From the NCBI GenBank assembly GCA_965237955.1, contig OZ250169.1:4224001-4288000 (forward strand): a stretch of 64,000 bases of DNA. The letters are read 5' to 3'. Shown here one piece after another: positions 1 through 64,000 of the stretch. The notes beneath the pieces are model-generated. The model saw only the letters and a program-made list of their open reading frames with translations. It did not search any database and was not told the DNA's origin. The position numbers were made by a program, and so were the translations under genes. The stretch is from Candidatus Marinacidobacterales bacterium (GTDB lineage: Bacteria; Acidobacteriota; Vicinamibacteria; Marinacidobacterales; SMYC01). Positions within the stretch are counted from its first letter, which is position 1. Every line of letters starts with the position of its first letter.

Positions 1-236
1 AAAAGATCAACGCCAAGGCGCCAAGACGCCAAGACGCGAAGAGAACTGATGTCAGTCCTTTGCGTCCTTGCGCCTTTGCGTTTTTTTCTTCTTTTTAGGC
101 GTCCCAGGGGGACGGGCTTCGGACGACTTTTCCCGCTACCGCGGACTCGATGCAGTCCTCGAGGCTTCCGTATGCCACGTGCACGTCGAGTAGCCCGGGG
201 AATACAAGGCGTAGTTGCCGGAGGTGGTCATCAGCG
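1..236. repeat. Second, diverged copy of the AcnX 3' end plus its downstream hairpin element (other copy at about 36847-37074)
   Basis: Near-identical to 36847-37074 by eye. It has one extra CGCCAAGA unit and a 1-nt shorter G run, and similarity ends at GTCATCAGCG (236). Confidence 0.9.
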
Positions 237-334
237 ACTGATTGTGATCATTCTCGATCCCGGATGAACATCTAGTATGGAAACGGGCCATCTTACTGCA
301 CTTCCCGAACAAGCTGGCCCTGCGGTCCCAAGCG

Positions 335-1777
335 CTAAGGGAGGCCGTCCTCAAGTTCCGGAACGTTCTTGGGTGTCACCTCCTGCTCCCACTCTTTGTG
401 AATTCGATCCAGCCGTTCGACGATGTCGGGCCGCTCACGTGCGTGGTTCCTGCGTTCAGGCTGCTCGTCGGCCAGATTCGCTAGGTGAACGGCGTCCAGC
501 ACCTTATAGCGGAGCGCGTATCTGTCGTCCACGAGGAGCTTCCAGTTGGCCTCGCGGACCATCCACGACTGCTCCCATTGCCAGTGCATCACGGAGTACA
601 GGCTCGAAGCCGTTTGATCCTCAACCATAGGCAGGACACTGTGGCCGTCCAACTCGACGCCGGCGGGAACCTTCACGCCACAGAGTTCGAGAACCGTTGG
701 ATACCAGTCCATGACCGTGACAGCCTGGTCGCGGACAATCCCATTCGGAAGCTTCCCAGGATAGCTCAGAATACCAGGAACGCGGATGCCTCCTTCGAGG
801 AAGCTGCCCTTCGCGCCGATCCACGGCCCGGTGTTGCCGCCACCGCCATTGGCGCCGTAGTCGTGGCCGCGTGGGTACCCGCTCAGGTGGCCGTCGACAG
901 TGATCTGGAGATCCTCGTCTGAGTGTCCATTGTCACTCATAAAAACGATGATCGTGTCCTTCAGAAGTTCCAGTGCCTCAAGCTGCGTCAGAACGCGGCC
1001 TATGTAGTCATCGGTCGTCGAAATCATCGCCGCGTACGACCTCCGAGGCTCAGGTAGATGCTTGTATCGTTCGCCGTGGCGAGCCAGAGACTGCTCGGGA
1101 TAGTGCGGGATGTTGAGCGCAAAATAGAGAAAAAATGGAACGTCCTGGTTCCTCTCGATGAATGAAAGCGCGCGTTCGCTCATCAGGTCGGGGAAATAGT
1201 GGTCACGATGAAACACTTCTTCGGTTCCTTCGTAGAGATCGTGAAAACCGGCGCCGTGCAGCTGATAGTGGATATAGTTGTCGATGAATCCGTCACGGAT
1301 GCCGAAGAACTCATCGAAGCCCTGTCTGGTCGGCCCGTGATCTGGATGCGCGCCCAAATGCCACTTTCCGAAAAGCCCCGTACGGTAACCAGCCGCCTGA
1401 AGGACCTCAGCGATAGTGACCTCGCTCAGGAACATATTTCGACTCTTTTGACCGTACGTCCTTCCCTGTGTCCACGAGTTCACATTCGATCGCTGCGGAT
1501 GCCGGCCCGTCATGAGCATGGCCCGGGCGGGACAACAGACCGTATGTGCGTAGGCTTGGGTGAAACGCACACCGCTGACTGCGATTTTGTCGATAGCCGG
1601 CGTATGCAGGTCCGTCGACCCGAAGCAGTGGGCGTCGAGTGTGCCCTGGTCGTCGGTCAGGATAAAAACAACGTTGGGACGTCTGACGCTCTTGGCGACA
1701 GAACTGCGGCTGAAGGCTGCAAGGCCGAGAACAACCGTGCCCGCGGTTTCCAGAAAATCTCGCCTGTTCCTGTTCAT
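335..1777 (-). CDS. TAT-exported formylglycine-dependent arylsulfatase
   Basis: NRRDFL twin-arginine signal, PNVVFILTDD, CCPARAMLMTG (CxPxR), GKWHLG, SDNG. ATG at 1777 follows a GAGGGAG RBS. Confidence 0.92.
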   Translation of the reverse strand: MNRNRRDFLETAGTVVLGLAAFSRSSVAKSVRRPNVVFILTDDQGTLDAHCFGSTDLHTPAIDKIAVSGVRFTQAYAHTVCCPARAMLMTGRHPQRSNVNSWTQGRTYGQKSRNMFLSEVTIAEVLQAAGYRTGLFGKWHLGAHPDHGPTRQGFDEFFGIRDGFIDNYIHYQLHGAGFHDLYEGTEEVFHRDHYFPDLMSERALSFIERNQDVPFFLYFALNIPHYPEQSLARHGERYKHLPEPRRSYAAMISTTDDYIGRVLTQLEALELLKDTIIVFMSDNGHSDEDLQITVDGHLSGYPRGHDYGANGGGGNTGPWIGAKGSFLEGGIRVPGILSYPGKLPNGIVRDQAVTVMDWYPTVLELCGVKVPAGVELDGHSVLPMVEDQTASSLYSVMHWQWEQSWMVREANWKLLVDDRYALRYKVLDAVHLANLADEQPERRNHARERPDIVERLDRIHKEWEQEVTPKNVPELEDGLP

Positions 1778-2276
1778 GTTCCGCTCCCTCATGAATCGCC
1801 TTATTGCCCTGACGGTCCCTCTGCCGGTGAGCTTCTCAGGTGTAGGAATTTCAAACGCCCTCTTGCGGCGGCTGATACGTATAATGGGTTGCTGCGAGGG
1901 AAGGTGCAAACCGGGTTGGGACGGGTGGGGCACGGGAACGGCGCCCGGTGCGGCGTAAGTGATCGTGGATGCGGTCGATCGCCTTGGGCGCTGTGATGAG
2001 GGCGACGATGCGCATTGTTTGGGGAGATACTCATCTGGGGCGCGGAACTCCAGCAGTCGCCGAACCCATCTGACGTTCCGGGGCGGCTCTGAGCCCCTCG
2101 ATGTCGGCCGCGCCGGGAGCCTCGGACATCAACGAGAACGTCATCCGTCGGGCGCGGGTTCCGTTTGACACGGTTCATCGGCACGTGTATGTATTTCAAA
2201 AATCCGTTACGCACGAGGATTCTGTGGCGGGAGGGAAGGGCGGCGCTGCCCGATCTTGTTGCCACCGGGGGCTCTC

Positions 2277-3689
2277 ATGGAAGAAGCCATTCTCTTTGGC
2301 TCGGTGGCCGAGTTGGGCCGGATGATACGCAGCCGGGAGATCTCTCCGCTCGAGTTGACAGCTGCCTACATCGATCAGGCCAACAAACTCGACCCACAAC
2401 TTCTCGCGGTCGTCACGCTGACCGAGGAATTGGCCGTCCAGCAAGCACGCGCCGCGGAAGCGGAGATCATGAATGGCCGCTACCGCGGACCGCTGCACGG
2501 AATCCCGTGGGGTGTAAAGGATCTGTTTGCCACCAACGGGATACCGACGCAATGGGGATCGCCCGCGTTTGGCGGGCAGACGTTTGACTACGACGCCACG
2601 GTGGTGCGGAAGCTACATGACGCCGGGGCTGTGCTCATTGCGAAGCTTGCGACCGGTGAGCTGGCCTATGGCGCCAAATGGTTCCGCGGTACCACCCGGT
2701 GTCCCTGGGATACGAGTCGCTCCAGCAGTGGTTCCTCGGCGGGACCCGGTGCGGCCACGGCGGCCGGGCTGGTTGGGTTCTCGATCGGGACCGAGACCGA
2801 GGGGTCGATCATTTCGCCTGCAAGCGTCAATGGGGTCGTCGGACTGCGCCCGACGTACGGGCGCGTGAGCCGATACGGCGTAATGGTGGCCGGCTGGACG
2901 ATGGACAAGCCCGGTCCCATGTGTCGGTACGTCGACGATTGCGCCACCGTGCTCCGGCACGTCATGGGAGCGGATCCTCTCGACCCGACGGCGGTGGATG
3001 CTCCGTTCGAAATCCCGCCGCAAGCGGGGATCCGCGGGAAAAAGATCGGGGTCCTGCGCGACGAGTTCGACATGCCCGACGACCCTGAGTTGAGACAGAT
3101 ACTCAATGCCCCTCTGGAGGTCCTGGAAAGCCTCGGGCTCGTCCTCGAAGAGACGGAGCTCAGGGATCTTCCGTACAGCGAGGTCTCGCGGTTGGTCGCC
3201 ATCGAAGAGGCCAGCTACTTCGAGCCCTTGATCGAGTCGCCGAGAGTCAACGAATTGCTCAGGAAGGATCACATCAACAGGTGGGCCGCTGCCCGCATGG
3301 TTCCTGCAATCGACTATATAAAGATGCAGAGGATTCGGGTCGAGATGATGCAGTATGCAAGCGAGTTGTTCGACCGTTACGCAGCGCTCGTGACGCCGGC
3401 CTGGATGGGGACGGCATGGGACGCCGATGCATCGGAAAGCGGGGTCATCTACCGGACCCGGCGCACCGACCCCGAGGACCCCGACAGCGCTTTGCATCCG
3501 AGGATCAGTCTGTTCTCGAACCTGGTCGGCGTTCCTACGGTTTCCGTCCCCTGCGGATTTACGGAGGGGGGGCTACCGATGGCCATCCAGTTTGTCGGTG
3601 CTGCGTTCGACGAAAGCGGGATTCTTCAACTGGCGCGTGCCTATGAACAGGCCACGACGTGGCATAAACGACATCCAGCTTTAGGTTGA
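2277..3689 (+). CDS. Amidase-signature family (GatA/AtzE-like) amidase
   Basis: GPLHGIPWGVKD, SGSSAG, IGTETEGSIISPAS, GLRPTYGRVSRYG motifs. Confidence 0.92.
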   Translation: MEEAILFGSVAELGRMIRSREISPLELTAAYIDQANKLDPQLLAVVTLTEELAVQQARAAEAEIMNGRYRGPLHGIPWGVKDLFATNGIPTQWGSPAFGGQTFDYDATVVRKLHDAGAVLIAKLATGELAYGAKWFRGTTRCPWDTSRSSSGSSAGPGAATAAGLVGFSIGTETEGSIISPASVNGVVGLRPTYGRVSRYGVMVAGWTMDKPGPMCRYVDDCATVLRHVMGADPLDPTAVDAPFEIPPQAGIRGKKIGVLRDEFDMPDDPELRQILNAPLEVLESLGLVLEETELRDLPYSEVSRLVAIEEASYFEPLIESPRVNELLRKDHINRWAAARMVPAIDYIKMQRIRVEMMQYASELFDRYAALVTPAWMGTAWDADASESGVIYRTRRTDPEDPDSALHPRISLFSNLVGVPTVSVPCGFTEGGLPMAIQFVGAAFDESGILQLARAYEQATTWHKRHPALG

Positions 3690-3707
3690 TCCTTCGGAGG
3701 ACTTCAC

Positions 3708-3983
3708 ATGGCCCAATTGATCAGTCGTAGAGAGTTGTTCATCGGCGCTGCCGGGACGACGCTGTTGTACACCGCGTGCGCCGAGGTTGAAGAAAAGGGA
3801 GAGCTTTCCGACGAGACCGTCAAGGCCTTCCTGGCATTCACCGATCAAGTGGTGGAAGGCGAAGAGCGGATCGCCGAGATCAAGAAAGCTCTCGAACGCT
3901 TTCTCGAGTCCATCCGGACGATCAGGGCGCACCGCGTACCACAGGCGGTGGAACCCGCGACAATGTTTCGGGCCAGGCGCTAA
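3708..3983 (+). CDS. Small TAT/lipoprotein-signal protein with GatC/AtzG-like C-terminus
   Basis: GGAGG RBS, SRRELF twin-Arg, LLYTAC lipobox-like, C-terminal ...VPQAVEPATMF. Starts 18 nt after the amidase. Confidence 0.7.
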   Translation: MAQLISRRELFIGAAGTTLLYTACAEVEEKGELSDETVKAFLAFTDQVVEGEERIAEIKKALERFLESIRTIRAHRVPQAVEPATMFRARR

Positions 3984-3985
3984 TG

Positions 3986-4013
3986 GCGCGCTGAATCAGC
4001 GCGCTCGCTCTTT
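3986..4013 (+). terminator. Hairpin after the amidase operon
   Basis: GCGCGCTG-AAT-CAGCGCGC followed by TCGCTCTTT. Confidence 0.4.
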
Positions 4014-4061
4014 GGCGCGTCACGCGTCATGAGGTGGGCAGCGCCGTTCGCCCCGGCGATC

Positions 4062-4580
4062 CCCGTATGGTCAAAAAACTCATGCAGCTTCGCGATAGTA
4101 GTATCGGAGCAGTCCGCCGAGCCGTTCCCAACAACGAACCAGGCCGACCCGACGCATCCTTTCGACGGCCGGGAACAACAATAGATTGCCCTTGCCTTGG
4201 TGATTCCTTTCCTCGTGGAAATGCGCGACATAGTGTTTCAGCGCGAGCCGAAGCGACCTCTCCCCGAAGAGGATGAGCTTCGACAGGCACTCGTCCTTCG
4301 CCGATCTCACCCAGTGCTCCGCGAATGAATTCAGATTCGGGCTTCTCGCGGGCAGTTTGACGGTTTTGATACCCACGGCTTCGACTTCGACGGTCATCTG
4401 AAACGCCTCGCAGAACTTTGGGTCCCGGTTGTGGATCAAGTAACGACTCGAGGAGAGAAACCCGACATCCGCCATGGTCACATTCCGTGCCACCTGGGTC
4501 ATCCACTGCCCGTCGGGATACGGTGTGATGCCGGCAATATAAACGCGCCGGGTAGCCAGGTGTATGAAGAATAACTGACA
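4062..4580 (-). pseudogene. 3' remnant of an integrase-core (rve, DDE) transposase
   Basis: YLIHNRDPKF, LPARSPNLNSFAE, ERNHQG, RLGGLLRYYYREAA; N-terminus missing. Confidence 0.85.
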
Positions 4581-4744
4581 CTTAATTCAACAGATCTGAC
4601 CACCGAGAACTCGCCCCGGATACCGCTGTGCGGGAGCGCGTTCGAGTTTATTGACCCTACCGGTTCTCACCAAGGAGATTCGCCGCTGCCATCGGGCGGC
4701 CGCATGAGTTTTTTGACCCTACGGGCATTGGGAAGCACTTGCGC

Positions 4745-5953
4745 CTATTTTGCCGGAGTCGTCGTTGTCACTTTTACAGGTGTTGTCTCTTGTACAGGCC
4801 CTGGTGCCTGCGCTTCGCTGAGAAAGTCTGGTCCGGCCACAGGCTCTTTCCTGATGACGCCGTTGAGCTCGTGGCGGAGGAGGGAGATGGTCTCGTAGAC
4901 GACTTTGCGCATCCTGTTGATACCACCGAGGGGGCGGTGCACTGGCAAGGCGTGCCAAGGCGTGAAGGAGAGGTTCTCGCAGAAGCTCATTTGCTCTTCG
5001 GAGCGGAAACTTTGCGAGGGAATGCGAACACGTGCGACCTCGATGAAAGGGGACTTTTCCTCCGACCATTCCACCATGGGGTTCTCTATCGGCATCGATG
5101 TGGCGTTTTTTTGAAACTGCACCATGAAGTCAAAACAACCTTCACCTTCATCCAGGTTGCGCTGCATGTTGTCGGCTAGGAAATCGTCTGAGTCGGTCTT
5201 CTTGTAGACACCCTTGTCCACTTCGCAGGGTTTCGCCGAGAACTTGATAGCCTGCTCGCCATAAAGGTAGGGCGCCATACTCCAATATCGGGTTTCGAGA
5301 GGATTGACCACGTCGACTTTGGTAATCGCCCTGGCGATTTCTGCGCCTGTTAAGTGCCAAGTACGTGGATTCCGGATCCCGACAAAGTACTTTAGAACGT
5401 CGCCGTCTTGCTGGTCCCTTGTGAACTCTAGGTAGTTGCTGGCCTTGTCGACAAAAAAGACCGGGTAGTCGATCATCAAGAAGTCCTGCGTTTGCTCGTC
5501 AATTTCGTCGGCCAGTAGCTTCTTGCCTTCGACTCCCATGAGCTTGATTGCCATGCCGCGGCCGTCGCCTATCTTATCGGGCTGTGGCGTCGGGTTTCCG
5601 TTGGAGTAGCGCACCCAAGCATCGAAACTGCGAGGCTCTTTGAACACGCCGATCTGCATCTCTGCAGGCAGTTCCTGAACCTCAAATTCGGCTCGGACAC
5701 AGCCATGTGCCTTGGCGTGTGCATCACGCCGGGCAGGGCGCTTGCCCGGCGGATACTCCTTGTGAATAAAGCCAGTGAGGAGATCGGTGACGGCGCGAAT
5801 GGCCTCCGGTTCGTCGTCGGGAATGCTCTCCAGCCCGGGCGTAGCAGGGTGAGATGGCTCAGGAGGCGCACTGCTACATGTGCTGACACACGCTGCAATG
5901 AGCCCCATGGCACCTGCCATCAAAAACAACTTTCCGATTTCCATGTCTTTCAT
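4745..5953 (-). CDS. Catalase-related heme lipoprotein (small catalase-like / allene-oxide-synthase-like family)
   Basis: RDAHAKAHG (distal His), RYSNG, GRGMAIK, RPLGGINRMRKVVY (proximal Tyr), N-terminal LIAAC lipobox. Confidence 0.85.
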   Translation of the reverse strand: MKDMEIGKLFLMAGAMGLIAACVSTCSSAPPEPSHPATPGLESIPDDEPEAIRAVTDLLTGFIHKEYPPGKRPARRDAHAKAHGCVRAEFEVQELPAEMQIGVFKEPRSFDAWVRYSNGNPTPQPDKIGDGRGMAIKLMGVEGKKLLADEIDEQTQDFLMIDYPVFFVDKASNYLEFTRDQQDGDVLKYFVGIRNPRTWHLTGAEIARAITKVDVVNPLETRYWSMAPYLYGEQAIKFSAKPCEVDKGVYKKTDSDDFLADNMQRNLDEGEGCFDFMVQFQKNATSMPIENPMVEWSEEKSPFIEVARVRIPSQSFRSEEQMSFCENLSFTPWHALPVHRPLGGINRMRKVVYETISLLRHELNGVIRKEPVAGPDFLSEAQAPGPVQETTPVKVTTTTPAK

Positions 5954-5996
5954 ACGTCCTGACCTCAATGTCCGTGCGGTGGGCTGTTCGCGTTCT

Positions 5997-6951
5997 CTAC
6001 AGGGTCTTCATGTATTCGACCAGCTGCCAGCGCTGCTCATCAGTCAAACCACCATCAGCTGGCTTCTTGGTTCCGTATTCGTGCCCGGCATTGGAATTGC
6101 CCTTCAGGCTCACGTCGAATGTAAAGGGCGCAAAGCCGGCTCCAGTCGTGGATGACTGGTCCATCGCATAACCAATCCGGATCGGGTCGTACATCCTGCT
6201 GCCCAGAACGAAGGTCTTGCTGCGTTCCTCGGCGGGTAGGAGAATTTCGTAGAGATTCGGCACGGAGCCGTTGTGAAGATAGGGCGCGGTCGCCCAGATA
6301 CCATTGAGTGGACGTCCCTTGTAGCCTTGATTGTCGTCGCTCGATCCGGTGTGAGTTGCATGCTCCTTGATGAGTGATTTGAGGGACTCTTCGGCGTGAT
6401 GCAGGAGCGAGCCGGCCACGCTGTTGATGAGTGGATTGAGGCCAGTGGTTGGGTCGGGAATCTTGTCGCCCGCGAGCACAACGACTTTCTTGCCAGCGAA
6501 CGGACCTGCCTCATAGGTGCGGCTCAGGTTGTTCAATTCGCCCGGATCCGTTCCAAGCTCATCGATAGGAGTGATCACTGCCTTGTACGCAGTCTTGATC
6601 GCTTCGTTTCGTGGAATCACTTGGTGGCACTGGGCGCACTGGGCTGCGAATAAAACTTCGCCCTTGGCAGCCTGTGCAGCATCGATCTTGGGAAAGACAT
6701 CCTGCGGCCACTGTGGCGAGCTTAGTTCGCGTACCCAGTTTTCGAGCCTGCCTAGGTTTTCGATCAGCATGCTGGATGCGTAGGTATCGCTGTCGCTGAG
6801 CTGTACTTTGCCATACACGCCAATGACCTCCCCGCCATTCCGTATCAGAGCTCCGGCCCCACTTACATTGGCGGCGAATCCGGTCCACTGGACAACGCTG
6901 GATTGATCGGTGCCCCACAGGAAGGGATAGCTTGCCGGCGCGTCAGCAGGT
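5997..6951 (-). pseudogene. C-terminal part of a di-heme cytochrome c peroxidase-like (RoxA/MauG-superfamily-like) protein, 5' end cut off by IS3
   Basis: CAQCH, YKGRPLNGIWATAPYLHNGSVP, GNSNAGHEYG. The frame runs back to [11 protein letters not shown] at the IS3 left end. Confidence 0.85.
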
Positions 6952-7001
6952 TGAACCGCCCCGGGTTTTCCGGAGACTCCAACTCTTGAGAGGATGGAGT
7001 C

Positions 7002-8232
<1,231 letters not shown>

Positions 8233-8262
8233 AACAGTCTCCGGAAAACCCGGGGCGGTTCA

Positions 8263-8797
8263 CCCCCGCTCGGCTCAGCGTGGGAGATGCAGACGAATCG
8301 CTTTCGGGTACTTCCTCCGCGAAAGCCTTCGCGAGGCCGAAGTCGAGCACCTTCACCTGGCCTTCGGCGTCGACCTTGATGTTGGCGGGTTTCAAGTCGC
8401 GGTGGATGACGCCCTTTTCGTGCGCGGCTTCTAATGCCTCCGCTATCTGTATGGAAAGCTGCAGTGCTTCTTGTTCGGGGATCGGTCCGCGTGCGATCCG
8501 CTCTGCGAGGGTTTCCCCCTCGACCAGTTCCATGACCAAGAACGGCTTGCCTTCCGCTTCTTCGAAACCGTGAAGTGTCGCGATTCCAGGGTGATTCAAG
8601 GCAGCGAGCAGCCGCGCCTCGCGCTCGAAGCGGGCCAGCTTTTGCGGATGTTGCGTGAACTCTTCAGGAAGGACTTTGATGGCAACGTCCCGGCCGAGCT
8701 TTGAATCCTTGGCCCTATAGACCTCCCCCATCCCACCTTTGCCGATGGGCTCGAGGATCTCGTAGTGGGCGAGTTTGTGACCGGGTTGGAGGGACAT
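8263..8797 (-). pseudogene. Hanks-type Ser/Thr kinase, 3'-truncated by IS3
   Basis: IGKGGMGEVY, VAIK, HRDLKPAN, DFG. The sequence stops at the IS3 right IR. Confidence 0.92.
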
Positions 8798-8932
8798 ACT
8801 CAGGGCGACGATGTTACGCCGATGGTCGACGGTCGGCAACTAAGGATCGGCGCGGGTAAGTGGCTCTAGGTGATGGGTTTTCGTCTCGGTGGACGATAAC
8901 GACGATGATCGGGGCGTTCCTCTTATATATAT

Positions 8933-9593
8933 GGGTCTACGCGGATTCGTGTGGGTAAGTTCTGACGGAAAAACAGTGTAACTCATTGTGTGGAAAAGGT
9001 ATCGAGTACTTCATCAGGTGCTGAAAAGTGGTCCATTTTTAGGATAGGCTAACCGAGTGAAAAATTCCCAGTCGATCCGCTCGCTGTTTGCGCTGCCAGG
9101 TTTCGTGGTGTGCCGGATTGAAGGGTCTATTCGGTGACCGATACGCCCGCGTCATCCAGCTCAAGAGGCGAAAAAAACAGCTGTGTGCTCTTACTGTGGG
9201 CAACGGTGCCGGGGGCGCTATGACAAGCAAGTGTGCCGGGTCCGCGACCTGTCGTTGGCAGGCTGGCGGATCTATCTGGAATACGAGCGTTGGCGCGTCA
9301 ACTGTCCTGGGTGCGGCGGTTTGCATGTAGAACACCTGGACTGGCTGGCGAACAACTCGCGCTACACCTAGCGTTTTGCGACGCATGTGGGCAAGCTGTG
9401 CCGGACAAGGCGGTGGCCGAGATGGAACGTCTGCGCCTCCTAGTTGAAGGGGTCAACAACAAAATCCGTGTGCTGCAACGACGCGCCTACGGCTATCGCG
9501 ACGAGGAATATCTCAAGCTGAAGATCGTGGCGGCTTTCCTTCCGCCATTACCCAGAAATGCCGTCTTCAACCCACACGAATCCGCGTAGACCC
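8933..9593 (+). mobile_element. Internally deleted ISL3-family element (661 bp)
   Basis: Perfect 23-bp IRs GGGTCTACGCGGATTCGTGTGGG and an 8-bp ATATATAT duplication (8925-8932 / 9594-9601). The zinc-finger N-terminus is fused to EGVNNKIRVLQRRAYGYRD, with an in-frame TAG at 9369. Confidence 0.93.
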
Positions 9594-9989
9594 ATATATA
9601 TATTGTTACTCCTTCTCTCCTTTTTTCCCTTCAAAGAAAGGAGAAACATCGTCGGCATCGACGCAAATGGGACAAGATGCCTAAGCTGAAGGGCTTGCCG
9701 TTGACGATGTTTTGGAGGGGATCGTCGACATCGTCGACCTAGTTGTAGCCGCGCCGTGCGCTATGCTTTGCGCCAGCAACGAACAGCGACGTCCCCGACA
9801 CGATATAGGAGAGCAGAAGGAAAGCGCTCGCCGCTTGCGATGTCGGATGCTGTCCGGGAACGACTGCCCAGTAGGCCGTGGCCGCCATACCTATGAAGAG
9901 GTATCCGAAGCGAAAGAGGATCGTGACGGCAAGCCTCACGACACTTCTCCCCGTTTGCGAGTACCAGGCAACGCCGAAACTCGCCACCT

Positions 9990-10070
9990 TGCAATCCGAT
10001 TGCATTAGCCATCTCAGCGACATAGCTGTCCGCACCGGCCACAAGATCAAATGGGACCCGGAGAAGCAGC
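9990..10070 (+). pseudogene. Short C-terminal remnant of a Gfo/Idh/MocA-type oxidoreductase
   Basis: SDCISHLSDIAVRTGHKIKWDPEKQ resembles the typical C-terminus of this family. Confidence 0.5.
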
Positions 10071-11818
10071 TAGCTACCGCTCGACGAAGTCCTGCCTGCT
10101 CCTTTATAGCCCCTGCCGTAAATCACCTTGCCCGGTCGCGCTTCCGTGTGCTCGCCGCCGTCGATGACGAGCACCCCGTTGACCAGCACGTAGGGGATGC
10201 CCTCGGGATAAGACTTGGGATTCTCGAAGGAGTTGGTCCCCCGCACTTTTTCTGGATCGAACACCACGACGTCGGCGGCAAAGCCTTCCCGGAGCTGTCC
10301 CCGGTCGCGCAATCCGAGAATTTGGGCGGGTAGGGAGCTCATCTTCCTTATCGCGTCTTCGAGCGCTAGCACGTTCTCGTCTCGAACGTAGTGACCGAGC
10401 ACCCGTGGATTGGTGCTGTAGTTGCGCGGATGGGGAACGCCGGGCGCATCCAGGTTGATCGCCGACCCGTCGCTGGCGATCGCCACCCAGGACTTTCGCA
10501 TCACCTTTCGAACGTCCTCCTCGGACATGGCATGAAAGATACCCGAGATCCTGTCGCCCTCCTCGGCCATGAGATGGATGTACGTATCGGCCGGGTCGGC
10601 ATCACCCCGAAGCTCCGCGATCTTGGCGATGCTCATCCCCTCGTACTTCTCGTTCTCGCTCGTGCTGGCCCACACCATCGCGATCCCCTCCCACCAACCG
10701 TGCTCCTTGGACCAGGTGATGAATTCCGGATCCCGTTTGGTCTTGTCCCGCAGCGAAAGATCTCGGAGCCGCTCCGCGAATTTCTCCGGGCCCCCTTCCC
10801 TCATCCACAACGGGAAGACAGAGCTCCATCGGTGAAACAGCGCCGTGTAGGGATACTGGTTCGCCGTGATATCGAGTCCCCGAGCACGGGCCGCCTCGAT
10901 TTGATCGAGAAACCGGCCTATGGTTCCCCAGTTGTCGCGGCCCCTTACCTTCAAGTGAAAGAGGTGTACGGGAATCCGCGCCTCCTCGGCCACGCGAATT
11001 GCGAAGTTGATCTCCTTTTCATGCTCGAAGCCTTGGCCTCCATGGTGCGAGGCGTAATTGCCACTGTACGAAGCGGTCACTCTGGCCATGGCGAGAATCT
11101 CATCAGGATGGGCGGGCCCGCCGCTCTCGAAGCGGGTCACGAGCCCCCATGCCCCCTCCTCCATGGAGCGCGCCACGAGGCTGGTCATTCCCTCGAGCTC
11201 GACTTCGGTGGCGGGCCGCGTCTCGTCGCCCATTACCACACGCCGAACTTGACCGGCGGAAACGTGGGAGATCACGTTCATGGAGATCCCTTACCTCTTC
11301 AATCTCTGGAAGTAGCCGGTGAAGTCGGTCCAGTCGATCTCGATGCCGCCGCTGATTTCAGCGAAATCGAGGGAGGAAGATAGCGAATATGAGCCTGGAA
11401 GAACGAAACGCCGACCCATGCGTTCGCTCAAGCCGTCGCGCGGCGCCACCGTCGTAGATGCTCCCAGCACGTCGAGCGTCACGCCTTCCCGCACCTTGCT
11501 CTGTGCCAGCCCGTCGGCCAGCAGGGCGTAGTCGGAGCGTGTATGCAGGTCGATGAATCCCGGCGCCACCACCAGGCCCTCGGCTTCGATGATGCGGGAG
11601 GCCTTTGCATCCACCAATCGTCCGACGCTTTTAATGCGGCCGTCGCGGATTCCCACATCACCGTGAAACCAGGGATTGCCGCTCCCGTCCACGATCTGTC
11701 CCCCGCGGATGAGAACATCGTAGGGAGAGTTTTCACCTTCCTGCCCGGCATGAGCGAGTCCGGCGAAGAGAAGGATCGAAGCCCACAAAAACAGTGTTCG
11801 TTGCGTTCGCATTCTCAT
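10070..11818 (-). pseudogene. Secreted N-acyl-D-amino-acid deacylase (amidohydrolase) with an in-frame TAA at 11291-11293
   Basis: IRGGQIVDGSG, PGFIDLHTR (second metal His lost), SDG, PHPR, RGQLREGFAADVVVFD. Both ORFs are in the same frame across one stop. Confidence 0.88.
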
Positions 11819-12074
11819 GACTCGTGCTCCTCTGGCGGTCCGAGCCGCCGCGACATTGCTCGCCCTCGCGGGGTCGTCCGATGGCGAATAGACTGCGCGC
11901 CGAATTGCCGCGAGAGAGCGTCGTTGCGCCATCCGGAGGATCCTAAATCCGATCCCAAACCATTACCAACGGCTCCGCACAAGCTAAGCCAGCGATGTTA
12001 AGAATAGGCTGCCAAGCTCCACTCGAAAGGGCCGCGATGACGAAGCACCTTAATGACAATTGGGTGGACCCACG

Positions 12075-12311
12075 TCAGAACCCCCTGCCCCTCCGGCTCG
12101 CTGCGAACCTGCTACGGACCCTGAGGAAATCGTGGAACTCGTGGCATTTTGCCGCGCGGGCCGGATCTACGAGATCGAGCGGTGGATCATGGGGGGCAAG
12201 CCTCTGCACGCGGCGACCCACGCCGATGCTCTCCGCAACGTGCTGGACTGGTCGCTCCCATACCAACTGATAGCGCTGCTCGCGCGTGAGGGTTTCGGTT
12301 TCCCATGGCAT
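12075..12311. pseudogene. Two converging hypothetical-protein fragments
   Basis: + strand EIVELVAFCRAGRIYEIERWI and - strand MPWETETLTREQRYQLVWERPV look like protein N-termini that end abruptly. Confidence 0.35.
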
Positions 12312-12595
12312 CTGCGTCCTTGAGATGTGGAGTTTGCCACATTAGGTCGTCGGAAACTCAAACACACAACCGGCCACGGCGGTCTTTGCAATTCACACCA
12401 GTTTTGATGCGACCGACTGGTGACCGCTCGTCAGAAGTCGTTCATCCGCATCGAGTTCTGGAACTGTAGCTAATATGTAGTCAGCAGGTCCAAGAGAGTT
12501 TGCATTCGTTCCGGGCGGGCAACTTGCCGGCTCTTGCGTGCGTAGCGCCCCGATAGCTACGATCGCCGTTGCAGAGACTAAGGAGCCTTTTCTCG

Positions 12596-12728
12596 CTAGT
12601 CCCCTGTATCAGAACAAACTAGATAAAGCAGAGCTTGCCGAAACCATTCTAAGTGCATGAATCTTATGAATCTTATGGGCTGGCGAAAAGCCTAACTTTG
12701 TATAGTAATCAAAGATCCGGGGGACTAG
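12596..12728 (+). mobile_element. 133-bp IS630-related MITE, copy 1
   Basis: CTAGTCCCCTG...GGGGACTAG ends. Near-identical to 24843-24975 and, in reverse complement, to 63647-63779. Confidence 0.92.
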
Positions 12729-12823
12729 AGACGAAATTTCGGGCGGGAAGCCTCCGTCCGTCGCGATTGCATTTCCGTTAGCGAAAAAGTAGAAAGGACT
12801 GGAAATTCAGAGAGTTTTTCACC

Positions 12824-13642
12824 ATGACAGCATCCGAGATCGATGCAAACGCCAACTTGAGCCCTCACTGCCGAAGACACCGGAGCGCGAGGTACGAGTC
12901 TATGGGCCTCGCCATCCTGATAGGCGTCATAGGCTGTCTTGTGTGGTTTCCATCAAGTGGGTTCGCCGTCCAATTCAAAATCATCACCTTGACACAAGGC
13001 TCAGGCTTGAACTTCGGGTCCGGGGTCTCTCTCAATTCCTCGGGCGTAGTGGGGACAGTGGTCCGGATCGGAAGTGAAGATGAGTTCGTTTTGGTAGACA
13101 AAGCCGGAAACATCACGAACTTGACTCAAAGCCAGTTTATCCAGGTCGGTCAAGGCGCCATCAACGACCTAGGGCAGGCAGCCTTTGTGATTGCATCCAT
13201 ACCGGATTTCTCGATGGATACCGATGTGATCTTCTTCGATGGAAGTCTTTTTCAGAACATCACGAATGGGAGCTTTTCGATTCAACCCGCAGGAGTGCTG
13301 CACCGTACAGTTAACAACTCCGGCCAGATTGCATTTGGAACTGATAACGGGCCTGTCTTCTTCGACGGGAACCAACTCATTGATGTAACGGCCGGAAGTG
13401 GCATCACAGCTCTGGGAAACCAGCCTCCGTCACTGAATGAAAACGGCCAGATACTATTTAGGGGGGAACTTGCAGGTAGAGGTGGCGCCTTCCTTTTCGA
13501 CGGCACCGCAGTAATAACGTTGGACACATCGTCGAAAGATGTGCATCGGCAAATGCTCCATCACTTGAGAGAAAATGAGACTGTCCGTGAACATGCGCTA
13601 CGATCCTCGGCAGGCCAAAGAAGCTTCGAGGGCGGCAGTTAG
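12824..13642 (+). CDS. Secreted repeat protein with (S/I/V)LNxxGQxxF repeats, probably truncated
   Basis: Hydrophobic signal, then repeats SLNSSG, INDLGQAAF, VNNSGQIAF, SLNENGQILF. The C-terminal tail looks unrelated. Confidence 0.55.
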   Translation: MTASEIDANANLSPHCRRHRSARYESMGLAILIGVIGCLVWFPSSGFAVQFKIITLTQGSGLNFGSGVSLNSSGVVGTVVRIGSEDEFVLVDKAGNITNLTQSQFIQVGQGAINDLGQAAFVIASIPDFSMDTDVIFFDGSLFQNITNGSFSIQPAGVLHRTVNNSGQIAFGTDNGPVFFDGNQLIDVTAGSGITALGNQPPSLNENGQILFRGELAGRGGAFLFDGTAVITLDTSSKDVHRQMLHHLRENETVREHALRSSAGQRSFEGGS

Positions 13643-15117
13643 GCAGGTAAATTCAAGTCGGTGACAGGCATAAATGAGTTCATTTTGAATAACAAAGGGC
13701 TACAGACACATTTAACTCAAACGTTGGGACAGCAGTGAGCTTACATATGAATCCAAAATCGGCGTTACTGATCGGCGCTATTCTCAGCTCAGCAGTTCAA
13801 TCGGGATTCGCCGATTGGACAGAAGCGGACATCGATGGTCTCAAGTGGCGCGAAGTTGGCCCCTACCGTGGCGGTCGTTCCGCAGCCGTCGAAGGTATTC
13901 CACAAAATCGCGATGTCTATTACTTCGGAGCCACTGGTGGCGGTGTGTGGAAATCCGTCGATCGTGATGTAAGTTGGGAGAACATTTCAGACGGGTACTT
14001 TGGGGGTTCCATAGGTTCCGTCGCCGTATCTGCCTGGGATCCGAATGTCATCTACGTCGGTACTGGTGAAAAAACTGTCCGCGGCAACACTTCCAGTGGA
14101 AACGGGATATGGAAGTCCACCGATGCCGGTCGTACCTGGAGTCACGTTGGCTTGGAGGACAGCCATCATATCCCGAGGATTCGGATTCACCCGCGTGATC
14201 CAGATATCGTGTACGTCGCCGCATTGGGACACTTGCATGGCCCGAATGAACAACGCGGTGTGTTCCGGTCAATCGACGGCGGAGCGAGCTGGGAGAAAGT
14301 GCTGTACGTGAATGACAGCGCTGGCGCGGTCGACCTTGTGATGGATCCCACCAACCCACGGGTACTATATTCCAGCACCTGGAGAGTTCGAAGAACGCCC
14401 TATACCATCGATTCTGGTGGCGAAGGTTCGGGCCTGTGGAAGACGAACGACGGCGGAAATAGCTGGCAGTTACTGTCCAGCAATGATGGGATGCCCGAGC
14501 CACCCCTTGGCATTTCTGGCATCGCCGTGTCACCAAGAAACCCGGACCGGCTTTACGCAATCATCGAAGCTGAATCGGGCGGCGTGTTTCGTTCCGACGA
14601 TGCCGGGGAGACATGGGAAAGCGTCAATCAAGAGCGACGATTGCGCAACCGACCATACTACTACTATCGAATCTACGTTGATCCGAAAAACACGGATGCT
14701 GTCTATATATTAAATACTCGGTTCTACAGATCAACAGATGGAGGAAAGAATTTCTCGGTAATTGATACTCCCCACGGCGACGAGCACGATTTGTGGATTG
14801 ACCCGAATGACCCGCACCGTATGATCGAAGCCAACGATGGCGGGGCGAATATCAGTTTCGACGGCGGACAAACATGGTCGGCCCAAGACAATCAGCCGAC
14901 CGCTCAAATGTATCGCGTGTCAACAGACAACGCGTTTCCCTATCGGCTCCTTGGTGGTCAACAGGACAATACCTCTTTGCGGATCCGCTCAAGATCGGCA
15001 ACAGGCTCTGCTATTGGCGTGCGAGACTGGGAACCGACTGCCGGCGGAGAAAGCGGTACTGTCGTGGCCAAGCCGGATGATCCGGATATTGTATTTGGCG
15101 TAAATTTCGCCGGGAAC

Positions 15118-16306
15118 CTAGTCCCCTGGATCTTTAATTACTGCCCAAATTCGATTTGCCATGTGTATCGAGCGTTCGCTGGGCGAACCGAGCGATGGTT
15201 TCGAGGATTTGGTCGGCGGATTTCGTCCACTTGAACGGCTTTGGGTTCTCGTTGTGAGCATCGAGATAGTCTTGTATCGCAACGCGGAGCTGAGGCACGC
15301 TCGTGTGCGAGCCTCGTCGCAAGGCGTGTTCGGTGAGCAAGCCAAAGAAGCGCTCAGCGAAGTTGAGCCAAGAGGCGTGTGTCGGTGTGAAGTGAAAGTG
15401 GAACCGAGGTCGCTTGGAAAGCCAGCGTTTGATCGCCGGTGTCTTGTGCGTGGCGAGATTGTCGAGCACGACGTGGATGTCCAACTCGCTGGGAACGGCT
15501 GCTTCGATCTCAGCGAGGAACTTCTTGAACTCTAGCGCTCGATGTCGCGCGTAGCACTTTCCGAAGACTTCACCTGTTGCGGCGTCGAGTGCGGCAAACA
15601 GGTCAGTCGTTCCATGCCGAATGTAGTCGTGGGTTTGTCGCTCGGGCTGGCCCAAGCTCATGGGCAGGACAGGTTGAGCACGCTCGAGCGCTTGAATCTG
15701 CGATTTCTCGTCGACGCACAGGACGACCGCGTTATCCGGTGGGTTCATATACAGGCCAACAACGTCGCGTACTTTTTCGACCAGTTGTGGGTCTTGCGAG
15801 AGACGAAACGATTCCGAGCGGTGCGGTTGAAGCCCGAACGTTCGCCAAATACGTCCAATCGTCGAATGACTCAGCCCAAGATGCTTGGCCATCGAGCGCG
15901 TACTCCAATGGGTTCTCCCCTTTGGAGTCGTCGCCAGCGTCTTGGTCACGACTTCCTCGATCTGGTCATCGCCGATTTTGCGAGCCGCTCCCGGCCGAGG
16001 TTCGTCGTACAACCCTTCCATTCGTTGTTCTACAAAGCGTCTTCGCCACTTGCCCACCGTGCTCCTCATGGTGTGCATCTTCCTAGCAACTTCCATATTC
16101 GTCAGACCCGCCGCGCAATCCAGCACGATCTTCGCTCGGAAGGCTTGGTGCGGCGAACTACGGCTGCGTCGCGCCAGTCGCGTCAGCGCTTCGCTTTCTT
16201 GAGACGACAGCTTCAATTCGGCTTTTCGCCGGCCCTTGTGTTTCATGCATTTAGCAGATCACAGAAGGGCCGGTGTTGTCTAGCTTTTTCTGTTCCATGG
16301 GACTAG
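15118..16306 (-). mobile_element. IS630-family element, intact, CTAG at both junctions
   Basis: Ends CTAGTCCCCTGGATC… / …TTCCATGGGACTAG, carries a 370-aa transposase. Confidence 0.95.
15134..16246 (-). CDS. IS630 transposase
   Basis: [40 protein letters not shown]. Confidence 0.95.
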
Positions 16307-18228
16307 AACGAATGGATCATCGCACAGGCGACGTGCGCTCAATCCACATCTGGCCCGACCTCCCCTACGGGTGGCTCGGAGAGGAGCTCAAATACCGATT
16401 TAACTGGAACTTTCCAATGGTGTTCTCGAACCATAGTCCAAATGTGCTCTATGCGGTGGCCAATGTCTTGTTCAGGACAAGCGACGAAGGTCAGACCTGG
16501 ACCACGATTAGTCCTGATCTCACGCGAAATCCGGTTCGCAATGACAGCTGGGGCATGAATGTTTACGCATCTGGTGAGCGACTTGCCGCCACCATTCTTG
16601 CCCTCGCTGAATCGCGGACGGAGCCCGGCGTCATCTGGACAGGTTCCGATGATGGGTTGGTGCACTTGACCCTCGATGATGGTGCCAACTGGACTGATGT
16701 GACGCCCAAGGGACTGCCGCAGGAAGTTCAGATCAACTCAATTGACGCGCACCCTTTTGAGGCGGACGGGCTATACGTTGCGGCGACAGCGTATGAACTG
16801 GATGATTTTCGGCCTTACCTGTATGTCACCCATAACTATGGGAAAAGTTGGATGAAAATAGTTGACGGGATTCCTGAAAACCATTTTACTCGGGTGATCC
16901 GCGCCGACCCTGTGAGGCAGGGCCTTCTTTTCGCCGGTACGGAGAGTGGCCTCTATATCTCCTATGACGACGGCGAAAACTGGCGTGCTCTACAACTTAA
17001 TCTTCCCATCTCACCTATCACCGACCTGGCCATCAAGGACGGAAATCTTGTGGCAGCAACACAAGGCAGAGGATACTGGATCTTAGATGATCTTACGTTT
17101 TTACGACAGCTTAAAGGAGATGTGTTTTCCGCCGATGCTCGGCTGTTCAATCCGATGCCAACATACCGCGTACTCACCGGGTCAGAAGATTCGCCCAAAA
17201 ACATGGGACAGAATCCACCCGCTGGTGTAGTTCTGCGCTACTGGCTGCGCGAAACACTACCACCCGAGAGCTTATTGCAGTTGAGAATTGAGCGCGAGGA
17301 TAGTGAGGTTATTCGCACATTCACACGCAAGGTCAGTGGTATTGCCGCCTCGACGGCGTCTCGACCACTCAGTGATGATGACCGATTGTTGAGTGCTGAG
17401 AAAGGCCTGAATACGGTTGTGTGGGACATGCGATGGCCAAGCGCTGAATCGCTTAAGGATATGATCTTGTTTCACAGCTCTGCCCTCGCCGGACCCACGG
17501 CTGTACCGGGCCAGTATGTAGCTAGGCTTACGGTCGGTGAATGGGAGCAGCAAGTGCCATTGACAATTCGCGCAGATCCTCGTTCGACCAACTCACCAGA
17601 GGACTACCAGGCACAATTTGATTTCTTGTTGCATCTAAATCATAAGTTGACGCAGGCACACAAGGCCTTAGGCCAAATTCGAAGTTTGAAGTCCCAACTT
17701 GCCGCGGCCACAGATCGTACATCACACGATTCAGCTTATGCTGAGCTGACCTCAGCGGGTAAGGCTATGCTGGAACTGCTAACGCAATTCGAAGAGAGTT
17801 TGTATCAAACAAAAATGGAATTTCGCACGGATCAGCTAGACAGATTTTTGCGCAATCGGCTCAATGACAAACTTGCAGGATTAATCGGATTGGTGGCGAT
17901 GAGCGATCACCCCCCCACCGAGTCGGCTATTAAGGTTCGCGACCAATTGGTATCGGCGATTGACCAGGAGTTGGAAGGTCTCGATCGCCTCATTGACAAC
18001 GATCTTGCCGATTACAATGACCGGGCGACAAGCATGAGGCGGCAAGTGATAATGGTGAACGAATCTCATTAGGATCTTCTGAAATATGTAGTATTCACGT
18101 CGGTCTGCCAGACCAATAATCGTTGATATCGGGGTAACGACATTGAGCAAAAACATTCTGCGATTTGATCGAAGGGCTTTTCCGTCGTCTATGAGCCAAA
18201 ACTCGGTCACGAGCTCGACCACGACGCC

Positions 18229-18420
18229 TTGACCGACCCGCTCGAGTTTTTAGCTCGAGTGCTCATCCACACCCCCGAGCCCCAAAAGCACTTGGTTCAT
18301 TTCTACGGCGCTTACGCCAATCGCGTTCGACAAACCTACCGAGTCCAGATTCGTCCCGATGACGAAGCCAAGCCGACTCCAACTCGACGTGCCGCGAACA
18401 AACGATGGGCCGAGCTCATC
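18229..18420 (+). pseudogene. IS91/Y2-type rolling-circle transposase C-terminal remnant
   Basis: DPLEFLARVLIHTPEPQKHLVHFYGAYAN…WAELI. Confidence 0.7.
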
Positions 18421-18632
18421 CCTTCCGCACCGCTTCCCGGAAACTCGCTCGCCTTTGGAGGCTCGATGAGCGAGTACCAGTAGTTCGCGGGGTAGACCAA
18501 GGCCGCTTCGCGAGGGGTGGACGCCACTTTCGCCTCGAGCGAGACGACCCGACCCGGTGACAGGTCGACGGGATCCGAGTCCACGAGCCCATACCCTCTC
18601 ACCCAGACCTTGTAGGTCGCCTCGGGAAGATA
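18420..18632 (-). pseudogene. Internal fragment of a paralog of the 19777-21951 gene
   Basis: WVRGYGLVDS…REAALVYPANYWYSLI…EFPGSG aligns with WVRGYGLVDS…RAAAEYYPAGYWFSLI…EFPGTG. Confidence 0.85.
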
Positions 18633-18720
18633 CTAGGGGACGTTTGTTCACTCCGAGCGTCGCGCTGACCTGATTCGAGGACACCAGCGGGTCGTTTCAC
18701 CCGTGCGTGTAACCCCTGTC

Positions 18721-18736
18721 TGGCACGGCCATTGCA
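18721..18736 (+). promoter_or_regulatory. Sigma-54 (-24/-12) promoter
   Basis: TGGCAC-GGCCA-TTGCA, an exact TGGCAC-N5-TTGCW consensus, 30 nt before the 18767 ORF. Confidence 0.75.
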
Positions 18737-18766
18737 CACTCTGCCAGTGTTCAAGATAGGGGGTAG

Positions 18767-19360
18767 GTGATGAAGTACTTGGGACGGCTAATCTTCCTCA
18801 TGGGCGTGGGCGTTGGACCCACCTCGATGCTCGCAGCGAAGGACGCGGTCGACGTCGACTACCGCTTGCTCGCGACCAACAAGACCTCGACCATGGAGCG
18901 CGAGTTGAACGAAGCCGCTCTCGACGGTTTCGTGCTGGTACAAGCGATGGGCGGCCACACCGAGCATGGCGGTGAGGAGCTCGTCGCGGTCGTCGAGCGT
19001 GACCACGGGGTCGATCACGCCGAGCCGTACGAATACCTCGTCCTGGCGACCAATCGTACCGGAACGATGCAGAACGAGCTCAACGACGCGGCTCGAAGAG
19101 GATTCGCGTTCGTCGCACAGACGGTCTTTACGACCGCTTTCGGCGGCGAAGAAGTCGTTATCATCATGGAACGGAGTCCCTATGCCGAGGCTCCGGTGTG
19201 CGAGTACGAGCTTCATGCCACCTCTCGGACATCGACGATGCAGAAAGAGCTTTCGGAATACGGGAGGAAGGGTTTCCTCGTGCGTGGCCTTTCCGTGTCC
19301 GAGACCGCGTTCGGCGGAAACGAGGTCGTCGTCGTGAGCGAGCGCTGCGTGACGCCGTAG
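18767..19360 (+). CDS. Secreted hypothetical protein with three internal repeats
   Basis: Signal peptide, then three units of Y-x-(L/V)-x-AT-x-(K/R)-T-x-TM-x-x-EL…GF…GG-x-E-(L/V)-V. Confidence 0.8.
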   Translation: MMKYLGRLIFLMGVGVGPTSMLAAKDAVDVDYRLLATNKTSTMERELNEAALDGFVLVQAMGGHTEHGGEELVAVVERDHGVDHAEPYEYLVLATNRTGTMQNELNDAARRGFAFVAQTVFTTAFGGEEVVIIMERSPYAEAPVCEYELHATSRTSTMQKELSEYGRKGFLVRGLSVSETAFGGNEVVVVSERCVTP

Positions 19361-19776
19361 CTACTTCAGGGTGAGCGGGTCACGCAGAGCGATTTGCGTG
19401 ACCTCGACCTGGGCGTCCGTCGGTGCGTCGGGTGTGGCGAAACCTTCTACCCGAACTATCGAGCTCATGTCGTTTGTCGGCTACCTTCGTAGACTAGGTG
19501 ATGGACTCTTCTTTGGTAGCTAGTGCTACGGTCCGCGCGGTCGAGATTCATGCTATGCCTCCGGTGATGTTCTTATCACTCGATTGCGCTGATACCAAAT
19601 GTCGGGACCCGCGCTTGAAGGGCGTTTCGCACCCCACTACCTGGTCGCGCTCTACGCGATCGGGGGATCTATTCCCGGCTTGGCCGTCACGAGGAAGCTC
19701 TCGACGCGTTCCCTAAAGCAGCGGAGCTTCGTGGACCGGGCTTCGTCAACGCGAGAACGATATTCTCCTTATCGGC

Positions 19777-21951
19777 TTACTTCGCGAGCGGGTCGGGGCG
19801 AAGTTGGAACTTCACGACCTTGCTCGTCGTGCCTTTACCGCCTTCGAGGTGAAAAGGCGTTCGGGTGCTGTAAGTCGCCCACACCCCCTTGCCTCTCCAG
19901 CCGGCGTTCGGATCATCGATGCGGCCATCCATCCACTTGGTGTAGAACCCGAGCGGATAGGGCACGCGCATGACGACCCACTCTCCCTCCTTCAGGGCCA
20001 GCAGCCCTTCGGACCCATTGCCGGTGTTGATCGGCACGTTTCTGCCCAACCCCAACGTGTCGAACTGATCCACCCAAGTGTAGTAGCTGGCCTCAGCGCT
20101 GCCCGAATCCGTCACGCCTTTGAGTTGCGGGAGCGGCTCCGGATAGAGGGTCCAGCCTTCGAGGCAGTGCTGCCCGGTCGCGGTCGGCCCATTGAGCGGC
20201 CCCGTGCACTTGCGGCGGTCGAAGCTGGCGAGGTGCCCGCTTGCCAGGGGCGTCCAGACGACGCCGTTGCGGTCGATGTCCATACCCCGCGGTGAGTACC
20301 CCTGCCCGAGCGCGTTCGGGTTGCCCCACGGCAGCTCGTAGATTTCCGCCAGAGCCGTCGCCGGCGGGTTCGGCCCCGGGTCCAGCCGAATGATCGAGCC
20401 GGGGAAGCCCAATGAGGATCCCCAGATCGACCCGTCGACGGGACTCACGGCAACGCCGTAATAGCCGGCGTTGATCCGCTTGTCCTTGGTGGGATCGATC
20501 GGCTCGTCGGGCTCCACATACGCGTCCCGCTTGCCGTTGCCATTGACGTCGAGGATGAGAGCGGTCCAGCCCTGCGACTTTTCCTCATCGCCGGTCTCGT
20601 CGAACATCTTCGTGTTCAGCCAGCCGATGACCCGGCCGCCACCGCTCGTCCACAGCGTGTGGTTGGCATCCTCGGCAAACACCAAGTGGTGCGTGCTGAA
20701 ACAGGTGCTAATGAGGGTGAACTCCTTGGTGGCCGGATCGTAGACGGCGAGGTGGCGGCGGGCTCGCTCGACCGGGAATAGCTTCGCCGACGGATGGTCC
20801 GACCCCTCTCTACAAAAGCCCGGATTCTCACTCGGGCGGACTCTCGAGGTGAGCCAGACCCTCCCCTTGTGATCGAGCATCGGATTGTGCACGTTGGCCC
20901 GACTGTTCCAGATCGCTTCGTCCCCCCAGTACGGTGACGGCTGTAGCGGCGGCCCCGCCGCAACCGGGGTGTCCGGATCGCGAACCGGTACCTTCACCTG
21001 GCTCGCCGTGTGACTCACCGGATCCAGCACGGGCATGTAATCCGCGCTGGCCTCGAGCGCTCCGTAGATAGGGCCGTTGGCGTTGACGGTGGGATTCCGC
21101 TTGTCGGTGGAAATCTCATCGTGGAGATACGCCTTGGGGTCGGCCCAGTCCCACTGCGTGATGACGACGTTTCGCTCCACGCCTTGCGGCCGCGGCGGTA
21201 CCGGCGGCCCTTCGCCGGCAACGATCCGATCGGTCCAGTCCGCGAACATCTCCAACGCCCGCTGTCGGCCCATCCTGTTGAGACCGTTGTTCATGCTCCC
21301 GCCCGCCTGTCCGGACTGGATGCGCCGATCCCACGCGGCCACCAGGGAGTCGAACTCGCCGAGCTCCGCGGGGATCTCCCACGTGGCCTTATTGCCCATC
21401 TGATGACACGCCGTGCAGCCATCCGACTTCAGGTTCCTGATCCACTCGGCCTGGCTTTCCATGTTTGGCGAAATGCCATTCCCCTGGGGCCCCGTGCCCG
21501 GGAACTCGTTATTGTCCGGCACCTGGATCAGGGAGAACCAGTACCCGGCCGGGTAGTATTCCGCCGCCGCGCGCGGATTGGGTGCCACCACCGCTGTGAG
21601 GTTCTGAATCGTGCCCGGTGTGACCCGAACCTTCGGAGAATCCACCAGCCCGTAGCCGCGCACCCACACGTCGTAGGTCGCGTCGGGCAGATCGGGCACG
21701 ACATAGCGCCCCTGATCGTCGGTGACCACGATCTTGTTGAACCTGGTGGCCAGGTCGGTCGTTTCCGCGATCACCCAGACGCCCGCTTCCAGCCCCTGGG
21801 CGCTGGTGACCACGCCGCCGAGGTCATCGCTGTCAATGCTGACCGCCTTGCCGGTGGGTTGGCAGGCACTCATCCCGGCCAGCGAGACGGCCAAGAACAC
21901 GGCGATGCCCGCCCCCACCATGCCTGCATACAAAACTCTGTTCGTCGTCAT
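19777..21951 (-). CDS. Exported protein with carboxypeptidase-regulatory-like domain, mono-heme c site and predicted beta-propeller
   Basis: Signal sequence, VVTDDQGRYVVPDLP, CTACH, 724-aa intact ORF. Confidence 0.85.
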   Translation of the reverse strand: MTTNRVLYAGMVGAGIAVFLAVSLAGMSACQPTGKAVSIDSDDLGGVVTSAQGLEAGVWVIAETTDLATRFNKIVVTDDQGRYVVPDLPDATYDVWVRGYGLVDSPKVRVTPGTIQNLTAVVAPNPRAAAEYYPAGYWFSLIQVPDNNEFPGTGPQGNGISPNMESQAEWIRNLKSDGCTACHQMGNKATWEIPAELGEFDSLVAAWDRRIQSGQAGGSMNNGLNRMGRQRALEMFADWTDRIVAGEGPPVPPRPQGVERNVVITQWDWADPKAYLHDEISTDKRNPTVNANGPIYGALEASADYMPVLDPVSHTASQVKVPVRDPDTPVAAGPPLQPSPYWGDEAIWNSRANVHNPMLDHKGRVWLTSRVRPSENPGFCREGSDHPSAKLFPVERARRHLAVYDPATKEFTLISTCFSTHHLVFAEDANHTLWTSGGGRVIGWLNTKMFDETGDEEKSQGWTALILDVNGNGKRDAYVEPDEPIDPTKDKRINAGYYGVAVSPVDGSIWGSSLGFPGSIIRLDPGPNPPATALAEIYELPWGNPNALGQGYSPRGMDIDRNGVVWTPLASGHLASFDRRKCTGPLNGPTATGQHCLEGWTLYPEPLPQLKGVTDSGSAEASYYTWVDQFDTLGLGRNVPINTGNGSEGLLALKEGEWVVMRVPYPLGFYTKWMDGRIDDPNAGWRGKGVWATYSTRTPFHLEGGKGTTSKVVKFQLRPDPLAK

Positions 21952-22311
21952 GTCACCCTCTCCCTTTTCCTCTCAGAACCCCCGGTTTCCGATGAATTCG
22001 CGCACATTGTAAATGAAACCTCCGGGCCGCACGACGGAATCCGACGCTGAGTGGCTTCAGGCTTCCGGCGTCAGGCTACGGACCTGAAGTCGCGCTCCCA
22101 CCGCGCTAGCGGTTGAGTTCGAGAGGTGCTTCCGCCAACACTGGATTGCGGAAGCACCTTAAATACGCGCCGCGGGGGCCTAGTTTCCACAGCTTTCCGA
22201 CAGCGGTTTTCCACACGCTGATTCAGCCCAATCGGGGATCCTCGAGCCACATACGAAATCGATCCTCGGTTGCGTGGAATTCGCCGCTGCTGTGCCTATA
22301 CTGACTTCGAG

Positions 22312-22923
22312 ATGGTGGAAGCCGAGCCACGCCGCATCATCATCGTGGGCGACGATCGGCTGGCGATCGAGGGCTTGTCTCATGTCCTCGGGAACGAAAT
22401 CGACCCACGCCAAATCGTGACCGCCGCGCCGTCCGATGCGGCAGTCGACGAAGCCGATGTCTGCATTTGGGATCTCGGCGCCAACCCACCCGGCGAGCTC
22501 GAGCTGCCATCGGGACCCCCGGTCGTCGCGCTCGTTCCGGACGGAGCTCTCGCTCGTCAAGCGTTCGCGGCCGGCGCGCGCGGCGCGCTCCTGAGGGACG
22601 CTTCTGCCAGGCGGATCGCGCGTGCGATCGACGCCGTGCTCGACGGTCTCGTCGTCCTCGACGATGAGCTCGCCGAAGAAGCGATGCGACCGCCCCCGCC
22701 CATGTCGTCCGGCCTTACGACTATGGAGCCCCTGACACCCCGAGAGCTCGAAGTGCTCGAGCAGCTCGCGCTGGGGCTCTCCAATAAAGACATCGCAAGC
22801 CGGCTCGGCGTGAGCCCGCACACCGCCAAGTTTCACGTCAACTCGTTGATCAGCAAGCTCGGCGCCACATCGCGCACCGAGGTCGTCGCCATGGCGGCCC
22901 GCGCCGGTCTCGTCACGTTCTAA
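22312..22923 (+). CDS. NarL/LuxR-family regulator (atypical receiver plus LuxR HTH)
   Basis: LTPRELEVLEQLALGLSNKDIASRLGVSPHTAKFHV. The receiver has LLRD at the usual Lys position. Confidence 0.9.
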   Translation: MVEAEPRRIIIVGDDRLAIEGLSHVLGNEIDPRQIVTAAPSDAAVDEADVCIWDLGANPPGELELPSGPPVVALVPDGALARQAFAAGARGALLRDASARRIARAIDAVLDGLVVLDDELAEEAMRPPPPMSSGLTTMEPLTPRELEVLEQLALGLSNKDIASRLGVSPHTAKFHVNSLISKLGATSRTEVVAMAARAGLVTF

Positions 22924-22926
22924 AAA

Positions 22927-22957
22927 CTACCCGAATGGGTAGGCCGCACCTACCCAT
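22927..22957 (+). promoter_or_regulatory. NarL-type operator: three TACCC/GGGTA half-sites
   Basis: CTACCC-GAAT-GGGTAG overlaps ATGGGTAGG-CCGCA-CCTACCCAT, upstream of the protease pair. Confidence 0.65.
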
Positions 22958-23000
22958 TCTCCTGATGCGAGGGCGATAGCTTCACGGCTAATCTCGGTGC

Positions 23001-23876
23001 ATGAGCAACACACTAGACGCACTATCCCAAGACATCGCACGCATCGCTTCTAAAGCACACCCACGGGTCGTCGCGATCCACGGACGCCGTGTCGCTCCCT
23101 CAAGCGGGATCATATGGAACGGCGAAGGGATCGTGATCACCGCGGAGCACACGCTGGAATCCGACGACAGCTTCGAGCTGACGGAGGCGGGAGGCGCGCG
23201 CAAAAACGCCGCGCTCGTCGGGCGTGACCCCGGCACCAACGTCGCTGTCCTGCGAGCCACCGACCTCGACAAACCCGCACCGGATTGGACCGATACGAGC
23301 CGCCTCGAGGCCGGACACCTGGCCGTGGTCGTGGCGCCTCGCCGAGCCGGTCTCGTCGCCGTCAACGTGGTCGACGAAGAGTGGACCACCCGAAGCGGCG
23401 GCCGGCTCGATCGCTACATCGAGATCGACCCGAAACGCTTCCGCGGTTTCTCGGGAAGCCTTCTACTCGATTGCAACGGCCAGGCGCTGGGCATGAACAC
23501 CACCGGACTCGCGCGGCGCAAACCGTTGACGGTTCCCACGGAAACGCTTCGTCGCGTCGTCGACAATTTGATCGAGCACGGTGAGGTTCGCCGCGGATTT
23601 CTCGGTATCACCACGTCGCCGGTGCGACTTCCGGACACGGTGGAATCGCAAGCCGTCGGACTTTTGATCCTCTCAGTGCAACCAAAGAGTCCCGCCGCGG
23701 CGGCCGGGCTCTTTCTCGGTGACGTCGTCCTCGGAATCGAGAGCGAAATCGCGGAGAGCCCGATCGCACTCCTGACCTACCTCACCGAGGAGCGCATCGG
23801 TCAGAACGTCGACATGCGAATTCTCCGCGCGGGCGAAGAGAAAACCGTCAGCGTGCTACTAGGCAAAAGAAAATGA
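23001..23876 (+). CDS. HtrA-like S1C protease with PDZ domain, no signal peptide, possibly degenerate triad
   Basis: TAEH, DPGTNVAVL (Asn at the Asp position), GFSGS, PDZ SPAAAAGL. Confidence 0.85.
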   Translation: MSNTLDALSQDIARIASKAHPRVVAIHGRRVAPSSGIIWNGEGIVITAEHTLESDDSFELTEAGGARKNAALVGRDPGTNVAVLRATDLDKPAPDWTDTSRLEAGHLAVVVAPRRAGLVAVNVVDEEWTTRSGGRLDRYIEIDPKRFRGFSGSLLLDCNGQALGMNTTGLARRKPLTVPTETLRRVVDNLIEHGEVRRGFLGITTSPVRLPDTVESQAVGLLILSVQPKSPAAAAGLFLGDVVLGIESEIAESPIALLTYLTEERIGQNVDMRILRAGEEKTVSVLLGKRK

Positions 23877-24839
23877 TCGTCGACGTCGACGAAGCTGAGG
23901 TTCTAGACGCGTATTCGAAAGTGGTAACGCGCGTTGCCGAAGAGCTCAGCCCGTCGGTCGTCAAAGTCGACGTCGAGAAGGCCGAACGGAAGTCACGATT
24001 CCGTCGCCGCCGTGACTCCGGCAGTGGCTCGGGCTTCGTCTTCACGCCGGACGGTTTCGTGCTCACGAACAGCCACGTCGTTGCGGGCGCCAAGCGCATC
24101 GAGGTCACCCTCCTCGACGGACGTTCCTTCGAGGCCGATCTCGTCGGCGACGACCCGGACACGGATCTGGCAGTTGTCCGCATCGGTGCGCCCGACCTCG
24201 TAGCCGCCACGCTCGGAAACTCGCGCACGCTCAAAGTCGGTCAGATCGTCGTTGCGATCGGGAACCCGCTCGGTTTCCAATGCACGATCACCGCGGGCGT
24301 TGTGAGCGCGTTGGGCCGATCGCTCCGTTCTCAATCCGGTCGTCTCATCGAAGGCATCATTCAAACCGACGCCGCGCTCAATCCCGGAAACTCCGGTGGA
24401 CCACTCGTGAGCTCCGCGGGACGCGTCGTCGGCCTCAACACCGCGGCGATCATGGGAGCTCAAGGTCTGTGCTTTGCTATCCCGAGCGCGATCATCACGC
24501 ACACCGCGGGCGTTTTGATCCGAGATGGGCGATTACGACGAAGCTACATCGGTGTGCGCGGTCAGGACGTTCCCGTCTTGAGACGCCTGACGCGTGCTCA
24601 CGAGATCACGAACGAACGAGGCGTCCTGATTGTTTCTGTGGAGAAGCGCAGCCCCGCAGACGAAGCCGGACTTCGCGAGGGTGACATCGTCATCGCCCTC
24701 GACTCCACGCCGGTGCAAGGCATCGACGACCTGCTGCGTCTTCTAACCGAAGATCGCATCGGGAGTGACTAGCGAAGTGAAACTCCTGAGAGGCACGGAA
24801 ACGAGGACACTTTCGATCCAGCCCACTGAGAAGCCATAG
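23873..24839 (+). CDS. HtrA-like S1C protease with PDZ domain; +1 frameshift near 24762 trims the last about 25 aa
   Basis: TNSHV, DPDTDLAV, LNPGNSGGPL. The shifted frame continues GVTSEVKLLRGTETRTLSIQPTEKP to TAG 24839. Confidence 0.88.
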
Positions 24840-24842
24840 GCG

Positions 24843-24975
24843 CTAGTCCCCTGTATCAGAACAAACTAGACAAAGCAGAGCTTGCCGAAACCCTTCTAAG
24901 TGCATGAATCTTATGAATCTTATGGGCTGGCGAAAAGCCTAACTTTGTATAGTAATCAAAGATCCATGGGACTAG
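24843..24975 (+). mobile_element. 133-bp IS630-related MITE, copy 2
   Basis: Same sequence as 12596-12728 with a few substitutions; CTAG at both ends. Confidence 0.92.
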
Positions 24976-25056
24976 CGCTCGACGCCCAGCGGCGGGTCGT
25001 CGAACCATACATCGATCCTCGGACGACGCGTCCGCAGCCACTCCCGAGCTTGTCCC

Positions 25057-25135
25057 GGTAGAGTCAAAAAACTCATGCGGCTTCCCAAGGTAGTATCGGA
25101 GCAGTCCACCGAGCCGTTCCCGACAGCGAACGGGC
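25057..25135 (-). repeat. Remnant 3' end of the integrase-core element seen at 4062-4140
   Basis: GTCAAAAAACTCATGC…GTAGTATCGGAGCAGTCC.CCGAGCCGTTCCC is shared with 4070-4130. Confidence 0.8.
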
Positions 25136-25199
25136 CCTTCAACTCGAGTTTGGGCACCCTTCGGGGTGAATGGCAGCGAGCACTTCGCCTAGAGCGGCC

Positions 25200-26111
25200 T
25201 CACTGGTTCTGGTGTCGCACTGCCATTCCTGTGGCCACGAGCTCGCCGTTTCTGTGTCGGAGGCCACCCTCCGGCATCGGAGGACCGTCGTGATCTCTGA
25301 AGAACAAGGGCAGCCCCTCGGCGAAGTTGACCGGGTACGCCGCCGGGTCCTGTCGCTGATGATGGATGTGGATATGAGGCTCACTCGTGTTCCCGGAGTT
25401 ACCACAGCGCCCGATAGGCTGGCCCTCTTCGAGCAACTCTCCTGACGTCACCACCACGCTCCCTTCCTGGAGATGCGCAATGACTAGGTACGTTCCCGTC
25501 GTCGGCAGCTGGATCACGACGTGGTTGCCGAAGGGCGCTTTGAGATTCATCGAAGGCCGTCCGGGAACGACGTCCGGATCGCCATCATGAGAGGATGCGA
25601 CCGTCCCGGTCGCGGGAGCAAGGACCGGTACGTCGTAGCATCCATAGTCTTCCAGGTTCTCACTTCCAGTGAGATAGGGCGCGACGAACAGATCGTAGGC
25701 CCATCTCTGGTCCGGGACGATGGCGTGGTAGTTGACGTTGAGCGTGTCCCCACCCCACGCGACTTTGATAGGCTCGTTCGTCGGAAGCCGAACGGTTGCG
25801 GAGGGTGTCGTGGACTCGATGGAAGCGGGATAGGCAATGGCTAGAAACCCGAAGAACCAGGCGGCCGGTACCACCGCCGCCGCGCATCCGATGAGGCTGG
25901 CAAGAATGGTCCTGTCGAAACGCCGCTTCACCAGGGCGTAGACGGATACGACCAGCAACATAGCCAGCCCCAGGAGTGGCACCCCGATCTGAAACGTGTA
26001 CCAGGCGACGATGCCGGCCATCCCGCCACGAAGGATGACGACCCAGCAAAGACCCGAAGCTAGGAGGATCATCGCGAAGGGAAGCCATCTCAACCAGTTC
26101 GAGGTGTTCAC
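25200..26111 (-). CDS. Membrane-anchored M23 metallopeptidase
   Basis: Three TM segments, YH…WAYD, GNHV, AHL, GNSGNTSEPHIHIH. Confidence 0.85.
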   Translation of the reverse strand: MNTSNWLRWLPFAMILLASGLCWVVILRGGMAGIVAWYTFQIGVPLLGLAMLLVVSVYALVKRRFDRTILASLIGCAAAVVPAAWFFGFLAIAYPASIESTTPSATVRLPTNEPIKVAWGGDTLNVNYHAIVPDQRWAYDLFVAPYLTGSENLEDYGCYDVPVLAPATGTVASSHDGDPDVVPGRPSMNLKAPFGNHVVIQLPTTGTYLVIAHLQEGSVVVTSGELLEEGQPIGRCGNSGNTSEPHIHIHHQRQDPAAYPVNFAEGLPLFFRDHDGPPMPEGGLRHRNGELVATGMAVRHQNQ

Positions 26112-26434
26112 GCGCGCATTCTACGTCGGGAGAACGGTTTGCCGTGTTCGGTGCATGATTTCACATCAAGAAATCCCGTCGTACTTAGGAGTCGCGTGCG
26201 CCCAGTGTCTGGTTTTGCGGGACAGACCGCTGAGCCTGGGACCGATCGTGACGAGATGCCTCCCGCTCCGTGCTGCGCACCCGGTGTCGCCGAGGGGCTC
26301 TCTTATCTCCCGGAGTGATCTCGCATCTTTCAGGAAGGATCTCGTCGACGCTTGCCACCGGAAACAGAATTCCGTATGGTCAATAGAGGCCATAACCTCT
26401 CGGAAATCTCGAACCATCAAGGAGCTCAAGAGCT

Positions 26435-28225
26435 ATGGAGCTCGTGCATTGCCGCAGCTGCGACGTATTCAATCCGCCCGGGAGCACGGTGTGTCAGCAA
26501 TGTCACAAGCCGCTCTCTGAAGTCGCGGAGAATAGCCCATCCGCGCGACCTGAAGTCAAAGAGGGGCGGGATACCACTCCGGCGGAGGGTGCGGCACCCG
26601 CCGAATCGACGCCGCCTCCATTCGAAGCCTCCCCCGAGGTGCTCGCCCAGGTAGAAAGGCTGCAGCAGCGGATTGCGGAAAGCCCGGACGCCAAGGCTCT
26701 CTACCTGCAGCTTTCAAAAATTTACGTCGACACCGGCCGTAAGGACCTTGCCATCGGTGTTATGGAGCAACTCCTCACGGTAGATCCGAGAGACGTCTAC
26801 ATCCAACACCGGCTCGATCAGCTGAAGAACCCAGTGGCAGCTCCGGTGCCCTCGTCTCGCGGGACGGTGGCATCGCGTCCACGCCCGCGGCCGCGGCCAC
26901 CCTCCGGCCCATTGGAGAAGGCACGCGAGCTGGCGTTTCGTCGCCCGAAGCTCCTCGTCCTTGCGGCGGCGGGGATCCTCCTTGCAGTAGTGGTCATCCG
27001 GGTGTTGTTTCCCTCGACGCGTCTGATCGCATCGGGCGAGTTCCGGGCGTATGGGGCAGAGTGGTCCCCGACGGGTCGCCACTTCGCCTTCCTGATCGAG
27101 AAGAGCCAGAGCGTAGAACTGGCGGTCTATGACATGCGCGAAGACTCTTACCGGATCTTGAGCGATATCTCGGGATGGGACGCTTCGGCATTCGCCTGGT
27201 CGCCCGATGGGCAGCGTCTCGCCTACGAGGGAGACCCTGCCGAAGGGGACTGGCAGGAGACCATCTGGGTGGCCGAGGTTACGAGCGGCGAGACGCGCCG
27301 CGTAGGGAATGGCTCCTCCCCGGTGTGGTACCTCGACGGAGCGAACTTGCTCGTGGCTTGCACCCCGGAGTACGGCTCCGTAGATTTCGGCTCCGTTGGG
27401 AACTGGCTCGAGAAGTGGGCTCAGCCGTCTCATAACGTCTGCCGTCTCAATGTAGATACGGGACAGAGCCGGGACGTTGCGCAGGTCGACGCTCGGGACC
27501 TCTCGTTTTCTTCGGTGCTCAACAAGATCGCTTTCAACCATGTGGAGTTCGACGAGGGTGCGCTCGAGTCGGGCCTCGAGCTCCAACAACAGGAGTTCGA
27601 GGGCTTTATCGACAGAGTACTCTCGGATGACCCCCATAACGTTCTCGAGGGCACCCGGGATCTGTCGCGCGAGCTCGAGGCACGCAGCTACATGGAGGGG
27701 AAGCGAGGCGACGGATCCACGGAGCCGCCTCCCTTCACGAGCGACGTCTTCGTCATGGACCTCATCGGCACGCGACCGAGCCAGATCACGAACGATGGTC
27801 GCTCGTCATTCATTTCCTGGACTCCCGACGGTCGACGAATCCTCTACCAGACCGCCGGCGCCTCGGGAGCCGAAGTGTGGACGATGAATCCCGATGGTAG
27901 CGACCGGCAGGTGGTGATCCCCGCTTCGCTCGATATCGTCGACCCACGCTCGGTGAGGCTCACGGCGGACGGCAAGTACGCTCTGTTCGTCGCACCGGTG
28001 GAAGCGGATCTAGCGATGGCCAAAATCATGACCGGAGAGAGTCCAGCCGACGTACACATTGTGACCATCGGTTCGACGACCGCCACACGGCTCGAGAACC
28101 AGCACCCGTTCAAGCAACGGTACGCGCTGTCTCCTGACGGAAAGCGCTTCGTCTACGAGGTACTGACTGACGTCAAGCTTCTGCAGCGAGCCGCACACAG
28201 CGAGCTCTGGCTCATGTCCCGTTGA
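26435..28225 (+). CDS. Zn-ribbon plus TPR plus single TM plus TolB/PD40 beta-propeller protein
   Basis: CRSC…CQQC, TPR-like helix pair, Pro-rich linker, TM LLVLAAAGILLAVVVI, WSPTG/WSPDG/WTPDG/LSPDG repeats. Confidence 0.85.
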   Translation: MELVHCRSCDVFNPPGSTVCQQCHKPLSEVAENSPSARPEVKEGRDTTPAEGAAPAESTPPPFEASPEVLAQVERLQQRIAESPDAKALYLQLSKIYVDTGRKDLAIGVMEQLLTVDPRDVYIQHRLDQLKNPVAAPVPSSRGTVASRPRPRPRPPSGPLEKARELAFRRPKLLVLAAAGILLAVVVIRVLFPSTRLIASGEFRAYGAEWSPTGRHFAFLIEKSQSVELAVYDMREDSYRILSDISGWDASAFAWSPDGQRLAYEGDPAEGDWQETIWVAEVTSGETRRVGNGSSPVWYLDGANLLVACTPEYGSVDFGSVGNWLEKWAQPSHNVCRLNVDTGQSRDVAQVDARDLSFSSVLNKIAFNHVEFDEGALESGLELQQQEFEGFIDRVLSDDPHNVLEGTRDLSRELEARSYMEGKRGDGSTEPPPFTSDVFVMDLIGTRPSQITNDGRSSFISWTPDGRRILYQTAGASGAEVWTMNPDGSDRQVVIPASLDIVDPRSVRLTADGKYALFVAPVEADLAMAKIMTGESPADVHIVTIGSTTATRLENQHPFKQRYALSPDGKRFVYEVLTDVKLLQRAAHSELWLMSR

Positions 28226-28242
28226 GCCCCGTTTAGGCGACG

Positions 28243-29130
28243 ATGCTGGTTCTCCTTCCGTCGGGAACGGAGCAGCCGTTCCGCGCCGCGCGAGTCACGT
28301 TAGCGCTGATTGTCGTGAATCTGCTCGCCTTTCTGCTCACGTCCCCGAACGAGGGCCAAAAGCTCGCCGAGCGCGAAGCCGAGCTCGAGCGTATCGCCGA
28401 GTGGTCGCTACGACAGCCACGCCGGCAAAACGCCGAGCTCGATGAGCGAGCCAGTCGCTTCCCGACCACACTCGCCTTCCTTGACCAGGACGATTCGTGG
28501 CTATCCGAAGTCGAGGCGTCGGAGGAAAGGGAGCGGCTGAACTCGTGCCTCGAAGACTATCGAGAGATCCGGGTCAGTCATCCGTTCTATCGGCACGGTT
28601 TCGTACCTTCCGAAATCGGAATCCGGCAATTGTTTCTGCACCAGTTCCTGCACGCCGACTTTCTGCACCTGGCGTTCAACATGCTCTTCCTCTGGGCGGT
28701 CGGCGCCCTCGTGGAGCTGATCCTCGGCTATCGCCTCTTTCTCGCCGCTTACATCGCGAGCGGCGTTGCTGCGGCTCTGACACACGCCGCGCTCAACCCG
28801 GCGAGCTCCGAGCCGGCCATCGGCGCGTCGGGAGCAGTTGCCGGCGTGATGGGCATGCTCGCGGTCCTTCACGGGAGTCGCCCCATGCGCCTCGTGCTCG
28901 TCGCCATGGTGGCGCTCGCGCCGCGTATCATCTTCTTCTCGCTGCCGGCATACGCGTTCATCGGGCTCTGGTTGTTGGAGCAGATCTTCTTCGCCTCCTT
29001 GGGCTCGACCGTGCTCGGCGTCGCTTTCGGCGCGCATCTGGGCGGTTTCTTCTTTGGAACCCTCGCGGCGCTGGCTTACCGCGCGCTCCGCGGCACGCCG
29101 CGAGAGCTCGAGCTCGCGCCCGAGGACTGA
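28243..29130 (+). CDS. Rhomboid intramembrane serine protease
   Basis: FLHADFLHLAFNMLFL, GASGA (Ser), AHLGG (His). Confidence 0.93.
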   Translation: MLVLLPSGTEQPFRAARVTLALIVVNLLAFLLTSPNEGQKLAEREAELERIAEWSLRQPRRQNAELDERASRFPTTLAFLDQDDSWLSEVEASEERERLNSCLEDYREIRVSHPFYRHGFVPSEIGIRQLFLHQFLHADFLHLAFNMLFLWAVGALVELILGYRLFLAAYIASGVAAALTHAALNPASSEPAIGASGAVAGVMGMLAVLHGSRPMRLVLVAMVALAPRIIFFSLPAYAFIGLWLLEQIFFASLGSTVLGVAFGAHLGGFFFGTLAALAYRALRGTPRELELAPED

Positions 29131-29166
29131 GTACTTCGCCCTTCAGATATCGGATACTTCGCCGCG

Positions 29167-31233
29167 TTATGGATTCTCGGTAGGTTTCACCTCTACCTCT
29201 TCTTCCTCCGCGTCGCCCGGCGCCGTTTCCCAAACGTAGTCCCGATCCCTCACGTGCTTTTCGAACCAGTCGAGCTCGACGTTGACTTTGAAGAGCTCGT
29301 GCCGCAGCTCGCGCCATCCGTGGGGCTCGCGAGGAGCGATGTACAAATGCGTCGGCACGCCGTTCGCTTTGAGGGCACGATAGAGCTCGACGGATTGTGG
29401 CGGCGGCACGCGGACGTCGTTCTCACCCACGAGAATGATCGTCGGCGTCGTGACTTTGTAGATATCCTTCAACGGTGATTGTCCCCAATAGGTATCGATG
29501 GGCGCGTCCTCCTGCCACGGCGTGCCCCCGAACCACGGCGTCCGGTAGATGCGCACGTCGCTCTGCGCGTACATGGAGATCCAGTTGACCGCTCCCGCCC
29601 CCGACGAAGCGGCCTTGAAACGGTTGGTGTGGGTGATGATCTTGTTGGTCATGTGGCCGCCACCGCTCCAGCCCATCTTCGCCATCCGATCGCCGTCGAC
29701 GAAGCCTTCGTCGATCAGGTGATCGACGCCCGTCATCACGTCCAGATGGGACTGGCGAAAATAATGCCCCACCATGTCGCGCAGTACCTCGTCGCCGTAG
29801 CCGGTGCTTCCACGATAGTTGGGCTTGAGGACGAAGTACCCCATCGCGCTGAGCACCTGTACGTAACGGTTCCATCTCCCGAAACCGAACCTGTCCGACG
29901 ACGCCGGTCCGCCATGCGTCTGGACAACAAGGGGATGGCTCGTGCCTCCTTGGTAGTCCAGCGGATAATAAAGAAGACCCTCGACCTCCGCCCCGTCGTC
30001 GCCTTTCCACTGGATCGCCTCTTGCCGCGGGAGCTCGAAATCCTGGTCGAGATGGTCGTACACATGGGTAATCCGGACGGGACCGGCGCCTCCATCGGCG
30101 GGGATCGAGTGCACATCGCCCGCGTTCGTAGGCTCGTCGATACCGAAGATGTGTCTTTCCAGCTGCGGGACGTACTGCCAGCCTAACAGTGAATGGTCGC
30201 CCTGCGTCAACTGAGTGCTCGCCTCCGAAGCCACGTCGACTTTGAAGAGCTCGCTGCGTACTCCGGTGTTAGCCGCGAAGTAGATCGCCGAACCGTCCTT
30301 CGACCAGTAGGCGTTCTGGACCTCGTGAGGCATGTCCTCGACCAGCATCCGGTGCGCTCCGCCCGATGCCGGTACGAGGAAGATGTTGTCGTTGTAATAG
30401 GTCTCGAAATCCTCGTTCGAGTCGGAGCGAAAGAGGACCCACTGGCCGTCGGGCGAGAGCTCGGCCCCGTACTCCGAGACCGTATTGTCGGTGAGCTTCA
30501 CGGCCTCGCTTCCATCGGAGCTCATGAGCCACACTTCGCCCTCGTCCCGGTTGTCGAACAGAGGCGTCGGTGTGCGGTGGTGCGCGACCTTCGCGCCGTC
30601 GCGGGAAAGCCGGTAGCCACCGACGGAGAAATCACCGTCCGTGATGCGCTCCTCGGTTTTGGCTTCTACCGAGATGCGCCACAGATGTTGTTGCTTGTAA
30701 TCTTCGTCGAAGGCGAGAACATCGTCCTTCAGCTCGTCTTTCTTCTTTTCCTCGTCGGTCTTCGGGTCGGGCGCGACGAAATAAATGTGCTTGCCGTCCC
30801 GTGACCACTCGATCCTCGAGACCGAGGCGTCGTGCTCCGTCAGAGGCGCCGCTTCCCCGCCCTGGTTGCTGAGCAGATAGATCTGCGCGTTCTCTTCCTC
30901 ACCGCGCTCAGCGATGAAGGCGATGAGCCGACCGTCCGGCGACCACCGGGGACTTTGCTCCCCCTTCTCACCGTTTGTGAGCTGCACGGCGTCGCCACCC
31001 TCGGTGTCCACCCGCCAAATGTGACTCACCCGCTTGTTGGCCTTCCAGTCGGCCTCGCCGAGCGTGTAGACGAGCTGGCTTCCATCCGGAGACATCCGGG
31101 GTTCCCCGAGCCGCGGCACTTCGAGAAGATCGACGATCGTCATCGCGCGCTTCGTCTGCCCCAAGGCGAACGTCGACAAAAAACATCCCAGGAACAACAG
31201 AACGATTTTTCCCAAGGTCATGACGCCCTCCAT
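29167..31233 (-). CDS. Secreted S9 (acylaminoacyl/dipeptidyl) peptidase
   Basis: Signal peptide, PD40 propeller, HGGP, GWSGGG, GENDVRV, EPH. Confidence 0.93.
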   Translation of the reverse strand: MEGVMTLGKIVLLFLGCFLSTFALGQTKRAMTIVDLLEVPRLGEPRMSPDGSQLVYTLGEADWKANKRVSHIWRVDTEGGDAVQLTNGEKGEQSPRWSPDGRLIAFIAERGEEENAQIYLLSNQGGEAAPLTEHDASVSRIEWSRDGKHIYFVAPDPKTDEEKKKDELKDDVLAFDEDYKQQHLWRISVEAKTEERITDGDFSVGGYRLSRDGAKVAHHRTPTPLFDNRDEGEVWLMSSDGSEAVKLTDNTVSEYGAELSPDGQWVLFRSDSNEDFETYYNDNIFLVPASGGAHRMLVEDMPHEVQNAYWSKDGSAIYFAANTGVRSELFKVDVASEASTQLTQGDHSLLGWQYVPQLERHIFGIDEPTNAGDVHSIPADGGAGPVRITHVYDHLDQDFELPRQEAIQWKGDDGAEVEGLLYYPLDYQGGTSHPLVVQTHGGPASSDRFGFGRWNRYVQVLSAMGYFVLKPNYRGSTGYGDEVLRDMVGHYFRQSHLDVMTGVDHLIDEGFVDGDRMAKMGWSGGGHMTNKIITHTNRFKAASSGAGAVNWISMYAQSDVRIYRTPWFGGTPWQEDAPIDTYWGQSPLKDIYKVTTPTIILVGENDVRVPPPQSVELYRALKANGVPTHLYIAPREPHGWRELRHELFKVNVELDWFEKHVRDRDYVWETAPGDAEEEEVEVKPTENP

Positions 31234-31265
31234 GAATCAGAACGGCTAGTATACTTTCAGGTCAG

Positions 31266-31517
31266 CTACGCCCCCGGCCGGAGGCCGGGCCTATCAAGTA
31301 GGAAACTACCAAAGCTGGTAGAAAGGTTGTCGGTGAAGGCTCCGGCAGCGAGCCCCGTACTGTCATTGGTGCATGATGCCCCAGGGTCAGCTTGGGTCCG
31401 AGCCGGCTCCCTATCATTGGCGAGGCTTCCAACGAAAGCACTCCCCACGGTCAGAATCCATTCGATCGCCATCTCGGGCCGGAGCCTTCGCTCACAAAAT
31501 ACACTTGAGGTGAGCGA
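31266..31517 (+). ncRNA. Candidate IS110 bridge RNA
   Basis: Perfect 12-bp stem 31335-31346/31478-31489 enclosing two sub-domains, each containing GGTCAG, which matches the element junctions. Confidence 0.65.
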
Positions 31518-32900
31518 ATGAACAAACGAAGGAAGAGCAAAGCGGCGAAGCGTCTCTCACGGAATTCCCTGCCGTCGATACGACCGATGGTAGCGGGCAT
31601 CGATCTCGGGAGTCGAGAGCATTGGGTCTGCGGTCCGCAGCTAGCTGATGGTCGGCCGAACGTGCGGGTGTTTTCCACGACAACGCCGGCGCTGGTTGAG
31701 CTTGCGGATTGGCTTATCGAGCAAGGTGTGGAGTCGGTGGCGATGGAAAGCACCCACGTCTATTGGATTCCGGTTTATGAGTTGCTCGAATCCCGTGGTA
31801 TCGAGGTCGTTCTTGTCAACGCTCGGCAGCTGAAGAACGTTCCGGGTCGCAAAACCGATATGCAAGATTGTCAATGGCTGCAGACGTTACACAGCTGCGG
31901 ACTTCTGCGTGGCTCGTTTCGCCCGGGGGAGTCGATTTGCCGATTACGCTCGATGCACCGGCAGCGTCAAGAACTAATCGAGCATCGGGGCCAAGCCGTC
32001 CAATGGATGCAGAAGGCTCTGGACCAGATGAACGTGCAAGTCCACCGTGCGGTGACCGACATTACCGGTAAGACCGGAATGCTCATCGTTCGTGCCATCG
32101 TTTCTGGCGAACGTGACCCGATGAAGCTCGCCGAGTTTCGAGATCATCGATGCAAGAAAAGCGTAGACGAAATCGCAGAGCATCTCACCGGCACTTGGCG
32201 TGACGAGCATCTTTTCAATCTCGCATCGGCGCTGCGCCTTTACGATGTGCTACAAGCCGAAATCGAACTCTACGACCAGCGTATCCGTGAAGTGGTCATC
32301 GAGCTTCAGCCGACCGAGCGCAGACACGACAGTGTGCCCGCTCATCCGAACCCGAACAAGCAAAGCGCCATGCGGCGCCGCGGCGAGCAGGAACAGCGAA
32401 CCGAACTGTGGCGTTTTGCTGGATGCGATCTCACCCGCATCGACGGCATCAGCCCCGATACCGCCGCGATCCTACTCACCGAGGTCGGGTTCGACCTCTC
32501 TGCCTTCCCCAGTGAAAATCACTTTGTCTCGTGGCTCCGTCTTGCGCCGCGCCGCCCCATCTCGGGTGGAAAGCTACTCTACAAACGCCCCAATGGCACC
32601 GGCTCCAACCGTATCGCCGGTGCCTTACGCATGGCTGCATTGTCACTCAACCGTTCGAAGACCGCACTTGGTGCTTACTATCGCCGCATCGCCCGACGTA
32701 AAGACGCTAAAACCGCGATCTTTGCCACCGCAAGAAAGCTCGCTCAGCTCGTCTTCCGCATGCTCAAATATGGTCACGAATACACAGACATCGGTGCATC
32801 TGCCTTCGAGGAGCGCTTTCGCCGAAACCACATCAACGGCTTGCGAAAGGCAGCCGAAAAGCTCGGCTTTACACTCACTCCCGAGGCTGCTGCAAAGTAG
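31518..32900 (+). CDS. IS110 DEDD recombinase/transposase
   Basis: GIDLG, VAMEST, GRKTDMQD, C-terminal ISGGK serine motif, ATARKLA. Confidence 0.95.
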   Translation: MNKRRKSKAAKRLSRNSLPSIRPMVAGIDLGSREHWVCGPQLADGRPNVRVFSTTTPALVELADWLIEQGVESVAMESTHVYWIPVYELLESRGIEVVLVNARQLKNVPGRKTDMQDCQWLQTLHSCGLLRGSFRPGESICRLRSMHRQRQELIEHRGQAVQWMQKALDQMNVQVHRAVTDITGKTGMLIVRAIVSGERDPMKLAEFRDHRCKKSVDEIAEHLTGTWRDEHLFNLASALRLYDVLQAEIELYDQRIREVVIELQPTERRHDSVPAHPNPNKQSAMRRRGEQEQRTELWRFAGCDLTRIDGISPDTAAILLTEVGFDLSAFPSENHFVSWLRLAPRRPISGGKLLYKRPNGTGSNRIAGALRMAALSLNRSKTALGAYYRRIARRKDAKTAIFATARKLAQLVFRMLKYGHEYTDIGASAFEERFRRNHINGLRKAAEKLGFTLTPEAAAK

Positions 32901-32961
32901 TTTCCGGTCAGGAAGTCTGCACGAAGGTCGCAGGCTCGCCGACGTCGTAGAGGGTGCAGAG

Positions 32962-33545
32962 CCAGCGGTTCCTCTGCCGATGGCAGACAGGATCTCAAAG
33001 GGTCCGAGCTCGATCACCTCCTCTGTTTTTGCGTAAGCGCCGGGCACGTATTTCAAACCGCTGGAAAGACCAACGGCGCCTTCGAGGGTCTTCATTGTTC
33101 GGCGTCGCCACGCGTGTCACCGCGCACACTTTCGAGTAAGAGATCTCGCCCTTGCCCATGGATTCGCTGATGAGGGGCAAGTTAGCCAAAGCGCGGGCCA
33201 AGCGGATTTTCTCGCGAGTCGGTCGAGAACGAAGACTCGTTTCAAGCACGAAACGCGTTCTGGCACGACCCCCGGCCGAAATCTACCGCTCGATGACCCT
33301 CAGCTCCAGGTGGGAGGGATGCTGCGCAGAGCGGTAGACACGATGTCGCCGACGTCCAGCGGTTCCTCTGCCGATGGCAGACAGGATCTCAAAGGGTCCG
33401 AGCTCGATCACCTCCTCTGTTTTTGCGTAAGCGCCGGGCACGTATTTCAAACCGCTGGAAAGACCAACGGCGCCTTCGAGGGTCTTCATTGTTCGGCGTC
33501 GCCACGCGTGTCACCGCGCACACTTTCGAGTAAGAGATCTCGCCC
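32962..33545. repeat. 190-bp direct repeat (32962-33151 / 33356-33545) made of kinase and DUF222/HNH-like fragments
   Basis: Identical by eye. The minus strand encodes ELGPFEILSAIGRG and GEISYSKVCAVTRVATPNNE. Confidence 0.9.
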
Positions 33546-35402
33546 GCTTTCTGGAAGTCATCGTCCGAGGCGGAGCTCCAGGTGGGAGGGATGCTAAATG
33601 TCATCGTCCGAGGCCACGAACGTCTGGGGATTTCGATCGATGACGGGAAACCAGCTGCTCTGAACGTGAACCATGATCCGGTGCCCCTTCTTGAACGTGT
33701 GGCTGCGGTCGCGCAGATCGAAGGCGAGCCGTGTGATCTCTCCCGGGACCAGGGGCTGCGGCTCGCTGTAACTGCTGCGGAACTTGGCGCGAAAGACCTC
33801 ACCGGCCAGTAGCATCTCGAAATTTCCCATGCGAACGCCGCTCGGATTGGGCTCTCGATCGAGATGATCGCCGGGCAGGACGTCGATGAGCTTCACCACG
33901 AAATCGGCGTCGGTGCCGGTGGTCGAGACATCGAGCTTCGCGATGATGGGCCCGGCAATGGTGACATCCTCGGTGAGGACGTCGGTCTCGTAGACGAGTA
34001 CGTCGGGTCGTCGCGATGCGAAGCGCTGGTCCTCGATCATCCAGAGATGCCCCTGGGTAGTGCGAATCTCCGCCGAGAAAGGCACGGGTCTGTCGGGGTC
34101 GCTGATGTAGCTGTCGAAGACCTCCCCTCTTTCCACCGACTCGCCGGGCCGCTCGAAGGAAAGCTTGCCATCCCCGTGGAAATAAAGCTGGCGAGCGATC
34201 GCCTCGCTTGGCGGCCAGCGATCGTAGCGCCGCCACTGGTTCGCGCCGGTCTCGAAGACCACCGCCTCGGGGAGCTCCGGATCGGGAGCGTCCTTCAAGT
34301 GATGCATGAAGAAGGGAAACAACACTTCCTGCTGATAATAATGTGAGGTTTTGGAGTCGAAATCGATATGCCCCAGTGAGCTTCCGTCCATCCGCGCCCA
34401 ACCACCGTGCAGCCAGGGCCCGACGACCAGCGTGCTCTGGTTGCTAGGAATCTCCTTTTCCATCGCGTAGTAGATGCTCATCGGCCCGTAGAAATCCTCG
34501 GCGTCGAACCAGCCCGCCACGTTGAGCACCGGATGCGTGATGCCCTTCAAGTAACGGAGCAGGTTCTGCCGCTGCCAGTACTCGTCGTAGGTGCCGTGCT
34601 CCATGAACTCGTTCCAGGTCGGAACCGAGTAGTGAAAGTAACTTTCGTTCACGTTGGCGATGGGGCCCAGCTCGAGAAAGAACCGATAGCCATCGGGCGT
34701 ACCGTAGTCGAAGCCCGCTTCTCGCTCCTCGGTGAGACCGGTCCTTACCCGGGCGTTACGTGAAAGCCAGCTGAACGCATACATCAGCCGGAAGGCGCCG
34801 TTATGATGCCAGTCGTCGCCGATAAACATGTCGGAAGGCGGCGCTTGTGGCGAGGAGGCCTTCAGGGCGGGATGGGCGTCGATCATACCCATGACCGTCT
34901 GATAACCGGGATAGGAGATACCCCATTGCCCCACCCGGCCGTTGTGGTTCTCGAGATTGTCGAGCAGCCATTGGATGGTGTCGTAGTTATCCGTGCTCTC
35001 GTCGGTTGCCGAAGGACCCGCGTCCGGCGCCGCGGGAGGCCTCATGACCACGAACTCTCCCTCGGAGCGAAACTTCCCTCGCACGTCCTGGAAGACGAAG
35101 ATGAACCCTTCTCGATCGAACTCGGGTGAAGGACCAAGCTGGTCGCGGTACTCGTCGGGCCCATAGGGACGGATCGAGTAGGGCGTGCGCAGCACGAGAA
35201 AGGGATAGCGCCGGGTCTTGTCTTTGGGCTCGTAGATAATAGTGAAGAGCTTCACGCCGTCCCGCATTGGGATCATGCGCTCGGACTTGATGTAGTGCTG
35301 CCGCAGATCGAGCTCGGGTCGTGGCGCCTGCGCGAGAAGGGGAACCGAGACCAGAACAAGAAGCGATGGCCCCGGGAAGAAACGAAGGAGTTTGCTACGC
35401 AT
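33283..35402 (-). pseudogene. Secreted CocE/NonD-family (alpha-amino acid ester hydrolase-like) hydrolase with scrambled 3' end
   Basis: IPMRDGVKL, RTPY, GISYPG, GWFDAED, GPWLHG. The ORF stops at 33594, and the displaced C-terminus HRVYRSAQHPSHLELRVIER lies at 33283-33345. Confidence 0.85.
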
Positions 35403-35592
35403 GAATCGACCTCCTCTGAGCGAAGCCGTATGATATCGTGGTGTCCATCACCATGACCTGATGGAGCGCGAGATTCTTTGCCCGTCCGCAGTGCAACGTT
35501 GGGCGCTTCGAAACTAGCCCCGTGGATGAAAGGTGGCGTAACAACACGAGAAGGACCTGAGGGGGCTCTCGAAATCCGGGCAGCCTGCTGTC

Positions 35593-35770
35593 GTGCGAAA
35601 GCTGCAACGGGTCGTCTATCCGCAGTTGAGGCAACACCCGCTCTTTGGGCCGAACATCGGCAAACTCAAGGGTTACACGCCGGACCCGTGGCGGTATCGC
35701 ATTGGCGCGTGGCGATTCTTCTTTGAAATTGATGATGATGAGCGGACCGTGTTCATGACCGCGGTGGCGT
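35593..35770 (+). pseudogene. RelE/ParE-family toxin remnant with no antitoxin
   Basis: GPNIGKLKGYTPDPWRYRIGAWRFFFEIDDDERTV. Confidence 0.7.
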
Positions 35771-36167
35771 ACCCGGGTCGGTCTAAGCCCGAATCGCTGG
35801 GGGTGATCGCCAACACGAAGAAATCGATTCTGAATCTAGTCCCCCGGAGGCCCCCCTCCGCAAGGGGCTCCAGACTCAGGAGGTGAGTCACCACGACACA
35901 CGATACCGCACAACAGGCAGACCAGGGCGGCATCGCACCGATGTGGCCAGGGCACGAGGAGCCCGGTTGGAGAATCCTGGTATGTACTAAGAGACTCCCC
36001 TATCGGGAGAACACTCGACCATAGACAGAGGCAGCTCCGCGACGAATACATGTCAGGCGCTAACCAACACGCGTATTTCAAGTTGATTCACCGTCGCTTC
36101 ATGCTGCTCGTGCCCTGACCAGATGAGCGTGGGAGATCGGATGCTATAAAAAACGGTGTGCCGGGGC

Positions 36168-36195
36168 TTGACAGTTCAATACATTTCAGTACATT
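36168..36195 (+). promoter_or_regulatory. Sigma70-like promoter with no intact downstream gene
   Basis: TTGACA-N16-TACATT in an AT-rich patch. Confidence 0.45.
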
Positions 36196-36574
36196 GCTTT
36201 TCCGCCGGGCGAACTAGAAGGCGTGCTCAAGGGGTGTGGGGAACGTTATTATGGGGGGTGACTCGTGCGTTCAAAAAGGACTGGACAACGTGGCTTGCGG
36301 AGTGAAAGGTGCCAAGGCGTGCTCGTACGAGGTCGGGAAATAGACGGGTGGCGTTTCGCGGCACTGCCCTGGCTTCGGCGCAACGCTAACGGTTCATAAG
36401 GCAACGTAGACCGTGTCGCTGAAAAGGGGAGGCGAATGGGCAAGGGGCTCGGGTTTTTGTGGTGGCAAGCCGCTGCAGTCGAGGATCTTTTTTGCGGTTT
36501 GAAACTCGGTGATCAAGGAGAGGATTTTGACTTCGGCCCCCCTGCGTTGCCGGTGCCACGGTGTTGGTTGCTGG

Positions 36575-36810
36575 GGATGTTCTCACCAACGCTCTCGGCG
36601 GCGAAGAATCAGAAGGCAACGCCGAGATCCATCGAATGCGTTTGTTTGATGGCGACCGCATTCTGCTGTGTAGCGACGGCTTACACGACATGGTCGAAGA
36701 CGAAGAAATCGCGGAGATCTTGAAGCGTGAGCGGGCGTCGAATCCTGCGTGCGAGGCCCCTGGTGAAGAGCGCTCTCGACAACGGCGGTAAGGACAACGT
36801 GACCGGTCGT
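36575..36810 (+). pseudogene. PP2C protein phosphatase C-terminal remnant
   Basis: VLTNALGG, GDRILLCSDGL, then (frameshifted) ALDNGGKDNVT. Confidence 0.8.
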
Positions 36811-36853
36811 TGTCGCCGGGCCGAATTCCGGAGGTGGGCTAGGGAAAAAAATC

Positions 36854-36919
36854 AACGCCAAGGCGCCAAGACGCGAAGAGAACTGATGTCAGTCCTTTGC
36901 GTCCTTGCGCCTTTGCGTT
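36854..36919. repeat. REP-like imperfect hairpin downstream of the AcnX operon
   Basis: AACGCCAAGGCGCCAAGACGCGAAG … CTTTGCGTCCTTGCGCCTTTGCGTT with central palindrome ACTGATGTCAGT. Confidence 0.7.
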
Positions 36920-36931
36920 TTTTTCTTCTTT

Positions 36932-38218
36932 TTAGGCGTCCCAGGGGGACGGGCTTCGGACGACTTTTCCCGCTACCGCGGACTCGATGCAGTCCTCGAG
37001 GCTTCCGTATGCCACGTGCACGTCGAGTAGCCCGGGGGAGTACAAGGCGTACTTGCCGGAGTTGGTCATCAGCGTGCGAACGCTCTTCGACAGCATCGGC
37101 GTTGCCAGGATGCAGGTGTCCACCGTCAGCCGTCCCCCGAAACGCGTGAGCGGCTCGATGAGGCCGGCGGCGTCCGCGAGCTGGCGCATGATACGGCTCG
37201 TGGTTACGAGGAAGCTCACTTTGGGGTGGCGCTTTTTGCCCTCGGACATTTTTTTCTCGATCAGAGGCGCGAGCTGGCGGAACTCGTCGAGGGAGAAGTG
37301 CGGGCTCCCAAGAATAACGAGCTCGAGCGTCTTGCCAATCGCAGTCGTCAGCTCCTTCCGTGCGCGACGCAGGGCTCCGACGCTGATACTGAGATTGTCA
37401 TGTTCTGCCGGGGCTTTGCCTCGCAGGGCATCCTGGAGCGTCGGGGCTTCGGGCGTTACGCCGACGATATGGAACAGCCCGACGCTGCCCGAAGAGGCTG
37501 CGGTTGCTGCCAGCGCCTTGAGCTGATTTTCGTTCGGTGAGGCGGCGAGGCCGACGATGACGGGCACCTTGTCGCCTGCGGCCTGTCCAACGAGATGTCC
37601 GAGTACCGGGTAGAAATCATCGCGCGCCGCGAGCGAGCCGGGCACCGGGGCGAGATCGAAGACGAGTTGCCCACCGCGGTTTTCGTCCAGGTGTAGTCCG
37701 GAAGCCGGGACGCGTCCGGTGAGGGCTGCACAAATATCGAGCAGGTCCGGATAGCGTTCGGTACGCGCACCGAGCACGGAGTTCGCGAACACGACCGCGT
37801 TCGACTCGCCCCACGCGATCTGTTGCCCGAGCTTCGGAGCGTGTTCCGTCTGGTACGGAGCGCAGGTCCACGTCGGGAGCGTTCCCATTTTTTGATAAGC
37901 GAGCATTTGGCGGTGCGCTTTCTCCGCCCACTCCGCCGGAACGTCCCATTCTTGCCAGTGCTCTTCGTCCAAACCACTCACGTTGAGCGTCGTGGGCACG
38001 ACGACTTGGCCACCCGATCCGGCCAGACGCTCGGCGAACTCGAGCCCAGCGTCGCCAACGTAGATGGTGCTGTCGACGTGAGCGCCCGTGATGTCGAGCA
38101 TGCGCTCCGCGCCGTAGACGTCGGCCATGCGCACGAGGATGGACATCGCCATCTTCGCAGCACGACCGAGCTCGCCCGCGAGGAGTGCTTTGTCTCTCTT
38201 CGTGAGCTCCAAGCTCAC
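36932..38218 (-). CDS. Aconitase X catalytic (large) subunit, DUF521; cis-3-hydroxyproline dehydratase-like
   Basis: AHVD, TCAPY, WGESNA, NSVLGART, GVTPEA, DTC, TNSGKYA. Confidence 0.9.
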   Translation of the reverse strand: MSLELTKRDKALLAGELGRAAKMAMSILVRMADVYGAERMLDITGAHVDSTIYVGDAGLEFAERLAGSGGQVVVPTTLNVSGLDEEHWQEWDVPAEWAEKAHRQMLAYQKMGTLPTWTCAPYQTEHAPKLGQQIAWGESNAVVFANSVLGARTERYPDLLDICAALTGRVPASGLHLDENRGGQLVFDLAPVPGSLAARDDFYPVLGHLVGQAAGDKVPVIVGLAASPNENQLKALAATAASSGSVGLFHIVGVTPEAPTLQDALRGKAPAEHDNLSISVGALRRARKELTTAIGKTLELVILGSPHFSLDEFRQLAPLIEKKMSEGKKRHPKVSFLVTTSRIMRQLADAAGLIEPLTRFGGRLTVDTCILATPMLSKSVRTLMTNSGKYALYSPGLLDVHVAYGSLEDCIESAVAGKVVRSPSPWDA

Positions 38219-39687
38219 GAGCCCCTAGTCTTTTTCAAACGGTTCAGGCGGTGGACCCAGTAGGTGTTGGTGATGACCACCACGACGACGAGCACCGAAA
38301 TTTGGATGACGGCGGTCCCAACGCTCGATTCACTCCGGAGCTTCCACCAGCCGTCGGGATCGAATTGCGTTGCCGATTGGTAGAACCACCATGCCAGCAT
38401 GGCAAGAAACTCGAGCGGCACGACGATCGAGATGACCCACACGAACCAGCTACCGATCGGGTGGTTCTCGTCCTCGGTGTTGATGAGCTCGTCCCGGAAT
38501 TTCGCCGCTCCATACTTGATGACGGTCACCGCGATGAAGAAACCGGAGAACATGAGGCCGATGCCCCAGACCCAATCCTGATTCTTGAAAAAGCCCATGA
38601 AAAACGCCGAGGGAAGGCCGAGCACGAACGACACCACGCCGACCGTGGGCACGGCGCGAGCGCGAGAAAACCCCAGGTCCATCATTATGCGAGACGCCAT
38701 TTCGAGCATGGCGATGAGCGAAGAAATCGCCGCGAAGCTCAGCGCGAGGAAGAAAATGGGGAGAAAGATTCGCCCTCCGGGCATCGACGAGAAAAGCTGC
38801 GGCATCCAGATGAACGTCAGGCCTTCGTTGCCGGCAGCGAGAGCGGCCGTGGCCTGGTCTTCCGGAAGAAGGGCGAAGACGGTACACATCACCGCGATGC
38901 CGGCGAGAAGCGAAGCGGAATTGTTGCCGAACGCGGTCGTGAGTGTCGTCAGCGTGAACGTGTCTTGTTTGCGGAAGTACACGCCATAGGTCGTCACCAG
39001 GCCCCAGCCCGCCCCGGTGCTCCACGCGGATTGGGTCAGCGCTGCCAGCCAGACTTGGTAGTTTCCGAGGTCTTCCCAGTTCGGCGTGAACAGATAGGCC
39101 AGGCCTTTCACGGCCCCGGGAAGCGTGACCGCACGGATGGCCGCGATGACGAGGAGCACGAAAAGCGCGGGGATGAGGATGCGGTTGGTGCGCTCGATAC
39201 CACGGACGACGCCTCTATAGATGATGAAGCATCCTATAGCGAGTGCTATGGCGTGGAAGATCACCGGTTGGATCGGATCGCCAGTGAATCGCGTCCAGTA
39301 ACTCTCGGCATTGTCGGCGGAGAACACCGTGCCCAAGGAAACGGTAAAGTACTTCAGACACCACCCGGTGACGACGGAGTAATAAAACATGATGAAGCAC
39401 GTCACCAGGCCCACGAAAACACCCAACCAGTTGTAGCGTTCTCCTATCAACGTTCCTATTGCGCCCGCCGGGCCGCGGCGGGTGGTCTTGCCGAGAGCGA
39501 ACTCGACGAGAAGCAGCGGGATCGCCCACGCGAACAAGAAGATCACCCAAGGGATGAGAAACGATCCTCCTCCGTTCGCGGCGGCAACTCGTGGAAAACG
39601 CCAGATGTTGCCGGTGCCGATGGCCATGCCGAGCGAGGTCAGCAGGATCCCCCATCGAGACGTGAACTCTTCTTTGGATGTGCTCAC
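38215..39687 (-). CDS. Sodium-dependent NSS-family amino-acid transporter
   Basis: GMAIGTGNIWRFP, GGGSFLIPW, about 12 TM segments. Confidence 0.93.
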   Translation of the reverse strand: MSTSKEEFTSRWGILLTSLGMAIGTGNIWRFPRVAAANGGGSFLIPWVIFLFAWAIPLLLVEFALGKTTRRGPAGAIGTLIGERYNWLGVFVGLVTCFIMFYYSVVTGWCLKYFTVSLGTVFSADNAESYWTRFTGDPIQPVIFHAIALAIGCFIIYRGVVRGIERTNRILIPALFVLLVIAAIRAVTLPGAVKGLAYLFTPNWEDLGNYQVWLAALTQSAWSTGAGWGLVTTYGVYFRKQDTFTLTTLTTAFGNNSASLLAGIAVMCTVFALLPEDQATAALAAGNEGLTFIWMPQLFSSMPGGRIFLPIFFLALSFAAISSLIAMLEMASRIMMDLGFSRARAVPTVGVVSFVLGLPSAFFMGFFKNQDWVWGIGLMFSGFFIAVTVIKYGAAKFRDELINTEDENHPIGSWFVWVISIVVPLEFLAMLAWWFYQSATQFDPDGWWKLRSESSVGTAVIQISVLVVVVVITNTYWVHRLNRLKKTRGS

Positions 39688-39693
39688 TGGCCG

Positions 39694-40878
39694 CTACACA
39701 ATGTAGTCGCGCGTAATCTTGTCTATCGATGTCGTGCCGGCTTGGCGCATGACCATTTCGAGCTCGGCGCGCATGATGGTGAGGACCGCTTCAACGCCCG
39801 GTTGACCGAACGCGCTCAGTCCCCACAGGTACGGTCGGCCGATCGCGATCGCGTCGGCGCCGAGGGCGAGTGCTTTGAAAATATCGGTGCCGCGACGAAA
39901 GCCGCCGTCGATGATGACCGGGATTCTGCCTTGCACCGCGTCGGTGATCTCCGCCAGACACTCGATCGTGCCGCGGTTGCTGGCCTCGGCGCGCCCGCCG
40001 TGGTTCGACACGACGATGCCGTCGATGCCGTCGTCGACACAAAGTGCAGCGTCCTCCCCGGTCACGATTCCCTTGATATAGACTTTCATCGTCGTCGTGT
40101 CCTGGAGCCTCTTGACGAAATCCCACGTCATGGTGCGCGGGGATCGGCCCTTGATGAGGGAGTGGTCGACGCCGTCGAACATCGGCTTGCGGTCATAATA
40201 ACCTCCCTCGACGTGGCAGATCTCGCATTGCCGTTCGTCCCGACGCTTGAAGCGCTCGGCAGTCTCCCGGTTGCTGCCACCCTGCAGGTCGACGGTCAGC
40301 GCGACCACGGGGCAGCCCGCGCCCTCGGCGCGCTGGAGCAACCGCTTGGTAATGCTCCACTCACTCGACGGATAGAGCTGGTACCAGATGGGAGCGCCTC
40401 TGGCTTCGGCCACCTCTTCCACCGAGGACGTGGTGACGGTAGAAAGAATCTGTAAGTGGCCTTGGTTGCGCGCTGCTCGAGCGACGGCGACCTCACCTTC
40501 CAGGTGGAACGCTTTCAGACTTCCGGCGGGCGCGATGACGATCGGTGTGTCCCACTTGGTTCCCATCAACTCGATGGAAGTGTCGATGTTGCTTACGTCG
40601 ATGAGTCGTCGCGTTCGGAACTGAAATTTATCGAAGCCCGTTCGATTAGCACGCACGGTACCATCGTCGTCGGTACCGGTGGCGAGATAGCCGTAGTGCG
40701 CGACGGGGAGCGTCTCCTTGGCCGCCTCGTGGAAATCGAAAACGTTGATCGCGTCTTTGGGATCCGATATCGGTCTCGATTCTTGAGCGAACCCTAGGCC
40801 TGGGTAAGCAAGGAGCGGACTAGTCGCCAAGAAGCGAAGGAATCCGCGTCGACTCTCGAGCTCGAACTTGCTGGTCAG
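39694..40878 (-). CDS. FMN-dependent alpha-hydroxy acid oxidase/dehydrogenase with a TAT-like signal
   Basis: LTVD, IKGI, VSNHGGR, DGGFRRGTD, GRPYL, SRRGFL. The likely start is CTG at 40878 after GGAGG. Confidence 0.88.
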   Translation of the reverse strand: MTSKFELESRRGFLRFLATSPLLAYPGLGFAQESRPISDPKDAINVFDFHEAAKETLPVAHYGYLATGTDDDGTVRANRTGFDKFQFRTRRLIDVSNIDTSIELMGTKWDTPIVIAPAGSLKAFHLEGEVAVARAARNQGHLQILSTVTTSSVEEVAEARGAPIWYQLYPSSEWSITKRLLQRAEGAGCPVVALTVDLQGGSNRETAERFKRRDERQCEICHVEGGYYDRKPMFDGVDHSLIKGRSPRTMTWDFVKRLQDTTTMKVYIKGIVTGEDAALCVDDGIDGIVVSNHGGRAEASNRGTIECLAEITDAVQGRIPVIIDGGFRRGTDIFKALALGADAIAIGRPYLWGLSAFGQPGVEAVLTIMRAELEMVMRQAGTTSIDKITRDYIV

Positions 40879-40918
40879 CCCTAGACCTCCGATCGTGGCT
40901 TGCGAGGATAGCACGCGG

Positions 40919-41812
40919 CTATTTGAAGATCGACTTGAGAACGTAGCCCGCAATCGCCTGGTTTTTGCGCAGTCGGCGGACCGAATACGGATACCAGTTT
41001 GGGCCGTAAGGGACGGCGACGCGCAAGCGATGCCCGGCATCGCGCACGATCTTCCTGAGCTCGCGCTCGACGCCATGAAGCATCTGGAACTCGTATTGGT
41101 GGGGCTCGAGGCCGAGCCGGTCGATGAGGCGGTACGCCTCCCACACGAGAAGCTCGTCATGGGTCGCGATACCGACGTAGCACCCCGCGCTCAAGAGCTC
41201 GTCGAGGAGCATCACGTAGTTTTCCTGGATGATCGCGCGATCGGTGTAGGCGATCTCCCGGGGCTCGAGGTACACGCCTTTACAAAGGCGTACGTTGGCA
41301 CCGACGTCGGCGAGCCGGCGCACGTCGCCGAGACTCCGGCGCATGCGGGCCTGGATCACGCAACCGAAGTTGTCGAAGTCTTCGCGGAGCCGAAAAAAGA
41401 GCTCGAGGGTATCGTCGATGGTCGGCGAGTCCTCCATGTCCATACGCACGAAGTTCCCGTGGCTTTTCGCGTGCTCCAGGATCGCGCCGATGTTTTGGTA
41501 GCAGAACTCCTTGTCGAGCTTCAGCCCGAGGTGTGTGGGTTTGATGTGGATGTTGCTGTCGAGCTTGCGCGCCGCGATCTCGTCGAGCGCTTTCTTGTAG
41601 TCGCGGACGGCTTCTTCGGACTCTTCTCGCCGGGTGACGAACTCGCCGAGAATGCCCGACGCAGCCATGAGGCCGTCCCGGTTCAATGACTCGATGACAC
41701 GGATCATATCGGCGAGCGTTTCCCCGGCGATGTAAGGGCTGGCAAAAACACGCACCATTGGCTTGGGGACGATGGGAAGCGTCGCGGCAATGAGCCTGTC
41801 GAATAGGCTCAT
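40919..41812 (-). CDS. Monofunctional proline dehydrogenase
   Basis: YIAGET, DMED, RLCKGVYLE, IATHD, EFQMLHG, YSVRRL. Confidence 0.92.
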   Translation of the reverse strand: MSLFDRLIAATLPIVPKPMVRVFASPYIAGETLADMIRVIESLNRDGLMAASGILGEFVTRREESEEAVRDYKKALDEIAARKLDSNIHIKPTHLGLKLDKEFCYQNIGAILEHAKSHGNFVRMDMEDSPTIDDTLELFFRLREDFDNFGCVIQARMRRSLGDVRRLADVGANVRLCKGVYLEPREIAYTDRAIIQENYVMLLDELLSAGCYVGIATHDELLVWEAYRLIDRLGLEPHQYEFQMLHGVERELRKIVRDAGHRLRVAVPYGPNWYPYSVRRLRKNQAIAGYVLKSIFK

Positions 41813-42717
41813 AAGTCAAGCCACTTCAGGACGCGATCGAGCGATGCCTTCGTAGGCTCATCGAGCTCGGCGCCCGGCGCGCGGATTCCTGCATGGCTCA
41901 GGGCACCACGTCGCTTCACGATTTCTTTGCGAATGGCCATGCCGATCCCGGGTTGGAACTCGAATCGCATCAGCGGGACGTGACGATAAAAGAAGTCTGC
42001 CGCCTCGTCGTGCTGACCGGCGTTCCACTTGGAGACGGTTTCGACAAGGAGCTTCGGGTAGGCGAACCACGTCATCGCGCCGTTTGCGCCGCTTATCAGC
42101 TCTTCTAGGAGGTAGCTTCCGCCCAATCCCCCAAAGATGTTGATGGTGATGTCAGTGTCGAGCCCTAGTCTGTCCTCCATCTCGCGGATACGCGCGATCT
42201 TGTGCGGTGTCGGAGCGTCTTCGAGCTTGATGGTCCGTGCAGAAGGAATCTCCCGGCAGATGTCGACGAGGAGAGACGCTTCCATGTGATACCCCGAGAT
42301 TGGGGGAAAATCCTGCACTACGATCGCGTCGTCGAAATGATCGGCGATGGTTCTGAAATGCCGGCGGATATAGCTGGAGTTGAGCTTGGGCATGCGCGGG
42401 GGGCTGACCATGACCCCGGCGGCGCCGGCGGTTTTCGCGTCCTCGCAGTAGTCGATGCAAGTGTCGAGACCAGCGGTGGTCGCGCCGACGATCACCGGGA
42501 CGCGACCGTTGGTGTGCTCCATGGTCGCGTCGAGGATCGCGTGACGCTCGCGGTCGTTGAGCCGAGCGACCTCGCTGGTCACGCCGAGTGCGGTGAACCC
42601 GGAGACACCGTCTTCGATAAACAGGTCGATGACGCGGCGAAGGCTTTCGGAATCGAAGTCGCCGTACTTGTCAAACGGGGTCGGCAAAACGGTGTAGACA
42701 CCTTCTAACTCGATCAT
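41809..42717 (-). CDS. DHDPS/NAL-family Schiff-base aldolase/deaminase
   Basis: LPTPF, GVTSE, GRVPVIVG, IKLED (Lys). Confidence 0.9.
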   Translation of the reverse strand: MIELEGVYTVLPTPFDKYGDFDSESLRRVIDLFIEDGVSGFTALGVTSEVARLNDRERHAILDATMEHTNGRVPVIVGATTAGLDTCIDYCEDAKTAGAAGVMVSPPRMPKLNSSYIRRHFRTIADHFDDAIVVQDFPPISGYHMEASLLVDICREIPSARTIKLEDAPTPHKIARIREMEDRLGLDTDITINIFGGLGGSYLLEELISGANGAMTWFAYPKLLVETVSKWNAGQHDEAADFFYRHVPLMRFEFQPGIGMAIRKEIVKRRGALSHAGIRAPGAELDEPTKASLDRVLKWLDL

Positions 42718-42778
42718 GGCGGACGTTTTTTATCACGAGTTGCCAGGGAGGGCGAGCCGGACTTAGTATGCAACCTCC

Positions 42779-43762
42779 ATGAAGATTCACGTCATCTCGA
42801 GAGACGAGGTCAAACAGGCCGTCAGCATGGAGCAAGCCATCGAGACGGTGAAAGCTGCGTTCGAGCAGCTCTCCACCGGAAGCGCCAGTGTTCCCATCCG
42901 CACCCAGCTCGGCGTTCCACTCCACGACGGCGTCACCTTGTTCATGCCTGCGTATCTCGAACAGACCGACGAGCTCGGCATGAAGATGGTGTCGGTGTTC
43001 TCCGGCAACATCGAGCAAGGCCTTCCTACTATCAACGCCATGGTGATCCTCGTCGATGCCGAGACCGGGCTTCCTATTGCCATCATCGACGGCACTTACC
43101 TGACGGCGCTTCGTACCGGTGCCGGCTCCGGCGCGGCGACCGACCTGCTCGCCCGAGGCGACGCCAAGTCCGTGGCGGTGCTCGGTACCGGAGTACAGGG
43201 GCGAACCCAGCTGCGAGCGGTATGCACCGTCCGTTCGATCGAGAAGGTATTCGTATTCGACAAGCGTGACGCCGCCGCGGAGGCTTTCCGCGACGAAATG
43301 GCCAACGTGGTCTCCGCCGAAATCGAAGTTGCCACGACCGCCGCCCAAGCCGTTCGCAAAGCGGATATCGTTTGCACGGCCACGACATCGAAGACGCCAG
43401 TGTTCTCCGATGCAGATCTCGCCCCCGGCGTCCACGTGAACGCGATCGGCTCGTTCACCCCCCAGATGCAGGAGCTTCCCGGCGAGACCGTCGAGCGCTG
43501 TCTCCTCGTCGTTGACTCTCGCGCGGCGGTGTGGGCGGAGTCCGGCGATTTGATCATCCCTCGTGACGAGGGCCGCATCTCGGAAGACAGCGTCCATGCG
43601 GAGCTCGGGGAAATCGTCGCCGGCACCAAACCGGGACGAACGAGCGACGATCAGGTCACGGTGTTCAAAGCCGTCGGCAATGCCGTCCAAGATGTCTCGG
43701 TCGGCGCACGTGTTCTCGAAGAAGCGAAGAGAAAGAACTTGGGAACGATCGTTGATCTGTGA
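42779..43762 (+). CDS. Ornithine cyclodeaminase / mu-crystallin family (ketimine reductase-like)
   Basis: LTALRTGA, GTGVQG, HVNAIGS, FKAVGNAVQD. Confidence 0.92.
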   Translation: MKIHVISRDEVKQAVSMEQAIETVKAAFEQLSTGSASVPIRTQLGVPLHDGVTLFMPAYLEQTDELGMKMVSVFSGNIEQGLPTINAMVILVDAETGLPIAIIDGTYLTALRTGAGSGAATDLLARGDAKSVAVLGTGVQGRTQLRAVCTVRSIEKVFVFDKRDAAAEAFRDEMANVVSAEIEVATTAAQAVRKADIVCTATTSKTPVFSDADLAPGVHVNAIGSFTPQMQELPGETVERCLLVVDSRAAVWAESGDLIIPRDEGRISEDSVHAELGEIVAGTKPGRTSDDQVTVFKAVGNAVQDVSVGARVLEEAKRKNLGTIVDL

Positions 43763-43774
43763 GAGCCGTCCACG

Positions 43775-45040
43775 ATGAGAGTCACGCTCGACTACGGTAC
43801 TGACGGGCTGGAAGTCGATCTCCCAGACGAAGGCACGACCGTGATCGAGCCCGCGTATCCACCAGGCGTCGACGATCCCGAGGAGACGCTTCGACAGGCG
43901 CTGGCCTCACCGATCGACGCGACGCCGCCACGAGAGATCGTCAAGGCGGGCGAGCGGGTAGCGATATCTGTTTGCGACGGCACGAGGCCGCAGCCGCGCG
44001 CGCTCATGTTGCGCGCGCTCTTCGAGTCGATGCCGGATGTGCGCCCGAAAGATATCGTGATCTTGATTGCGACAGGAACTCATCGGGCTAACAACGATGT
44101 CGAGCTAGAAGCGATGCTAGGCGACGATATCGTCGAGCGCTATCGGGTCGTGAACCACGACGCACGCGATGGGAGCACGCTGGCTTCGGTCGGTGAGAGC
44201 TCGAACGGAGTACCCGTTTTTCTGAACCGCGAGTGGATCGAAGCGGACGTTCGCATCACCACCGGTTTCGTGGAGCCGCACTTTTTCGCCGGTTTCAGCG
44301 GCGGACCCAAGATGGTGGCGCCCGGTCTTGCCGGGCTCGAGACGACGATGGTGCTGCACGATGCGCATCACGTCGGCCATCCGAAGGCGACATGGGGTGT
44401 CACCGAGGGAAACCCAATCCACGATGATGTGCGCGACATCGCACGCATGACCGGTGTGGACTTCGCGTTCGACGTCACCCTCAACGGTGAAAAAGAGATC
44501 ACGGCGGCGTTCGCGGGAGAGCTCTTCGCCGAGCATCGAGCCGCTTGTGAGACCTCGATGCTCGAGGCGATGCGAGAAGTGCCCGCGCCGTTCGATGTCG
44601 TCGTCACCACCAACTCCGGGTTTCCCTTGGACCAAAATCTCTACCAGACGATCAAAGGAATGTCGGCGGCGGCGAAGGTCGTTAAGGACGGCGGCGTGAT
44701 CCTGTGTGCGGCAGAGTGTCGCGACGGGTTGCCGGATCACGGCGCGTACGCCGAGCTCTTGAAGCGTGGATCCTCACCCGACGAGCTTCTCGAAATGGTG
44801 CACACGCCGGGTTTCGCAGAACCGGATCAGTGGCAGATTCAAGTTCAGGCGCAGATTCAAAAGCGCGCCCGGGTTCAGGTCAAGACGAGCTTTCTCTCGG
44901 AGCAAGCGCTTCGTGGCGCGCATTTCGAGCCCATGGAGGACGTTTCCGAAGCCGCCCGGCGCGCGCTCGAGGAAGCAGGGGAAGGGGGAACGCTGTGCGT
45001 GTTGCCTCGAGGACCACAAACGATCCCCTATGTTCGCTAG
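43775..45040 (+). CDS. larA: Nickel-pincer-dependent lactate racemase family protein
   Basis: DGTRP, ATGTHR, EPHFFAGFSGGPK, PLDQNLYQTIK. Confidence 0.9.
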   Translation: MRVTLDYGTDGLEVDLPDEGTTVIEPAYPPGVDDPEETLRQALASPIDATPPREIVKAGERVAISVCDGTRPQPRALMLRALFESMPDVRPKDIVILIATGTHRANNDVELEAMLGDDIVERYRVVNHDARDGSTLASVGESSNGVPVFLNREWIEADVRITTGFVEPHFFAGFSGGPKMVAPGLAGLETTMVLHDAHHVGHPKATWGVTEGNPIHDDVRDIARMTGVDFAFDVTLNGEKEITAAFAGELFAEHRAACETSMLEAMREVPAPFDVVVTTNSGFPLDQNLYQTIKGMSAAAKVVKDGGVILCAAECRDGLPDHGAYAELLKRGSSPDELLEMVHTPGFAEPDQWQIQVQAQIQKRARVQVKTSFLSEQALRGAHFEPMEDVSEAARRALEEAGEGGTLCVLPRGPQTIPYVR

Positions 45041-45128
45041 TGCCCGAACCCGGTGAGCCGCTATCGACTCGGGCCGATCTTCGTTATGATCCTCCTTACT
45101 GTAGAGGGTGGAAGGTTCGGAGACATAG

Positions 45129-46004
45129 ATGAAGCTGATTCGCTTTGGCGAGATGGGGAAAGAGCGACCCGGGATGTTGCTCCGAGACGGCTCGGTGATT
45201 GACTGCTCGATTTTCGGCGAAGACTACGATGAGAACTTCTTCGGCGATCGTGGCCTCAAGCGTCTCCGTCGCTGGGCGGCCACGTTCGCAACGTCGGCGG
45301 CCAAGGTCCATGCCCCAGTGCGCTACGGGCCACCGATCGCCCGGCCGAGCAAGATCGTTTGCGTCGGGCTCAACTATCGCGATCATGCACGAGAAACCGG
45401 CGCCGAGATCCCCAAAGAGCCCATCGTTTTCTTGAAGGCTACTTCGGCCGCAGCCGGGCCGTTCGATGACCTCGTCATCCCGCGTGGTGCGAGCAAAGTG
45501 GACTGGGAGATCGAGCTCGGCGTCGTCATTGGCGCGCGGACGAGCGTTGTTCCTCAAGCCCGGGCTGTCGACGCCATCGCCGGTTACCTCGTGGTCAACG
45601 ATTTCTCGGAGCGGTCGTTCCAACTCGATCACGGCGGGCAATGGGTCAAAGGGAAGAGCGCCGACGGGTTCGCGCCTCTAGGTCCGCATTTCGTGACGCC
45701 CGAGGAAATCGGAAACCCGCACGACCTGAAGATGTGTCTCGCCGTGAACGGAAAAACGATGCAGAACGGCTCCACCGCAAACATGATCTTCGGGATCCCG
45801 CAGGTCATCAGCTACGTGAGCCAGTTCATGACGCTTCTGCCCGGCGACATCATCAGCACCGGCACGCCATCGGGCGTTGGCTTAGGAAGAAAGCCGCCGC
45901 GCTTCCTCCAAGCTGGCGACGTCATCGAATCCGGAATCGAAGGTCTAGGAAAACAACGCCAAGAAGTGGTCCCGTGGCAGAAGGCGGCGAGCAAGTCAGC
46001 CTAA
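45129..46004 (+). CDS. Fumarylacetoacetate hydrolase family protein
   Basis: CVGLNYRDH, DWEIELG, NDFSER, STGTPSGVG. Confidence 0.93.
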   Translation: MKLIRFGEMGKERPGMLLRDGSVIDCSIFGEDYDENFFGDRGLKRLRRWAATFATSAAKVHAPVRYGPPIARPSKIVCVGLNYRDHARETGAEIPKEPIVFLKATSAAAGPFDDLVIPRGASKVDWEIELGVVIGARTSVVPQARAVDAIAGYLVVNDFSERSFQLDHGGQWVKGKSADGFAPLGPHFVTPEEIGNPHDLKMCLAVNGKTMQNGSTANMIFGIPQVISYVSQFMTLLPGDIISTGTPSGVGLGRKPPRFLQAGDVIESGIEGLGKQRQEVVPWQKAASKSA

Positions 46005-46098
46005 ATAAGCTCTTCTTCCCATTACTCGCCGCCGCCTCAAAGAGCGCGTGAGGGGTGCCCCAAAATAACTTGTCGCCACTCGAAGATCCCGCCAACAA

Positions 46099-47481
46099 TT
46101 ACTCGAATGCGGTCAACTTCATTCGCAAAATCGCATTCCCCGGATCGATCTCCACCGCTTCTGTGTAGAGCGCCTGAGCTCGATGCGCAAGCCCCACGGC
46201 TTCGTAAAGCTCTGCCAATCCGATGAGCGACTCGGTGTCGAACGGATCGATCCCGAGAGCTTCCTTGAAGTGCTCCTCGGCATTCCTTCGCCACTTCGGA
46301 TTTCGTGACAGCGCTTGCGCGAGGAGGCATTGATAGCGAACTTTGGAAGGCCCGATCCCAACGGCTTCTTCCATCAGCTTCACGACCTCGTGAAAGTCCC
46401 GCTGCGCGAAATATTTTTTCGCTTCTCGGTAGTAACGCTCCGCCATGTTCTCGCTGGATGTCGGTGGCTTGGGTTCCGGCTTCGGCGGAATGCTCGCTTT
46501 GGCAGTGACCTCACCCTTGGGCGCCTCGGTACGCAATGAGTTGTCGTAGCGCTTCCTCGACTGCGCGTTGCAAAGTGTTTCCTGCGCCTGCGTCACTTTC
46601 GTCAGGATCGCCTCGAGTTTCCTCCCAGCGGTCTCCACGATCTCTGGGGGGTGTCGATCCGGGTGGTATTTCTTGATGAGCGTCGTGAACGCTTTCTTGA
46701 GCTCTTTTGGTGCAGCGGTCCGGTGCACTTCCAGCCAGTCGTAATACGTGCCGGTCGATAGCGACCGGAGCTTCTCTTCGATGTCTTCCTGAACGCGACG
46801 CTCGTCGGCTGTCGACGCCGTCCTCGGGTCGCGCTTCGGCTTCGCCACCGTACGCACAGGCGGCTGGTGAAAGACGTCGATCGGTTCTTGTCGCTTCTGT
46901 ACCGACGGTGCGACCTCTCGGCTCTTCTTTTTGCCCACTTCGAGGAAGCCGCTCGCTAGCAGACCGTAGAGGCATCGAAGCGTTTCTACTTCGTCCAGCG
47001 GTGACATCGAAACGATGTCGGAGAGCGTAGCCGTCCCATCGACCCTCGAGAACACGAACCCTTCTTCGGGGGTCAAATTCGCGTAGTGAGCGATGACTCG
47101 CGGGTCCTTCGTGTAGGTCGCGACGCGGGCGACGTCGCCCACGGCGGCGCGAACTACTGCGGGCTCCATGAACCGCGTTCCCTCTAAGATGATAGGAACC
47201 GTAGGCAGGTCGAGCGGTACGCCAGTTTCGACGACGCTCGACTCTTGCTGAAACCGGAAGACTCCCTCGTTCCACTTGAACAGCGAGTGGATGATCCCGC
47301 GGACTTGCTCCGCCAACCGGGTTTGCATTTGATGCTCGCTCATGAGCCCGAGCGCGACGAGCGTCGTCCCCAATTTCTCGCGCCTCGCGCGCATCTTGTT
47401 CGATGCGAGGGCGAGGTTCGAGCGCGTGAGCGCGCCCTTGCGAACGAGCATTTCCCCTAGCCGGTCCGAATGCACTGTCGA
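46099..47481 (-). pseudogene. DUF4388-like plus DnaJ plus TPR protein, 5'-truncated by IS5
   Basis: RLGEMLV…LFKWNEGVFRF, J-domain KKYHPD, C-terminal TPRs. The frame runs into the IS5 IR. Confidence 0.85.
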
Positions 47482-48572
47482 GCTGCCTTGGTGCACAACT
47501 CCGATAGAGGCCGATAGCTCGCTTGGCCCCGACTCCCATCATCCGATCATCTCGCTATCAGGCATCCCGAGCGCCGTCATGGTGTTGAGAATCTTGCACC
47601 CGATCCTTGCCTCGACTCTCTGTGCCGCCAACCCTCTCGCTCGCATCGCTGAGCCCACGATAGCCTTGTAGCGATGGAACGTTGTCTCGACTTTGCTCCG
47701 TTTGCTGTAGCCCGATTCTGTGTGCCACTTTCGTTTGCCGAGCCGAGCTTGTGCTGCAATGTTGCGATTGCGCTGTCGGCTGCTCGCCGGCCCCGATGCG
47801 AGCTGGGCGCCCTTGCGCGGCGGTATCAGCACCCTCGGCGAGCAATGAGCGCTGTGATTCTCGATTGCCTCATAGACACCGCCGGCGTCGTATGCGGTGT
47901 CAGCTCTGGCCGATGAGATGGGACTGTCGATCTGTCCGACAAGCGATGCAACCCGCGATGAATCGCGGGCTCTTTTGCTCGTCAGCTCGCCGGCGACGAC
48001 TTCGCCACTCTGCTCGTCGACACACAGATGGAGCTTGCGATAGTCCCTGCTCTTTGGTGCTCTGCGCAGCTGGCCGGCGTGGACAGCGAGACCGCTGCTG
48101 TCGATCAAGATGTGCAACAGCGTCTTCTGCTTGTCTTGGTAGAAGGGGACCTTACCCAGCTTCGCCTTGCGCCTCGAGATCGTGGTGTGATCGGGCACAT
48201 CATTGTCTAGCTTCATCAGAGCGAACAACGATCGCAGCAATCCCTCGCTCTGCCTAGATGACAGATGAAACACCATGCCCAGGGTGACAGCCGTCTCGAT
48301 GGCGTGGTTCGAGTACTTGCGTTGACGGCCCGGTTTCCTCCTCCTCGGCCGGGGCGCGTCCCAGTTCACAAGCTTGCCGGCGGTGAGCGAGATCCAGACG
48401 GTCAGGCTCCCACGGTTGCGTAGACCCGCCTCATATTCACGCCAATTCCTCACGCGATAGGCCTTCTTCACATACTTCCGCTGAGTGCGTTTGAAAATGC
48501 TCATGGGGAACCTCGAATCCGTGAGTAAAGGACAATTGTGGACCGAGATCGCGAGTTGTGCACCAAGGCAGC
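47482..48572 (-). mobile_element. IS5-family (IS903-group-like) element
   Basis: Perfect 20-bp IR GCTGCCTTGGTGCACAACTC / GAGTTGTGCACCAAGGCAGC, no flanking direct repeat. Confidence 0.92.
47539..48504 (-). CDS. IS5 transposase
   Basis: NWREYEAGLRNRGSLTVW, PDHTTISRR, IDSSG, RKLHL, ADTAYD, RSKVET. Confidence 0.93.
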   Translation of the reverse strand: MSIFKRTQRKYVKKAYRVRNWREYEAGLRNRGSLTVWISLTAGKLVNWDAPRPRRRKPGRQRKYSNHAIETAVTLGMVFHLSSRQSEGLLRSLFALMKLDNDVPDHTTISRRKAKLGKVPFYQDKQKTLLHILIDSSGLAVHAGQLRRAPKSRDYRKLHLCVDEQSGEVVAGELTSKRARDSSRVASLVGQIDSPISSARADTAYDAGGVYEAIENHSAHCSPRVLIPPRKGAQLASGPASSRQRNRNIAAQARLGKRKWHTESGYSKRSKVETTFHRYKAIVGSAMRARGLAAQRVEARIGCKILNTMTALGMPDSEMIG

Positions 48573-48801
48573 GATTTTCCACGATTCGGGACAGATTTAC
48601 GACCACACGCGGGACTTGAAGTTCTTCGACTGGCACCGCAACTACGGGTTCGGGATCCGCCTTCGAAACGCCACCGGCACCCAGTTCCGCCTCGAGGTCG
48701 CCACCGGCGACGAGGGGTTCTCGGTGCACATTACCTTCGGCGACCGGCCGGTCCGCGCCTTCGGAGCCGGCCCGGTTCGCTACCCGCTCTACCGGCCATG
48801 A
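48573..48801 (+). pseudogene. C-terminal remnant of an Omp85/BamA-TamA-type outer-membrane barrel
   Basis: IFHDSGQIY…YGFGIRL…FRLEVATGDEG…VHITFG; 5' part removed at the IS5. Confidence 0.7.
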
Positions 48802-50486
48802 AGAAGACGAAGACGTTCCAGGTGCGCGTGTTGAGCCTGCTGAGCCTGGTGAGCTCGTTCGGCGCTCTGCCGTGCGAAGCAGTTGAGGAAAAGCTGTTCC
48901 TGCGGCCGCCCCTATGGGTGGATGCCGACGACAAAAGCATTCCGGAGCCCGAGGAGCGAGACGTCTCCGAGCTCTTCGATCGGTTGCGCAACACCTGACT
49001 CCGTCACCTGGATCTAGGATACGTCGGCCTCAAGTTGTCGAACAGGCCCGCCATGAACGTGAACGCCTGGGACGAGGTTCCCGACTCGTCCTGGTTCGTG
49101 AACCGGATCGGGCGCCGCCCGGTCTCCGTCGAGGAGCTCCTCGAAGGGGCGCCCGGCGTGGCGCCCCGGCCGGGAAGGTGGGAGGCGGTTCGCCTCAAGA
49201 CCCAGGGCTACACACCGGGCTTGCGCTTCGTCGACTCTGCCGGCGAAGGTTTCGTGCTCAAGTTCGACCCCGACGCTCCCGAGCGGAACTCCGCCGCGGA
49301 CAGGATCGGATCGCTCCTGATGCACGCGGCGGGCTACTACGCCCCGCAGAACAGCATCATCTACTTCTGGCCGTCCGACATCGTGCAGGCGGAGGACGCG
49401 CTGTTCGAGGACATGCTCGGGCGTAGGCGTCCCTTGACCTCGAACGATCTCGAGGCAGTGCTCTCCACGCTCACCCGGCGTGACGACGGCACCATCCGTG
49501 CCCTGGCGAGTCACTACCTGCCTGGAATCCCGAAGGGAAACTTTCCCTACTCGGGAACGCGCCAGGACGATCCGAACGACCTCATTCCCCACGAGCTACG
49601 GCGTGAGCTGAGAGGCCTGCGGGTGATCGCCTCGTGGTTCAACCACGTCGATGTAAAGGAGGTCAACAACCTCGACGTCTTCGTTTCCCGGGGTGACGCC
49701 GGTCATCTACGCCACTACTACATCGACTTCGGTTCGACGATGGGAAGCGGAGACTTCATGAACGGGCCGAAGCGCGTCGGCCACGAACATCTCTTCGACG
49801 GCTCGGCGATCGGCAAATCGCTCGTGACCCTCGGAGGCTGGGAGCGGCCGTGGGAGCGGGAAGAGGACGGTTTACCCGAGGTGGGCCACTTCGAGTCCGA
49901 GCTTTTCGAGCCTCGGACCTGGAAGGCCAATTATCCCAACCTCGCCTTCGAGGAAATGGATGCGAGCGACGCCTATTGGGGCGCCAAGATCGTAACTGCC
50001 TTCGACGACGAGCTCGTCTCAGCCCTCGTCTCGGCAGGCCAATACAGCCGTCCCGAGGTGCGCGCGTATCTCGAACGGGTCTTCCGCGAGCGCCGCGACA
50101 AGATCGGAAGATATTGGTTCGGCGTCGTGAGCCCCCTTGAGGACTTCGAGCTCCACCCGTCCGGAGGCGAGCTCGTCCTTCGATTCCGCGATCTCGGCGT
50201 CGAGCGCGAGTACGCTCGCCCCGAGGACAGGACCTATACCTTCGTGCTCGAAGAGCCTTCGAGGCTCGGGAGGATATCTTCCGTGTCCTCCGTCGACGTC
50301 CCCGAGATTCCCATCACCCGAGACGCCGCGAGGGCAGGGCCTCCCACCGACCGTTTCGGCCGCACGCCCATGCTCGTCGTGGAGGTTTCCGTCGCGGGTG
50401 GACCGCTTCCCGTGCGGGTCGTCATCGGACGCGATACAGGCGGGGATGAGCTGAAGGTTCTGGGCCTTGAACACGCCCCCCGCTGA
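48798..50486 (+). pseudogene. Secreted atypical-kinase-fold-like protein with an in-frame TGA at 48996-48998
   Basis: ATGA overlap with the Omp85 stop, signal peptide, QGYTPG, FVLKFD, WFNHVDVKEVN, YIDFG. Both ORFs are in one frame. Confidence 0.7.
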
Positions 50487-50585
50487 GCCAACGGGCCCGA
50501 GGGCAGCCGCACAGCGAGCATCGCTAGTGCCGGCGTGGCGAGCGTCACGAGTGGACCTTATGCTGGCGCTCCGCCAGGACTAGCA

Positions 50586-52956
50586 CTAATTCGAACGTGG
50601 CTCGGTAGCCGGTTGCTGAGGCAGGAACGTTTCGACAGCGTCGGGTTTACCGATGTGGAAGCCCTGTCCGAAGTCGACGCCAGCCTCCCTGACGAGCGTG
50701 AGCGTTTCCTCGCTTCCGACGAACTCGGCGACGGTGCGTTTGCGGAGGGCTCGAGCCACCTCGACCATGGCGCGGACGAGGTGCTGGTCGACTTTGTTCT
50801 TCGGAAGGTCGCGGATGAAGCTTCCATCGATCTTCAAGTAGTCCACGGGTAGGGTCTTGAGCTTGTGGAATGACGAAAACCCGACCCCGAAGTCATCGAG
50901 TGCCAGGTGGCAGCCAATTTGTTTCAGAGCGATCGCGAAAATCTTCGCGCGCTCGCTATCCGAGATCGCCGTGGTTTCCGTGATCTCGAATGTGAGGTTC
51001 CTCGCGTCGACGTCGTTCTCGTCGAGCTCTTTTTCGATTAACGTCGTCAGCTCGAAGTCTCCCAGGGGATTTCCCCGAGAGATTAACCGACAGTCGGATG
51101 TTGTTGCCGACTTTTTGCTGGCGCCCCATCAGCTTGATGGATTGGCGCACCACCCAGCGATCGATCGAACGGATGAGCCCGAAGCGCTCCGCGGTGGGGA
51201 GGAACGACGCCGGCGGCATCAGCTCGTTGTTCTCGCCCAACATGCGGATCAAGATCTCGAACTGGACGATGGTGTTGGTCTTCAAGTCGAGAATCGGCTG
51301 AGCATGGAGGACGAACCGACCCCGCGCCAGCGCCTCGCGGATGAGTTTGTCTCCGGAGAGTCTGGAATCGACCTCTGCCTGCCAGTTCTCGTCGGGCTTG
51401 AACACCACGAACTGATCGCGGCCGCGTTGCTTCGCGCGCGCGCGAGCTTGGTCGGCACGGGAGAGAAGCTCTTCAGCGCTCGCCCCGTGCTCGGGATAAA
51501 ACGCGACCCCGACGCTTCCGGTCACACCCACCGGTTGGTCGCCAGCGTCGACGGAGTGATTGCGCACTTCCTTCAACAACCGCTCGCCGACGAATTCCAC
51601 CTCGCTAGGACGCGTTTCGGTGATGAGAATTGCGAACTCGTCGCCGTCGAGGCGGGCGAGCATATCGTTCGCGCGGACGTGTTTTCGCAGCAGGCGCGCG
51701 AGCCCACTCAGGAGTTTGTCACCGGTGCTGTGGCCCAGACTGTCGTTGACGTATTTGAGATCGTCGAGGTCGAGCAAGAGTACGGCACCGCCAGCGCCCG
51801 AACGTTGGGCGCGCGCGATCACCCGACCGAACTCTTCGACGAAGCGACGACGCGTGTACAGCGATGTGAGCGGATCGTGATCGGCGAGGAACAGTAGGTG
51901 GTCATCGAAGCGTTTGCGCTCGGTCTGATCGCGCGCGATGAGCGAAACGAGCTCGACGGCGCCACTTTCGGTGCAGTGGGGGATAGCGGTGAGTGAGATC
52001 GGCACCTCGGTATCGTCTACGCCGACAAGCGCGGATTCTCCTTGCCACCGTCCCTCTTCGATCGCCGTGGGGATGGCGTTGTGCGTGATCTGCTTCCGCG
52101 CCCACTCGGGTAGAAAATCGTCGAGCCGCAAACCGAACTGGCGAGGCTCGTGGATCCCGAGAAGCACCCGCGCCGCCGGGTTGATGTAGCGTATTTCGCC
52201 GCGTGTCGTCGTCGTCACCACCGGATCGAGGATCGCGTCGAGGATGGTGTCGAGGCGCTCTTTCGACGAGTCAGTCGCTTTCTGCCGCGTGGTATCACGG
52301 ACGATCGCAAGCACTTCGTTGTCTCCGGAGAGCGCAAACCGCGCTTGGTAGCTTCGTGTCTCGTCACCTTCGTCGAGAACGAACTCGAAGTGCTGGGGCT
52401 TGTTTTCGACGAAGACCTGCGCGAGTGCCTCGACACACTGATCGGCAACGCTCTCGGGAACGATTTCGCTGAGCTTTTTGCCGACAGCGGGCTCCGAAGT
52501 GACAAGAGATGGGGCGCCTTCTGGCGCTTGGTGGCCGAGCACGTGGCCGTCGTGGTCGAGTCGAAAAATGGTGTCGGGAATCGCGTCGGTGAGAGCTGCG
52601 ACTTTGGTCTCGCTCTCGAGACGGCGCAGCTCGGAGACGTTTCGCTCGCCGGCGAGTAGAGCGGCCTCGCGAGAGATACGGCCGAGCTCGTCGGCTCGCT
52701 GGATGGGGAGCTCCTTCGGGATGGGTCCTGAGCCCGCGCGAAGCTGAGCGAGCCCTTTGGCGATTCGGGCGAGCGGCGCGCAAATGATTCGTTGGATGAT
52801 CGTCACCACGTACGCGAGGGCGATCGAAAAACTCAGAGTGTAGGCTACCGCGCGAGGACCGGGAGGCTGCCCGGCGAAGAGATAGCCGCCGCCAATAGCG
52901 AGCACGAGTACGGGCGCGAGCCACGAGATGAGTTGGCGGAGGAGTGACTTGGTCAT
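50586..52956 (-). pseudogene. TM-HAMP-PAS-PAS-GGDEF-EAL c-di-GMP enzyme, frameshifted near 51070
   Basis: RADELG, HDPLT, RLDGDEF, QPI…EIL. The shifted frame continues FEITET, LDDFG, KIDGSF. Confidence 0.88.
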
Positions 52957-52986
52957 CAGTGTGATTTTCGAGCCCGTTCCGAGCAC

Positions 52987-54269
52987 TAAGTAGTCTTTTT
53001 CATAAGTACAGTGACGTATATTTAAGTTGCTGAAAGAGCGCCTCTCTGGCATGATTCTGCCCATTGGAGCAGATAAATGCCTAGAGAATCGCCGTTTGAC
53101 ATTGAGTTGACCGTCGACGAGCACGATATCCTTGAAGAAACAGCCAGAGCATATACGTCACCGTATATCGATGTTGTTCGTGCAAAGATCATTCTGTATG
53201 CCGCCGAAGGCCTGACGAACAAGGAGATTGGAGAGCGCCTCGACACTCCGCGACAGATCGTGAGCAAGTGGCGGAAGCGTTTTTTCGACCAACGCCTGGC
53301 AGGGCTGCAAGAGCAGCCCCGCCGGGGGCGGCCCGGCCAGTTTTCCCCCCTCCGTCGTCGTCGCCGTAAAGGCTCTCGCGTGTGAGTTGCCGCACCAAAC
53401 TGGACTGCCGCTCTCACGACTCAGCACCGCGGACCTCCGTCGAGCCGCGATCGACCGTGGGATCGTGGCGAACATCGGACAGACGACCATCTGGCGTTGG
53501 TTGAGTGAGGACGCCATTAAGCCCTGGACCCATCGTAGCTGGGTGTTCCCGCGCGACCCGGACTTCGAAGCCAAAGCAGCTCCCATTCTCGACCTCTACC
53601 AAGGACGTTGGCGTCGTAAGCCCTTCTCTGGAAACGAGTTCGTCATCAGCGCCGATGAGAAACCCCGTATCCAGTGCCGGCTTCGCACATACCCGACGAC
53701 TTCGACGGCTCCAGGGCGGCCGATGCGCATCGAGCATGAGTACTCTCGTGAAGGCACGGTGAACTACCTTGCCGCATGGGATGTTCACCGCGCGAAAGTC
53801 TTCGGTCATTGCGAACCGAAGAGCACGATCGTCTCCTTCGAGCGCTTCGTCGGGCAAGTCATGCGTCGCAAGCCCTATCGCACCGCGAAGCGAGTCTTCT
53901 GGATCGTCGATAACGCTTCCATTCATCGCGGCAAAGCTTCTGTCGAGCGCTTCCGGCAACAGTGGCCTAATTCCGTACTCGTTCATACCCCAACCCATGC
54001 CAGCTGGCTCAATCAAGTCGAGATCTTCTTCTCTATCGTTCAAAGAAAGGTCCTCACCCCGAACGACTTCTTGGCACCCGACGACATCCCTTTCCATCTT
54101 TCCAAGTTCGAACGCTACTACGAGGACATCGCTCGACCCTTTCAATGGAAATTCACCCGCAAAGACCTCAAACAGCTGATGAAACGCCTTGCCGTATACG
54201 AACCTCGTCTTGCTTCCGCCGCTTGACCGTTGAAAAATACGTCACCGAACTTTCGGGATAGCGTACTAA
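52987..54269 (+). mobile_element. IS630-family element with a two-ORF (frameshift) transposase
   Basis: Imperfect IRs sharing GTGACGTAT at the same offset; CTAAG at both junctions (52986-52990, 54266-54270). Confidence 0.88.
53077..54226 (+). CDS. IS630 transposase orfA/orfB, putative frameshift at TTTTCCCCCC (53341-53350)
   Basis: HTH orfA, then [30 protein letters not shown]. Confidence 0.88.
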
Positions 54270-54452
54270 GCAAGGGGGTGCCGCACGCTCTGCCCACTAC
54301 GTTGCAACGTTCGCGCCACTTCCAGGCAGGAAAGGGTCGGTCGAAGTACTTACGTTTCAATAAGATCACAGGGGCGCGGCCATTGTCCCCAGGCTAGACA
54401 TAGGCTTTTCCCTACGGCGAGATCGCCTGGTCGTGCAAAATGAAACTTGCTT

Positions 54453-56225
54453 TCAGCGTGGCTTCGCGAGTTGGAAGCGAACGAAGGCGATGGTGCCGAG
54501 CACGATCGCGGCAACGAGCACCGTTCCTGCGTTCACGAGGCCCTTGTCGGCATACCACACGATCAGATAGCCCAGTGAGCCGGGTAAGAGCGCGTAGTAA
54601 ATGAACGGAAGGAATGTCATGCGAATGACCATCCCTTCTCGCCCGAGAAGGCCCACGACCGCGGAGGCGGCGACGACATTGTGGACGCAAATCATGTTGC
54701 CCGCGGCACCACCGACAGCTTGAAGGGCGACGACCCAGCTCGGGTCGACACCGATGCGCTCGCCTACACCGAACTGGAACAACGAGAACATCATGTTGCT
54801 GACGGTGTTGCTTCCGGCCACGAACGCGCCCATACCGCCGATGAACGGGGCGAAGATCGGCCACGCACCGCCCACGAGGGATGCGACGCCATCTGCAAGC
54901 ACAATCGGCATCCGCTCCAATCCCGCGGCCCCGTTATTGCTGTTGAGAAAGACTTGGACCATGGGGACGGTGAAGACGAGCGCCACCGAAGCGGCTGCGG
55001 TCGTCTTCAGCGAGCTGGTCCACGCGTTCTTGTACGAACGGCCGTCGATTTTGTGGAGGAAGTACGTGGCCAGTGAAGCTACGACGAAAATTGTTCCCGG
55101 GAGCGTCAGCGGTTGGAAGCTGGCGTTGACGGGCGAGCCGAAGATTTCCTGCCATGACACCGACCACCCGTTCAGCCATCCTCCAAAGGGCAGGTTCCTC
55201 AGTCGGGTGAGGATGAGGAGCGCGACGACGATGCCGTAAGGCGACCAAGCCAGTACAGGGCTCATCGTCTTCGCGGCGCGGTCGCCGTCGCGGATCTCCA
55301 TCGTGCCCGACCACTCCGGCTCCCACGTCTCTTTCGGCTCGAAGTCCCAGTACTCGGACGGTTTCGGCATCAACAGTCCGTTCTTGGCGGCAACAACGAC
55401 GATGACGAGCCCGATGGGCGCGCCGAGAAGAGAAGGGAACTCGGGGCCGAGTACGTTCGCGATGATCAAGTACGGAATCGTCATCGCGAACGCCGCGAAC
55501 AACGCGAACTTCCACACGCGGAGTCCCTCGGCGAACGAGCGATGTTTTCCGAAAAAACGTGTCATGAACGCGACCACGATGAGCGGGACGAGCGTGCCCG
55601 CTGCGGCGTGGAGCAGCGCCACTTTGGCTCCGATCATCGCCAGGAACGCGGGCCATTCCGACAGTCCTTGTGCGGCAGCGAATGCTTGGACGTTCGCGGC
55701 GTCGGTCAGGCCAGTGCTGACGCCGATGAGGATTGGGGTTCCTACCGCACCAAACGAAACCGGAGTGCTTTGAATGATCATGCCGGCCATCACCGCGGCG
55801 AGCGCGGGGAAGCCGAGTCCGACGAGAAGCGGAACGGCGACGGCCGCGGGCGTGCCGAACCCGGCGGAGCCTTCGATGAATGCACCGAAGAGCCACGCAA
55901 TGATGATGACTTGAACACGGCGATCGGGAGTGATGTTGACGAAACCTTGGCGGATGGTTCTGAGCGCGCCGCTCTCTTTGAGAGTATTCAACAGGAGAAT
56001 GGCGCCGAAAATGATGTAGAGAAGCGTTCCCGCCACGATCAGTCCGTTGACGCTCGCCGCCGCGACTTGAACGCCGGGAACGCGCCAAACGAGTAGCGCG
56101 AGCGCGACCGCCACGATGTAAGAGAGCGGCATCGCGCGAGCCGCGGGCCATCGCAGGATCACGAGAAACAGCGCGACCGTGAGGATCGGCAGCAGAGAAA
56201 GGAACGAGAGGACGTAGATGCTCAT
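54453..56225 (-). CDS. lctP: L-lactate permease
   Basis: [43 protein letters not shown]. Confidence 0.92.
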
Positions 56226-56458
56226 CGCGTTGGGCCTCCGCCCCGTTGATGCTGACAATGCTGATAATAATGTGGCGGTTCGGGGTCGGCCGGCCAAGGA
56301 GCCGAATTGTAGCGCGCGGAGAGCCTAGGGGTCACGGTTGAGCGCCTCCTTCCGCATCCTTACGTTGACCGGCGCAGAGCCTAGCACATGCGGTACGGAA
56401 CTCAAAGGCTTGGTAGGAATTTGGGATAGAGGTCGTCCGGGTCTAGAATGCGCCGAAT

Positions 56459-57180
56459 ATGTTTGGGACACGCACCATCGCCGTCGTCGCTCTTGCCGGT
56501 ATTTCGGGCTCGTCATTCGGGCAGTCGTCGGCCATCAATGCCACCATCGAAGGCGTCATTCAGGATGCGAGCGGAGGCGCCGTGCCCGGCGTGGCCGTTA
56601 CCGTCATCAACACCGGCACCGGGCTTGCTCGCGTGGTCACGACCAACGAGGCCGGATACTACCGCGCGCGGCTCCTTCCGCTCGGGACCTGCCAGTCTCC
56701 GCCGAGATTCCCGGGTTCACCCGTTTCGCCCAAGACGGTGTCGTCCTCACCGCGGGCATGACCGCACGCGTCGACGTGACGCTGAACGTGGGTCAGGTTC
56801 GAGAATCGGTCACGGTATCCGCGGATGCTCCGGTGGTGCGGCCGGGAAAGATCGAGCTCGGCCGGGTCCTCGACTCGAGAGAGATCGACAACAACCCGCT
56901 GGTGTCGCGTAATCCTTTCAACTTCGCGTTGCTCCAGGCCAACGTGACCGGCTACGAGAACGAAGAGTTCGGTGTTCCCCGCATCAATGCCAACGGAACG
57001 CAGATGCGCACGAACTACCAGATGGACGGGAACACTGACATGCAGAAAAACCGTGCCGGGCTCAGGCTCGCTCCGATCTCGTAGATCATGGTGCAGGAAG
57101 TGAACGTCGTCACTTCCGGCTTCGCTCCCGAGTTCGGAAAAACGACGGGCATGGTCTATAACGTCGTCACGCCGTCGCGC
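56459..57180 (+). pseudogene. N-terminal remnant of a TonB-dependent receptor (carboxypeptidase-regulatory domain plus plug)
   Basis: IEGVIQDASGGAVPGV, frameshift near 56690, NYQMDG, in-frame TAG at 57082, EVNVVTSGFAPEFG, then truncated. Confidence 0.85.
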
Positions 57181-57262
57181 CCTCGAGGAGTGGCAGCTCG
57201 CGAAGTCCCTGTTCAGTGTGTTCCGGGGGATCTCGTAGGGGCTGCCCCCAAACAACTCCGAT

Positions 57263-58123
57263 CTACCACCGAAGCGACTTAGAAAGTCGAGACCCATCGG
57301 CGAGTGTAACAACGACGTCAATGCTCCCCTTCCGGTCAGCCGCAGTCCAATCGCTTCGCCTCTCCCACAAAAGCGCCGTCTCCTTCGGTCCAAGGCGCTG
57401 AGCCAGTGGCGTGACCGGTCGCCCCCGTTCGCTATTCATGCTGTCGTGGGTGTCGGTAAGCTCCACCGAAATCAACGCGAGACCTTGATTCGAAAGGTTG
57501 TGCGCTCGCACTCTGAGAACGTACGGGTCTCCGGGATTGGGCGCCGATGGAAGGATTTCAATGATGAGCTCAGCGGCACGCGATTCGCTCGGCGAGCCGT
57601 CGGTTGTTAGCTCGGTGCTGGATTCTTGGAATCGTTGTCCTGCTTCTCGCGCCTCGAGCTCGCTCAAGCTCACGACTTGCGCCATCAGAATCTTGACTTC
57701 GAAGTTGTTGGGTTCGAGCTTGAGGGCACCTTCGTAGGCGAGGATCGCCTCCTCGTAGTCGCCCGCTTCCGTCGCCGACGTGGCGCGGCGGATGTGAGCA
57801 GCGACCTTCGACGCTCTCTCGCTTGCGGTCATCATCCGCACGCGAGTGCGGGGCGCCGGCTCGTCGCGGAGTTTCGTGATGATCGGCTCGGGCGCAGGGG
57901 CTTCAGGCGCGTCCTCGGAAACGGGGGCGGGCGATGGCTCGGGGGCGCGATCTTCCAGAGCCACGTGCGTCGGCTCGGGCTCGGGCGCTGCAGGCGGAGG
58001 ACCCGAACGGCCGGTGAAGTAAAACAAAAGCGTGCTCCCTATTATCGCGGCGAGGATCCACATGACGACGAACGTCAGAAACTGTGACCACCGCACACGG
58101 GCGGTGCGCGCGGGCATCGGCAT
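57263..58123 (-). CDS. Membrane-anchored Pro-rich/TPR hypothetical protein
   Basis: N-terminal TM, PEP linker, GDYEEAILAYEGALKLEPNN. Confidence 0.7.
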   Translation of the reverse strand: MPMPARTARVRWSQFLTFVVMWILAAIIGSTLLFYFTGRSGPPPAAPEPEPTHVALEDRAPEPSPAPVSEDAPEAPAPEPIITKLRDEPAPRTRVRMMTASERASKVAAHIRRATSATEAGDYEEAILAYEGALKLEPNNFEVKILMAQVVSLSELEAREAGQRFQESSTELTTDGSPSESRAAELIIEILPSAPNPGDPYVLRVRAHNLSNQGLALISVELTDTHDSMNSERGRPVTPLAQRLGPKETALLWERRSDWTAADRKGSIDVVVTLADGSRLSKSLRW

Positions 58124-58219
58124 GGCTTAGTGTTGGATGTCGAGATCCAGAATAGGGGACGCTGCGACGGTCTTCAAGTGAGGCGGTGGGTGTGTTTCGT
58201 TCCCCCCGTTACGGTATAC

Positions 58220-58495
58220 CTACTTCTTCTCCCACGCTCTGCCTTCGGGCGTCTTCAGCCACGTCTGACCTTCGTGTGACGCGAGCCATCGCGCGTCCTT
58301 GGTGGTTCGTCGAAGCCAGAAATCGATTTTGTTGATAACGACTTCTCCCAGAGTCCATGCGACGAACATCCCGACGAACGCGGCAAGAAATGCCCAACTA
58401 CCAAGTGTGGGCCGAGTCGCGGCGAAGGCCGCTACGACGCCCAAACCACTCACGCCAGCGGCGAAGAAGATTCTGAATGGTTTTGCAACATACAT
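58220..58495 (-). CDS. Small two-TM hypothetical protein
   Basis: Two hydrophobic segments and a WLxxxEG repeat tail. Confidence 0.45.
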   Translation of the reverse strand: MYVAKPFRIFFAAGVSGLGVVAAFAATRPTLGSWAFLAAFVGMFVAWTLGEVVINKIDFWLRRTTKDARWLASHEGQTWLKTPEGRAWEKK

Positions 58496-58527
58496 TCAGA
58501 GTGCTCGTTGAAGCGTGATTAAAATGG

Positions 58528-59376
58528 TCAACGGAGCGGGTCGGCCGGGCCGAGCCACGTCAGCTGAACGCCGGCGCCACCGGGGACGAGCATCGGAGTG
58601 AGCGCGAGCCGCTCCTTGGCGATAGTGACAGTCACCGTGCGACCGCTCATGATCCCGAGCGCCGCGCCGAAAATGACATCGCTCAAGTAGTGCCGCCCCT
58701 CGTTCAACCGCGAGCTCGCGACGTAGCTCGCGAACGCGTAGGCAGGAATGCCGACGCGTAAGCCGTATCGCTTCTGCAGCACCGTCGCCGTCGCAAACGA
58801 CGCCGAGGTGTGTCCCGAAGGGAACGAGGTCGTGCCCGACCCGTCTGGCCGCTCTCGACCGGCAGCGACTTTGATCCCGAAGGTGATGACCCCGGCGACG
58901 ACCTGTGCACGTACGAGGTCGCGCCCGAGATCCTCCACGCCCGGGTTCGAGAAAAGCTTTCCCAGGCCGAACGTCGTCACCGCGATCGCGGCCTGCGCGT
59001 AACCGGCGCCCGCGATCTCGCCCGCTTCGAAGACTTGGTCGAGCGAGCCTCCCCTGTTGAGCTCGTTGAGCTCGGAGTTCAGACGGCTGGTGGCAACGCG
59101 TTGGTCGAAGTGGCTCGCCCCCCACGCCGCCCCTAGACCGACGCCGACAATCGCGAGGTTTTCTTTCGTGGTGAAGACGTTCTTGAAGTCGATTCCGATC
59201 TGCCGCACGAGGTTCGGAGACGAGCGGTCCTCTTCCTCGACCCGTTCGGTCGTGCGCTGGCCGTAAAAGTAGGTCCTCGGGATGAAGAAGGGATCGAGCC
59301 GCTCACCGCCAACGGCCCGCGGGCACGTGATGCCAAGCGCCAGAAGAGACCAACAAAAGCAAACTCGTCCGTTCAT
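58528..59376 (-). CDS. PAP2-family membrane phosphatase
   Basis: KVAAGRERP, SFPSGH, SRLNEGRHYLSD. Confidence 0.9.
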   Translation of the reverse strand: MNGRVCFCWSLLALGITCPRAVGGERLDPFFIPRTYFYGQRTTERVEEEDRSSPNLVRQIGIDFKNVFTTKENLAIVGVGLGAAWGASHFDQRVATSRLNSELNELNRGGSLDQVFEAGEIAGAGYAQAAIAVTTFGLGKLFSNPGVEDLGRDLVRAQVVAGVITFGIKVAAGRERPDGSGTTSFPSGHTSASFATATVLQKRYGLRVGIPAYAFASYVASSRLNEGRHYLSDVIFGAALGIMSGRTVTVTIAKERLALTPMLVPGGAGVQLTWLGPADPLR

Positions 59377-59379
59377 GCG

Positions 59380-59733
59380 TCACCCCCTTGAAAACGTAAG
59401 GTAAACGTGGTGCTCATCGAACGAGAACGGCTTGGTGACGTAGTCGTCGGCGCCGGTATCGAGCCCGGTGACGGCGTCTCGCGGCGTATCCCGAGCGGTG
59501 AGCATCAGAATCGGCGTGTGAAAGCCTTGGTCCCGAAGCCGCCACGCTACTTCCAAGCCATCCATCACCGGGAGCATGACGTCGAGGATCACGACATCGA
59601 ACCCCCGCGGCACGGCGAAATCGAGCCCTTCGGCGCCGTCCGCGGTCACCGTGGTGACGTGGCCCTTCCCGCTCGAAGCCCGCTCCAGGAGGGCCGCCAT
59701 GCGCTCGTCGTCCTCGACGATCAGGATTTCCAC
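59380..59733 (-). pseudogene. OmpR-family response regulator; only the receiver remains
   Basis: ILIVEDD, LDVMLP, MLTA, GADDYVTKPFSFDE, then unrelated sequence. Confidence 0.85.
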
Positions 59734-59755
59734 GAGCGCAGTGTATGTGAGAACT

Positions 59756-59772
59756 CTGAAGAAATGCTGAAG
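59756..59772 (-). promoter_or_regulatory. PmrA/QseB-like box upstream of the response regulator
   Basis: Minus strand CTTCAG-N5-CTTCAG, 10 nt, then -10 TACACT, 6 nt, then GTG. Confidence 0.65.
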
Positions 59773-59779
59773 CCTCCTA

Positions 59780-60505
59780 TCAGCGACCCGCGACGTTCAG
59801 CCACGGTGTGTGTCGTTTGAGAGACCGGAGCACCACGTACCCAAGACTCCCGCCGGCAAGGACCACTATCCACGGTGGATCGAGCGTAGTGCGACTTTCC
59901 ACGCTCCAATTTCCCATCAGCTCGAGGAGCACCAAGGTCGCGATGACGCCGAGCCAGCTCGAGGACTCTCGCCGGAGTACGGTTCTCACCGAGAACGGCA
60001 AGGAGGGCTGACGAAAGAGTCGCACGTTCGGAAAAAATGCTGGCGTCTGCCGTGCCCACCGAAGGTAGCGGTTTTTGAACTTGCCTCGAAGAAACTCTTC
60101 CTCCGCATACATGATGCGCTCGTAGTAGATCCAGAAAACAGCTGCTACCGAAAACGCAAGCCACCAGCTTCGAGGCACGAGCGCGACGCCGAGCCAGATG
60201 AGAAAGTTCCCCAAATAGAGCGGGTGCCGCACGAGCGAATAGGCTCCGGTCGTGTTGAGGTGCTCGCAAATTGGACATCGAGTGTTCCGTCCCGAGGTTC
60301 CACTCGGAGCGTGTCCCACGACGTAAGCGCGAACCAAGAGCCCCGCAAAGGCGGTAGCTAGGCAAAACGATTCCCACGGTGAGCCGGGTCGAATTGAGAC
60401 GGCCCGCATTTGGGACAGTACGAGAGCCAGTGCGGCGAGCGGAAAATAACTACGCCAGCGAAACAAGAACTAACCCGCGACCGCAAATTCCTCTCGTAGG
60501 GGCAT
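59780..60505 (-). pseudogene. lmtA: LmtA-like (ICMT-family) lipid A phosphate methyltransferase with an in-frame TAG at codon 12
   Basis: MPLREEFAVAG*FLFRWRSY, GTSGRNT, LNTTGAYSLVRHPLYLGNF, YYERIMYAEEEFL. Confidence 0.72.
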
Positions 60506-60530
60506 GGCAGGAGCATCGTAGGATCTCGGA

Positions 60531-60547
60531 TTGAAGAATCCCTGAAG
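60531..60547 (-). promoter_or_regulatory. PmrA/QseB-like box upstream of the lmtA-like gene
   Basis: Minus strand CTTCAG-N5-CTTCAA, 10 nt, then -10 TACGAT, 9 nt, then ATG. Confidence 0.65.
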
Positions 60548-60826
60548 ATTGACTTGAGTTACGATCGACCACAATGGTCACGAGAGTCACGGAACGCGAG
60601 GAGCTCTCCTCGTTTCACCCGTTGCCCCTCCTCGACCAGAAGCTGAACTAGGAGAGCGCTAAAAAGTGAGGGGTCACGGCGGCAGGTGCAGGACGTGCCA
60701 CCCGTAAAGATATGAGGAGCGGTGCTTCCGCCATCGAGTGTTGGCGGCCGAGCCCTAAACTGCCTGCGTGCTAGAGTTTGAGCCCGATTTACCGGCGGGT
60801 GATCGAGCTCCTTGCTACCCCTGTAA

Positions 60827-61100
60827 GTGCTCGGTGAGGTCGGCACCGCGAACATCAAGATCGTGATCCCACCTCGACGAGGGGCGGTACCTTTGGACGG
60901 CGCCGAGGGCACGGCGCAGCGGAACGCGACCCTCGAGACGATTCGCAATGTCGGGCGCCAAGGCTGGCAGCAGGAGTCAGGGCATCGACGACAGGGCGCT
61001 GGCGAGAATCTTGTCTTCAGGTACAAGCGCACGCTCGGAAACAGCCTTCGCGCGCGCGGCTACGAATCGCAAAAACGGGAGGCAAGGATAACGATCGTCG
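60827..61100 (+). pseudogene. IS5-family transposase 3' remnant
   Basis: VIPPRRGA…WQQESGHRRQGAGENLVFRYK…LRAR parallels the C-terminus of the 47539-48504 transposase. Confidence 0.8.
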
Positions 61101-61187
61101 GGGAGTAAGTTGGGCCGCCAATAGGATCCGTGCGTGTCCAGAACTGATTCATGCACCAACGCCCAACGGGTTCCGAATCGACTCGGT

Positions 61188-62000
61188 TCACAAAAAACGC
61201 TCGATGCTCGAAGCCACCCTCTCAGCGTGCGACCACACCATCCAATGACCCGCCTCGGCTACGAGCTCGACTTCGGCTCCGGGAACGAGCTCGGCGAGCC
61301 GCTCACCATGGCTCGGGGGGAAATGATGGTCCCGCTCGCCCCACAATGCGAGCGTGGGACGACGAATCTTCTCGTAGTATCGAGGCAGTTCCGGCAAGAA
61401 GCCTTGATAGCCGCCGCACATCCGGGAGATGAAGCGACGCACATCGGGGCGACGAAAATGCTCCCAAAAATCACTGTGAAGCTCTCGCGGAAGCTTCGCC
61501 GGCCGCTCGAGAAAAGTCTGTTCTGCCCGGCGAAACACGATCCGGGGAAACCTCTCGATCAAGAATCTATTCCAACCATGCTGTCGAAGAAGGCGGATCT
61601 CCCACGAAGTCGGCTCGTCCGATAGCACGAGCGAGTTCATAATAACGATCTTTTCGATCCGCTCCGGATACTCGGCGGCCGCGACCAGCGCCGGTTGACC
61701 ACCCATGTCCACGGCCGCGAGATGAACCTTGGATAGCTTCAGCTCATCGAGGACTTGAATCAATCGCTTTGCCATGTGGACCGGCGAGGCCCCGCCGGAC
61801 CAGGGTTTGCTTGCCCCCATCCCTGGCCAATCGAATGCGATGACCTCGACGTGGCAAGCGAGCAAGTTCGCCAGGCGACAAAAAATCTGAAGCGTCTCAG
61901 GATAGCCGTGGAGGAGGACGAGCGGAGGGCTCCCGTCGCCAACGCGAGCGACGCGCAGTTTGTGCCCTTCCCTCGTCGTCACCAGCCGCGTGTCCAACAT
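61188..62000 (-). CDS. Alpha/beta hydrolase (epoxide hydrolase / haloacetate dehalogenase-like)
   Basis: LLHGYP, DWPGMG, VDMGG (Asp nucleophile), WGERD, AGH. Confidence 0.88.
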   Translation of the reverse strand: MLDTRLVTTREGHKLRVARVGDGSPPLVLLHGYPETLQIFCRLANLLACHVEVIAFDWPGMGASKPWSGGASPVHMAKRLIQVLDELKLSKVHLAAVDMGGQPALVAAAEYPERIEKIVIMNSLVLSDEPTSWEIRLLRQHGWNRFLIERFPRIVFRRAEQTFLERPAKLPRELHSDFWEHFRRPDVRRFISRMCGGYQGFLPELPRYYEKIRRPTLALWGERDHHFPPSHGERLAELVPGAEVELVAEAGHWMVWSHAERVASSIERFL

Positions 62001-62003
62001 CAG

Positions 62004-63344
62004 CTATCCCGCAAAATCCTCGTGCACAGCCTCCGCTCCCAGAATTCCTGAGATCGCGCAGAAGCTGACCCATTGACCAGGGTGCGTGGAGCTTCCGACG
62101 AGGTACAGGCCCTTCACATTCGGACTGCGATGACGAAGCCGACCACGGCGAGCGAGCCGCGCTGTCATCACCGGGTTCATGGAATTCTGATAGAGATGAA
62201 ACTCTTTGCCCCAGTCCGACGGCGTGCGTACCGCGAGCGTCTTTCGAGACTTCGCCATGTCCGTCCACCAACTGTCATCGAAAGCTACGGCCTCGGCCGA
62301 AATCAGCCGCGCCGGATGCCGCCCCGCTCGAATCTGAGTGTCGTCTATTAGGCTCGGCTGCGCGAGCAGTTCACACCCCTCGGGCCCTAGATAGAAACGG
62401 AGGTAAGGGGCTTCGGGAGACGCAATGCTCAAGTAGGTGCAGCGCCCCGGAGATTGAAGTGGAAGCTCGCGAAGACGCTCGGCGCCGGAGGGCGTTGGAT
62501 CGCACAGCTCGAGATACGTCCCGACGCCCCCCGCATTCGAGACGATGGCGTCGAACTCCACGAGCTCACCGTCGACGACGACCGCGGGACGCGGATCGAA
62601 TCGAAGTTTGCCGACCTTGGTGTCGAATCGAAATGTTACGCCCAGCGTTTCTGCTTCTTGCGCCAGCCGCGAGGGAATGACACCGATCCCGCCACGAGGA
62701 TAGAAAGCGCCGACGGTGTGAACGAGGGCGGGCACCAAGGCGAGAAGACTCGGGGCCTCGTCGAGAGATTGCCCGGCAATGTGCGTCCAGATTGAGAGCG
62801 CGTCGACGATCTCAGATGCGAGTCCTGAACGGCGAAGCGCAGAGCGCAACCCACGCATCAGAAACGGAGCGTGTCGGACGGCGCCGGTGCGAACAAGCGA
62901 ACGCCAACCGGGTGTGGCGACGTATTGAAGTGGGTGCACGCTGCGATGGACGCTTTCGAGCTCCTCGACGAATCCGAGGTAGCGCTTCGCACTGCCGGGC
63001 CAGCTCTTCTCCATCGCTTCCGCGGTCCGATGACGGTCCGCGTAGATCTGAACCTTCCCGCCGTCCCCGAAACGCACGTCGTAGAGCTCCTCGATGCGGA
63101 TGAGCGGGATCTCGCTCCGAAGGTCGAGACCCAGCCGCTGGAATGCCCAATCGAGACCAGGTCGATCCAGCAAAACGTAAGGTCCCGCGTCGAATCTGAG
63201 GCTCCCGGCTTCGAAGCTCGAAGCCAATCCGCCAGCGGAGGATCGCGCTTCGAACACAGTGACCGCGTATTGGAGTTGCGCCAACCGGATCGATGCAGTG
63301 AGACCGCCCATCCCAGCACCGATGATCGCTACTCGTTTGGTCAA
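62004..63344 (-). CDS. CrtI-like FAD-dependent desaturase/oxidoreductase
   Basis: IIGAGMGGL, RFDAGP, YPRGG, LYLVGSSTHPGQWV. Confidence 0.85.
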   Translation of the reverse strand: MTKRVAIIGAGMGGLTASIRLAQLQYAVTVFEARSSAGGLASSFEAGSLRFDAGPYVLLDRPGLDWAFQRLGLDLRSEIPLIRIEELYDVRFGDGGKVQIYADRHRTAEAMEKSWPGSAKRYLGFVEELESVHRSVHPLQYVATPGWRSLVRTGAVRHAPFLMRGLRSALRRSGLASEIVDALSIWTHIAGQSLDEAPSLLALVPALVHTVGAFYPRGGIGVIPSRLAQEAETLGVTFRFDTKVGKLRFDPRPAVVVDGELVEFDAIVSNAGGVGTYLELCDPTPSGAERLRELPLQSPGRCTYLSIASPEAPYLRFYLGPEGCELLAQPSLIDDTQIRAGRHPARLISAEAVAFDDSWWTDMAKSRKTLAVRTPSDWGKEFHLYQNSMNPVMTARLARRGRLRHRSPNVKGLYLVGSSTHPGQWVSFCAISGILGAEAVHEDFAG

Positions 63345-63350
63345 ACGCGT

Positions 63351-64000
63351 TTAGACCATTCCGAGAAGCTTTCTCAGCAGCGCCCGCTCGAGGCGGACGA
63401 TGTTTCTCGGGGAACTCTTGGGAGGGAAGAAATCCACATCCATCGGCGGGAGGAACGTCTCTCCACGGGCACTCGCGAACTGGTACACGGGGTTCGCGAG
63501 GAGGCTCAAAAAGCTCGTCCATCCGTTCGCATAAGGACTTCGCCACTCAGACACGGGCTCGTCCCTACCTACGACTTCGATCGCATCGGTGGGATCACCG
63601 AACCAATGGCAAGCAGCGTCGAGAACGACAGATGCCCGCGGATTCGCTAGTCCCCTGGATCTTTGATTACTATACAAAGTTAGGCTTTTCGCCAGCCCAT
63701 AAGACTCATAAGATTCATGCACTTAGAAGGGTTTCGGCAAGCTCTGCTTTATCTAGTTTGTTCCGATACAGGGGACTAGACCCATATGCCGCGTGGCCAC
63801 CATGTCGACCGCGAGCGCGTCCGCGCCTGCATAGAGGCGGTGGGGCGTTGGGAATCGGGGACAGGCGATGATTCCGACAAGGCCGTCCGCAGCCGAGGCG
63901 TAGCCGTCGATGAGCGCGAAGTCCGGTGGAAACTCGGTGAGCGGCATCAGAAGCGCGGTGTCACGATGCGCGGATCGCTCCAGGAAAAGAAATTGTTCGA
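63351..64000 (-). pseudogene. DUF362-like gene (3' part), interrupted by MITE copy 3; it starts beyond the window
   Basis: PDFALIDG…AGADALAVDMVA. Removing the MITE restores RHMGL|ANPRASVV in frame. Confidence 0.7.
63647..63779 (-). mobile_element. 133-bp IS630-related MITE, copy 3 (inverted)
   Basis: Reverse complement of copies 1 and 2; CTAG at both ends. Confidence 0.92.

What the first reader, a model, noticed from the sequence alone, without database searches (positions are those of the whole stretch)
12596..63779. 133-bp CTAG-targeting MITE family with its probable autonomous IS630 in the same window
Seen: three near-identical AT-rich copies (12596-12728, 24843-24975, and 63647-63779 inverted), each bounded by CTAG. 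One MITE end, CTAGTCCCCTGGATCTTTGATTACT, differs by one base from the IS630 end at 15118. The other end matches 16279-16306 at 22/28. The interior is not transposase-like and holds a tandem ATGAATCTT repeat and a TATAGT. Both the IS and copy 3 duplicate CTAG inside genes. Inference: an active non-autonomous element mobilised in trans, likely present in many copies across the genome.
Basis: partly seen in the sequence, partly recalled or inferred. Interest (0 to 1): 0.7.

Follow-up and report, generated by a model that had tools for sequence, protein, structure and literature searches.

The report
Genus-hopping miniature IS630 transposon
A 133-base jumping element without its own enzyme has over a hundred copies in this bacterial genome and near-identical copies in five other genera; it is likely moved by a full-length IS630 transposon with matching ends, an ordinary kind of element whose wide host range is its one unusual trait.

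Summary
Confirmed and extended. The three copies are real, and the genome holds 118 (113 with CTAG at both ends) plus 38 full-length IS630 copies, 34 with intact DD35E transposases. Empty single-CTAG alleles exist in paralogous sites and in other samples, where copy 1 and the window's IS are each absent. It lies closer to a sister element found elsewhere (99/121) than to the window's IS (91/121), so the window's IS is likely its mobiliser, not its parent. TATAGT is the parent's stop-codon region; no promoter was found. The MITE occurs at 92-100% identity in 7 of 54 other genomes of the order (5 genera, 2 families; gyrB only 71-77%), none with an intact cognate IS found, and twice inside 1.3-1.4 kb segments shared at 99% across genera. 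Verdict: a new IS630/MITE pair of the RUP kind, with likely horizontal spread as a passenger. Mobilisation itself is inferred, not shown.

The parts
12596..12728 (+). MITE copy 1, 133 bp with both CTAG (127 bp proper, 12599-12725, if TA is the duplication); intergenic
   Evidence: a contig of run X1 with 0 other differences joins 12595 to 12725, i.e. the empty allele
12596..12691 (+). left arm of copy 1: homolog of the IS630 left end, leader, start codon (12657) and about the first 8 codons, with the first 9 coding bases duplicated in tandem (12657-12674)
12692..12728 (+). right arm of copy 1: homolog of the last codons, stop codons (the TATAGT at 12701-12706 lies here) and right end of a P0010-type IS630
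   Evidence: 33/37 identical to L176, 29/37 to the window's IS (124-bp copy as query); reads PNFV** against P0010's PDFV*
24843..24975 (+). MITE copy 2; intergenic, 70 bp behind a trypsin-PDZ gene
   Evidence: an empty form with 2 other letters and short sides (44-79) in X1, X3, X7 is weak evidence
63647..63779 (-). MITE copy 3, inserted in the sense direction into a DUF362 gene
   Evidence: empty allele in one 191-bp contig of X3 with 9 other differences
15118..16306 (-). IS630-family element, 1189 bp with both CTAG; one of 38 full-length copies; likely mobiliser
   Evidence: skipped exactly (15117 to 16303) by contigs of X2, X3 and X7
15134..16246 (-). 370-aa transposase P0001: N-terminal HTH, D179-D262-E298 (DD35E)
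   Evidence: PF13358 E 9e-24; NF033545 IS630 equivalog 281 bits, cut-off 100
13735..18072 (+). BNR/VPS10-repeat gene split by the IS (1050 codons when the IS is left out)
63351..64000 (-). 3' part of a DUF362 gene that begins beyond the window; split by copy 3 (636 codons when the MITE is left out)

Best explanation
This is a non-autonomous miniature IS630 element with 118 copies in the genome, made of the two ends of an IS630 with the transposase gene deleted, likely derived from a sister of the window's IS, likely cut out and reinserted at CTAG sites by the window's intact IS630 transposase, and likely carried between genera by horizontal transfer. Shown: copy number, ends, target, empty alleles, end-to-end homology, distribution. 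Inferred from family knowledge (ISY100, PMC2170065): the transposase binds the terminal repeats through its HTH domain, cuts both ends and joins them at staggered positions of the TA in CTAG, so TA is duplicated. Inferred from the data: the element is older than the present IS burst, reached this genome from outside (at least once as a passenger in a 1.3-kb segment), and multiplied here because a compatible transposase is abundant, while it stays at 2-16 copies in relatives where no intact cognate IS was found.
For: 118 copies, 113 with CTAG at both ends, 21 identical to the top haplotype. 38 full-length IS, 34 intact ORFs, diversity 0.004. The only other IS630 in the genome is 26-42% identical with unrelated ends. 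Same target and the same preference for G next to CTAG: 0.52 MITE, 0.46 IS, 0.34 all CTAG. 2 MITE copies sit inside IS copies that are 99.5-99.8% identical to the window's IS, at a CTAG that is single in 41 paralogs, so the MITE moved while the present IS was spreading. 30 of 118 copies have an empty paralogous site (4 of them tandem pairs), a single CTAG being the commonest form in 25 of 30. Presence/absence differs between samples. End-to-end alignment and 99/121 vs 91/121 identity. 7 of 54 other genomes of the order, 0 of 400 sampled across the phylum; 26 of 34 fetched full-length copies are at least 95% identical to a G000 copy against gyrB 71-77% with 39-44% at fourfold sites. Identical MITE at the same site inside shared segments: G023/G018 (two families, 99.7% over 1067+323 bp) and G000/G008 (99.1-99.3% over about 1325 bp, a haplotype 9 changes from the G000 majority).
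Against: No binding or transposition was tested. The exact parent was not found: the best sister is only 82% identical over the ends, against 75% for the window's IS and 78% between the two IS, and 0 of 209 fetched homologs begin MNL. MITE diversity (0.021) is five times IS diversity (0.004), so part of its history predates this IS burst. A P0010-type right end is present in run X1, so another source of transposase exists in that community. Most same-site pairs between genomes differ in orientation or haplotype and look like independent hits of one hot spot, not passengers. Copy counts in relatives come from capped searches (15-21 candidates scored per genome). All genomes are assemblies; raw reads were not available.
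Confidence: 0.78

Rival explanations
1. The MITE was moved by its true parent or a P0010-type transposase that was lost from this genome or supplied briefly; the window's IS is a bystander with similar ends.
For: The MITE is closer to the P0010 type; a P0010-type end is in run X1; MITE diversity exceeds IS diversity.
Against: No P0010-type DNA in G000: best match of L176 is the window's family at 86% and 0 hits for three diagnostic words. 21 and 15 identical copies and insertions into current IS copies point to very recent movement.
Confidence: 0.13
2. The sharing across genera is an assembly or binning artefact, or vertical inheritance of a conserved element.
For: The genomes look like metagenome assemblies and share many other repeats at 95-100%; G000 is scored 6.2% contaminated.
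Against: 14 of 34 fetched copies have both flanks absent from G000; carriers have their own variants (134-bp forms in G008); distribution is patchy (G013 yes, congener G009 no; G023 yes, congeners G025 and G033 no; 0 of 28 in family f3); gyrB fourfold sites are near saturation; 17 of 31 variant pair types break the consensus fold, so no sign of structural conservation.
Confidence: 0.05
3. The element is a domesticated regulatory unit (outward promoter or RNA hairpin) kept by selection.
For: The + strand folds into one long hairpin, z -4.0; 37 of 91 unique-site copies are genic against 3293 of 5852 CTAG sites (p 0.003).
Against: With the terminal repeats held fixed z falls to -1.3 to -1.8; no orientation bias to neighbouring genes (15/14/13/14); 0 promoter-like sites; avoidance of genes is what purifying selection on a selfish element gives.
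Confidence: 0.03
4. The MITE is a direct deletion product of the window's own IS lineage.
For: It aligns end to end with that IS.
Against: 75% identity to the IS ends while IS copies are over 99% identical to each other; peptide ends MNLMG and PNFV match P0010 (MNHMG, PDFV), not P0001 (MKHKG, SNLGSN).
Confidence: 0.01

Closest known systems
RUP of Streptococcus pneumoniae with IS630-Spn1 (PMC2229807, passages read)
   Same: Short AT-rich repeat (107 bp, 108 copies) with IS630-like terminal repeats and TA-containing targets, proposed to be mobilised in trans by an IS630, and found inside other IS.
   Different: Here the whole interior can be traced to IS630 ends, the target is strictly CTAG, 43 of 115 sites are inside predicted genes (RUP is described as intergenic), and the element crosses genera and families.
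IS630 of Shigella sonnei and ISY100 of Synechocystis (PMC2170065, passages read; Tenzen and Ohtsubo 1991 seen only as a title in its reference list, fetch failed)
   Same: Single HTH + DDE transposase, imperfect terminal repeats, insertion at TA; the cited title names TA in CTAG as the preferred IS630 target.
   Different: A different subgroup by sequence (relatives with the same CTAG-TCCC ends at 61-70% aa occur in metagenome genomes of several phyla); no activity tested here.
Prokaryotic MITE census (bioRxiv 10.1101/2024.01.18.576219, passages read; supplements not seen)
   Same: MITEs as internal deletions of IS, tens to hundreds of copies per genome.
   Different: 97.4% of census MITEs stay within a genus at 95% identity; this one falls in the 2.6% that do not, and two passenger events can be pointed to. 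Such exceptions are known there and ascribed to horizontal transfer.

Membership tests
IS630 family (window IS) | Single transposase with N-terminal HTH and DDE domain of the IS630 type | tested here: met
   PF13358 and HTH_32, NF033545 above cut-off, D179-D262-E298 with 35 residues between the last two
IS630 family (window IS) | Terminal inverted repeats | tested here: met
   15/20 between left and right ends, counted with CTAG
IS630 family (window IS) | Insertion at TA with TA duplication | tested here: inconclusive
   All sites contain TA within CTAG and the empty allele has one CTAG, but TA versus CTAG duplication cannot be separated on a palindromic target; the two CTGG/CCAG cases with known empty alleles had CTAG targets
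IS630 family (window IS) | Cut-and-paste transposition by the transposase alone | not testable with these tools
   Family knowledge from ISY100; needs an assay
MITE | Short (50-500 bp), no transposase gene | tested here: met
   133 bp (124-155 variants); only a 12-codon remnant ORF
MITE | Terminal inverted repeats and a target duplication | tested here: met
   14/20 between ends; one CTAG empty, two filled, net 129 bp
MITE | Many dispersed, near-identical copies | tested here: met
   118 copies, 60 distinct sequences, mean 1.6 changes from the top haplotype among 106 full 133-bp copies
MITE | Ends shared with an autonomous element in the same genome | tested here: met
   22-23/28 left and 23-24/25 right; 34 intact transposase ORFs
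MITE | Mobilisation in trans by that element's transposase | not testable with these tools
   Only indirect evidence
An already named MITE or IS (ISfinder entry) | Sequence match to a named element | not testable with these tools
   ISfinder is not available here; no match in 72,556 plasmids, 50,697 phages, Rfam or earlier scan notes

The most novel reading that the evidence does not exclude
An orphan MITE that outlived its parent IS630, crosses genus and family borders as a passenger in 1.3-1.4 kb pieces of exchanged DNA, sits at low copy number where no compatible transposase exists, and explodes to over 100 copies when it meets a sister transposase whose ends are only 75% like its own: a natural, datable case of cross-mobilisation, with a second client MITE whose end type also varies between host genomes.
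Probability: 0.5. Interest if true: 0.55.

Novelty: new member of a known kind. Interest (0 to 1): 0.38.

Why it matters
As a kind of system it is ordinary (an IS630 with client MITEs, like RUP). It is a clean example because origin, empty alleles, polymorphism between samples and a candidate transposase are all visible, so mobilisation in trans and cross-recognition between sister transposases become directly testable. Its spread over two families is an exception to the genus confinement on which MITE-based host assignment of viruses relies, and it shows one route: riding in other exchanged DNA. In this genome MITE and IS break about 59 predicted genes (43 and 16 sites), a real force on gene loss.

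Tried and rejected
Virus or plasmid vehicle: 21 of 21 viral hits were 17-23-base chance matches; none in plasmids or phages. Using non-CTAG junctions to measure the duplication: not informative. Composite transposons: 0 of 28 close element pairs had a joined empty site elsewhere. Promoter: 0 sites. Conserved RNA structure: explained by the terminal repeats. Expression: one RNA-run contig covers a MITE copy (X21) but contigs show neither strand nor start, so it is no evidence. Other CTAG-flanked IS630 in relatives (about 41% aa, different ends, over 50 matches in G021 with only 3 MITE matches, present in MITE-free G009) were rejected as mobilisers. Four literature searches were topic searches; their listings showed no paper on this element, but they cannot show that it is unnamed. 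The organism's taxon was not determined.
Full report
Observation. The three copies are at 12596-12728 (+), 24843-24975 (+) and 63647-63779 (-), each 133 bp, 42-44% GC against 60% for the genome, 4 differences between each pair, CTAG at both ends. The IS at 15118-16306 (-) is 1189 bp and encodes a 370-aa protein with HTH and DDE_3 domains that passes the NCBIfam IS630 cut-off and has a D179-D262-E298 triad. Leaving out the IS restores a 1050-codon BNR/VPS10-repeat ORF, leaving out copy 3 a 636-codon DUF362 ORF; copies 1 and 2 are intergenic.

Genome-wide. The window lies in an 8.13-Mb single-contig genome. It has 118 MITE copies aligned over at least 100 bp, in 60 distinct sequences, with 21 and 15 copies of the two commonest; 113 of 118 have CTAG at both ends. 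The IS has 48 pieces, 38 full length in one piece, 34 with an intact ORF. CTAG is rare: 8099 seen, 29185 expected. The only other IS630 found by tblastn has 4 copies, 26-42% identity and unrelated ends. A second element of 166 bp with the same terminal repeat has 15 copies.

Mobility. 30 of 118 copies have an empty paralogous site in the same genome (4 are tandem pairs matching themselves); in 25 of the 30 the commonest empty form is one CTAG. Two copies sit in an internal CTAG of IS copies, single in 41 paralogs. In public runs, all held as contigs: a 3301-bp contig of X1 with 0 other differences joins 12595 to 12725 (copy 1 absent) yet runs 57 bases into the IS; contigs of X2, X3 and X7 (three studies) join 15117 to 16303 (IS absent); one short X3 contig lacks copy 3. 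The empty form of copy 2 has short sides and 2 other letters and is weak. X1 may be the source sample; then copy 1 is polymorphic within it. Among 91 unique-sequence sites 37 are in predicted genes against 3293 of 5852 CTAG sites (p 0.003), and there is no orientation bias (genes called by my own hexamer model).

Origin. The MITE aligns end to end with the IS: about 90 bases of left end, leader, start codon and first codons, then about 36 bases of 3' end. The interior alone scores above 1000 of 1000 shuffles against either IS. Read in the parent's frames it gives MNLMG(W/R)RK and PNFV**, which match homolog P0010 (89% to P0001; MNHMGRRK, PDFV*) better than P0001 ([14 protein letters not shown]). 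A metagenome contig, L176, holds this sister IS (98.9% to P0010, 86% nt to the window's IS, itself carrying an early stop). Over 121 comparable bases a 124-bp MITE copy matches it at 99 and the window's IS at 91; the two IS match each other at 94. So the MITE is an internal deletion from the sister side; the exact parent was not found. The tandem 9-mer is a duplication of the first three codons (6 copies of 124 bp carry one unit), and TATAGT spans the parent's last codon and stops. No promoter-like site was found, and the long RNA hairpin (z -4.0) is mostly the terminal repeats (z -1.3 to -1.8 with them fixed).

Distribution. The MITE is in 7 of 54 other genomes of the order (family f1 5 of 18, f2 2 of 8, f3 0 of 28; five other genera) and 0 of 400 genomes drawn across the phylum. 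I fetched 34 full-length copies from these seven; they are 92-100% identical to the nearest G000 copy, 26 of 34 at 95% or more, 31 of 34 with CTAG at both ends. gyrB of the same genomes is 71-77% identical to G000, 39-44% at fourfold sites, and congeners in near-complete assemblies lack the element, so horizontal transfer is the simplest reading. No intact cognate IS was found in the carriers: G012 has a broken 88% copy and a fragment, G015 a left-end fragment, the other five nothing above about 50% over most of the protein. Matches per carrier are 2-16 (capped searches; the end-pattern search of five of them agrees in scale). Two cases show carriage in larger DNA: G023 (f2) and G018 (f1) have an identical MITE at the same site in a segment 99.7% identical over 1067+323 bp that cuts genes at both ends in G018; G000 (twice), G008 and, interrupted, G015 share a sharp-ended 1325-bp segment whose MITE haplotype is 9 changes from the G000 majority. 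Most other same-site pairs differ in orientation or haplotype and are independent hits of CTAG hot spots beside integrase-core (rve_3) elements.

Mechanism. From ISY100 (PMC2170065, passages) the transposase would bind the ends by its HTH domain, cut both, and join them at the TA, duplicating TA; the MITE proper would then be 127 bp. This is inferred; the palindromic target hides the duplication length, and the CTGG/CCAG junctions with known empty alleles had CTAG targets. That the window's IS supplies the enzyme is inferred from shared ends, shared target and flank preference, absence of any other candidate in the genome, MITE insertions into current IS copies, and the contrast of 118 copies here with 2-16 elsewhere. 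Against it: the MITE is five times more diverse than the IS and the sister type is present in run X1.

Comparison and verdict. The closest known case is RUP with IS630-Spn1 (PMC2229807, passages); trans mobilisation of MITEs is reviewed in PMC10969869 (passages). A census found 97.4% of MITEs confined to a genus and ascribes the rest to horizontal transfer (bioRxiv 2024.01.18.576219, passages; its supplements, which might list this element, were not seen). ISfinder could not be searched. This is a new member of a known kind, well documented, whose host range across two families and visible passenger transfer lift it a little above ordinary. Earlier scan notes held nothing on it.

Noticed in passing
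G000:C1:1421392-1421557 and 14 more; L067 2561-2725 (G012); 165-bp end pairs in G008, G018, G021: A second MITE of 165-166 bp with the same terminal repeat and CTAG target, a near-perfect hairpin (z -4 to -10), 15 copies in G000. Its ends read like the window IS's left end in G000 and G012, and like the sister's left end in G008 and G021; G018 has both.
   Followed up: partly
bases 5-12 of both ends of the 38 IS copies and of the MITE: The terminal repeat is about 20 times more variable than the IS interior (0.058 vs 0.003), the same few changes recur at both ends of both elements on different interior haplotypes, and three other IS families of the genome show 0-0.005 there. Unexplained: recurrent mutation at ends, exchange between copies, or sequencing error near CCWGG/CTAG.
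   Followed up: partly
whole genome G000: About 19% of the genome, after removing these elements, lies in 25-mers present three or more times, and relatives of other genera share many repeats with it at 95-100%: an unusually mobile, shared gene pool.
   Followed up: no
G000:C1:2925657-2926981 and 7903338-7904660; L259 9456-10777: A sharp-ended 1325-bp segment without a recognisable transposase (226-aa ORF, no Pfam hit), 99% shared with G008 and G015; in G000 it sits between two inverted 20-bp repeats. How it moves is unknown.
   Followed up: partly
L257 9411-10797 (G023) and L258 9185-10677 (G018): A 1.4-kb piece of ordinary chromosome, cutting genes at both ends in G018, shared at 99.7% between two families.
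   Followed up: partly
window 16229-16274 (-): The IS leader pairs with codons 4-6 in a 9-bp stem that encloses the start codon; recalled as a known way to shield IS translation from read-through transcripts.
   Followed up: no
G000:C1:4099904, 7466461, 7122935, 5805252; L085 239-963 (G005): Decayed elements of a third kind with MITE-type ends and unrelated interiors, interrupted by other IS; also the IS right end fused to a 1.6-kb repeat at 2830237 and 7899310, shared with G021.
   Followed up: partly
L074, L075 (G015): Two MITE copies are split by other elements at the tandem 9-mer with an 8-bp duplication.
   Followed up: no
window 7279-7392 (+): ALIL pseudoknot (RF01497, 100 bits), recalled as the frameshift signal of IS3-family elements.
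   Followed up: no
window 18254-24700 and 61000-61200: Much higher contig depth than the single-copy flanks in the laid runs, suggesting further repeats or widely shared genes.
   Followed up: no

What the first reader, a model, noticed from the sequence alone, without database searches (positions are those of the whole stretch)
48573..50486. Omp85 barrel translationally coupled to a secreted atypical kinase-fold protein: candidate undescribed envelope phosphorylation system
Seen: an ATGA overlap joins an Omp85-like C-terminus to a 562-codon gene. That gene has a Sec signal and ordered kinase-like motifs: a Gly loop QGYTPG, beta3 Lys FVLKFD, a catalytic loop NHVDVKEVN, and DFG. One in-frame TGA (probably from TGG) interrupts it. 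Established: D-x-K-x-x-N plus DFG is the protein-kinase-like catalytic core, and exported atypical kinases exist (CotH, Fam20). Inference: a two-gene module in which a dedicated Omp85 exports or partners an extracytoplasmic kinase acting on surface lipids, glycans or proteins. Intact orthologs should exist elsewhere.
Basis: partly seen in the sequence, partly recalled or inferred. Interest (0 to 1): 0.72.

Follow-up and report, generated by a model that had tools for sequence, protein, structure and literature searches.

The report
Broken copy of exported-kinase barrel module
This locus is a recently broken copy of a widespread, undescribed two-gene unit that pairs a signal-peptide protein predicted to fold as a kinase with its own outer-membrane barrel, often beside ATP/ADP-carrier-like and phosphatase genes, which likely means ATP-driven phosphorylation outside the cytoplasm, where ATP is thought to be lacking.

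Summary
In detail: ATGA overlap, 562-codon gene, signal peptide, ordered kinase motifs, one TGA at codon 67. The TGA is real. Two independent runs carry it, while two sister strains have TGG. All four kinase paralogues in this genome are broken, so this copy is a relic.

Intact orthologues are common (54 of 301 genomes in the phylum, plus several other phyla). An intact orthologue folds like CtkA, PI4KII, Fam20 and CotH, with a C-terminal FnIII-like domain, and the catalytic Lys/Asp/Asn/Asp are conserved. A POTRA-less 16-strand Omp85 gene is adjacent in 64 of 72 and 49 of 53 loci, and the two genes co-diverge. NTT (ATP/ADP-carrier-like) genes lie within 7 kb in 39 of 72 and 10 of 53 loci (chance under 2%), but rarely in this gene's own clade. 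Exported phosphatases are frequent.

Best reading: a periplasmic kinase docked on its barrel and fed ATP by an NTT. Activity, binding, location and substrate are untested. No paper found. This scan reported the same system at least eight times on other genomes.

The parts
47482..48572 (-). IS5-type insertion sequence (transposase 47539-48501) that cuts the barrel gene on its right and a DUF4388-DnaJ-TPR gene on its left
   Evidence: 20-nt perfect inverted repeats; PF13737 E 1e-24; 80 full-length copies; contigs of X4 and X5 run on past both junctions for 1.4-7 kb without it (table 8)
48574..48801 (+). 3' remnant (75 codons) of a POTRA-less Omp85 barrel gene: the last strands and the C-terminal tail
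   Evidence: 60% identical to residues 390-464 of intact orthologue L034; aligns in A3; orthologue model has 16 strands and matches TamA/BamA barrels
48736..48798 (+). Clade-specific C-terminal extension after the last barrel strand, ending GPVRYPLYRP
   Evidence: A GP[VI]R[YW]xxY[RK][RP]-type tail (some rows vary, e.g. GPTRY, GPFRY) in 12 of 12 clade genome loci and 25 of 41 clade metagenome loci, many cut short; 0 of 39 other loci; low pLDDT in the monomer model
48798..48801 (+). ATGA start/stop overlap
   Evidence: same overlap in 9 of 12 distinct clade loci
48798..48881 (+). Predicted Sec signal peptide (about residues 1-28)
   Evidence: sequence; hydrophobic N-terminal stretch in 77 of 81 family members by a crude hydropathy rule
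48996..48998 (+). Premature TGA at an otherwise invariant Trp
49131..50132 (+). Atypical protein-kinase-like domain: Gly loop 49203-49220, beta3 Lys155 49260-49262, catalytic loop 49641-49667, DFG 49725-49733
   Evidence: model of orthologue P0003, pLDDT 86.9; VIA Z 12.9 to CtkA, 11.5 to PI4KII-alpha, 10.8 to Fam20; residue conservation
50124..50486 (+). C-terminal FnIII-like beta-sandwich
   Evidence: model residues 432-540 match FnIII domains at Z 5.7-6.6; absent from the shorter Eisenbacteria members

Best explanation
This copy is a broken relic (premature stop, barrel gene cut by an insertion sequence) of a conserved two-gene module whose intact form likely places an exported, ATP-using kinase on the periplasmic face of its own Omp85 barrel, where it would phosphorylate an envelope target with ATP likely supplied by an NTT-type carrier. 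Steps, with my odds: (1) this copy is dead: shown, 0.95; (2) the barrel and kinase are a dedicated, co-evolving pair: shown genomically, 0.97; (3) the kinase fold and catalytic residues are intact in orthologues: predicted and shown by conservation, giving an active nucleotide-dependent phosphotransferase at 0.8; (4) export by Sec: predicted, 0.9; (5) the kinase stays in the periplasm docked on the barrel rather than passing through it: inferred, 0.65; (6) the NTT exports ATP in exchange for ADP: inferred, 0.45; (7) exported phosphatases reverse the mark: inferred, 0.5; (8) the target is an outer-membrane lipid or glycolipid (0.45), a protein (0.4) or a small molecule (0.15): inferred.
For: Fold: the top 14 VIA rows are all atypical kinases (CtkA Z 12.9, rmsd 3.6, 223 aligned; PI4KII-alpha 11.5; Fam20 10.8; actin-fragmin kinase 10.2; CotH 9.7; HipA 9.4). 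The Foldseek top hit is Fam20C. Conservation in 81 diverse members: Gly 80, beta3 Lys 77, catalytic Asp 80, Asn 80, DFG Asp 80. Export: 77 of 81 have a hydrophobic N-terminus and 17 a lipobox-like motif. Omp85 adjacent on the same strand within 400 nt: 64 of 72 genome loci, 49 of 53 loci from an even phylum sample, 58 of 60 metagenome loci with at least 500 nt upstream, and 4 of 4 paralogues in this genome. Kinase and barrel distances correlate (r 0.83, 102 pairs, best of 999 permutations 0.09), and paralogous pairs keep their own barrel type in two genomes. The barrel model has 16 strands and N-terminal helices but no POTRA. NTT-like genes lie within the fetched flanks in 39 of 72 and 10 of 53 loci, 8 of those 10 within 1 kb, against 0.4-1.8% by chance. 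NTT is present in 49 of 54 kinase-positive genomes against 83 of 247 others. The NTT profile matches solved ATP/ADP carriers 9j3n and 9j3j (E 6e-50 and 2e-41). A phosphatase gene occurs in 39 of 72 loci, and PAP2 is fused N-terminally to the barrel in 4. Precedent: PlpD keeps its enzyme domain in the periplasm (PMC11116518, abstract and Discussion). Relic.
Against: No activity, location or binding was measured. In this gene's own clade the NTT link is weak: 1 of 12 genome loci and 4 of 41 mostly short metagenome loci, with no phosphatase neighbours. Five of 54 kinase-positive genomes show no NTT, and 83 NTT-positive genomes show no kinase; genome co-occurrence is confounded by kinship and genome size. 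Both NTT-HEAT genes of this genome have open frames although all four kinases are broken. The linked NTTs are distant from characterised carriers (TIGR00769 scores 45-97 against a cut-off of 387), lack the GKSGG stretch of the solved carriers, and may carry other substrates. PMC5381601 describes NTTs as importers and does not mention export. Nineteen of 121 loci differ at one or more of the four catalytic positions (some may be alignment shifts). No kinase-barrel fusion was found. My neighbour profiles were built from these same loci; Pfam confirmed Omp85 in 43 of 68 neighbours sent.
Confidence: 0.5

Rival explanations
1. Dedicated secretion pair: the barrel exports the kinase to the surface or medium, where it acts on surface polymers, neighbouring cells or hosts, in the manner of two-partner secretion.
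For: Barrel-then-cargo gene order in 58 of 64 adjacent loci; translational coupling; Sec signals; the best fold match CtkA is titled a proinflammatory kinase; co-divergence fits cargo specificity.
Against: No POTRA domains, and an Omp85/TamA-type barrel. The cargo is a globular kinase with no beta-helix. Lipobox-like motifs occur in 17 of 81 members. PlpD, once thought to be secreted, is periplasmic. An inner-membrane NTT neighbour is hard to explain.
Confidence: 0.2
2. Nucleotide or phosphate scavenging: the barrel admits phosphorylated solutes, the phosphatases and the kinase-fold enzyme interconvert them in the periplasm, and the NTT imports nucleotides, which is its known direction.
For: Characterised NTTs import nucleotides (PMC5381601); three unrelated exported phosphatase families are neighbours; NTTs stay intact here while the kinases decay.
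Against: The barrel keeps the L6 (L/V)RGF-type motif of Omp85 barrels and is tied to the kinase far more tightly than to the NTT or the phosphatases. The kinase keeps a full phosphotransfer set that a scavenging route would not obviously need.
Confidence: 0.17
3. The kinase-fold protein is a nucleotide-sensing or structural partner of a specialised outer-membrane assembly factor and does not transfer phosphate in vivo.
For: The periplasm is described as lacking ATP. Degenerate members exist, including one paralogue in this genome without the catalytic Asp. The window's clade mostly lacks NTT and phosphatase neighbours.
Against: Lys/Asp/Asn/Asp are intact in 102 of 121 loci, including 60 of 74 without a nearby NTT, at a mean identity of 38%.
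Confidence: 0.1
4. The stop and the truncation are assembly errors, and this copy is intact in the living organism.
For: The genome is a single contig with many apparent breaks (14 of 59 homologous genes tested). The breaks in the three paralogues were not checked against reads.
Against: Contigs from two studies reproduce the TGA and start inside the IS end with 0 differences.
Confidence: 0.03

Closest known systems
Fam20C/Fam20B secretory-pathway kinases (PDB 4kqa, 5xom, 5yh0)
   Same: Atypical kinase fold (Foldseek top hit; Z 9.3-10.8); acts outside the cytosol (PMC4718504, passages); degenerate paralogues recall Fam20A. ATP supply by a membrane exchanger is recalled, not read here.
   Different: 8-11% identity, no Pfam Fam20C match, bacterial, paired with an Omp85 barrel, carries an FnIII-like tail, and has a D-x-[KR]-x-x-N loop.
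CtkA, HipA and PI4KII-type atypical kinases (3akj, 4pu3, 4pla)
   Same: Best structural matches (Z 12.9, 9.4, 11.5); weak HipA_C hits in 11 of 53 members (best E 7e-4).
   Different: 9-12% identity, signal peptides, barrel partner, no antitoxin-like neighbour recurring in the neighbour clusters.
CotH spore-coat kinase (5jda)
   Same: Bacterial atypical kinase fold, Z 9.7; acts outside the cytoplasm (recalled).
   Different: No CotH Pfam match; a Gram-negative envelope module with a barrel.
noNterm Omp85 and enzyme-Omp85 fusions (PlpD, Metallo-Omp85)
   Same: 16-strand Omp85 barrel without POTRA; the barrel profile matches Metallo-Omp85 barrels at 99.3%, as PMC4104836 notes for noNterm barrels; PAP2-barrel fusions parallel PlpD.
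   Different: The enzyme is a separate kinase gene. 'Kinase' occurs 0 times in PMC4104836 and PMC11358297.
Two-partner secretion (type Vb)
   Same: Omp85-superfamily barrel gene next to a Sec-exported partner.
   Different: No POTRA domains, no beta-helical cargo, barrel closer to TamA/BamA.
NTT / NTT-HEAT carriers of free-living bacteria (PMC5381601)
   Same: Neighbours match PF03219 and solved carriers, and include NTT-HEAT fusions.
   Different: That paper leaves their role unknown and does not mention kinases, export or the periplasm (0 occurrences each).

Membership tests
Protein-kinase-like superfamily | Bilobal kinase fold | tested here: met
   Model of orthologue P0003; top 14 VIA rows are kinases, Z 7.0-12.9
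Protein-kinase-like superfamily | beta3 Lys, catalytic Asp, Asn, DFG Asp (PMC4718504) | tested here: met
   77, 80, 80 and 80 of 81; K155, D285, N290, D310 in the window
Protein-kinase-like superfamily | Phosphotransfer from ATP | not testable with these tools
   needs an assay
Fam20 kinases | Sequence membership (PF06702) | tested here: not met
   no hit in 53 members; Atlas score 0.82, a lead only
HipA-like kinases | HipA_C or HipA_2 profile at the curated threshold | tested here: inconclusive
   weak hits in 11 and 2 of 53 members, best E 7e-4
HipA-like kinases | Cytoplasmic toxin with an adjacent antitoxin gene (recalled) | tested here: not met
   signal peptides in 77 of 81; the partner gene is an Omp85
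Omp85 superfamily (partner gene) | 16-strand barrel with the L6 RGF-type motif | tested here: met
   16 strands in the model; TamA barrel E 3e-13; PF01103; LRGF consensus. Tested on orthologues; the window holds only the last strands
noNterm Omp85 subfamily | No POTRA or other N-terminal domain | tested here: met
   only helices 54-108 precede the barrel; no POTRA Pfam hit. Clustering with the published noNterm set was not tested; NF047779 is below its cut-off
Two-partner secretion (type Vb) | Barrel with two POTRA domains | tested here: not met
Two-partner secretion (type Vb) | beta-helical cargo | tested here: not met
   alpha/beta kinase plus beta-sandwich
NTT/AAA carriers (neighbours elsewhere) | Sequence relationship to ATP/ADP carriers | tested here: met
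   PF03219 above cut-off in 10 of 10 sent; PDB 9j3n E 6e-50; below the TIGR00769 cut-off
NTT/AAA carriers (neighbours elsewhere) | ATP/ADP exchange and its direction | not testable with these tools
   needs transport assays
Metallo-Omp85 fusion (middle domain as the same kinase family) | Profile homology between its middle domain and this kinase | tested here: inconclusive
   hhalign probability 1-2% with a 4-row alignment; nearest named Atlas clusters CotH and HipA at 0.79-0.80

The most novel reading that the evidence does not exclude
Many Gram-negative phyla run an ATP-fed phosphorylation circuit in the periplasm: an NTT carrier working outward delivers ATP, a Fam20/PI4K-like kinase docked under a dedicated Omp85 barrel writes the mark on outer-membrane lipids or proteins, and exported phosphatases, sometimes fused to the barrel, erase it. 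This would be a bacterial counterpart of Golgi-lumen phosphorylation and would explain why free-living bacteria keep NTTs.
Probability: 0.35. Interest if true: 0.9.

Novelty: categorically new. Interest (0 to 1): 0.7.

Why it matters
The periplasm is generally treated as ATP-free (stated in PMC11116518). A widespread exported kinase with an intact active site, its own Omp85 barrel and a linked nucleotide carrier would challenge that. It would also give testable roles to two orphans: POTRA-less Omp85 barrels, and the NTT/NTT-HEAT carriers of free-living bacteria. A cultured carrier exists (Nitrospira moscoviensis, locus L059: PAP2, Omp85, kinase, lipoprotein; no NTT in its fetched flanks), and the genes can be expressed in E. 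coli. This particular copy matters less as a reagent, since it is broken. It does show that the module is dispensable and is decaying in an IS-rich lineage: four of four kinase copies are broken, and sister strains appear broken at other sites.

Tried and rejected
Family libraries: Pfam gives nothing for the window protein and only weak HipA hits for the family. NCBIfam gives nothing for six kinases. A PDB sequence search gives nothing significant.

Kinase-barrel fusion: none among 12 longer homologues (weak test) or in loci up to L171. The long forms carry other C-terminal extensions.

Metallo-Omp85 middle domain as the same family: no hmmsearch hit and hhalign 1-2%; left as a lead.

Readthrough by an alternative code: not supported, since sister strains have TGG.

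5' half of the barrel elsewhere in the genome: not found. Target-site duplications of the IS: none consistent (73 of 80 copies without).

The claim in e1-1026645 that catalytic residues survive only beside an NTT: not met in my loci (60 of 74 without an NTT keep all four).

No RNA holder was listed; this is no evidence on expression. The full-library family count was not obtained. Intact junction letters of sister strains and the breaks in the three paralogues were not checked against reads.

Literature searches found no paper describing the module; two were for NTT background. Subscription journals and supplements were not seen. The tables of PMC4104836 could list some of these barrels.

Full report
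OBSERVATION. The ATG at 48798 overlaps the TGA at 48799-48801. The frame 48798-50486 has 562 codons and one internal TGA at codon 67. The upstream gene is only a 75-codon stump. An IS5-type element at 47482-48572 (20-nt perfect inverted repeats; transposase PF13737; 80 full-length copies) removes the rest and also cuts a DUF4388-DnaJ-TPR gene on its other side. The stump is 60% identical to the last 75 residues of an intact Omp85 orthologue, and the missing part was not found elsewhere in the genome.

IS THE DAMAGE REAL? Yes for this locus. Contigs of runs X1 and X2 (different studies) match the window with 0 differences over 2.2 and 1.7 kb, include the stop and begin in the IS end. X4 and X5 read TGG, and their contigs run on for 4.4 and 7.2 kb past the junction, which is not expected if the high-copy IS sat there. 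Those strains seem to have their own breaks: their contigs end near 49930 and 49716, where the near-identical proteins P0004 and P0023 also end or diverge. In this genome the three paralogous kinases are broken too: an in-frame TAG plus a frameshift at 5.75 Mb, a frameshift at 3.41 Mb, and a frameshift plus truncation at 7.21 Mb. These three were not checked against reads. The rough background is 14 broken of 59 homologous genes, so four of four suggests relaxed selection on the module without proving it. Among 41 relatives, 25 have the kinase; one family of 2.7-4.2 Mb genomes has 0 of 14.

THE FAMILY. A search gave 922 homologues among 7,994 candidates scored; none of the 120 listed has a Pfam domain. 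The kinase is in 54 of 301 genomes sampled evenly from the phylum. Record titles of the 72 loci include Acidobacteriota, Nitrospira, Eisenbacteria, Myxococcota, Rhodothermales, Gemmatimonadetes, Latescibacterota and Zixibacteria. The model of intact orthologue P0003 (73% identical; pLDDT 86.9, pTM 0.90) puts the Gly loop between strands 1 and 2, the Lys on strand 3 and the Glu at the start of a long helix. Foldseek ranks Fam20C first, with modest E-values near 2e-4. VIA ranks CtkA (Z 12.9), PI4KII-alpha (11.5), Fam20 (10.8), actin-fragmin kinase (10.2), CotH (9.7), HipA (9.4) and MavQ (8.7), and matches residues 432-540 to FnIII domains. In 81 members averaging 34% column identity, the beta3 Lys is kept in 77, and the catalytic Asp, the Asn and the DFG Asp in 80 each; position +2 of the catalytic loop is Lys or Arg in 60. 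These are the residues PMC4718504 names as the catalytic core (passages). A crude hydropathy rule finds an N-terminal hydrophobic stretch in 77 of 81 and a lipobox-like motif in 17. The window gene falls in a well-supported Acidobacteriota clade of 23 rows.

THE BARREL. An Omp85 gene lies within 400 nt on the same strand in 64 of 72 genome loci (58 upstream, 6 downstream); five of the eight misses are at contig ends. It is adjacent in 49 of 53 loci from the even sample, one per genome, and in 58 of 60 metagenome loci with at least 500 nt upstream (best 80 of 194 kept). These counts use profiles built from the same loci; Pfam PF01103 independently hit 43 of 68 neighbours sent. The orthologue model has a signal peptide, three to four helices and 16 strands, with no POTRA, and matches the TamA barrel best. 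Kinase and barrel distances correlate across 102 pairs (r 0.83). Shared descent inflates this, but in G004 and G011 each paralogous kinase keeps its own barrel type (94-96% to the cognate, 31-32% to the other). In the window's clade the ATGA overlap recurs in 9 of 12 loci, and the barrel ends in a conserved basic-aromatic tail rather than at its last strand. That tail is poorly predicted alone and is a candidate contact for the kinase (inference).

FUEL AND ERASERS. Clustering neighbours showed NTT-family carriers, plain and HEAT-fused, before I consulted earlier findings. They lie within the fetched flanks in 39 of 72 loci and 10 of 53 evenly sampled loci, 8 within 1 kb, against 0.4-1.8% expected. 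NTT occurs in 49 of 54 kinase-positive genomes and 83 of 247 others; kinship and genome size confound this. Exported-type phosphatases occur in 39 of 72 loci (PAP2 26, calcineurin-like 15, PF04185 5), and PAP2 is fused to the barrel's N-terminus in four Eisenbacteria. Against: the window's clade has an NTT near 1 of 12 genome loci and 4 of 41 short metagenome loci, and no phosphatase. The carriers are distant from characterised ones. This genome's two NTT-HEAT genes are intact; one lies 2.6 kb from the 3.41 Mb paralogue.

MECHANISM. Both proteins cross the inner membrane by Sec (predicted). The barrel inserts in the outer membrane, and the kinase likely docks on its periplasmic face, as the PlpD enzyme domain does (PMC11116518, abstract and Discussion read). 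An NTT would swap cytosolic ATP for periplasmic ADP. The kinase would phosphorylate a target held at the barrel, and exported phosphatases would reverse it. The fold matches include both lipid and protein kinases, so the target is open. I lean slightly to lipid because of the PAP2 fusions and the PlpD precedent. Overall confidence 0.5. Rivals: secretion through the barrel 0.2, scavenging 0.17, non-catalytic partner 0.1, artefact 0.03.

KNOWN SYSTEMS. It works most like Fam20C in the Golgi lumen, or like PlpD with a separate enzyme. It is not a member of Fam20, HipA toxin-antitoxin or two-partner secretion by the features tested. PMC4104836 and PMC11358297 (passages read) describe noNterm Omp85s without the word kinase. 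PMC5381601 (parts 1-2 of 4 and passages) leaves free-living NTTs unexplained. Eight searches found no description of the module; subscription journals and supplements were not seen. Metallo-Omp85 proteins share the barrel (99.3%) and have a middle domain with kinase-like motifs, but homology to this kinase was not shown.

EARLIER FINDINGS. The scan reported this module on at least eight other genomes. These are unchecked notes and are not counted as support. My counts agree with them on the pair and the NTT link, and disagree with the claim that catalytic residues survive only beside an NTT.

VERDICT. A real feature and a dead copy of a real, undescribed envelope module. Novelty: categorically new as a system, built from known folds. 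Interest 0.7.

Noticed in passing
P0139, P0143, P0136, P0142 (about residues 410-770 of P0143): Metallo-Omp85 fusion proteins contain an unannotated middle domain with kinase-like motifs (GGGxQT, LRSVxK, DWDRHxDxW, PRDRD); the nearest named Atlas clusters are CotH and HipA. They may be a fused phosphatase-kinase-barrel parallel to this module; one member (P0139) has degenerate motifs.
   Followed up: partly
L034-L046 and clade metagenome loci: Hanks-type Ser/Thr kinase genes start within 4 kb downstream in 17 of 29 clade loci against 10 of 52 other Acidobacteriota loci. Architectures and orientations are mixed, many loci are near-duplicates, and this genome has 91 such kinases.
   Followed up: partly
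window 58528-59376 (-): PAP2 gene with a signal-peptide-like start, the only full-length match in the genome to the PAP2 type that neighbours these kinases elsewhere (E 9e-19), 8 kb from the kinase; relic or chance. A phospholipid methyltransferase-like gene lies at 59780-60466 (-).
   Followed up: partly
L106:6427-11838 (-) (G000 1.39 Mb): Intact operon of NTT-HEAT, a tandem cNBD-like protein and an exported calcineurin-like phosphoesterase with TPRs, with no kinase or barrel nearby.
   Followed up: partly
L001:7804-8913 and 6035-7722 (-); P0123-P0132; L159: A paralogous subfamily lacks the catalytic Asp and carries a 400-600 residue C-terminal extension without a Pfam match: probable pseudokinases, still paired with an Omp85 in L001 and L159.
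   Followed up: partly
L025, L058, L064, L142, L143, L146, L156, L161: A subgroup replaces the beta3 Lys (Ser, Ala, Glu, Thr, Gln) while keeping Asp/Asn/Asp; in the three rows printed a Lys sits at the start of the Gly loop, reminiscent of WNK-type rearrangement.
   Followed up: no
L059:8790-9707 and 16 other loci, nearly all Nitrospira: An uncharacterised 290-330 aa lipoprotein-like gene follows the kinase or its NTT; no Pfam or NCBIfam match.
   Followed up: partly
L034:4648-5469, L039:4370-5338, L182, L189, L207: An uncharacterised exported protein recurs near the module in five clade loci, directly upstream of the barrel in L034 and L039; no Pfam match.
   Followed up: partly
window 50535-57400: Other damaged genes nearby: a PAS-GGDEF-EAL gene whose EAL match stops at 95 of 236 profile positions (50956-53124, -), an IS630-like element (53077-54226) and a fragmented TonB-dependent-receptor-like gene from 56459.
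   Followed up: no
L060: A record titled as a haloarchaeon carries the Omp85-kinase pair, grouping with a Bacteroidetes-titled record; likely a mis-binned contig.
   Followed up: no
P0133: A kinase of this family fused to DUF4114, a MopE-type metal-binding motif, Cys-rich repeats and a C-terminal tail resembling a MYXO-CTERM sorting signal (recalled); if a real single gene, it would favour surface location in that lineage.
   Followed up: no
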